Shown: positions 1 to 32,000 of the stretch, piece by piece
Layout: every line of letters starts with the position of its first letter
How positions within the stretch are numbered: position 1 is the first letter of the stretch
Source: Streptantibioticus rubrisoli
GTDB lineage: Bacteria > Actinomycetota > Actinomycetes > Streptomycetales > Streptomycetaceae
Assembly: GCF_024436055.1 (NCBI RefSeq)
Contig: NZ_JANFNH010000046.1
Coordinates: 538-32,537 of the forward strand
Reading direction: 5' to 3'
DNA length: 32,000 nucleotides
Translations under genes and position numbers: made by a program
Notes under the pieces: generated by a model
Told to the model about the DNA's origin: nothing
Database searches by the model: none
What the model saw: only the letters and a program-made list of their open reading frames with translations

Positions 1-2
1 CC

Positions 3-362
3 GACGTCCCCGAGGGCGGACTCCAGGTGGCGCCAGGCATCCGCCTGGTCCCGGCCGCCGGCCACACCCCTGGCCAGACCGCCGTGGAACTGCACGGCGC
101 CGACCGCTCGGCCCTGATCACCGGCGACAGCATCCACCACCCCGTGCAGCTGTCCCACCCCCACCTGACCAGCTGCGTCGACATCGACCCCGAGCAGGCC
201 GTGAACAGTCGCCGCCGCCTCCTCGACACCCTGGCCGACACCCACGACCTGCTTCTCGGCACCCACTTCCCCCACCCCACCGCCGGCCTGGTCCGCCGTG
301 ACCAGGGCCGCTACCGCCTGCTGCCCGAGCCCGGCACTCCTACTCCGGCCGCTGCGGGGTGA
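3..362 (+). CDS. MBL-fold metallo-hydrolase, C-terminal part (5' end outside window)
   Basis: The frame is open from the window edge to TGA at 360-362. The translation (...AGHTPGQTAVEL...ITGDSIHHPVQL...LLGTHFPHP) carries late His/Asp metal-ligand motifs typical of beta-lactamase-fold hydrolases. Third-position GC is high. Confidence 0.7.
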   Translation, partial: DVPEGGLQVAPGIRLVPAAGHTPGQTAVELHGADRSALITGDSIHHPVQLSHPHLTSCVDIDPEQAVNSRRRLLDTLADTHDLLLGTHFPHPTAGLVRRDQGRYRLLPEPGTPTPAAAG

Positions 363-429
363 CCGGGTGGGGCGGTCACCGGCCAATTGCCTGTTCCGTT
401 GTCGCCGCGTCAGGCGGTTCATCCCTGCG

Positions 430-825
430 GTGCGGCTGCCCACACCGGACCACGAACGAGGTCGCGGTGCCAGTGCAGCGCGGTGTCCGGTCCCCCCAGC
501 AAACGCACCTGTCGCAGCGTTTGCTGGGGGCGATGAAGCAAGGCGGCGAGGAGTATGGGGTCCGTAGGCGTGAAACAGGGGCAGGCCCCCTGGAGCTGAC
601 GCTCCGGCACCCGTGAGTTGACACCACAACGCCAGGATTTTCCACGTCCTCTTCCCGACTGCTCCTTGGCAGCAGCCGGAGCACGGTGAGAGTGTGCGTC
701 ATCGTCAGGTGGGCCAGGCCCAGCAGCACGATTGATGACCGTGCCAATGCACGCCGAGCCGCCCTGGCCAAACCACGCGATCCGTCCTCTGACATGTGCG
801 GGTGGACTTCTCGGCACCTCCACGG
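430..825 (-). mobile_element. Truncated IS481-like (rve/DDE) element remnant: 5' part of the transposase gene (frameshifted) plus one terminal inverted repeat
   Basis: From GTG at 729 the minus strand reads MLLGLAHLTMTHTLTVLRLLPRSSREEDVE. After a frameshift it reads ERQLQGACPCFTPTDPILLAALLHRPQQTLRQVRLLGGPDTALHWHRDL. Both match the N-termini of the transposases at 18529-19638 and 21260-22354. Positions 789-825 (ctgacatgtgcgggtggacttctcggcacctccacgg) match the upstream terminal repeat of those elements. Homology stops near 430, so the 3' two-thirds is deleted. Confidence 0.7.
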
Positions 826-1049
826 TCGCCGGGTGGAAGTAGGTGGTACATCCGGCCGACGAAGTGAGGCTGGAATACTGGCCACCACAATTGCCCACTG
901 GGGTAGTTAGGGGTTGGTCCGAAGATGGACCGCCCATAATCTCTCCAGGGAAGTTGAAATTTTCTGTCAAGTGCTGCGAGACCGGAGGCTGCGGTCGTCG
1001 GTGCCGTCCTCGTGCAGGGCTTGTTCGCTCAAATGAGGATTGGTGACAG

Positions 1050-1916
1050 GTGTTAGCGAATATGCAATCGCATTCGATTGCTGTGTTCGGTGCAGGTGTC
1101 ATGGGCCGCAGTATCACCGCACTGGCGCTGGGCCGCGGGGTGGACGTTGTCCTGGTGGACGTCTCGGACGACGTACTGCGGGATGCCCGAGCGGAGATCA
1201 CCCAGCAGATGCGGCACGGACAACTCATGGGTGCCTTCCCGGCTGACAAGACACCCGGAACATTGACGACGTCGCTGTCCAGCAAGGGTGCTGCGGACGC
1301 CGCCGTGGTGATCGAGGCGATCACCGAGGACGCCGCGCTCAAGGTACGGGTCATGGCGGAGATCTCCGGCGTGGTCCCCGCGGGTGTCCCGCTGATCACC
1401 AACACGTCCGGTATCCCCATCGCCGAACTGGCGAAGTCGGTGCAACGACCCACGGACCTGGCCGGGGTGCACTTCATGAATCCGGCCTATCTGATCGAGA
1501 TGGTCGAGGTGGTCCGTGGCCCGCAGACTGGCGACGACGCCATGGCCGTCGTCCTTTCCTTTCTCGAGGGGCTGGGGAAGAAAACGGTCGTCGTCCGAGA
1601 CGCGCCGGGATTCGTCACCAGCAGGCTGCTGCATCCCATGATCAACGAAGCGGCGAGAGTCGTGGCCGAGGGCACCGCGAGCGTTGAGTCCGTGGACCGG
1701 CTGATGCACGGATGTCTTGGTCATCCGACCGGTCCGCTGCGCACCGCCGATTTGATCGGACTCGACAACCTCGCGGACGCTCTGCGGCTGCTCGCCGAGC
1801 GGACCGGAAATCCCACCTTCGAGCCCTGCGAACTACTCATGGAAAAAGTGAGCCGCGGTGAGCTGGGGCGCAAGACGGGGCGCGGTTTCTACGACTACGG
1901 AGAGGTGCTTTCGTGA
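1050..1916 (+). CDS. fkbK: 3-hydroxyacyl-CoA/ACP dehydrogenase of the methoxymalonyl-ACP pathway (FkbK/Asm13-like)
   Basis: 288-aa ORF with an N-terminal Rossmann motif (IAVFGAGVMGRSI) and a 3HCDH-type C-terminal domain (GFVTSRLLHPMINEAARVV...GPLRTADLIGLD). It is the first gene of the K-J-I-H-G cassette. The GTG 1050 start is uncertain; ATG 1062 is an alternative. Its stop overlaps the next start (GTGA at 1913-1916). Confidence 0.85.
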   Translation: MLANMQSHSIAVFGAGVMGRSITALALGRGVDVVLVDVSDDVLRDARAEITQQMRHGQLMGAFPADKTPGTLTTSLSSKGAADAAVVIEAITEDAALKVRVMAEISGVVPAGVPLITNTSGIPIAELAKSVQRPTDLAGVHFMNPAYLIEMVEVVRGPQTGDDAMAVVLSFLEGLGKKTVVVRDAPGFVTSRLLHPMINEAARVVAEGTASVESVDRLMHGCLGHPTGPLRTADLIGLDNLADALRLLAERTGNPTFEPCELLMEKVSRGELGRKTGRGFYDYGEVLS

Positions 1917-2176
1917 GCCAGGACCTGACAACCACTGCTGAGAGTATCGCGCAGACGATCGCGGCGTTCGTCTCGAAGAGAGTCGGGGCGGACGTCCCGG
2001 CCGACAAGGACCTCTTCGAGTCCGGGCTGGTGTCCTCGCTGTTCGCGATGGAACTCGTCGTGCACCTGGAGCAGGCGTTCTCCGTGCAGATCCTGGGGGA
2101 CGACCTCAAGCGGGACAACTTCCGCTCCGTCCAGGCCATGACCGCCCTCGTGCTGCGGTTGAACGGCGCGGAGTAG
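1913..2176 (+). CDS. fkbJ: Discrete acyl carrier protein (FkbJ/Asm14-like)
   Basis: 87-aa acidic protein with a carrier-protein helix-II region (LFESGLVSSLFAMELVVHLE). It is translationally coupled to the upstream gene and sits where the cassette ACP is expected. Confidence 0.8.
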   Translation: MSQDLTTTAESIAQTIAAFVSKRVGADVPADKDLFESGLVSSLFAMELVVHLEQAFSVQILGDDLKRDNFRSVQAMTALVLRLNGAE

Positions 2177-2183
2177 CCCGCCG

Positions 2184-3293
2184 ATGCCTGAATCGCTCGC
2201 AGACGCCCATGAGTTGGTCGATGACCTGGTCGGTGATCAGGCTATCGAGTGGGACCGGGCCGGTCTGATCCCCGACGGCGTTCTGCGCACACTGGCGAAC
2301 CGCGGACTGCTGTGTGCGGAGGTACCGGAGGCTTCCGGCGGACTCGGGATGAGCAGCGCGGCGAACGGCGAGTTCACCGCGTTCGTCGGTAGCCGGTGCA
2401 GCTCGCTGCGCAGTGTGATGACCTCTCAGGGCATGGCCGCGTGGACGATCCAGCGCCTGGGCAGTTCGCGGCAGCACGCGGCGTACCTGCCGAGACTGGC
2501 CGGTGGCCAACTCGCCGCCGTCGCGTTCAGCGAGCCGGATGCGGGCAGCGATCTGTCGGCGATGACCACCACCATCGAACCCGACGGTGACGCCGTCGTC
2601 CTTCGCGGGCAGAAGGTCTGGACGACCGCGGCCCACTATGCCGACCTGATCGTGGTCGTCGGGCGCTACGGTTCCGGGGCCGCCGCGGTCGTGGTGCCGA
2701 CGTCGGCTTCGGGCGTCACCGTGACCAGGGTTCCGCGGCCGTCCGGCTGCCGGGCGGCGGGCCACGCGGACGTACGATTCGACGACGTGCGGCTGCCAGT
2801 CATCGCGGTACTCGGCGGCGGGCAGCCGCTGATGCTCCTGGTGACGACCGCGCTGGCGTACGGGCGGATCTCGGTCGCCTGGGGCTGCGTGGGCATCCTC
2901 CGGGCCTGTCTCGACGCCGCCCGTCATCACGCCCGGACCCGGCGGCAGTTCGGCAGGCCGCTCGCCCAGCACCAGCTCGTCGGCCGTCACCTGGCGAACC
3001 TGCTCACCGGTGAGCAGATCGCCACCCGGATGTGCGAACACGCCAGCCGGTGCTGGGACAGCGGCTCTCCCGACATGGTGGTCGCCTCTGTCCTCGCCAA
3101 GCAGGTGAGCGCCGTCCAGGCCGCACAGGGCGCCGCCGCGGCCGTGCAGGTCCTGGGTTCGGTGGCCGCGCACGAGGGCCATGCGGTCGAGCGTGCGTAC
3201 CGCGACGCAAAGCTCATGGAGCTCATCGAGGGCAGCACGGAGATCTGCCAGTTGATCCTCTCCGACCACGCGGTGTCCATGACGGCGAGGTGA
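2184..3293 (+). CDS. fkbI: Acyl-CoA/ACP dehydrogenase (FkbI/Asm15-like)
   Basis: 369-aa ORF with the three-domain ACAD layout. Motifs include AVAFSEPDAGSDL, GQKVWTTAA and the C-terminal YRDAKLMELIEGSTEICQLIL. Its position in the cassette fits. Confidence 0.88.
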   Translation: MPESLADAHELVDDLVGDQAIEWDRAGLIPDGVLRTLANRGLLCAEVPEASGGLGMSSAANGEFTAFVGSRCSSLRSVMTSQGMAAWTIQRLGSSRQHAAYLPRLAGGQLAAVAFSEPDAGSDLSAMTTTIEPDGDAVVLRGQKVWTTAAHYADLIVVVGRYGSGAAAVVVPTSASGVTVTRVPRPSGCRAAGHADVRFDDVRLPVIAVLGGGQPLMLLVTTALAYGRISVAWGCVGILRACLDAARHHARTRRQFGRPLAQHQLVGRHLANLLTGEQIATRMCEHASRCWDSGSPDMVVASVLAKQVSAVQAAQGAAAAVQVLGSVAAHEGHAVERAYRDAKLMELIEGSTEICQLILSDHAVSMTAR

Positions 3294-3302
3294 GACGACG
3301 AG

Positions 3303-4397
3303 ATGAGTCAAGGAGACACAGTGGCTGAACAGCCCTCGATCGTGAAGTGCCTGGTGTGGGACCTCGACAACACCCTGTGGCAGGGCACGCTGCTGGAGGA
3401 CGGCGAGGTGAAGCTCCCCGACTCCGTCCGCGAGCTCATCACCGAGCTGGACAGCCGGGGCATCCTCCAATCGGTTGCCAGCAAGAACGACCACGACCAG
3501 GCATGGCAGCAGCTGGAGGCGCTGGGCGTCGCCGAGTACCTCATCCTGCCGCGCATCGGCTGGGGCCCGAAGTCCGACTCGGTACGGGAGATCGCCGACG
3601 AGCTCAACTTCGCGCTCGACACCATCGCTTTCGTCGACGACCAGCCGTCGGAGCGGGCAGAAGTCGAGTTCCATTTGCCGCAGGTCCGCTGCTACGACGC
3701 CGAGCGGTTGCCCGAGTTCGCCGCTCTGCCGGAGTTCAGCCCGGCGACGGTCACGGTGGACTCGCGCCGTCGTCGGCAGATGTATCAGGCCGGATTCCTT
3801 CGCAAGGCGGCCGAGGCGGAGTTCCAGGGGCCGAGCGACGACTTCCTGCGTTCCTTGGAACTGGAGATGCGCATCGGACGCGCCACCGAGGACGAGTTGT
3901 CCCGTGTGGAGGAACTGACGCTGCGCACAAGCCAGATGAATGCCACGGGAGTGCACTACTCCATCTCCGATCTGCGTGGGCTGCTCGTCGATCCGCGGCA
4001 CGAGGTCCTGGTGACCACGCTCACCGACCGGTTCGGGCCGCACGGCGCGGTCGGCCTCCAACTGCTGGAGAGGCACGCGGCTGTGTGGAATCTGAAGCTG
4101 CTGGCCACGTCGTGCCGCGTGGTGTCATTCGGCGCTGGATCGGCGCTCCTCGGCTGGCTCGGCGACCAGGCCGCGCACGCGGGCGTCCACCTGGTCGCCG
4201 ACTTCCGGCGCACCGAACGCAACCGGATGATGGAGATCGCCTACCGTCTCGCCGGCTTCACCGACGAGCCCTGCGACTGCAGGGCCGGGCTGACCGCGCC
4301 CGCTCAGGAGGACATCCAGCGGCTACATCTGCTTCCGACGCCTTGCGACCCCCCGCCCACGATGAAGTTGCACACCGTCAGCCTCCAAAGCGCCTGA
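3303..4397 (+). CDS. fkbH: FkbH-family HAD phosphatase / glyceryl-ACP-forming enzyme (FkbH/Asm16-like)
   Basis: 364-aa ORF with the HAD DxDxT motif (VWDLDNTLW, DLDNT at 3360-3374). It also has SKND, FVDDQPSERAEV and the C-terminal LLATSCRVV active-site Cys region typical of FkbH proteins. GTG 3321, preceded by AGGAGA, is an alternative start. Confidence 0.9.
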   Translation: MSQGDTVAEQPSIVKCLVWDLDNTLWQGTLLEDGEVKLPDSVRELITELDSRGILQSVASKNDHDQAWQQLEALGVAEYLILPRIGWGPKSDSVREIADELNFALDTIAFVDDQPSERAEVEFHLPQVRCYDAERLPEFAALPEFSPATVTVDSRRRRQMYQAGFLRKAAEAEFQGPSDDFLRSLELEMRIGRATEDELSRVEELTLRTSQMNATGVHYSISDLRGLLVDPRHEVLVTTLTDRFGPHGAVGLQLLERHAAVWNLKLLATSCRVVSFGAGSALLGWLGDQAAHAGVHLVADFRRTERNRMMEIAYRLAGFTDEPCDCRAGLTAPAQEDIQRLHLLPTPCDPPPTMKLHTVSLQSA

Positions 4398-4442
4398 GTG
4401 CGGGCGCCCTCGACCGGTCCGATCAGAGAAGAAGGATGGCGC

Positions 4443-5120
4443 ATGGCGAACCAGCTAGGTCTCCCGGCAAGACTCTCGGAGTACATCCGGGAGTCCTCCC
4501 TGCGAGAGGACGAAGTCCTGCGACAGTTGCGCGAGACGACGTCGGAACTCCCAGCGGGCAGCGCATTGCAGGTGATGCCGGAGGAAGGGCAGTTGCTGAC
4601 GCTGCTGGCCGGTCTCACTAGGGCCCGCAAGATCCTTGAGATCGGTACGTACACCGGGTACAGCACCCTGTGCCTGGCCCGCGCGCTCGCGCCCGGCGGA
4701 CGGCTGGTCACCTGCGACATCACCCACCGTTGGCCGCGAATCGGCGCCGAGTACTGGACCAAGGCGGGCGTCGACGGGCGGATCGACCTGCGCATCGGTG
4801 ACGCGGCGAACACCCTCGAGGCCCTCCTCGCGGACGAGGGCCCCGGCACGTTCGACTTCGTCTTCATCGACGCCGACAAGCAGCGCTACTCGGACTACTA
4901 CGAGTCGGCGCTGTCCCTCGTCGGCGACCACGGCCTGATCGTGGTCGACAACACCCTGTTCTTCGGCAAGGTCGTGGACCCCGAGGCCCAGGACCCGGAC
5001 ACCACCGCGATCCGCGCGTTCAACACGCTGGTCCGCGACGACCCGCGGGTGGAGACGTCCCTGGTCCCTATGGCGGACGGCATCACGCTGATCCGGAAGA
5101 AGCAACGGACGGGGGAGTGA
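4443..5120 (+). CDS. fkbG: Class I SAM-dependent O-methyltransferase, caffeoyl-CoA OMT-like (FkbG/Asm17-like)
   Basis: The SAM-binding motif ILEIGTYTGYSTLCLA and the motifs FDFVFIDADK and LIVVDNTLFFG are present. ATG 4443 is preceded by GAAGGA about 6 nt upstream. The listed ORF begins at GTG 4398, directly after the fkbH stop, so 15 extra codons are possible. Confidence 0.85.
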   Translation: MANQLGLPARLSEYIRESSLREDEVLRQLRETTSELPAGSALQVMPEEGQLLTLLAGLTRARKILEIGTYTGYSTLCLARALAPGGRLVTCDITHRWPRIGAEYWTKAGVDGRIDLRIGDAANTLEALLADEGPGTFDFVFIDADKQRYSDYYESALSLVGDHGLIVVDNTLFFGKVVDPEAQDPDTTAIRAFNTLVRDDPRVETSLVPMADGITLIRKKQRTGE

Positions 5121-5150
5121 AGCCCTCCGCCCCGGCCTGCCGGGCTTCAC
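5117..5150. terminator. GC-rich hairpin between convergent genes (candidate bidirectional terminator)
   Basis: GTGAAGCCC (5117-5125) pairs perfectly with GGGCTTCAC (5142-5150) around a 16-nt GC-rich loop. It lies between the fkbG stop (5120) and the stop of the minus-strand gene (5174). There is no T-tract, which is usual for high-GC actinomycetes. Confidence 0.4.
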
Positions 5151-5173
5151 TCTGCCCGCCGCGAGTGCCGGGC

Positions 5174-6469
5174 TCAGCCGACCACCCTCGGCACGTACGC
5201 GGCGTGAGTCCCGTCGGCGTAGCGGCACAGTTCGACGCCGTACACCTCGGCGGGATAGAGCTGCCGACCGAGGAATTCGATGACCCGGTTGAATTCCGGC
5301 GGAAACTGGCTGGCCACGATGGCCATACGAAGTCTGCCGACAGCGAGATTCGCTTCAAGCGTGCGCAGAAACGAACTCTCGCCGAGGAAATAGCCTATTT
5401 GCGTTAGCAAATATTCGCCAGTGCTGTTGTGTAGCTGTGATGTGTACTCAAGCGACCGTTGCAGTATGTGCAGCGGCCAGTTTCGAGCACCGCTGCTCGC
5501 GTGGTCGAGTGTTTTCCCGAGGGCGTCGTTCTCATTCCATGTGTCGTGTGGCTCCACTACTTCGACCAGTGTCGGCACGCCTTTGGAATCGGCGAACAGG
5601 TGGGTGGAACTGAAGGAGTAGCCGTCCGTGTCCGGCATGACGTCCGCGGGGTTCCTGCGGATCAGCAGTAGCCGGGAGTCGGCGTCGTGCGCGTTGCCGA
5701 CCGCGGACAGCAGGTCCGGGTAGCGGACGAGGATCTCGTGCAGGGGCGGTTCGGGGTGGGCCGTCGTCGGTGTGAGCAGGGTGAGCCCCGCGCCGTTCTG
5801 CAGCACGATGCGCCGGTTCCGCGCTTCGGCGCGCGGTGTCGGCGGGCGCGACCCCTGCGGGCGCGCATGCCTGCCCGACTTCATCTGCCCTGGGTCCGCG
5901 GGCAGCACCGCCGGGCGTTCCAGCCAGGGGTCGATCGGGGTGACGGAGGAGTTCAGGATGAAGGCCAGCGTCTTGTACGTCCCGGTGAGGGCCAGTAGTT
6001 CGAGGAATTGCTCCTCGGTGTAGCGCTCGGCGAGTCGTTTCCAGGTGCTGTCCGAGATCACGGATCCGGTGTGGAGTTCGTCGACGGCTGTGAGGAGGGC
6101 GGCTTCGAAGAGTGTCCACTCGGAGGTGTCCTCTGAGGCGACCCGGGCGATCTCCGTTTCGCTCAACCCGACGAGGAGTCCCGCGGGGTGGTGGTGGGCC
6201 CAGATGTACGGGGCTTGGGAACGCCATGCCGTGCGCAGGATGACGAGTTCGCGCTCGCGTGCCGGGAGGACTTCGCCGGTGACGTGCTCTATCAGCGGCT
6301 GGATCGCGGGCAGCAGCGTCGGATGGTTGGCCATGGTCCGCGTGACGTTCGGCGGGGGCCGGTCCGCGAGGAGCCCGTTCAGCGCCTCCTTGGCCATCCG
6401 GGCATAGTCCTGGCCGGCGGGTGTGACGGCGAATTCCTCCGCGTCCTGTGGATCGATCCTGGGGCGCAT
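5174..6469 (-). CDS. Carboxymuconolactone decarboxylase (AhpD-like) family domain fused to a C-terminal PD-(D/E)xK-nuclease-like domain of unknown function
   Basis: ATG at 6469 is preceded by GAGGAAGAGGGA. The first ~190 aa match the CMD family (MANHPTLLPA...RERELVILRTAWRSQAPYIWAHHH...LSETEIARV...ALLTAVDEL...ISDSTWKRL). There is no stop before a further ~240 aa. That part (LHEILVRYPDLL...THLFADSKGVPTLVEVVEPHD...LRMAIVASQFPPEFNRVIEFLGRQ...VYGVELCRY) follows the layout of NucS/DUF4268-type restriction-endonuclease-fold proteins. The 111 codons upstream of 6469 in the listed ORF lack coding character. Confidence 0.65.
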   Translation of the reverse strand: MRPRIDPQDAEEFAVTPAGQDYARMAKEALNGLLADRPPPNVTRTMANHPTLLPAIQPLIEHVTGEVLPARERELVILRTAWRSQAPYIWAHHHPAGLLVGLSETEIARVASEDTSEWTLFEAALLTAVDELHTGSVISDSTWKRLAERYTEEQFLELLALTGTYKTLAFILNSSVTPIDPWLERPAVLPADPGQMKSGRHARPQGSRPPTPRAEARNRRIVLQNGAGLTLLTPTTAHPEPPLHEILVRYPDLLSAVGNAHDADSRLLLIRRNPADVMPDTDGYSFSSTHLFADSKGVPTLVEVVEPHDTWNENDALGKTLDHASSGARNWPLHILQRSLEYTSQLHNSTGEYLLTQIGYFLGESSFLRTLEANLAVGRLRMAIVASQFPPEFNRVIEFLGRQLYPAEVYGVELCRYADGTHAAYVPRVVG

Positions 6470-6854
6470 TCCCTCTTCCTCAAGCTCGCTCGTGTGTCGG
6501 CGTTTCAAGGGTGGGCGACTCGGTGGCGGAAGCCCAATTCGGCCGAGAGGTCCCCACGATAATGCAACGGTAAGGGCTCTCATGCATCGAGGATCGGGCA
6601 TAGGGGTACCCGTCGTCGTGACGAGTAGGGGTAGGGGATGTGATTGCAATAGCAAAGAACACATGTCGATTGAGTGCCTCAAAATCAAACCGAAAGCGAT
6701 TGGCGACACACGGGTTCCCCTGTAGCATCGCGCTTTGTTGGTCACGACTCGAACGGCGGTTCGGCGCCGCCGGATCCTTGGAGAACGGGCGTGTGGCGAC
6801 ACCTGCCCTCTCCCTGCCGAGCCTGCTGAGACGAAGAGTTAGGGGAGCGGTGCC
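6470..6854. promoter_or_regulatory. Divergent intergenic/promoter region between the CMD-fusion gene and the PKS gene
   Basis: 385-bp non-coding gap between divergent starts (6469 minus, 6855 plus) that is visibly more AT-rich than its flanks. It contains a perfect palindrome ATTGCAAT (6643-6650) and an inverted repeat TTGAG-tgc-CTCAA (6670-6682). A GGGGAG Shine-Dalgarno lies 7 nt before GTG 6855. Confidence 0.5.
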
Positions 6855-9800
6855 GTGAGCCGATCCGAGTCCGTCCGCGCGAGCGACAACGCCATCGCGG
6901 TGGTGGGGGTGGCCTGCCGGTTGCCGTCCGCAGAGGATCCCCAGCGGTTCTGGCGGCTGCTGACCGGCGGGACGAGCGCGGTGGCGCACGTACCGCCGGG
7001 TCGGTGGAGCAACGAGGCACCGGCCTCCGGTACGACGGGGCGGGGTGCCTTCCTGGACGAAGTCGACCGTTTCGACGCCGAGTTCTTCGGGATCTCTCCC
7101 CGTGAGGCTCGGTCGATGGACCCGCAGCAGCGTCTCGCGCTGGAGCTGGGCTGGGAGGTCCTAGAGGATGCGGGCGTCCTGCCAGCCGCGCTACGGGGCA
7201 GCGACACCGGGGTGTTCGTCGGCGTGACCGCGGACGACTACAGCGCACTGGACCGGCGCAGGGGACCGTCGGCGGTCGGGCACCACACCCTCACCGGCCT
7301 GAACCGCAGCGTGATCGCGAACCGAATCTCCTACTTCCTGGGGTTCCGAGGGCCGAGCCTGGTGGTGGACACCGGGCAGTCATCCTCGCTCGTGGCGGTG
7401 CACCTGGCGTGCGAGAGCCTGCGGCGCGGGGAGTCGGCGACGGCGCTGGCCGGGGGTGTACACCTCAACCTGGTACGGGACAGTGCGGTTGCGGCGGACC
7501 AGCTCGGTGCCCTGTCCCCGGACGGCCGCTGCTTCACCTTCGACGAACGCGCCAACGGGTACGTGCGCGGCGAGGGCGCGGGAATGGTGCTGCTCAAGCC
7601 GCTGGCCAGGGCACTGGCTGACGGCGATGAGATCTACTGCGTCATCGAGGGGAGCGCGGTCAACAACGACGGCCCGGCCGAAGGGCTGACGACACCCGAT
7701 CCACGCGGGCAGCAGGCGGTGTTGCGGGCGGCGTGCCGACGTGCGGGCGTGGACCCGGCCGAGGTGCAGTACGTGGAGCTGCACGGGACCGGAACCCGGG
7801 TGGGCGACCCGGTGGAGGCGGCGGCGCTCGGTGCCTTCTACGGGGCGGGCCGCCTCGCGGACAGTCCGCTGCTGGTCGGCTCGGTGAAGACGAACGTGGG
7901 GCATCTGGAGGGCGCCGCGGGCATCACCGGCTTGATGAAGGTCGTGCTGTCGCTGCGGAACGGCGAGCTGCCGGCGAGCTTGAACTTCGAACGGCCCAAC
8001 TCGCGGATCCGCTTCGACGAATGGCGCCTGGAGGTGGTGACGGCGACCCGCCCCTGGCCCTACCGCGACGGCCGGGCGTTGGCCGGGGTGTCCTCGTTCG
8101 GCATGGGCGGCACCAACTGCCACCTGATCGTGTCCGCCGCCGAGCCAGCGCCCGGGATGGTGCCCGCGGACGCGGGAGCCAATGACGTCAGCGGCACTGT
8201 GCCGTGGCCGCTGTCGGGGCGAACCCCGGACGCCCTCCGCGCGCAGGCCGCCGACCTGGCCCGCCACATGGAGGAGAACCGGCACCTCGATCCGGTGGAT
8301 GTGGGTTTCTCCCTGGCGGCCACCCGGACCGCTTTCGACCAGCGTGCCGTCGTCCTCGCACCGGGCCGTACAAGTGGACTGGGTGCGCTGGAGGCGCTGG
8401 CCGACGGGGCGTCAGTTCCCGGCGTGGTGCGGGGGACCGCCGACGTCGAGGGCAAGACGGTGTTCGTCTTCCCCGGCCAAGGCTCGCAGTGGGCGGGCAT
8501 GGGCGCCCAGTTGATGGTGGAGTCCCCGGCGTTCGCCGAGCGGCTAGCCGACTGCGCCGCCGCGCTCGCGCCCCATGTGGACTGGTCGCTGCTGGAGGTG
8601 TTGCAGCAGGCCGACGGGGCGCCGTCGCTGGAGCGGGTGGATGTGGTCCAGCCCGTCTCCTGGGCGGTGATGGTGTCCCTCGCGGCGCTGTGGCAGGCGC
8701 ACGGGGTGCTCCCGGACGCGGTGGTGGGGCATTCGCAAGGGGAGATCGCGGCGGCGTGCGTGTCCGGCTCGCTGTCACTTCAGGACGCGGCGCGGGTCGT
8801 GGCGCTGCGCAGCCGGATCATCGCCCGCCGACTGGCGGGGGAGGGCGGCATGCTGTCGGTGCCGTTGCCGCAGGCCGAGGTCGAGGCACGACTGTCCCGC
8901 TGGGACGGCCGGATCTCGGTCGCGGCGGTCAACGGGCCCGCCTCGGTTGTGGTCTCCGGTGGACCGGAGCCGCTGGACGCGCTGTTCGAGGAACTCGCGG
9001 GCGCCGGCGTACGGGTACGCCGTATCGCGGTGGACTACGCCTCCCACTCGGCACAGGTCGAGCAGGTACGTGAGGAGTTGACGACCGCGCTGGAGGGTAT
9101 CGTCCCGAACCGTGCACAGGTGCCGTTCTTCTCCACGGTGACCGGCGGGTGGCTGGACACCACCGCCATGGACGCCGGGTACTGGTACCGAAACCTGCGA
9201 CAGACCGTCGGTTTCGCACCGGCGGTGCGGGCGTTGCTGGGGCAGGGCTACCGGTTCTTCGTCGAGGTCAGCTCCCACCCCGTGCTGACCGGCGGAATCC
9301 AGGAGATCACCGATGGGGTCGGCGCCCGGGCGGTGGCCGTCGGCACGCTGCGCCGGGATCTGGGCGGCAGGGACCGGTTCCTGACCTGTCTGGCGGAGTT
9401 GTACGTCGGTGGGGCGCCAGTCGACTGGTCGCGGACGTTCGCCGGGACCGGCGCCCGGCGGGTGGCCCTGCCGACTTACGCGTTCCAGCGGGAGCGGTAC
9501 TGGCTCCCGGAGCCGACCAGCGGTGCCGCGCCGCAGGAGGCAGGCGAGGTCGCGCCGGTGTCTGGGAGCGGGCAGGCCGTCGTGGTGGATGGGCACGCTG
9601 CCGGTATGGAGCAGGTTCGCGTGGGATCCGACGCCGCGTGGACGCGCGCCGGACTGGCGCGGCTGGTGCGTACGGAGACCGCGGTCGTGCTCGGCCACTC
9701 CTCCGCGGACCAGATGAACCCGGCGCGCTCCTTCCGGGAGCTGGGCTTCGACTCGGCCATGACGGTGGAGCTGGTGACCCGTCTGAGGGCCGCCACCGGA

Positions 9801-12800
9801 CTGCGTATGGCCAACACCGTGCTGTTCGACCACCCCACGCCAGACCGGATCGCGGATCATCTGGCCGCTGGGTTCACCCGCCCGGCAACCGGTGGTGTGC
9901 CGCCGGAGCCCGGCGCCGTCGAGGCGGACGATCCGGTCGTGATCGTGGGCATGGCCTGCCGCTTCCCCGGCGGGGTGGCCTCGCCGGAGGAGCTGTGGGA
10001 CCTGATCTCGGGCGAGACGGACGCCATCTCCGCGATGCCCACCGACCGCGGGTGGGCGTCGGAGATGCTGGCGACCGGCAGGCCGGGCGGGTTTTTGTAC
10101 GACGCGGACCGTTTCGATGCGGCGCTGTTCGGGATCTCGCCGCGTGAGGCGCAGGCGATGGACCCGCAGCAGCGGCTGGCGCTGGAGGTGAGCTGGGAGG
10201 CCGTGGAGCGGGCCGAGATAGCTCCGTCGTCCCTGCACGGCAGCCGGACCGGGGTGTTCGTGGGGGCGATGGCCCAGGACTACGGTCCGCGGTTGAAGGA
10301 CACCGCCGGTGACGCGGAAGGGTATCTGCTGACCGGTACCTCGCCGAGCGTCCTTTCCGGCCGGATCGCCTACACCCTGGGGCTGCGGGGTCCGGCGCTG
10401 ACCGTGGACACGGCCTGCTCCTCATCGCTGGTGGCGTTGCATCTCGCAGCGCAGGCGCTGAGGGCCGGCGAGTGCTCCCTGGCCCTGGCCGGCGGTGTCA
10501 CCGTGATGTCCGAGCCGGGGATCTTCATGGAGTTCGCCCGGCAGGGCGGTCTGTCACCCGACGGCCGCTGCAAGGCGTACGCGGAGGCCGCGGACGGCAC
10601 CGGGTGGTCCGAGGGCGTGGGCATCCTGGTGCTGCAACGGCTCTCGGACGCGATCCGGGACGGCCACCATGTGCTGGCGGTCCTGCGCGGTTCCGCGGTC
10701 AACTCCGACGGCGCGTCGAACGGCTTGACCGCGCCGAGTGGGGTCTCGCAGCGGCAGGTGATCCGCCAGGCCCTGGGCGCTGCGGGCTTGGTGCCCTCGG
10801 ACGTGGACGCGGTGGAGGGGCACGGCACCGGCACCCGGCTGGGTGACCCGATCGAGGCTCAGGCGCTGTTGGCCACCTACGGGCATGACCGGGACCGTCC
10901 GCTGCTGCTGGGGTCGTTGAAGTCCAACATCGGGCACACCCAGGCCGCCTCCGGTGTCGCGGGGGTCATCAAGATGGTCCTGGCGATGCGGCATGGTGTG
11001 CTGCCTCGGACGCTGCACGTGGACGCGCCTTCGTCGCAAGTGGACTGGTCGGCCGGTGCCGTGGAACTGCTCACCGAAACCGTTCCGTGGCCGCGGGCTG
11101 AGCGGCCCCGCCGTGCGGGTGTGTCGTCGTTCGGGATCAGCGGCACGAATGCGCACGTGATCATCGAGCAGCCGCCACAGAACCGGCCCGCTCGTCCCGC
11201 TGTGCCCGCACCGGCCGCGCTCCCGGCACAGGCCGGGCCCGCGGTGGTGCCGTGGCCGGTGTCGGCACGTACCGAGGCGGCGCTTGAGGCCGGGCTGGAT
11301 CGGCTGACCGCCTTCGTGGCCGAGACCGGCGCGGCGGCGCCGGACGTCGGCTACTCGCTGGCGACGACACGCTCCGAGCTGGAGCACCGGGCGGTCCTGC
11401 TGGCGACGACGGGCACGGACGGCACCGTGCGCGGTGACGGGCAGGCCGCGCGGGTGGCCGGGGGCACCGCGGTCGGCGACCCCGGCCCCGTGGCGCTACT
11501 GTTCGCGGGCCAGGGCGCGCAGCGGCTGGGTATGGGCCGCGACCTGTACGCGCGGTTCCCTGTGTTCGCGGCGGCATGGGACGAGGTCTGCACGCTGCTG
11601 GACGAGCAGCTGGAGCGGCCGCTGCGCGAAGTGGTGTTCGGCGACGACGCGGGGCCGCTGAACCGTACCGAGTACGCCCAGCCCGCGCTGTTCGCCCTTG
11701 AGGTGGCCCTCTTCCGGCTGGTGGAGTCCTGGGGGGCGGTGCCCGACGTCCTGGTCGGGCACTCGGTCGGTGAGATCTCGGCGGCACACGTGGCCGGAGT
11801 GCTGTCCCTGCAGGACGCGTGCACGCTCGTCGCCGCCCGCGGACGGCTGATGCAGGCCCTGCCGGAAGGCGGCGCCATGGTCGCACTGCGGGCCACCGAG
11901 GCCGAGGTGGCGCCGCTGCTCGCCGCTTCTGGGGGCCGGGTGGGGCTGGCCGCGGTCAACGGCCCGCAGGCCGTGGTGGTCTCCGGAGAGACCGCCGCGG
12001 TCGAGGCGATCGCGGACCGGTTCGCGGCCGACGGGCGCAAGGCGACGCGGTTGCGGGTCAGTCACGCGTTCCATTCCCCGCTGATGACGCCGATGTTGGA
12101 CGGCTTCCGCACGGTCGTCGAGCGCCTGGCTCTGGGCGAGCCTCGTATCCCGATCGTCTCGACCGTCACCGGGGAGGAGATCGACGCGGAGCGGATCTGC
12201 ACTCCCGGCCACTGGGTGGAGCACGTCGGGCTGACCGTGCGGTTCGCCGACGCGATCGCCGCGGCGGCCGCGACCGGAGCGCGCACCTTCTTGGAACTGG
12301 GACCGGACGCGACGCTGTCCGCGCTGGTCCAGGACGTCCTGATCGGCGCGGAGGACGTCGAGGCGGTGCCGCTGCTGGGCCGAGACCGCGGTGAGGAGGC
12401 CACGGCGGTGACGGCGGCTGCCCGGCTGTACGTCCGCGGCGTGCCGGTGCGGTGGGCCGAGTTGTTCGCCGGGACCGGTGCGCGCCGCATCGCGCTGCCG
12501 ACTTATGCCTTCCAGCGCGACCGGTACTGGATCGCTTCCACAGACACTGGCCCGGCGGCCGGGGTGGTCTGCGCAGGCCTGGACAGTGCCGCGCCCGCCC
12601 GTCGGACCGCCGCCACCGAGGCCTCCGACCCGCTGGCCGGGCTGACGGGCGACCAGGCCCGGGCCCATCTGCTGCAGTTGCTGCGCGAGGAGGCCGCCGC
12701 GGTGCTGGGACTGGCGGGCCCGGCGGCGGTCGCGGCCGGACGGTCGTTCAAGGACCTGGGCTTCGACTCCCTGACCGCCAACCAGTTGCGCAACGCCCTG

Positions 12801-15800
12801 CGCGAACGCACGGGCCTGCGCCTCCCCTCAACACTGGTCTACGACCACCCGACCCCCGAAGCACTGGCCGCCCACCTGATGACCAGGCTGGATGGTGGGA
12901 CCGGCGAGCGGCACCAGGGCGCCGCACCGGCCCTGGCCACGACGCGCGGCCCGGCGGCCGGGACGCCCGATGCCGAGCCGATCGCGATCATCGGAATGAG
13001 CTGCCGCTTCCCCGGCCGGGTGCGTTCGCCCGAGGACCTGTGGGAGCTGCTGGTGACGGGCACGGACGCCGTCTCGCCGCTGCCCGCCGACCGCGGCTGG
13101 GACCCGGATGTCTACCACCCCGACCCGGAGCGGGCTGGCAAGACCTCCGCGGGGGCGGGTGGCTTCCTCGACGGGGCCGCCGGATTCGACGCGGGATTCT
13201 TCGGGATCTCCCCGCGTGAGGCGGCTGCGATGGACCCTCAGCAGCGGATACTGCTGGAGCTCGCCTGGGAGGCGTTCGAACGCGCCGGGCTCGACCCGGC
13301 CTCCCTGCGCGGAAGCACGACCGGCACGTTCGTCTCCGCGCTCCCCCAGACCTACGGTGCGGGAGCCTCGGCGGACGCCGACGGATACCAGCTCACCGGA
13401 ACGATCCCCAGCGTGCTGTCGGGCCGTCTGGCCTACTTCTTCGACTTGGCCGGGCCCTCGGTGACGGTGGACACGGCCTGTTCCTCCTCCCTGGTCGCGC
13501 TCCACACCGCGTGCCAGTCGCTGCGTTCGGGGGAAAGCAGCTTCGCTCTGACAGGCGGTGCGACGGTGCTGGCCAGCCCGGACGTGATGGTCTCGTTGAG
13601 TCGACACCGGGTCATGGCGCCGGACGGGCGGTGCAAGCCGTTCGCCGAGACGGCGGACGGCATGGGCATCGCCGAAGGCGCTGGCCTGCTGGTGCTGGAG
13701 AGGCTCTCGGACGCCCTGCGGCACGGCCACCAGGTGCTGGCCGTGATCCGTGGGTCGGCGGTGAACTCCGACGGTGCCTCCAACGGGCTGACCGCGCCCA
13801 GCGGTCCGGCGCAGCAGCGGGTCATCCGGCAGGCCCTGGCCAACAGCGGACTTGCCGCGTCCGAAGTCGACGCCGTCGAGGCACACGGTACCGGCACCGC
13901 GCTGGGCGATCCGATAGAGGCGCACGCACTGTCGGCCACCTACGGCCAGGACCGTGGCGGCAACCCGCCATTGCTGGTCGGCTCGATCAAGTCCAACATC
14001 GGGCACACCCAGACCGCCGCCGGTGTCGCGGGTGTCATCAAGATGGTGATGGCGCTGCAGCACGGCCAGCTGCCCAAGACGCTGCACGTCACCGAGCCGT
14101 CTTCGCGCATCGACTGGAACGCGGGCGCGCTCCGTCTGCTGAACGAGACCACGCCGTGGCCCCTTCTCGGCCGACCGCGGCGGTGCGCGGTCTCGGCATT
14201 CGGTATGAGCGGCACCAACGCGCACGCCATCCTTGAACAGGCTCCCACGCTCGCCGATCAGCCCGTGAGCGGGACCAACGCGCTGGCCGGACTCGTCCCG
14301 GCGCCCGCCGACCAGCCCCTGCCGGGCCCGGCATCGGGCGACCCGGTGGCCTGGCCGCTCTCGGGCAAGTCCACCGCCGCGCTACGCGCCCAGGCCCGGA
14401 AACTCCTCACCCACCTGGAGAACCACCCCGAGCTGCGGCTCATCGACGTCGGATACTCGCTAGCGACGACCCGTACCGCGTTCGAGCACCGGGCGGTGCT
14501 GGTCGGCGATGACCGCGCGGCGTTGCACGAGAGCCTGACCGCCCTGGCCCAGGGCACCCCGCATCCCGGTGTGCTGCGGGGAACCGCGCCCGAACGCGGC
14601 CCGGTGGTGTTCGTCTTCCCCGGTCAGGACGCGGCCTGGCCCGGAATGGCGGCCAAGCTCCTGGACGCCTCGCCCGTCTTCGCCGCCCGCGCCGAGGAGT
14701 GCCAGGCGGCCCTGGCCCCCTACGTCGACTGGTCGCTCGCCGACGTGATGCGTGGCGAGCGTGGTGCGCCTCCGTTCGAGGGGCGGCCCGACGTGCAGCA
14801 GCCCGTGCTGTGGGCCGTCATGGTCTCTCTCGCCGCTGTGTGGCGTTCGCTCGGGGTCGAGCCTGCTGCGGTTGTCGGTCATTCCCAGGGTGAGGTCGCT
14901 GCCGCCTGCGTCAGCGGCGGTTTGTCCCTGGAGGACGGTGCCCGTGTGGTGGCGCTGCGCAGCCGCCTGATCCGTGAACGGTTGTCCGGAAGCGGCGCGA
15001 TGATGTCGGTGATGGCCCCGCCCGAGCAGGTCCAGGCGGTGCTGGACGAGGTCGGCGGCGCGGTTTCGATCGCGGCGGTCAACGGCCCGAGGATCGTGAC
15101 GATCTCCGGCGACCCGGCCGCTCTGAACGAGGTCGAGCGCGGCCTGTCCGCTGCCGGGCTCATGCGCTGGCGGCTTCCCGGGGTGGACTTCGCCGCCCAC
15201 TCCGCGCACATCGACCAGATCGAGCCCGAATTGCTGGAGCTGTTGGCCGACGTAACGCCCCGCGCGTCGCAGGTGCCGTTCTACTCCACGGTGACCGGAG
15301 GCCGCCTGGACACCAAGGAACTGGACGCCCGCTACTGGTGCCGCAACCTGCGCGAGACCGTGTCCTTCGCCGAGACGATGACGGGCCTGGTGCGCGAGGG
15401 GCACGGCGTCATGATCGAGGTCAGCCCGCATCCCGTGCTCGCGGTCGGCACCATCGAGATCATCGAGAACGCGGGCAGCCTCGCGGTCACCCTGGGCACA
15501 CTGCGCCGCGACGACGGCGGATGGGACCGCGTCGTGCGCTCGCTGGGGGAGGCCCACGCCCACGGGGTGCCCGTCGACTGGCCGACGGTGCTGGCCGGTG
15601 GCCGCGCGGTGGACCTGCCGACCTACGCTTTCCAGCACGAGTCCTACTGGACCGCCCCGCCCACCCCGGCACCCCACACATCCGGCTCCGCCGCCGGACC
15701 GCTGTGGGAGGTGGTGGACCAGCAGGACGCCGCTGCCCTCGCCACGCTCATCGGTCTCGACGCCGAACACAAGGACGCTCTCGACGCGGTACTCCCCGCG

Positions 15801-18446
15801 CTGTCCGCCTGGCGCAAGCGGCAGGACCAGCACGCCCTGGTCAGTACCCGCCGCTACCGGACGGCCTGGACCCCCCTGCGCGTCCCCACCGACCCGACCC
15901 TGACCGGCACCTGGCTGGCCGTCACCACCGGCGGTGCCGACGACGCGGACGTATTGGACGCCCTGACCGCACACGGCGCCCGACTCCGCCGCGTGGTCCT
16001 CGACAAGACCTGCACCGCCCCCGAGACACTCACGGCACGACTCGGCGACCTCGACGGTACTGCCGGAGTGCTCTCGCTCCTCGCCGCGGCCGAGGAAGCC
16101 GACGCCGACCAGACCGCACTACCCGTCGGCCTGGCCCTGACCGTCTCCCTGACCCAGGCCCTGATGGCCTCCGGTACCCGGACGCCGTTGTGGACGGTGA
16201 CACGCGCCGCGGTCTGCACCGGCCCGGGCGACCCGGTACGCAACCCGCGCCAGGCCATGACCCTCGGACTCGCGCGTACCGCCACCCTGGAAGCACCCTC
16301 GCTGCGCGGCGGACTGGCCGACCTACCTGAGCGGCTCGATGCCGAGACAGCCAGCCGGTTCGCCTCGCTGCTCTCGCAGGGCCCGGGTGAGGACCAGGCG
16401 GCGGTGCGCTCTTCGGGCGTCCTCGTTCGGCGCTTGGTGAAGGCACCCGCACGGGCCGGCTCCCCCGCCACCTGGACACCCCGTGGCACGACTTTGATCA
16501 CCGGCGGTACCGGAGCCCTGGGCGGCAGGACCGCCCGCTGGCTCGCCCGGCAGGGTGCCGAGCACCTGGTACTGCTCAGCCGCCGCGGCCCCGCCGCACC
16601 CGGTGCCGCCGAGTTGATGGCGGAGCTGAACGCCCAGGGGACGACCGCCGAGACGGTGTCCTGCGACCTGACTGACAAGGACGCCGTGGCCGCCGTAATT
16701 GACGAGCTGTCAGCGAACGGTACCCCGGTGCGCTCGGTGTTCCACCTGGCCGGTACCCGCGCCCTCGGCCCGCTCGCCACGGCCAGTCTCGACCATGTCG
16801 CCGACGCGGTGCACGCCAAGGTGGCTGGTGCCACGCACCTCGACGAACTCCTCGGCGACACCGAACTGGACGCCTTCGTCCTGCCCTCGTCGGTGGCCGG
16901 AACCTGGGGCGTGGGCGACCACGCCGCCCAGGCGGCGGCCGGTGCGTACCTGGAGGCGCTGGCGGCACGGCGTCGCGCCCGCGGTGCCTGCGCGACAGCG
17001 ATCTTCTTCGGCCCCTGGGAAGAAGCCCGCGAGCAACTGGGCGAACGCGCCAGCGAGCGGCTCCTTCGCACCGGGGTGTCCTTCCTTGATGGCGGCATGG
17101 CCCTGGCTGGCCTCGCCCAAGCACTCCACGAGGACGAAAGCGCGTTGACGGTCGCCGACATCGACTGGAAGCGCTACCTCCCCGTCGTCACCACAGCAGG
17201 CCCCAACCCTCTCTTCAGCGAACTGCCCGAGGCCCAAGACCTCGCCGAGTCCGATCCCACCACCGCGAACGGCGAGTTCACGACGCGGCTACGGAGCCTC
17301 CCGGCCACCGAGCAGCGGCGACTGCTCCTGGACCTGATACGCAACGAGGCCGCGGCAGCGCTCGGCCACGCATCCGGCGACGCGGTCGCCGAGCACGCGG
17401 CATTCCGCGACCACGGGATGGATTCCCTGGCGGCGGTCGACCTGCGCAACCGGCTCGCTGCGGCGACCGGCACCGCCCTGCCCAGCACCGCCGTCCTTAC
17501 CCACCCCACCCCGGCCGACCTGGCCAGCCACCTCCTCGACCACCTGGCCACCATGCCGACACCCAACCAGGGCACCGTCGGCGCCTCCCCGACGGACCTG
17601 GTCGTCCGCCTCCACCGCGAGGCTGTTCGAACCAGCCGCCTGGAGGACGCCGACGCCCTGCTGTCCAGCCTCGCCGCCCTGAGGCCCAAGAGCACCGAGC
17701 CCCTCCCGCCCATCGTGGACCGGCTCACCGCCAGCACCTCGGGCCCCCGCCTGATCTGCGTGGCCCCGGTCGTGCCCCTGACCGGCCCGGACACCTACTT
17801 CGCACTCGCCCAAGCTCTCCCCGAACACTGGGCTATCTCCTGTCTCACGCCCCCCGGCTTCGGCAGGGACGAGGCCCTGCCCGCCACCCGCGAAGCACTC
17901 GTGGCAGGGCTGGCACGGGCCGTGGACGCCGAAACCAGCAGCGACAGCACCGCCAGCAACGCGGCCGCCGAGCCGGTGGTCCTCCTGGGCACCTCATCCG
18001 GCGGCATCCTTGCCCACGAAACCGCCCGTTACCTCGCTGACCACGGCACCGCTGTGCAGGCCGTCATCCTCCTGGACACCTACGACCTGCAAACCCCCAC
18101 CGCCCGCGCGCTCCTTCCCCATCTGTGGCACGGCCTGTACGAGCGCGAGCAGCTCACCGGCGGCTACACCGCCACCGCCTTGTCCGCCTATGCCTGGACC
18201 GAACGACTCCTCCGCACCTGGACCCCTGAGCCCGCCCCCTTCCCGACCCTGCTCCTACAGGCATCGGAGCTCTTCCCGGTCCCGCCGGGAACGGACACGG
18301 GACCGCACGGCTGGCAGACCACTCTTCCCCACATCACCACCACTCTCACTACGCCAGGCAACCACTTCACCCTCATCAACCAGCACGCTCTCACCGCCGC
18401 AACCCACATCACCGACTGGCTCAGTGAACGGGGGTGCACCGGCTGA
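6855..18446 (+). CDS. Type I modular polyketide synthase, single polypeptide: KSQ-AT-ACP / KS-AT-ACP / KS-AT-KR0-ACP-TE
   Basis: Uninterrupted 3,863-aa ORF containing three KS, three AT, three ACP, one KR and one TE domain. All are recognisable from catalytic motifs (see the domain features). No DH or ER motifs and no docking domains were seen. A terminator-like hairpin follows the stop. Confidence 0.97.
6891..8143 (+). other. PKS domain: KSQ (loading-type ketosynthase, active-site Cys replaced by Gln)
   Basis: The active-site motif reads [16 protein letters not shown], with Gln175 (CAG, 7377-7379) where DTACSSS is expected. HGTGT and [10 protein letters not shown] are retained. Confidence 0.9.
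8451..9503 (+). other. PKS domain: AT1, methylmalonyl-type signature
   Basis: Motifs are [25 protein letters not shown] (Ser627 at 8733-8735) and YASH (9036-9047). The domain ends at [11 protein letters not shown]. Confidence 0.85.
9639..9866 (+). other. PKS domain: ACP1
   Basis: [11 protein letters not shown], with the phosphopantetheine Ser967 at 9753-9755. Confidence 0.9.
9930..11172 (+). other. PKS domain: KS2 (canonical)
   Basis: [13 protein letters not shown]; [14 protein letters not shown] with Cys1188 at 10416-10418; [12 protein letters not shown]; [10 protein letters not shown]. Confidence 0.93.
11487..12530 (+). other. PKS domain: AT2, malonyl-type signature
   Basis: Motifs are [32 protein letters not shown] (Ser1637 at 11763-11765) and HAFH (12063-12074). 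Confidence 0.85.
12651..12882 (+). other. PKS domain: ACP2 (follows AT2 directly; no reductive domains in this module)
   Basis: [11 protein letters not shown], with Ser1972 at 12768-12770. Only about 40 residues of linker separate the post-[13 protein letters not shown] from the ACP. Confidence 0.9.
12975..14244 (+). other. PKS domain: KS3 (canonical)
   Basis: [12 protein letters not shown]; [14 protein letters not shown] with Cys2209 at 13479-13481; [12 protein letters not shown]; [10 protein letters not shown]. Confidence 0.93.
14599..15650 (+). other. PKS domain: AT3, non-canonical signature (candidate methoxymalonyl-ACP-specific AT)
   Basis: [12 protein letters not shown] replaces the usual GQGSQW. 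Also present are RPDVQQP, GHSQGE (Ser2677 at 14883-14885) and FAAH (15189-15200) in place of YASH/HAFH. Confidence 0.6.
15700..17220 (+). other. PKS domain: KR (structural plus catalytic subdomains) with catalytic Tyr and Asn substituted; predicted inactive (KR0)
   Basis: Structural-subdomain motifs are present (WRKRQ...[47 protein letters not shown]). The Rossmann motif [16 protein letters not shown] (about 16501) and Lys3322 (16818-16820) are also present. However, [26 protein letters not shown] aligns without gaps to the consensus SSxAGxWGxxGQxxYAAANAYLDALA. That alignment puts Gln3359 (16929-16931) at the catalytic Tyr and Gly3363 (16941-16943) at the Asn. Confidence 0.8.
17310..17545 (+). 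other. PKS domain: ACP3
   Basis: [15 protein letters not shown], with Ser3524 at 17424-17426. Confidence 0.9.
17593..18443 (+). other. PKS domain: C-terminal thioesterase (type I TE)
   Basis: GxSxG reads LLGTSSGG (Ser3714 at 17994-17996). An Asp region (ILLDTYD) and the C-terminal PGNHFTL (His3837 at 18363-18365) are present. Confidence 0.85.
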
Positions 18447-18452
18447 ACGACT

Positions 18453-18472
18453 CTGCCGCCTCTCGGCGGCAG
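18453..18472 (+). terminator. Stem-loop immediately downstream of the PKS stop codon
   Basis: CTGCCGCC (18453-18460), loop tctc, GGCGGCAG (18465-18472). This is a perfect 8-bp GC-rich stem starting 7 nt after TGA 18444-18446. Confidence 0.5.
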
Positions 18473-18495
18473 ACCCCCTCAGAAGAGTCCGGCGA

Positions 18496-19720
18496 CCTTG
18501 TAGGTGCCGGAAAGTACATCCACGCTGGTCAGGCGGCATGTCGGTACGCGTGGAGAGTTCCGCCGAGTCGGTCGTGGCGGCGTATGTTCAGTTGGGTGAT
18601 CTGGTCCGGATCTGTGGTCGGTGTGGGCCGTGCTCTCAAGGGTGTGCCCTGGTCGAGGGTGCGGTGTGGGCGGTGGGTGTTGTAGTGGTGCTCGAACTCG
18701 CCTAGTGCGTTGATGAGATGGCGTTGGTTCCAGATCAGCGTCCGGTCGAGGAGCTCACGTCGGCAGGTTGCTATCCAGCGTTCCATGACCGCGTTCATCC
18801 GCGGCATCCTGACGCCGGTGAGCACGGTCTCGATCCCAGCGTCGGCGAGGATCGCGTCGAAGATGTGCGGGTACTTCCCGTCTCGATCTCGGATCAGGAA
18901 CCGGGCCCGGTATCCGGCGTCCTCCAGGTCCATGACCAGGTTCCGCGCGGACTGGGTGACCCAGGCGGCGTTCGGGTGGGCGGTTGCGCCAAGGATTCGA
19001 ACCCGGCGGCTGGCCTGCTCAATCACCGCCAACACGTCAGCCTGGTACTGGTGAGTGTGACAGCTTCGAAGAAGTCGCACGCCAGCAGGGCGTCGGCCTG
19101 TGAGCGGATGAAGGTTCCCCATGTCGTGGTGGGGCGCTGCGGCGAAGGGGCGATTCCCGCGGCGCGCAGGATCTCCCAGACGGTCGAGGCCGCGACCTTG
19201 CTCCCGGGCACCGCGAGCTCGCCATGGATCCGGCGATAACCCCAGGTCGGATTCTCGCGCGCTAGCCGGAGCGCGAGCAGCCGGATAGACCGGACCGTTC
19301 TTGGTCGACCCATGTGCTTCGGTCGTGACCGCATGGCGTGCTGGCGGCGGAGGATGTCGCGGTGCCAGCGCAGCACAGTGTCCGGTCTCACGAGCAGCCG
19401 CAGTCGGCGCAGGGTTTGCTGGGGGAGGGGGTAGAGGAGTGCGGCCAAACAAGGCCCGGCCTGCGGGCGTGAAGCGGGGACGGGCTCCGCGGAGCTGGCG
19501 CTCCAGCACGGCGAGTTGGTGCCGCAACGCCAGGATCTCCACGTCCTTCTCCCGGTCGCTCCTGGGCAGCAGCCGTAGCACAGCGAAGGCGTTAGCCATT
19601 GTCAGGTAGGCCAGGCGAGCAGCATGATCGATCATCATGCCCGGCAATGCCGACAGCCGGTGGCGAACAGCACGATACGTTCTCTGACCTGCATGGATGG
19701 ACTTCTCGGCACCCACAGGG
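18496..19720 (-). mobile_element. IS481-like (rve/DDE, single-ORF) insertion sequence, both ends present, transposase frameshifted
   Basis: The terminal inverted repeats are ccttgtaGGTGCCGGAAAGTACATCCACGCTGGTCAG (18496-18532) and the reverse complement of 19684-19720, ccctgtgGGTGCCGAGAAGTCCATCCATGCAGGTCAG. A possible 3-bp direct repeat CGA flanks the element (18493-18495 and 19721-19723). The transposase stop codon lies inside the left repeat, as in the intact copy at 21227-22425. Confidence 0.8.
18529..19638 (-). pseudogene. IS481-like transposase (HTH + integrase-core rve) with two frameshifts
   Basis: The N-terminal segment (MMIDHAARLAYLTMANAFAVLRLLPRSDREKDVEILALRHQLAVLERQL) and the C-terminal segment (VLAVIEQASRRVRILGATAHP...LIRDRDGKYP...HRPHRTL...LGGTLHAYRHAA) are in one frame. 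The middle segment (LLYPLPQQTLRRLRLLVRPDTVLRWHRD...NPTWGYRRIHGEL...ACDFFEAVTLT) is in another frame (ORF 19023-19448). Confidence 0.85.
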
Positions 19721-19991
19721 CGAAGACCAGGTAGAGCAGACGTAGCGACACAGTCCGAGATCCTTCCGGAGCGCGGTGCTCTACCCATCGCTGCTGCCCA
19801 ACCGGCCAGGCCGAGTTCTGGAACCCGACAGGCCGTTCTGGTCGCTCTAACCCCAACAATTCGTCAGGTACTGGCCTTCACAACCGTCTTCCCGCTTACC
19901 GTCGCTTGGGCCTCCATCGCAGTCCTGCTGTCTTTGACGCCCGCCCTCACTCGCCGGCCTGGCGTCGGATAACCTACGCCACGTCATCTGC

Positions 19992-20063
19992 TTGCTCCAT
20001 GGCGTGCCCGTGCCCAACGGCCGCGCCGAGTGGTACCGCAACCGCTGGCTCAAGGCACCCGCA
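19992..20063 (+). pseudogene. Short relic of a carotenoid-cleavage-oxygenase-family gene
   Basis: The translation LHGVPVPNGRAEWYRNRWLKAPA resembles the conserved N-terminal HG(V/L)xxxDGRAEWYRNRWVRT block of actinobacterial carotenoid oxygenases, recalled from memory. No further homology is visible on either side. Confidence 0.3.
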
Positions 20064-20111
20064 CGCTCAGGTAGTTGCTCGTCGGAGCGCCGAAAAGCGT
20101 CCGGGGCTGAG

Positions 20112-20480
20112 CTATGCAGAGGGATTGGCGTCGACGTACCGAGCGCTGCCGAAGCCCAGGATCGGGATCCCGATCCACGGAAGCAGCCACAGACCGACAC
20201 CGAACATGGTGCCCTTGTCGAACGACCTCGCGACGTCGATCGATACGACGAGGTGCACGATGACGTTGACTCCCGGGATGAGGTACAAGACCAGCCACCA
20301 ACCCGGCCGTCCCGCCACCTTGAGCCACAGGTACACGTTGTAGATCGGTATGATCACACCCCAGCCGGGTCGGCTGGCCTTCACCAGCACCCTCCACGTC
20401 GCCGCGATCTCCAAAACCGCCACGACAAGAGCGACGACCAGCACACCTACGTGGACAGGGGCGAAGCCTGACTCAGTCAT
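20112..20480 (-). CDS. Small integral membrane protein, DUF5684-like
   Basis: ATG 20480 follows GGGAAG about 10 nt upstream. The 122-aa protein has three or four hydrophobic helices. It carries the signature GWGVIIPIYNVYLWLKVAGRPGWWLVLYLIPGVNVIVHLVVSIDVARSF...ILGFGSARY. The long listed ORF (20112-21692) is real only in this 3' portion. Confidence 0.75.
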   Translation of the reverse strand: MTESGFAPVHVGVLVVALVVAVLEIAATWRVLVKASRPGWGVIIPIYNVYLWLKVAGRPGWWLVLYLIPGVNVIVHLVVSIDVARSFDKGTMFGVGLWLLPWIGIPILGFGSARYVDANPSA

Positions 20481-20557
20481 CTGAGCAGCTTCCCACGTGA
20501 GCTCTCGAAGGGCTGAACATGGGCTCTTTCGTGATCGTGCTGAAACCCTGAAGGGTG

Positions 20558-21226
20558 TCAAAACTCCGATCCGGCCGCTGATCTGGGCGTTTCCCGTGAC
20601 GGCCGAGGAAGCGTGATTGACGCGGCGTGGTACTCGTTGAGCAGTCCGCCGAGTACTTGACGGCGCTGAACTGCTGCTGCGGGCAAGGCGATGACGTTGG
20701 GTTCGTCGTTGGGGGCTCGCAGCTGCAGGCTGCGGTGGGCGCGGCTGGTGTTGTAGTGGTCGGTGTACTTGGCGAGGACGGTGCGTAGGTGCCGCTCGCC
20801 GGTGATGAGTAGGCGGTTGGTGCATTCGGCGCGCAGGGTGCGTATCCACCGCTCCGCGAAGGCGTTCGACCGCGGGCTCTGCGGTGGGGTCTGGATGACC
20901 TCGATGTCGTTGCCGGCGAAGACGGCGTCGAAGGCGGCCGTGAACTTGGCATCGCGATCGCGGATGAGGAACCGGAAACCTTCGGCTCTGTCTCCCAGGT
21001 CCATCAGCAGATTCCGGGCGAGCTGCGCTGCCCACTCGCCGGTCGGATGTGCGGTGACGCCGAGAACGTGGACGCGCCGGGTCTTGATCTCCATGACGAA
21101 GAAGACGTAAAGGCGCCTGAGGAAGACGGTGTCCACGTGCAGGAAGTCGCAGGCGAGCAGCGTGTGAGCCTGCGAGCGGAGGAAGGTGCGCCAAGGCTGT
21201 TGCGTGGCACGTTGTGGTGCGGGAGG
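20558..21226 (-). pseudogene. 5'-truncated rve-domain transposase fragment (second subgroup), cut off exactly at the end of the neighbouring IS
   Basis: The translation [59 protein letters not shown]...[10 protein letters not shown]...NAFAERW...HRSL corresponds to residues from about 160 onward of a full-length protein. Homology runs right up to 21226, where the IS at 21227 begins. The HTH-encoding part is absent. Confidence 0.8.
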
Positions 21227-22425
21227 CAGTGCGCCTGCCGAAAATCTCATCCGCGCAGTTCAGGCGGCATGGTGGTACTCGTGGAGGACTCCGCCGAGGC
21301 GGTCTCTTCGGCGTATGTCTAGGCGGGTGATCTGGCCGGGATCGAGCGGTTCGGGGATGGCTCGCAGGGGTGCCGCCTGGTTCATCGCTTGATGGGGCCG
21401 GTGGGCGTTGTGGTGCAGCTCGAACTGGCGGAGGGCGTGCCGGAGGTGGCGCTCGTTCCAGATCAAGGTGCGGTCTAGGAGCTCGTGGCGACAGGTCTGC
21501 ACCCAGCGCTCCATGATGGCGTTCATGCGGGGCCTCCGGACGCCGGTGAGCACGGTCTGGATGCCGGCGTCTGCCAGGATCTGGTCGAAGAGAGCGGGGA
21601 ACTTCGCGTCGCGGTCCCGGATCAGGTATGTGACGGTGGCTGCGGCGTCCTCCAGGTCCATGACGAGGTTTCGTGCGGCCTGGCTTACCCACTGCGCGGT
21701 GGGGTGCGTGGTGGTGCCGAGGATCCGGATGCGGCGGGTGGCGTGCTCGATGACCGCGAGGATGTACTGGCGCTGGCCGGTCAAGGTGACGGTTTCGATG
21801 AAGTCGCAGGCCAGGAGGGCGTCGGCCTGGGAGCGCAGGAAGCCGGCCCAGGTCGTGGTGGCCCGGTCAGGCGCCGGGTCGATGCCCTCGGCTTGGAGGA
21901 TCTCCCAGACGGTGGAGGCGGCGACTTTGATGCCGAGGGTGGCGAGTTCGCCGTGCACCCTGCGGTAGCCCCACGATGGGTTCTCATGGACCAGGCGCAG
22001 GATCAGGATGCGGATCGAACGGACGGTGGGCGGGCGTCCTGGTCTCTTGGGTCGGCAGGTGCGGGCGTGGCGTTGTTTGATCAGGTCGCGGTGCCATCGC
22101 AGCACGGTCTCGGGCTGAATCAGCAGCCGGAGCTGGCGCAGGACCTGGCGCGGCAGCGGCGCCAGCAGAGCGGCGAGGAAGGTCCGGTCTTCCGGCGAGA
22201 ACTTCATCCGGTCCGCGCCGAGTTGCCGCTCAAGGACCATGATCTGGTGGCGCAGGGCGAGAATCTCCGCGTCCTTGTCGCGGTCGCTCATCGGTAGCAG
22301 ACGCAGCGCGGCGAACGCGTTGGTGACAGCCAGGTAGGCGAGGCGAAGTAACACGAGTGCTCATCCTGCCGCAGCACCGAACAAGCGCCTGAGCTGCGTG
22401 GATGACATTCTCGGCAGGCGCACTG
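21227..22425 (-). mobile_element. Intact IS481-like insertion sequence (about 1.2 kb)
   Basis: The terminal repeats are CAGTGCGCCTGCCGAAAATCTCATCCGCGCAGTTCAG (21227-21263) and the reverse complement of 22389-22425, CAGTGCGCCTGCCGAGAATGTCATCCACGCAGCTCAG. The outer 14 nt are identical. It contains a single uninterrupted transposase ORF. No target-site duplication is visible (AGG on the left, TCC on the right). Confidence 0.85.
21260..22354 (-). CDS. IS481-like transposase (HTH + integrase-core rve domain), apparently intact
   Basis: 364 aa from a GTG start. The sequence runs MLLRLAYLAVTNAFAALRLLPMSDRDKDAEILALRHQ...WGYRRVHGEL...ACDFIETVTLTGQRQYILAVIEHATRRIRILGTTTHP...[10 protein letters not shown]...NAIMERW...HRPHQAM...LGGVLHEYHHAA. 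Confidence 0.9.
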   Translation of the reverse strand: MLLRLAYLAVTNAFAALRLLPMSDRDKDAEILALRHQIMVLERQLGADRMKFSPEDRTFLAALLAPLPRQVLRQLRLLIQPETVLRWHRDLIKQRHARTCRPKRPGRPPTVRSIRILILRLVHENPSWGYRRVHGELATLGIKVAASTVWEILQAEGIDPAPDRATTTWAGFLRSQADALLACDFIETVTLTGQRQYILAVIEHATRRIRILGTTTHPTAQWVSQAARNLVMDLEDAAATVTYLIRDRDAKFPALFDQILADAGIQTVLTGVRRPRMNAIMERWVQTCRHELLDRTLIWNERHLRHALRQFELHHNAHRPHQAMNQAAPLRAIPEPLDPGQITRLDIRRRDRLGGVLHEYHHAA

Positions 22426-23050
22426 TCCTTTGCGCCGGCGGCTGGCCCGCTGGTCGTCGGGCTGCGCGATGGTTGCCTTGATCCCCCGTCAGCAGATGGA
22501 TCTTGCTGGTCAGTCCGCCCCGCGAGCGCCCCAGCGCCTCCCTGCCATCCTCCTCCACGCGTGCACCGCCCCCTTTTGCGGGAAGTCGCGCGGCGGCCGG
22601 TGACGGGCCCCGGCCGCATGCTGATGTGCCCGGCAGGAGGTGGAGTCGATGTTCACCGCCCATTCGCGCCTGCTCTGCGCGCTCTCCTCCTCTGCCGCCT
22701 TGGCCAGTGCCCCGTCGGGATCGGTGGCATCCGCCTCGATCTGTAACTCGCCCAGGATCTGCCGCCAGGTGCCGTCCGCTGACCAGCGGCGGTGTCGCTC
22801 GTAGACGGTTTGCCAAGGGCCGTACCGCTCGGGCAGGTCCGGCCAGGGCACACCGGTACGGGCCGGTACAACACACCGTTGATTACTGTGCGGTGATCGG
22901 CCCACTGCCCACCAGGCTTGCCGTTGGCGGGCAGTAACGGCTCGATCTTCTGCCACTGCGCGTCCGAGAGCTCATGTCGCCGCACCATGAGACGCACCTG
23001 CCCAGGCCAGGCACTGATCCACCCACCCAGCAAGAGCCATCAGAAACGGC
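22426..23050 (-). pseudogene. IS5-family (IS427-group-like) transposase remnant, frameshifted and 3'-truncated by the adjacent IS
   Basis: From ATG 22988 it reads MVRRHELSDAQWQKIEPLLPANGKPGGQWADHRTVINGVLYR. After a 1-nt frameshift near 22860 it reads RTGVPWPDLPERYGPWQTVYERHRRWSADGTWRQIL...NIDSTSCRAHQHAAGAR. A third frame then gives EALGRSRGGLTSKIHLL. The DDE catalytic part is missing and the sequence stops at the IS end at 22425. CTAG at 23051-23054 is a plausible outer boundary. Confidence 0.75.
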
Positions 23051-23143
23051 CTAGCTCCTCCACGGCCAAGTGCTCGGTGATGGTCTCGCTCATCAGGCGT
23101 CTCCTTGATCATCGGATCCGCCGTTGATTAGCGCCTCTGTGTG

Positions 23144-24184
23144 TCAAGCAGCTGCTGCGAGTTGAACTCGCTGATCTCGTTTCATGATCCGGTAGACCAC
23201 GTTGGAGAGGCGTCGTTTGAGGGCTCGGCGGGCTTCGGCGGGTGTCTTTCCTTCGGAGATCTTGCGGAGGTAGTACTCCCGGCCGCGCCCATCGTTACGG
23301 ATCTGGCAGACCGCGATGATGTGAAGGGCGCTGTTCAAAGCTCTGTTGCCCCCGGTGTTGAGCCGATGGCGTACTCGTTTGCCGCTGGAGGCGTCCAAGG
23401 GCGCGCTGCCGACGTAGCTGGCGAAGTGGTGTTCCGTCGGGAAGCGGCTGATGTCGCCGACGTGGCCCACGAGCTTCGCAGCCAGCACCGTGCCCAGTCC
23501 GGGCAGCGACGTCAGGCTGGTTCGTGCGGCAGCGAGAGCATCGCGCATCTGGGCCTCGTTGCCCTTGACCTGCCGGTCAAGCCTGCGCAGATCGGCCAGC
23601 AGATCACGAGCGATGTCCCGGCGGCAGTGGTCCGTCGCGGTGGCCGGCCGGATGCCCTTCATCAAAGTCGCGGCCTTCTCCGCCGACAGCCGTGTGGGGG
23701 CGCCACCGGGCAACAGGTCGCGAAGGACCGCGTGGAGACGGTTGACGATACGGGTCCGCTCGCCGGTCAGGTCGTCGTGCCGCTCGGTCAGCAGCCGCAG
23801 GATCGTGGACTGGTCCTCCGCGGTGACCCTGCGCAGATCGGTGCGGAAGAGCGCGACCTGAGCCACGTGAAGAGCGTCTGCGGGGTCGGTCTTCCGGTCC
23901 CCGCCGGTGGCCAGGAGACGAGCCCTGGCCGACAAGGTGGAAGGCACGTCAACGACATCCTCGCCCGCGGCGGCCAGCTGCTGAGCAAGAGACCGGCCGA
24001 GACCGCTGGCGCCTTCGACCGCGAACCGGCGCCCCGGCCACTGCGCGCACCAGTGCAGAAGCCGACCGAAGGTCCCGGAGTTGACGATGAACCGCCGCTG
24101 ACCAACCTTGTGGCCTGCTGCATCGACAGCGACTGCGGTGTGCGAGGACTTGTGGGGATCGATCCCGATGATGATCATGCGCAT
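23144..24184 (-). CDS. IS110-family transposase (DEDD N-terminal domain + Transposase_20 C-terminal domain)
   Basis: The sequence reads M(R)MIIIGIDPHKSSHTAVAVD...FAVEGASGLG...DVPSTLSARAR...KTDPADALHVA...LPGLGTVLAAKLVGHVGDISRF...SYVGSAPLDASSGKRVRHRLNTGGNRALNSALH. The start is taken as ATG 24184; ATG 24178 is an alternative. Element boundaries cannot be set because the family lacks inverted repeats. Confidence 0.9.
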   Translation of the reverse strand: MRMIIIGIDPHKSSHTAVAVDAAGHKVGQRRFIVNSGTFGRLLHWCAQWPGRRFAVEGASGLGRSLAQQLAAAGEDVVDVPSTLSARARLLATGGDRKTDPADALHVAQVALFRTDLRRVTAEDQSTILRLLTERHDDLTGERTRIVNRLHAVLRDLLPGGAPTRLSAEKAATLMKGIRPATATDHCRRDIARDLLADLRRLDRQVKGNEAQMRDALAAARTSLTSLPGLGTVLAAKLVGHVGDISRFPTEHHFASYVGSAPLDASSGKRVRHRLNTGGNRALNSALHIIAVCQIRNDGRGREYYLRKISEGKTPAEARRALKRRLSNVVYRIMKRDQRVQLAAAA

Positions 24185-24454
24185 CCTGACCTGGCGGCTG
24201 ACGGGCAGAAATGTGCGGTGGGCACTCTGACTTGAAGTAGCAGTCACACACATTCATGCCTCTGTCGAGCCACACCGCGCGGGTGCCGGACGGCGGCGGC
24301 ACGCTAATCATGAGCCAGCCCGCAGGGCGGCAAGACACTACACGAGCCCATGCCGACCGGCACCCTGGACGCTACGGCTGCAGACCGAGCGCCTGCGGTC
24401 GATTCAACAAGTCAGACACTCCCCGATTCCCCGCCAAGGTTGCTTGCGAGAGCA

Positions 24455-25669
24455 TCAGCAAGGCCAGGGCTGCTGCATCTCGATGGGCAGGTGGCGGGGG
24501 CCGCGAAGCATGGCGGCGTACCGGTAGGGAGGAGGGTCCTGGAGCAGGTATGCCGTGCCGAGGTGGGGGATGAGCGCGCCGAGCGCGGCTTGGGCTTCGA
24601 CGCGGGCGAGTGGTGCGCCGTAGCACAGGTGAATGCCGCTGCCGAAGCCGAGGTGCTCGTTGTCCGGGCGGGTGGGGTCGAACCGGTCGGGCTCGTGGAA
24701 CCGCTTGGGGTCGCGGTTGCCTGAGGCCAGCGCGAGCACGGTGGAGGTGCCCTTGGCAATGCTGGTACCAGCGATCTCCACGTCGGCGAGGGGGATGCGC
24801 TCGCGCATGTGGACCGGGGGCTCGTAGCGCAGCAGTTCCTCCACCGCCCTGGGTAGCAGGTCGGGCTCCCGGCGCAGCCGGTCGAGCTGGTCGGGGCGGC
24901 GCAGCAGGGTGAGTACCCCGTTGGCGATCAGGTTGACGGTGGTCTCGTGTCCGGCGATGAGCAGCAACACGGCGGTTTCCGCGAGCTCCTCGCGGGTGAG
25001 CAGCATGGCCGGGTCTGGTTCGTTGACGAAGGCGGAGAGCATGTCGCCGGTGGGGTGGCCGCGGCGTTGCTCGGCGAGGTTCACCAGGTACTGGCCCATT
25101 TCGATCCGCGCCTGGTCGCCCGCCCGGTCCTGCTCGATGGAGTCCTTGTCTTCGGGCCTGACGTCGGCGGACGCGACGATGGCGTTGGACCATTCACGGA
25201 ACAGCGGCTCGTCCTCGCGTGGGACGCCGAGCAGCCGACAGATGACCGTGACGGGCAGCGGATAGGCGAAGTCGTCGACGACGTCGATCTGGGCGCGGTC
25301 CCGGAGTCCGTCGAGCAGTTCGTCCGTGACTTCGGTGATCTCGCCGCGCATGGCGTCGATCCGGCCGGGGCTGTGCGGGGGGCCGAACGGCCGCATGGCC
25401 AGGGTGCGCAGCCTGTGGTGCTCGGGGTCGTCCAGCCGCAGGAACGGTGGCTTCGGTGCCCCCTCGGGCGGGGCGGTGAGATTGCGGGGGTCTGCGCTGA
25501 ATCGCGGATCGTGGAGCAGGGCGCTGATCTCGTGGTAGGTGCCGACCAGGTAGCTTCCGTCTTCCTGCCGCACCACTCGACCGGCTTCACGGAGTTCCGC
25601 GTACAGCGGGTACGGGTCGGAGCGGTTAGCGTAGTCGGTGATCCGTTCCAGGAGGGTCTCGGCGGCCAT
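24455..25669 (-). CDS. Cytochrome P450 monooxygenase
   Basis: 404 aa from ATG 25669, with GAGGAG 8-13 nt upstream. The I-helix reads LLLIAGHETTVNLI, the ExxR motif reads ELLRYEPPV, and the heme loop reads FGSGIHLCYGAPLA (Cys codon at 24623-25). The longer listed ORF (to 26365) overlaps the upstream gene and is not credible. Confidence 0.93.
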   Translation of the reverse strand: MAAETLLERITDYANRSDPYPLYAELREAGRVVRQEDGSYLVGTYHEISALLHDPRFSADPRNLTAPPEGAPKPPFLRLDDPEHHRLRTLAMRPFGPPHSPGRIDAMRGEITEVTDELLDGLRDRAQIDVVDDFAYPLPVTVICRLLGVPREDEPLFREWSNAIVASADVRPEDKDSIEQDRAGDQARIEMGQYLVNLAEQRRGHPTGDMLSAFVNEPDPAMLLTREELAETAVLLLIAGHETTVNLIANGVLTLLRRPDQLDRLRREPDLLPRAVEELLRYEPPVHMRERIPLADVEIAGTSIAKGTSTVLALASGNRDPKRFHEPDRFDPTRPDNEHLGFGSGIHLCYGAPLARVEAQAALGALIPHLGTAYLLQDPPPYRYAAMLRGPRHLPIEMQQPWPC

Positions 25670-25707
25670 GGGGCTCGGCTCCTCGGGGTGTGAGGGGACG
25701 CGAGTGG

Positions 25708-27081
25708 TCAGCTCGTGGGCTGCACCACGGTCAGTCGGCGGTCGGGCAGGTGTCCGGTGAGCGCTACGGTGGGGCCGTGGGACAGGCCCTTCGGATCGGG
25801 CACATCGGAGGGAACCGGGATCTCGGCCGCGATCGGACGGTCCGCCGCGCCGGGCACGGGTGGGAACGGTGCGGCGGTTTCGATCAGGTGCTGGTAGTAC
25901 GGAAGCGACTTGGCCATGTCGACGGTGACCGCGGCGGTGACGCGGCCGCGGTAGCCGTACACCATGACTACACGGCGCTCCTCCAGCGAACCTTGGGCGA
26001 TGACGACATGGTCGGAGAGGGTGGGTACGCCTACCGCCTTGATGTTGAGCCCGAACTGGGTTGACCAGAACGTCGGGAGGGCGAGGTGCGGGCGCCTCAG
26101 CGGCCCGGCACTGACCATGTTGTGGGCTGCCACCTCGGCCTGCGCGACCGCGTTGCCCCAGTGCTCCAGGGAGAGCAACTGGTACTCGAACAGTGGGTGC
26201 GGGAAGCGGGAGACATCGCCGGCCACGAAGACGTCGTCGGTGACGATCCCGTACATGTCGAAGGCTCGGCACCCGGCGTCGCAGGCGAGGCCGCGCGGAC
26301 CCGCCGCCAGTCCCGCCTCGGCCAGCCATTCGACGTTGCGGACCGCCCCCAGCGCCGCGACGCACACGTCTGCTTCCACGCGGCTGCCGTCGGACAGGTC
26401 CGCACCGGTGAGTCGGCCGTTGCCATCCCCGCGCAGGGCGGTGACGGTCACCCCGCAGCGCAGGTCCACGCCGTTGTTGCGATGCATGGCCGCAGCCAGC
26501 TTCGACAGCGTGCCGCCGAGCGCGCCCACCAGCGGCGCGGGGCCGCGTTCGGTGACCGTGACCTCCAGTCCGCGTTCCCGGCAGGCCGAGGCGATCTCCG
26601 AGCCGGTGAAGCCGCCGCCGATCACCAGCACCCGCTGCGGCCCGGCGGCCAGTCGCTCGGCCAGGCCCGCGGCGTCGTCGCGGGTGCGCAGGGTGAAGAC
26701 CCCGTCCAAGGCGGCTTCCCGTGGATTTGGCCAGGGCCGCGCCCGGGTCCCGGTGGCGACCAGCAGCCGGTCGTACGGCAGCGACTCGCCCTCGGCCAGC
26801 ACCACCCGTTTGTCGACGGGGTCCAGGCCAGTGGCCCGAACGCCCAGTCGCCAGTCCGCGTCTGGATCCCGGCGCATCGGCAGCCCGGTGGTGTCCGCCG
26901 CGACGTGGCCGAGCAGCACCTGTTTGGACAGCGGCGGCCGGTCGTAGGGCGGATACGGCTCGTCGCCCACCACGGTCAGTGAGCCGGTGAAGCCCTCCTC
27001 GCGCAGCGCCTCAGCGGCCCGCAATCCAGCCAGCGACGCGCCGACGATCACGATGCGGCCGTCCCGACGGTCACCGGCCAC
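25708..27081 (-). CDS. FAD-dependent ferredoxin--NAD(P)+ reductase
   Basis: 457 aa from GTG 27081. The FAD-binding motif is RIVIVGASLAGLRAAEALREEG, followed by YDRPPLSK. The NAD(P)-binding motif is VLVIGGGFTGSEIASA, followed by VFVAGDV and a reductase C-terminal domain. The tail is about 50 aa longer than I expect for the family. Confidence 0.88.
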   Translation of the reverse strand: MAGDRRDGRIVIVGASLAGLRAAEALREEGFTGSLTVVGDEPYPPYDRPPLSKQVLLGHVAADTTGLPMRRDPDADWRLGVRATGLDPVDKRVVLAEGESLPYDRLLVATGTRARPWPNPREAALDGVFTLRTRDDAAGLAERLAAGPQRVLVIGGGFTGSEIASACRERGLEVTVTERGPAPLVGALGGTLSKLAAAMHRNNGVDLRCGVTVTALRGDGNGRLTGADLSDGSRVEADVCVAALGAVRNVEWLAEAGLAAGPRGLACDAGCRAFDMYGIVTDDVFVAGDVSRFPHPLFEYQLLSLEHWGNAVAQAEVAAHNMVSAGPLRRPHLALPTFWSTQFGLNIKAVGVPTLSDHVVIAQGSLEERRVVMVYGYRGRVTAAVTVDMAKSLPYYQHLIETAAPFPPVPGAADRPIAAEIPVPSDVPDPKGLSHGPTVALTGHLPDRRLTVVQPTS

Positions 27082-27280
27082 GGGCGCTCACCTCCTCGCC
27101 GAGGAGGATGGCCTGGACCGGGCAGGCCGCAGCGGCCTGGCGCACGCGCTCCAGCTGGTCATCGGGGACGGCTGAGGAGTACAGCAACCCCTCTTCGCCG
27201 TGCAGCTGGAACACCTCCGGCGCGAGGAACACACACTGCGCATAGCCCTGGCAACGGGTGAGGTCCACAACGATCCGCAT
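27071..27280 (-). CDS. Small [3Fe-4S]-type ferredoxin
   Basis: The 69-aa sequence is MRIVVDLTRCQGYAQCVFLAPEVF...AAAACPVQAI, showing the CxxxxxC...CP cluster ligand pattern. AGGGAG lies upstream of ATG 27280. The gene overlaps the reductase start by 11 nt, suggesting translational coupling. Confidence 0.85.
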   Translation of the reverse strand: MRIVVDLTRCQGYAQCVFLAPEVFQLHGEEGLLYSSAVPDDQLERVRQAAAACPVQAILLGEEVSARGR

Positions 27281-27365
27281 CCCACCGCTCCCTCTGCCGC
27301 CTCAGCTCCCTGTTCCTTCCAGGATGAGGGACGAATCAGATGCCCGCACGGGCTACCGCCGCCGA

Positions 27366-28547
27366 CACTGCGGGTGCCGATTAATCATCCGGCCTGGTCA
27401 AGCGTATGTCGGTACTCGTGCAGGGTTCCGCCGAGTCGGTCTCGGCGGCGAACTTCCAGGTGTCTGATGTGTGCTGGCACGTTGATCGGTTCGGGCAGTG
27501 GGCGAAGGGGTGTGGCTTGCTTCAGCGTTCGTGTGGCCGGTGTTCGTTGTAGAAGGTTCGAATTCCCGGTGCGCGCGGAGCAGATGGCTCTGGTTCCAGA
27601 TCAGGGTGTGGTCGAGGAGCTGGCGTCGGCAGGTCTGTATCCAGCGTTCCGTGAGCGAGTGCGTTCGGGGTATCTGGATGCCGGTGGTGACGACCTTCAG
27701 GCCGGCGTCGGTCAGCAGTGCGTCGAGGGCGGCGGTGAACTTCGAGTCTCGGTCTCGGATCAGGAACTTGGCTCTGTTGTCCGCGTCCTGCAGGTCCATG
27801 AGGAGATTGCGGCCGGGCTGCACGATCCACGCCTCGGTGGGGTGGGCTGTTGCGCCCAGGATCCGGATGCGCCTCGTGGAGTGCTCGATGACGGCGAAGA
27901 CGTACAGGCGCGGCCCGGTCAGGGTGCGGGTCTCGAAGAGATCGCAGGCGAGCAGTGCGGCTGCCTGGTTGCGGAGGAAGTCGGCTCAGGTCGTGCTCTG
28001 CCGTTCAGGTGCGGGTGGGATGCCGTGCTCGCGGAGGATCTCCCAGACGGTCGAAGCGGCGATCTTGATGCCGAGGGCCGTGAGCTCGCCGTGGATTCGG
28101 CGATACCCTCACGAGCTGTTCTCGCGGGCCAAGCGCAGGACGAGGGCGCGAATAGAGCGGACGGTGGGCGGGCGCCCGCGACGCTTGCACGCAGGTCGCA
28201 GCATGGCGTCGCTTGAGCAGGTTGCGGTGCCAGCGCAGAAGCGTGTCGGGGTGTGCGAGCAGCAGGAGGTGCCGCAGCTTTTCCATGGGGAGGTGGTGGA
28301 GCAGGCTGGCGAGGACAGCGCGGTCGGTGTCGGTGAACGTGGGCTTGCCGACCTGGCGCTTAAGGACCAGCAGTTGGTGTCGCAGCGCGAGGATCTCGAT
28401 GTCTTTGTCCCGGTCACTCATCGGCAGCAGGCGCAGGAGCGCGAAGGTGTTCGTAGCGGCGAGGTAGGCCAGGCGTAGCAGCACGACAGATCATGATGCC
28501 GTCGACGCCCTGAGCAGGTGAAGACTCTGAGCGATCGGCGGTCACGG
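27366..28547 (-). mobile_element. Degenerate IS481-like insertion sequence (multiple frameshifts, eroded upstream end)
   Basis: The left terminal repeat, cactgcgGGTGCCGATTAATCATCCGGCCTGGTCAAG (27366-27402), matches the repeats of the other copies. The right end (about 28511-28547, ...ctgagcaggtgaagactctgagcgatcggcggtcacgg) is recognisable but carries indels. Confidence 0.7.
27385..28484 (-). pseudogene. IS481-like transposase pseudogene
   Basis: The N-terminal segment from GTG 28484 reads MLLRLAYLAATNTFALLRLLPMSDRDKDIEILALRHQLLVLKRQ...LLRWHRNLLKR. Other segments (LMDLQDADNRAKFLIRDRDSKFT...SLTERWIQTCRRQLLDHTLIWNQSHL; FYNEHRPHER; LKQATPLRPLPEP...RRRDRLGGTLHEYRHTL) lie in different frames, with an in-frame stop. 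Confidence 0.8.
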
Positions 28548-28588
28548 CCCGGAGATTGGCGATCAAGGGCACGACCTGGACGGATGAT

Positions 28589-29262
28589 TTATCGGCACCC
28601 GCAGAGTTGCCCTCGAGCCTGGTGCGGGCGATGACCGTTGTAGTGCCGGGCATAGGCATCGAGGACCTGCCGAGCATGGGACTCGTTCCATATCAGCACG
28701 TGGTCGAGAACCTCGCGCCGCAGGGTGCCAATGACCCGCTCGCAGTGCGCGTTCATCCGGGGAGCCCGCGGCGCGGTTCTCACCACCTCGATGTCGTCGG
28801 CCGCGAAGACCGCGTCGAAGGACTCGGTGTACTTCGCGTCCCGGTCCCGGAGCAGGAAACGCAGCGAGTCCACCCGCACACCCAACTCGACGGCGACGTT
28901 TCTCGCCTGCTGGACCGTCCAGGACCCGGTGGGATGCGCAGTCACTCCCGCGACGCGCAGCCGGCGTGTGCCGTGCTCGAGAAAGACCAGCGCGTACACC
29001 CGTCGCAGGTCGACCAGGTCGATGTGCAGGAAGTCGCAGGCGATGACGCCCTCGGCCTGCGCTGCCAGGAACTCACGCCACGTCGGGCCGCTGCGGCGCG
29101 GGGCCGGGTCAATGCCGGCCGTCGTCAGGATCTCCCAGACCGTCGTCGAGCCGAGCGAATGCCCGAGCCGAACCAGTTCGCCCTGGATCCGACGGCAGCT
29201 CCAACGAGGATTCTCGTGGGCTAGCCGCACCACCACTGTCCTCCCTCCTCTCGGCCTCCCCA
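28589..29262 (-). pseudogene. rve-domain transposase fragment (second subgroup), truncated at both ends
   Basis: The translation reads GRPRGGRTVVVRLAHENPRWSCRRIQGELVRLGH...ACDFLHIDLVDLRRVYALVFLEHGTRRLRVAGVTAHP...LLRDRDAKYT...NAHCERV...YNGHRPHQARGQL. It lacks the N-terminal HTH part and the last ~40 residues. It is most similar to the fragment at 20558-21226. Confidence 0.75.
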
Positions 29263-29519
29263 GCAGTGAGGGCACCCAAAGGTTGGGCGCGCCGCAGCCT
29301 GGCCGCACACCCGGCACCTGCGTAACTGCCACGAACGCTGGGCCCATAACCACCCAGCGCTCCTCCGCTTCGCCTACTCAACCCGGCAGCCACCGCACAC
29401 TCATGCCGAACTGATCTCCAAGCCCGCGACGTAGCCAAGCCGGGAGCGGCACGGAACCCCATCGTTGGCAGGTTGCGCTTCTCAGCTTTCGTTCAGGATC
29501 GCTCCCTAGCGTTTCGTCC

Positions 29520-30542
29520 ATGGTGAACAAACGCATTGCTGCAGGAATCGGTGTGCTGATGGCGATGACCTTCACCGGCGCGTGCGGGGCGGCCTCTGGG
29601 GCTCCCGTGCCCGATAGAGCTGCCGCTCCTGCGTCCCACAACAAGATGGCGGCGAACTATCTGTACGCTTCGATCGGAGACTTCGACACCACGGTCAAAC
29701 CCTTGATCGATCGCCCGGGCATCGCCGGCGTGCAGGTCGTGGTGCCGTGGAAGATGCTCGAACGAAAGGAGAACCAGTATGACTTCGCGCAGATCGAACA
29801 GGCCCTGAACTACCTGCAGCCGCGCCACAAGAAGCTGTTCGTCCAGGTCCAGGACCGGTTCTTCGCCTTGCCGGCCAAGCTCCCGAACTACCTGCTGACT
29901 AACCCGCGGTACCACGGTGGCGCAGCTCAGACAAAGAACGACAATGGCCTCGGCGCCGGTCCCCCCGGAGCCATCGCGGCACAGTGGGTTCCGCAGGTGA
30001 GGGACCGCTTCCAGCGTCTACTGAAGGCACTGGCGCAGCAGTTCGACGGTCGCCTCGCCGGAGTGAATCTCCCGGAAACCGCTACCGAGGTGGACACCAG
30101 CAAGGACCACACCGGATACACCGACGATGCCTACTTCAAGGCAGAGCTCGACAACATGGCTTACGGCAAGAAGGTCTTCACCAAGACGCCGTTCATCCAG
30201 TACGTCAACTTCTGGCCGGGCGAATGGAACAACAGCCGCAACTACATGCGGCGAACCTTCGCATTCGCCAAGGCGCACGGCATCGGCCTGGGCGGACCTG
30301 ACATCCTGCCGAACCGACCGGCGCAGATGCAAAACTCGTACCCCTTCTTCGCGCGGTACCGAGGACAGCTCCCGATCGTGGCCATGGCTGTACAGGAGCC
30401 CGACTTCCAATACACGAACCCTCAAACGAAGAAGCCCTACACCCGGCAAGAGTTCACCGATTTCGGCACGAACACCCTCGGTGCCAACTGCATCTTCTGG
30501 GCCACCAGCGCGCCCTGGCTCCACCAGCCGACGGCAAAGTAG
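29520..30542 (+). CDS. Secreted protein / possible lipoprotein, glycoside-hydrolase-like TIM-barrel candidate
   Basis: 340-aa ORF with an N-terminal signal peptide (MVNKRIAAGIGVLMAMTFTGAC, a possible lipobox Cys). The segment GVQVVVPWKMLERKENQYDFAQIEQALNYLQPRHKKLFVQV resembles the first strands of GH5/GH42-like barrels. This functional call is weak. Many A/T-ending codons contrast with neighbouring genes. Confidence 0.6.
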   Translation: MVNKRIAAGIGVLMAMTFTGACGAASGAPVPDRAAAPASHNKMAANYLYASIGDFDTTVKPLIDRPGIAGVQVVVPWKMLERKENQYDFAQIEQALNYLQPRHKKLFVQVQDRFFALPAKLPNYLLTNPRYHGGAAQTKNDNGLGAGPPGAIAAQWVPQVRDRFQRLLKALAQQFDGRLAGVNLPETATEVDTSKDHTGYTDDAYFKAELDNMAYGKKVFTKTPFIQYVNFWPGEWNNSRNYMRRTFAFAKAHGIGLGGPDILPNRPAQMQNSYPFFARYRGQLPIVAMAVQEPDFQYTNPQTKKPYTRQEFTDFGTNTLGANCIFWATSAPWLHQPTAK

Positions 30543-30724
30543 ATAGGGCCACCCGTCCTGAGCAGTCTGGCGACGTCGCGCCAGGTCGCTCCGGATAAGC
30601 GAGTACGAAGCCGTTCGGGCTTCGGGCTGAGGTGGGGGCCTCGTTGGTCAGCCTGTGACAGAAGACCTCAAGGCCCTCACCACGGTGCTTCCGGATTCGG
30701 GAGGTCGCGAAGTGGGCGTCCCGG

Positions 30725-31015
30725 TTGTTGGACGAGCTGTCCGAGTTTGACGACGCCTCGACCGATACGGAGACCGGGGAAGCACCGGAACGTTCGAAGG
30801 GCTTGGGGACTGCGACCGGGGCGCTGCTGGCCCGGCTGGCGAGTATCGACGTTCTCAAGCCGCTGCTGGAGGCAGTGCGCGCGTGGACAACGCGCACCGG
30901 GCGCACGGTGGAAGTCAGCATCGACGGGGACCTGCTCAAGCTGACCGGCGCGAGCCAGGAGCAGCAGGAGCACGTGATCCAAGCCTGGCTTGCCCGGCAC
31001 GCTCCGCTTGCCTGA
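30725..31015 (+). CDS. Small protein resembling the EACC1 'effector-associated constant component' of bacterial conflict systems
   Basis: 96-aa ORF from TTG 30725; no ATG or GTG is available upstream in frame. The C-terminal half (LLARLASIDVLKPLLEAVRAWTTRTGRTVEVSIDGDLLKLTGASQEQQEHVIQAWLARH) follows the EACC1 pattern as I recall it. It sits immediately upstream of, and overlaps, a caspase-like gene. It is possibly N-terminally eroded. Confidence 0.45.
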   Translation: MLDELSEFDDASTDTETGEAPERSKGLGTATGALLARLASIDVLKPLLEAVRAWTTRTGRTVEVSIDGDLLKLTGASQEQQEHVIQAWLARHAPLA

Positions 31016-31848
31016 GTTGCCGGCCGAGAACCGATCGGCCTTGGTGATCGCGACGGGTGTCTACGCCGACGCGCAACTGGTGCGGCTGCGTGCCCCGGCC
31101 CGCGACGCCGTGGACCTGGCCGCAGTGCTCGGCGACCCACAGCGTGGCCGATTCAAAGTCACCCCGCTGATCGACCGGCCTGCCCACGATATCCGCGTGG
31201 AAATGGAGGACTTCCTCGCCGATCGCGCCCCGGACGATCTGCTGGTGGTGTACCTGGGTGTACCTGTCCTGCCACGGAGTGCGCGACGCAAGCGGTCGGC
31301 TGCACTTCGCCGCAGCCGACACATTCAAGAGGCGCTTAGCATCCACCGGCGTCGAGTCGCAGTGGCTGCTCGACCGGTTGGACGAGCGCCGAGCACGGCG
31401 TCAGGCGCTGATCTTGGACTGTTGTTTCAGCGGCGCTTTCGATGCCACCGGCAGGAAAGGGGAGGCCGAAGGGGAGCTGCGGCGCCTACTGGTTGGGCAT
31501 GGCCGCGGGCGGGTGGTGCTGACCGCCTCGCCTGCCGGGGAGTACTCCTATGCGGGCCCGGCCCTGCCCGGGGCCGAGATCACCGGGTCGGTGTTCACCA
31601 CCGGGCTGGTCAAGGGCTTGCGCACCGGCGGCGCGGACAGCGATAACGACGGGCTGATCTCGGTCGAGGACGCCTATGACTACGTCTACACCTACGTCCA
31701 GGCCCACGCTGCCGCTCAGACCCCGCGACGCTGGACGTACGGCGCCGAGGGAAAGATCTTGCTCGCCCGCAACCCCGCGGGCCGACTCCGGCCCGACCGG
31801 CTGGTCACAGCCCGCGTCACAGGACCCGCTTGCCAGGACGGCATCTGA
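30990..31848 (+). pseudogene. Caspase-like (peptidase C14 / EACC1-associated type) gene disrupted by a +10-bp frameshift
   Basis: Frame 0 reads LPELPAENRSALVIATGVYAD...ARDAVDLAAVLGDPQRG...DDLLVVYL. After 31257 the frame switches to +1 and reads YLSCHGVRDASGRLHFAAAD...RQALILDCCFSGAF...VVLTASPAGEYS. The catalytic His (SCHG) and Cys (DCCFSG) are both present but lie downstream of the shift. The start is uncertain (TTG at 30990, 31008 or 31017). Confidence 0.75.
31247..31266 (+). repeat. Perfect 10-bp tandem duplication (GGTGTACCTG x2) causing the caspase frameshift
   Basis: 31247-31256 and 31257-31266 are both ggtgtacctg. Deleting one copy restores the reading ...LLVVYLSCHGVR... Confidence 0.95.
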
Positions 31849-31912
31849 TGAGCCTTCGACGACGGGCCGTGGCCGTGAGCCGATAGACGCATCCGCTGTC
31901 CACCTGACCTCC

Positions 31913-32000
31913 ATGACCGCTCCCCAACCGCCACAGCCCCAGGAAAAGCCACAACCGCCCGCAAACGACGGTTCTTTCGACGTCGCGTGGACCGGCACAG
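31913..32000 (+). CDS. Possible 5' end of a further gene running off the window (Pro/Gln-rich N-terminus)
   Basis: ATG 31913 opens a frame (MTAPQPPQPQEKPQPPANDGSFDVAWTGT...) with no stop before the window end. There is no clear Shine-Dalgarno and no recognisable domain. Confidence 0.25.
   Translation, partial: MTAPQPPQPQEKPQPPANDGSFDVAWTGT

What the first reader, a model, noticed from the sequence alone, without database searches (positions are those of the whole stretch)
1050..18446. Orphan mini assembly line: a complete methoxymalonyl-ACP cassette serving a single-polypeptide KSQ-primed PKS-TE, predicted product a C8 methoxy-triketide pyrone
Seen in sequence: five co-directional, tightly packed genes (3HCDH, ACP, ACAD, FkbH, OMT) lie in the asm13-17 order. 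A single PKS follows, and its motifs give KSQ-AT(YASH)-ACP / KS-AT(HAFH)-ACP / KS-AT(FAAH)-KR(Tyr to Gln)-ACP-TE. It has no DH, no ER and no docking domains. Established knowledge: this five-gene set builds methoxymalonyl-ACP from a glycolytic intermediate in the FK520, ansamitocin and geldanamycin pathways, which are large macrocycle assembly lines. Inference: here the whole cassette would feed one extension of a triketide. Colinear reading gives propionyl (decarboxylated methylmalonyl), then malonyl, then methoxymalonyl, with both beta-keto groups retained. That yields 2-methoxy-3,5-dioxoheptanoyl-ACP, expected to be released as 6-ethyl-4-hydroxy-3-methoxy-2-pyrone (C8H10O4). Small pyrones act as signals or germination inhibitors in some bacteria, so a signalling role is conceivable but purely speculative. 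No regulator, transporter, resistance gene or PPTase is present in the window. I cannot tell whether this locus matches a characterised cluster.
Basis: partly seen in the sequence, partly recalled or inferred. Interest (0 to 1): 0.8.

Follow-up and report, generated by a model that had tools for sequence, protein, structure and literature searches.

The report
Mini methoxymalonyl polyketide synthase cluster
A small, self-contained gene cluster in Streptantibioticus rubrisoli pairs the five genes for the rare methoxymalonyl building block with a three-module polyketide synthase. Relatives in about ten other species show that this strain's enzyme has cleanly lost two of its domains.

Summary
Window 1050-18446 carries 3HCDH, ACP, ACAD, FkbH and OMT genes and one 3863-aa PKS.

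- A sixth accessory gene (5174-6469, minus strand) lies between the OMT gene and the PKS gene. It encodes an AhpD/CMD-like protein and is conserved in every related locus.
- The seven genes form a discrete island in at least ten Streptomyces/Streptantibioticus genomes, with unrelated flanks. A remote relative occurs in Jidongwangia.
- The related synthases carry an extra DH-KR pair in module 1 (4561 aa in S. antimycoticus). The window enzyme has an in-frame deletion of that pair at nt 12587|12588. Module-1 ketoreduction was lost three separate times in the family.

The P450 is separated from the cluster by insertion sequences and is absent next to the PKS in the one relative seen there. No other PKS genes flank the cluster, so the line is complete.

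The predicted product, 6-ethyl-4-hydroxy-3-methoxy-2-pyrone, is the best colinear reading for this strain only. It is untested. I found no characterised counterpart, but no MIBiG comparison was possible.

Verdict: a real, orphan, ordinary-logic cluster with an interesting evolutionary series.

The parts
1062..1916 (+). 3-hydroxyacyl-CoA dehydrogenase homologue (FkbK/Asm13 role). An alternative GTG start lies at 1050.
   Evidence: Pfam 3HCDH_N and 3HCDH, E 1e-45 and 1e-29. The gene is called at this start in the native record. It is 84-93% identical in the Streptomyces/Streptantibioticus loci L004-L008 and L010, and 64% in Jidongwangia L009. dN/dS is 0.15-0.18.
1913..2176 (+). Discrete ACP that carries the extender unit (FkbJ/Asm14 role). 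Its start overlaps the 3HCDH stop codon.
   Evidence: PP-binding, 27.6 bits against a cut-off of 20.8. NCBIfam acyl carrier protein PRK07081, E 2e-9, below that model's cut-off. The attachment motif reads GLVSSL, not DSL. dN/dS is 0.18-0.44.
2184..3293 (+). Acyl-CoA dehydrogenase-like enzyme (FkbI/Asm15 role).
   Evidence: Pfam Acyl-CoA_dh_N, _M and _1. dN/dS is 0.16-0.27.
3303..4397 (+). FkbH-family phosphatase/glyceryl transferase (Asm16 role).
   Evidence: TIGR01686 FkbH domain, 360.6 bits against a cut-off of 146.65. DLDNT motif at residue 20. An exact-match look-up places the window in GCA_042648065.1, contig JBHRWQ010000001.1.
4443..5120 (+). SAM-dependent O-methyltransferase (FkbG/Asm17 role). 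The longest ORF starts at 4398.
   Evidence: Methyltransf_3, E 3e-63, 213 bits. dN/dS is 0.23-0.27.
5174..6469 (-). The N-terminal domain is AhpD/CMD-like and has no cysteine (WAHHH where AhpD has CxxC). The C-terminal domain is a drifting, nuclease-like domain.
   Evidence: Weak Pfam CMD hit. AF2 model with Foldseek hits to Atu0492, Bmp8 and AhpD, E 3e-4. The best PDB hit for the C-domain is EndoMS/NucS, E 0.012. The gene is present in all related loci. dN/dS is 0.26-0.32 for the N-domain and 0.88-1.55 for the C-domain. The CMD domain stands alone in Jidongwangia and is fused to an MBL-fold hydrolase in L012.
6470..6854 (.). Divergent promoter region between the CMD-like gene and the PKS gene. 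It has a conserved block about 60-120 nt upstream of the PKS start and two TAGGGGT motifs.
   Evidence: Alignment of eight loci. TAGGGGT at 6601 and 6626. L011 has ATG at the position of the window's GTG start.
6855..18446 (+). Trimodular type I PKS, 3863 aa: KSQ-AT-ACP / KS-AT-ACP / KS-AT-KR0-ACP-TE.
   Evidence: Pfam domains and motifs read. It is 80-92% identical and colinear with related enzymes apart from the DH-KR gap. dN/dS per domain is 0.16-0.57.
6891..9863 (+). Loading module: KSQ (DTGQSSS), AT1 (GHSQG, RVR-x5-YASH) and ACP1. Predicted to load methylmalonyl and decarboxylate it to a propionyl starter.
   Evidence: The KSQ and the YASH/RVR motifs are invariant in all related enzymes.
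9933..12878 (+). Module 1: KS2 (Cys), AT2 (GHSVG, HAFH; malonyl) and ACP2, with no reductive domains.
12587..12588 (+). Scar of the in-frame deletion (aa 1911|1912, AGLDS|AAPARRT) that removed the DH-KR pair found in related enzymes: about 700 aa overall (3863 against 4561 aa), 729 aa measured against L006.
   Evidence: The S. antimycoticus PKS is 4561 aa. Both ancestral junctions share the microhomology GCCTGG(A/T)C.
12975..17519 (+). Module 2: KS3 (Cys), AT3 (GHSQG, MRW-x6-FAAH; predicted methoxymalonyl-ACP), KR0 (NADPH motif kept, Tyr3359→Gln, Asn→Gly) and ACP3.
   Evidence: The MxW rule is from PMC4207774. FAAH is reported in PMC8944477. KR0 dN/dS is 0.31-0.35.
17751..18410 (+). Thioesterase with an intact Ser/Asp/His triad.
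   Evidence: Pfam Thioesterase. The triad is conserved in P0001 and P0002. The closest solved TE is the tautomycetin TE 3lcr (113 bits), ahead of the DEBS TE (83 bits).
363..1061 (.). Upstream intergenic region, presumed to hold the promoter of the five-gene operon. It has one TAGGGGT motif at 908.

Best explanation
Window 1050-18446 is a complete seven-gene type I PKS cluster of Streptantibioticus rubrisoli.

**Extender-unit supply (inferred from homology to the fkbGHIJK/asm13-17 pathway).**
- FkbH loads a glycolytic C3 unit onto the discrete ACP.
- The 3HCDH and ACAD homologues oxidise it to hydroxymalonyl-ACP.
- The OMT converts that to methoxymalonyl-ACP.

**Chain assembly (colinear reading).**
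- KSQ and AT1 (YASH) make a propionyl starter.
- Module 1 (HAFH) adds malonate with no reduction.
- Module 2 takes methoxymalonyl-ACP through AT3, the only AT with the MxW/FAAH signature.
- The module-2 KR cannot reduce, because its catalytic Tyr is Gln.
- The resulting 2-methoxy-3,5-dioxoheptanoyl-ACP leaves as 6-ethyl-4-hydroxy-3-methoxy-2-pyrone (C8H10O4). Release is either spontaneous or through the TE.

**Status of each step.** The gene and domain content, the motif states, conservation, purifying selection and cluster boundaries are shown here. Substrate choices, the release mode and the product are inferred.

**Family context.** This synthase is a derived form. The family prototype has DH-KR in module 1, and this strain removed that pair by an in-frame deletion at domain boundaries. 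The conserved AhpD/CMD-like domain is most likely a pathway enzyme of unknown reaction.
For: - Gene and domain assignments.
- FkbH scores 360 bits, above its curated cut-off.
- AT3 has MRW..FAAH, whereas AT1 has RVR..YASH and AT2 has K-A-T..HAFH. The motif rule comes from PMC4207774 and FAAH from PMC8944477.
- Background control for the ATs.
- The KR Tyr→Gln change is conserved in three family members (71-74% identical over the compared C-terminal region) and absent from 118 of 118 other KRs.
- The TE triad is intact.
- The seven-gene unit is syntenic in L002, L004-L008 and L010-L012, and its flanks are unrelated.
- All domains are under purifying selection. Changes specific to the window lineage number 54 non-synonymous against 85 synonymous.
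- The native contig has no other PKS gene within 10 kb upstream.
- Unreduced triketides on type I PKSs cyclise to alpha-pyrones even without a TE (PMC10204065).
Against: - No product was measured.
- No comparison with MIBiG or antiSMASH was possible.
- AT3 specificity rests on motifs only.
- The TE is closest to a hydrolytic TE. The family prototype, with DH and KR intact, cannot lactonise through C5, so the TE may hydrolyse.
- The CMD-like enzyme may modify the product further.
- The deletion could impair transfer within module 1.
- The discrete ACP has GLVSSL in place of the usual DSL motif.
Confidence: 0.5

Rival explanations
1. The enzymes are the same but release differs. The TE hydrolyses the chain to 2-methoxy-3,5-dioxoheptanoic acid. 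That acid is then decarboxylated, possibly by the AhpD/CMD-like domain, to 1-methoxyhexane-2,4-dione. In the prototype the equivalent product would be 1-methoxyhex-3-en-2-one. The pyrone would be at most a shunt product.
For: - The TE is closest to the tautomycetin TE, which by my own knowledge releases a linear acid: 113 bits, against 83 for the DEBS TE.
- The S. antimycoticus prototype has intact DH and KR in module 1. Its enoyl triketide has no C5 oxygen available for lactonisation.
- The CMD family is named after a decarboxylase. The CMD domain is under selection (dN/dS 0.26-0.32) and is the constant partner of the cassette in Jidongwangia.
- In L012 the CMD domain is fused to an MBL-fold hydrolase.
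Against: - Unreduced ACP-bound triketides cyclise spontaneously (PMC10204065).
- The CMD-like domain has no demonstrated activity. Its closest folds are AhpD-type proteins and the debrominase Bmp8, not a proven decarboxylase.
Confidence: 0.2
2. In this strain the cluster is a decaying remnant. The DH-KR deletion and the IS-rich surroundings reflect loss of function, and no product is made.
For: - Six transposase-type ORFs lie directly downstream.
- Module-1 domains are missing.
- The ratio of lineage-specific non-synonymous to synonymous changes is 0.64 in the window. It is 0.29-0.44 in relatives with an intact KR.
Against: - All seven ORFs are intact and every catalytic motif is present.
- The deletion is in frame and falls at domain borders.
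- A count ratio of 0.64 is far below the roughly 3 expected for neutral change. That expectation is my own estimate from codon structure, not a tool result.
- Module-1 ketoreduction was lost three independent times while the rest of the enzyme was kept. That looks like a tolerated or favoured change, not decay.
Confidence: 0.15
3. AT3 does not use methoxymalonyl-ACP. It might take hydroxymalonyl-ACP or methylmalonyl-CoA instead, or the loading AT might take malonyl to give an acetate starter. The product would then differ in its substituent or chain length.
For: - Specificity is inferred from short motifs only.
- AT3 has GHSQG, the form typical of methylmalonyl ATs, whereas PMC4207774 reports Leu at that position in the FK520 methoxymalonyl ATs.
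- The closest solved ATs are the AT of 6iyr and ATs of DEBS, tylactone and Pik synthases. By my own knowledge these load substituted malonyl units.
Against: - A complete and selected cassette, including the OMT, sits next to the PKS in every locus.
- MRW replaces the basic RxR only in AT3.
- FAAH has been reported for a methoxymalonate-assigned AT.
Confidence: 0.1

Closest known systems
Methoxymalonyl-ACP subclusters fkbGHIJK (FK520) and asm13-17 (ansamitocin)
   Same: The same five protein families are present: FkbH, a discrete ACP, a 3HCDH, an ACAD-like enzyme and a Methyltransf_3 OMT. They are tightly packed and co-directional. asm13-17 is documented as a transplantable five-gene unit (PMC6164871).
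   Different: Here the cassette serves one extension of a triketide, not a large macrocycle line. The cluster also carries a conserved AhpD/CMD-like gene that, to my knowledge, those clusters lack. The match to the asm gene order rests on my own knowledge and was not tested against the asm sequence.
Venemycin synthase VemG/VemH (type I PKS that makes a triketide alpha-pyrone)
   Same: Two non-reducing extension modules are followed by a TE. The expected product is a 4-hydroxy-2-pyrone formed from an unreduced triketide (PMC10204065).
   Different: Vem uses an adenylation-type loading module with a dihydroxybenzoate starter, two proteins and malonyl units only. Here the synthase has KSQ priming, is a single polypeptide, uses a methoxymalonyl extender and retains a dead KR. 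Sequence relatedness to Vem was not tested.
DEBS1-TE and other truncated or engineered triketide lactone synthases
   Same: The layout is loading module plus two extension modules plus TE. Relatives with an active module-1 KR should give a six-membered lactone, as DEBS1-TE does.
   Different: This family is natural, not engineered. It has no active KR in the last module and uses malonyl and methoxymalonyl units. The family also contains naturally occurring versions with the KR or the DH-KR pair deleted.
Tautomycetin PKS thioesterase (PDB 3lcr)
   Same: It is the closest solved TE by sequence, E 1.6e-31 and 113 bits.
   Different: The similarity is only at the domain level. The tautomycetin PKS is a long line that makes a linear product. 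No functional test was done.
AhpD/CMD-fold proteins, including the debrominase Bmp8
   Same: The N-terminal domain of the 5174-6469 product has this fold (Foldseek E 3e-4 to 1e-3, TM 0.6-0.8 on the target). Bmp8 shows that this fold can be used for natural-product tailoring.
   Different: The domain has no cysteine at all, so it cannot carry out AhpD- or Bmp8-type thiol chemistry. It has a WAHHH motif in place of CxxC.

Membership tests
Methoxymalonyl-ACP biosynthesis cassette (fkbGHIJK / asm13-17 type) | FkbH-family HAD phosphatase/glyceryl transferase | tested here: met
   TIGR01686, 360.6 bits against a cut-off of 146.65. DxDxT motif DLDNT.
Methoxymalonyl-ACP biosynthesis cassette (fkbGHIJK / asm13-17 type) | Dedicated discrete ACP | tested here: met
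   PP-binding, 27.6 bits against 20.8. The attachment motif is atypical (GLVSSL).
Methoxymalonyl-ACP biosynthesis cassette (fkbGHIJK / asm13-17 type) | 3-hydroxyacyl-CoA dehydrogenase and acyl-CoA dehydrogenase homologues | tested here: met
   Pfam 3HCDH_N and 3HCDH; Acyl-CoA_dh_N, _M and _1.
Methoxymalonyl-ACP biosynthesis cassette (fkbGHIJK / asm13-17 type) | SAM-dependent O-methyltransferase | tested here: met
   Methyltransf_3, E 3e-63.
Methoxymalonyl-ACP biosynthesis cassette (fkbGHIJK / asm13-17 type) | Actually produces methoxymalonyl-ACP | not testable with these tools
   This needs an enzyme assay or incorporation into a product.
cis-AT modular type I PKS with a KSQ loading module | N-terminal KS with Gln in place of the active-site Cys, followed by AT and ACP | tested here: met
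   DTGQSSS at residue 173. It is invariant in nine related enzymes: DTGQSSS or DTGQSSA in the eight Streptomyces/Streptantibioticus loci and DTAQSSS in Jidongwangia.
cis-AT modular type I PKS with a KSQ loading module | Extension modules with a Cys-His-His KS, an integrated AT and an ACP, plus a terminal TE | tested here: met
   DTACSSS, HGTGT and N(I/V)GH motifs; GHSxG; three PP-binding hits; the TE triad.
Methoxymalonyl-ACP-specific AT domains | Hydrophobic MxW in place of the basic RxR before the YASH position (Haydock rule) | tested here: met
   AT3 has MRW with one extra residue before FAAH. AT1 has RVR. The family members P0001, P0002 and L012 keep MRW. The rule is quoted from PMC4207774. 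None of 48 background YASH/HAFH ATs has it.
Methoxymalonyl-ACP-specific AT domains | Non-Gln residue at X of GHSXG, as reported for the FK520 methoxymalonyl ATs | tested here: not met
   AT3 has GHSQG. PMC4207774 reports Leu in FkbA-AT1 and FkbA-AT2. I do not know whether this feature is general.
Methoxymalonyl-ACP-specific AT domains | Transfers methoxymalonyl from the ACP | not testable with these tools
   This needs an in-vitro transacylation assay.
Type I PKS triketide alpha-pyrone synthases (venemycin type) | Two extensions with no beta-keto processing before release | tested here: met
   Module 1 has no reductive domain. The module-2 KR lacks Tyr and Asn. This is true of the window, and by other routes of L005 and L012, but not of the family prototype.
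Type I PKS triketide alpha-pyrone synthases (venemycin type) | The product is a 4-hydroxy-2-pyrone | not testable with these tools
   Prediction only.
AhpD/CMD superfamily (product of 5174-6469) | AhpD-like helical fold | tested here: met
   Pfam CMD, 25 bits against 23. Foldseek hits to 2gmy, 6ohj, 6e8l and 7xw1. Model pLDDT is 79-94 across residues 71-170.
AhpD/CMD superfamily (product of 5174-6469) | CxxC redox motif of AhpD-type peroxidases | tested here: not met
   The N-domain has no cysteine. WAHHH occupies the site.

The most novel reading that the evidence does not exclude
The family makes small alpha-methoxy polyketides whose oxidation state differs between species: a linear enone, a dihydropyrone or an aromatic pyrone. 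Module-1 ketoreduction was lost three independent times, once by a point mutation, once by a KR deletion and once by a DH-KR deletion. On this reading, those losses reflect selection for switching the product, for example as species-specific diffusible signals. The cysteine-free AhpD/CMD-like domain would be a new kind of polyketide tailoring enzyme, such as a decarboxylase or isomerase.
Probability: 0.12. Interest if true: 0.7.

Novelty: new member of a known kind. Interest (0 to 1): 0.42.

Why it matters
If the prediction holds, this is, as far as I could find, the smallest natural assembly line that uses methoxymalonyl-ACP. A five-gene precursor pathway would be kept for a single extension of a C8 molecule.

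The family also offers a natural experiment for PKS engineers. Closely related synthases differ only in module 1:
- DH and KR both intact.
- DH dead, KR intact.
- KR inactivated by a point mutation.
- KR deleted.
- DH-KR deleted.

The last two show where in-frame cuts are tolerated, just after the post-AT linker and just before the ACP linker.

The single 11.6-kb gene plus the 4-kb cassette is small enough to express heterologously. It could serve as a portable test bed for methoxymalonate incorporation. The conserved AhpD/CMD-like domain is a candidate new tailoring activity.

Tried and rejected
**Searches that failed or found nothing.**
- The whole-PKS homology search timed out. I used the C-terminal 924 aa instead.
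- The exact-match look-up of the S. rubrisoli CMD protein P0121 found nothing. I therefore could not check the deletion in a second, independent assembly.
- A profile search of the C-domain against PDB sequences found nothing.
- Eight literature searches found no characterised product or cluster of this architecture. Two genome papers on the violaceusniger clade do not mention it.
- The plasmid collection holds no related locus.

**Ideas tested and rejected.**
- That the upstream MBL-fold lactonase, MarR, two-component system and ABC transporter genes belong to the cluster. None is conserved in related loci. The MBL part of the L012 fusion protein is unrelated to the window's MBL protein.
- That the P450, ferredoxin and reductase genes are tailoring genes. 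They are separated from the PKS by insertion sequences. They are absent downstream of the L002 PKS, where housekeeping genes such as gyrB follow.
- That the nuclease-like C-domain makes the seventh gene a DNA-binding regulator. The domain evolves neutrally (dN/dS 0.9-1.5), has lost the Lys of the D..EVK motif, and is missing in Jidongwangia and L012.
- That the two Rfam ASpks hits are small RNAs. Both lie inside KS coding sequence.
- bldA control through TTA codons. There are none.

Full report
**Source and gene layout.** An exact-match look-up of the FkbH protein places the window on contig JBHRWQ010000001.1 (132,857 bp) of assembly GCA_042648065.1. The product of the seventh gene is 100% identical to a protein annotated in Streptantibioticus rubrisoli. 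G+C is 65-75%.

Codon-position G+C and Pfam/NCBIfam searches give this map:
- 3HCDH, 1062-1916.
- ACP, 1913-2176.
- ACAD, 2184-3293.
- FkbH, 3303-4397.
- OMT, 4443-5120.
- An AhpD/CMD-like gene on the minus strand, 5174-6469.
- One PKS gene, 6855-18446.
- Six transposase-type ORFs, between 18.5 and 29.4 kb.
- A ferredoxin, ferredoxin reductase and P450 operon, 24455-27301, minus strand.
- An EACC1 gene and a caspase-like gene near the 3' end.

**Checking the observation.**
- Loading module: KS1 DTGQSSS; AT1 GHSQG with RVR-x5-YASH; ACP1.
- Module 1: KS2 DTACSSS; AT2 GHSVG with HAFH; ACP2.
- Module 2: KS3 DTACSSS; AT3 GHSQG with MRW-x6-FAAH; a KR; ACP3.
- Release: a TE with GTSSG, LLDTY and GNHF.

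The KR keeps TGGTGALG, the Lys and the Ser. At the catalytic Tyr and Asn positions it reads [11 protein letters not shown]. The protein has no DH, no ER and no docking domains. FkbH scores 360.6 bits against a curated cut-off of 146.65 and has the DxDxT motif. The five cassette genes are nearly contiguous, with gaps of -4, 7, 9 and 45 bp.

Two background controls show that the unusual motifs are not noise:
- 118 of 118 non-family KR homologues carry Tyr where this enzyme has Gln.
- Of 51 background ATs, 48 are YASH or HAFH and all of these have basic residues at the RxR position. One is CAGH, and only the two family members have MRW..FAAH.

A 431-aa gene lies on the opposite strand between the OMT and PKS genes, followed by a 385-bp divergent promoter region.
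- Its N-terminal half has the AhpD/CMD fold. Pfam CMD scores 25 bits. The AlphaFold model has pLDDT 79-94 over residues 71-170. Foldseek matches Atu0492, the debrominase Bmp8 and AhpD proteins at E 3e-4 to 1e-3.
- This domain contains no cysteine. WAHHH sits where AhpD has CxxC.
- Its C-terminal half resembles the N-terminal part of hypothetical proteins that carry a D..EVK motif. In the cluster proteins the motif reads EVV.
- A separate model of the C-terminal half (pLDDT 76.5) finds EndoMS/NucS as its only suggestive PDB hit, at E 0.012.
- The N-domain is under purifying selection (dN/dS 0.26-0.32). The C-domain evolves neutrally (0.88-1.55).

**The cluster is a conserved seven-gene island.** A scan of species-representative genomes with the CMD-like protein found seven loci. 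Look-ups by identity added four more related loci, L002, L003, L011 and L012.
- The same seven genes occur in the same order and orientation in:
  - Streptomyces sp. PLK1-5 (L004);
  - Streptantibioticus ferralitis (L005);
  - S. silvisoli (L006);
  - S. malaysiensis (L007);
  - S. sp. NPDC020096 (L008);
  - S. sp. WG7 (L010);
  - S. antimycoticus (L011);
  - L012, whose CMD fusion protein P0130 is annotated in Streptomyces sp. NPDC088725.
- Protein identity to the window is 77-93% for the cassette genes and about 80-92% for the PKS.
- L002 (GCA_000820785.2) shows the CMD gene and a full-length PKS.
- No gene upstream of the window cassette is found in the related loci. No flanking gene is shared among those loci.
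- Downstream of the L002 PKS come DUF4192, NUDIX, GntR, a sigma factor and gyrB. There is no P450 and no insertion sequence.
- No locus shows further PKS genes on the cassette-side flank, and the one PKS-side flank seen (L002) has none, so the line is complete.
- No conserved regulator, transporter or PPTase belongs to the island.

Jidongwangia harbinensis (L009) holds a remote, rearranged relative:
- the cassette, at 59-76% identity to the window proteins;
- a stand-alone CMD domain, 64% identical;
- methylmalonyl-CoA mutase and a giant carboxylase;
- a PKS that begins KSQ-AT(VASH)-ACP-KS-AT(HAFH) and is 55% identical and colinear with the window enzyme.

**The window PKS is a deletion variant.** The related synthases are about 700 aa longer; the S. 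antimycoticus enzyme is 4561 aa. Alignment places the gap after window residue 1911. The window reads AGLDS|AAPARRT (nt 12587|12588). Relatives carry a DH-KR pair between those two segments. The deletion is in frame and runs from the end of the post-AT linker to the start of the ACP linker. The two ancestral junctions share the microhomology GCCTGG(A/T)C.

The state of module 1 differs across the family:

| Locus | DH | Module-1 KR |
|---|---|---|
| S. antimycoticus (L011) | fully intact (HxxxGxxxxP, GLAYGPAF, DxxxH) | B-type, LDD, catalytic Tyr present |
| S. malaysiensis (L007), WG7 (L010) | His motif kept, other DH motifs degenerate | Tyr present |
| L004, L006, L008 | 5-aa deletion inside the His motif | Tyr present |
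| S. ferralitis (L005) | same 5-aa deletion | Tyr→Cys |
| L012 (4199-aa PKS) | retained, catalytic His lost | deleted in frame |
| Window | deleted | deleted |

A neighbour-joining tree of the first 1900 residues groups the sequences as follows:
- L005 is the sister of L008.
- The window falls in a clade with L006, L008 and L005.
- L004 branches next, and L012 lies outside that group.

Because enzymes with an intact KR separate the three variants, module-1 ketoreduction was lost three independent times.

In relatives, dN/dS is 0.45-0.53 for the DH and 0.22-0.46 for the KR catalytic subdomain, against 0.14-0.43 for KS2.

**Is the window enzyme still functional?** The evidence favours yes, though it is indirect.
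- All domains give dN/dS of 0.16-0.57 against four relatives. The dead module-2 KR gives 0.31-0.35, similar to the TE at 0.32-0.39.
- Substitutions unique to the window lineage number 54 non-synonymous and 85 synonymous. My own estimate from codon structure is that neutral change would give about three non-synonymous per synonymous.
- All seven ORFs are open and none contains a TTA codon.
- The module-2 KR Tyr→Gln change is shared by the window, L002 (P0001) and L003 (P0002). It therefore predates their divergence within the family.

**Mechanism.** The cassette is inferred to make methoxymalonyl-ACP, by homology to the fkb and asm pathways. That rests on established knowledge; asm13-17 is cited as a transplantable five-gene unit in PMC6164871.

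AT3 is the only AT suited to an ACP-bound extender. ATs that use CoA-linked substrates have RxR-x5-YASH, and methoxymalonyl-ACP ATs have hydrophobic MxW there (PMC4207774). AT1 has RVR and AT3 has MRW. FAAH has been noted in an AT assigned to methoxymalonate (PMC8944477). One feature does not fit: AT3 has GHSQG, whereas the FK520 methoxymalonyl ATs are reported to have Leu at that position.

The colinear reading gives a propionyl starter, then malonyl, then methoxymalonyl, with both keto groups kept. The product on ACP3 would be 2-methoxy-3,5-dioxoheptanoyl-ACP. Unreduced triketides on type I PKSs cyclise to 4-hydroxy-2-pyrones even without a TE (PMC10204065). For this strain, 6-ethyl-4-hydroxy-3-methoxy-2-pyrone is therefore the best prediction.

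The prediction should differ for relatives. Those with an active KR and a dead DH should give a dihydropyrone. S. antimycoticus should give a 4-enoyl-3-keto acid that cannot lactonise.

The TE is closer to the tautomycetin TE (113 bits) than to the DEBS TE (83 bits) or the Pik TE (50 bits). By my own knowledge the tautomycetin TE is hydrolytic. The ancestral release mode may therefore be hydrolysis. The conserved CMD-like domain, which L012 has fused to an MBL-fold hydrolase, may act on the released acid. This is the main rival to the pyrone.

**Comparison with known systems.** In logic, the closest are the venemycin triketide pyrone synthase and DEBS1-TE-type triketide synthases, combined with an asm13-17-type cassette. 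Eight literature searches found no characterised cluster or compound of this design. No related locus occurs in the plasmid collection. I could not run antiSMASH or a MIBiG comparison, so 'orphan' remains provisional.

**Verdict.** The parts and their logic are canonical, so I class this as a new member of a known kind. The points of interest are:
- a whole methoxymalonate pathway kept for one extension of a C8 product;
- a conserved, cysteine-free AhpD-like partner;
- a natural series of reductive-loop loss that ends in the clean DH-KR excision seen in this window.

Noticed in passing
window 908-914, 6601-6607, 6626-6632: The heptamer TAGGGGT occurs three times in 32 kb (1.09 expected by chance). 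All three copies lie in the two promoter-bearing intergenic regions of the cluster. L004 and L005 have the same two-plus-one layout. L006, L008 and L010 keep only the site upstream of the 3HCDH gene. L007 and L011 have none. It may be a clade-specific operator or promoter element.
   Followed up: partly
window 6730-6800: A block about 60-120 nt upstream of the PKS start is conserved in all eight aligned loci. It includes the inverted repeat CGGCGG...CCGCCG and a TAGCAT/TAGTAT element just upstream. It may be a 5' leader hairpin or an operator.
   Followed up: no
window 18529-29353: An IS-rich stretch begins 83 bp after the PKS stop. It holds rve_3 integrase-type ORFs at 18529-19788, 20558-21250, 21260-22354 and 28589-29353, an IS4/5 fragment at 22510-22956 and an IS110 transposase at 23144-24253. 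In L002 the PKS is followed instead by housekeeping genes.
   Followed up: partly
window 24455-27301 (minus strand): A self-contained ferredoxin (27071-27301), ferredoxin reductase (25708-27081) and P450 (24455-25693) operon sits between insertion sequences. It is not linked to the cluster in the one relative whose downstream flank was seen, L002.
   Followed up: partly
window 10854-10922 and 13917-13991 (minus strand): Two Rfam ASpks 'sRNA' hits score above the gathering threshold (64 and 53.5 bits). Both lie antisense inside the KS2 and KS3 coding sequence. They most likely reflect conserved KS sequence and not an RNA gene.
   Followed up: no
window 30659-31848: Adjacent ORFs with a weak EACC1 hit (effector-associated constant component; E 0.005, below the cut-off) and a caspase-like Peptidase_C14 hit (E 3e-5). 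They may form a conflict or defence module.
   Followed up: no
window 3-362; L001 6128-7060: An MBL-fold gene lies 700 bp upstream of the cassette. Its C-terminus resembles AidB-type N-acyl-homoserine lactonases (E 5e-16, well below the family cut-off). This is suggestive next to a predicted lactone or pyrone cluster, but the gene is not conserved in related loci.
   Followed up: yes
L012 10001-11527: In one related locus (CMD protein annotated in Streptomyces sp. NPDC088725) the CMD-like domain is fused behind an MBL-fold hydrolase, not in front of the nuclease-like domain. The domain thus has three partner states across the family: fused to the nuclease-like domain, fused to the hydrolase, or standing alone as in Jidongwangia.
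   Followed up: partly
L009 3-9918: The Jidongwangia relative of the cluster carries two methylmalonyl-CoA mutase genes and a 1891-aa single-chain acyl-CoA carboxylase (BC-BCCP-central-CT) beside the cassette. These are probably dedicated precursor-supply genes.
   Followed up: no
L008 17207-18316; L010 16705-19761; L011 15928-16593: Each related locus has a different regulator gene near the island: MmyB-like in L008, a large LuxR/LAL type in L010, TetR in L011, and MarR in the window's own contig. None is conserved.
   Followed up: no
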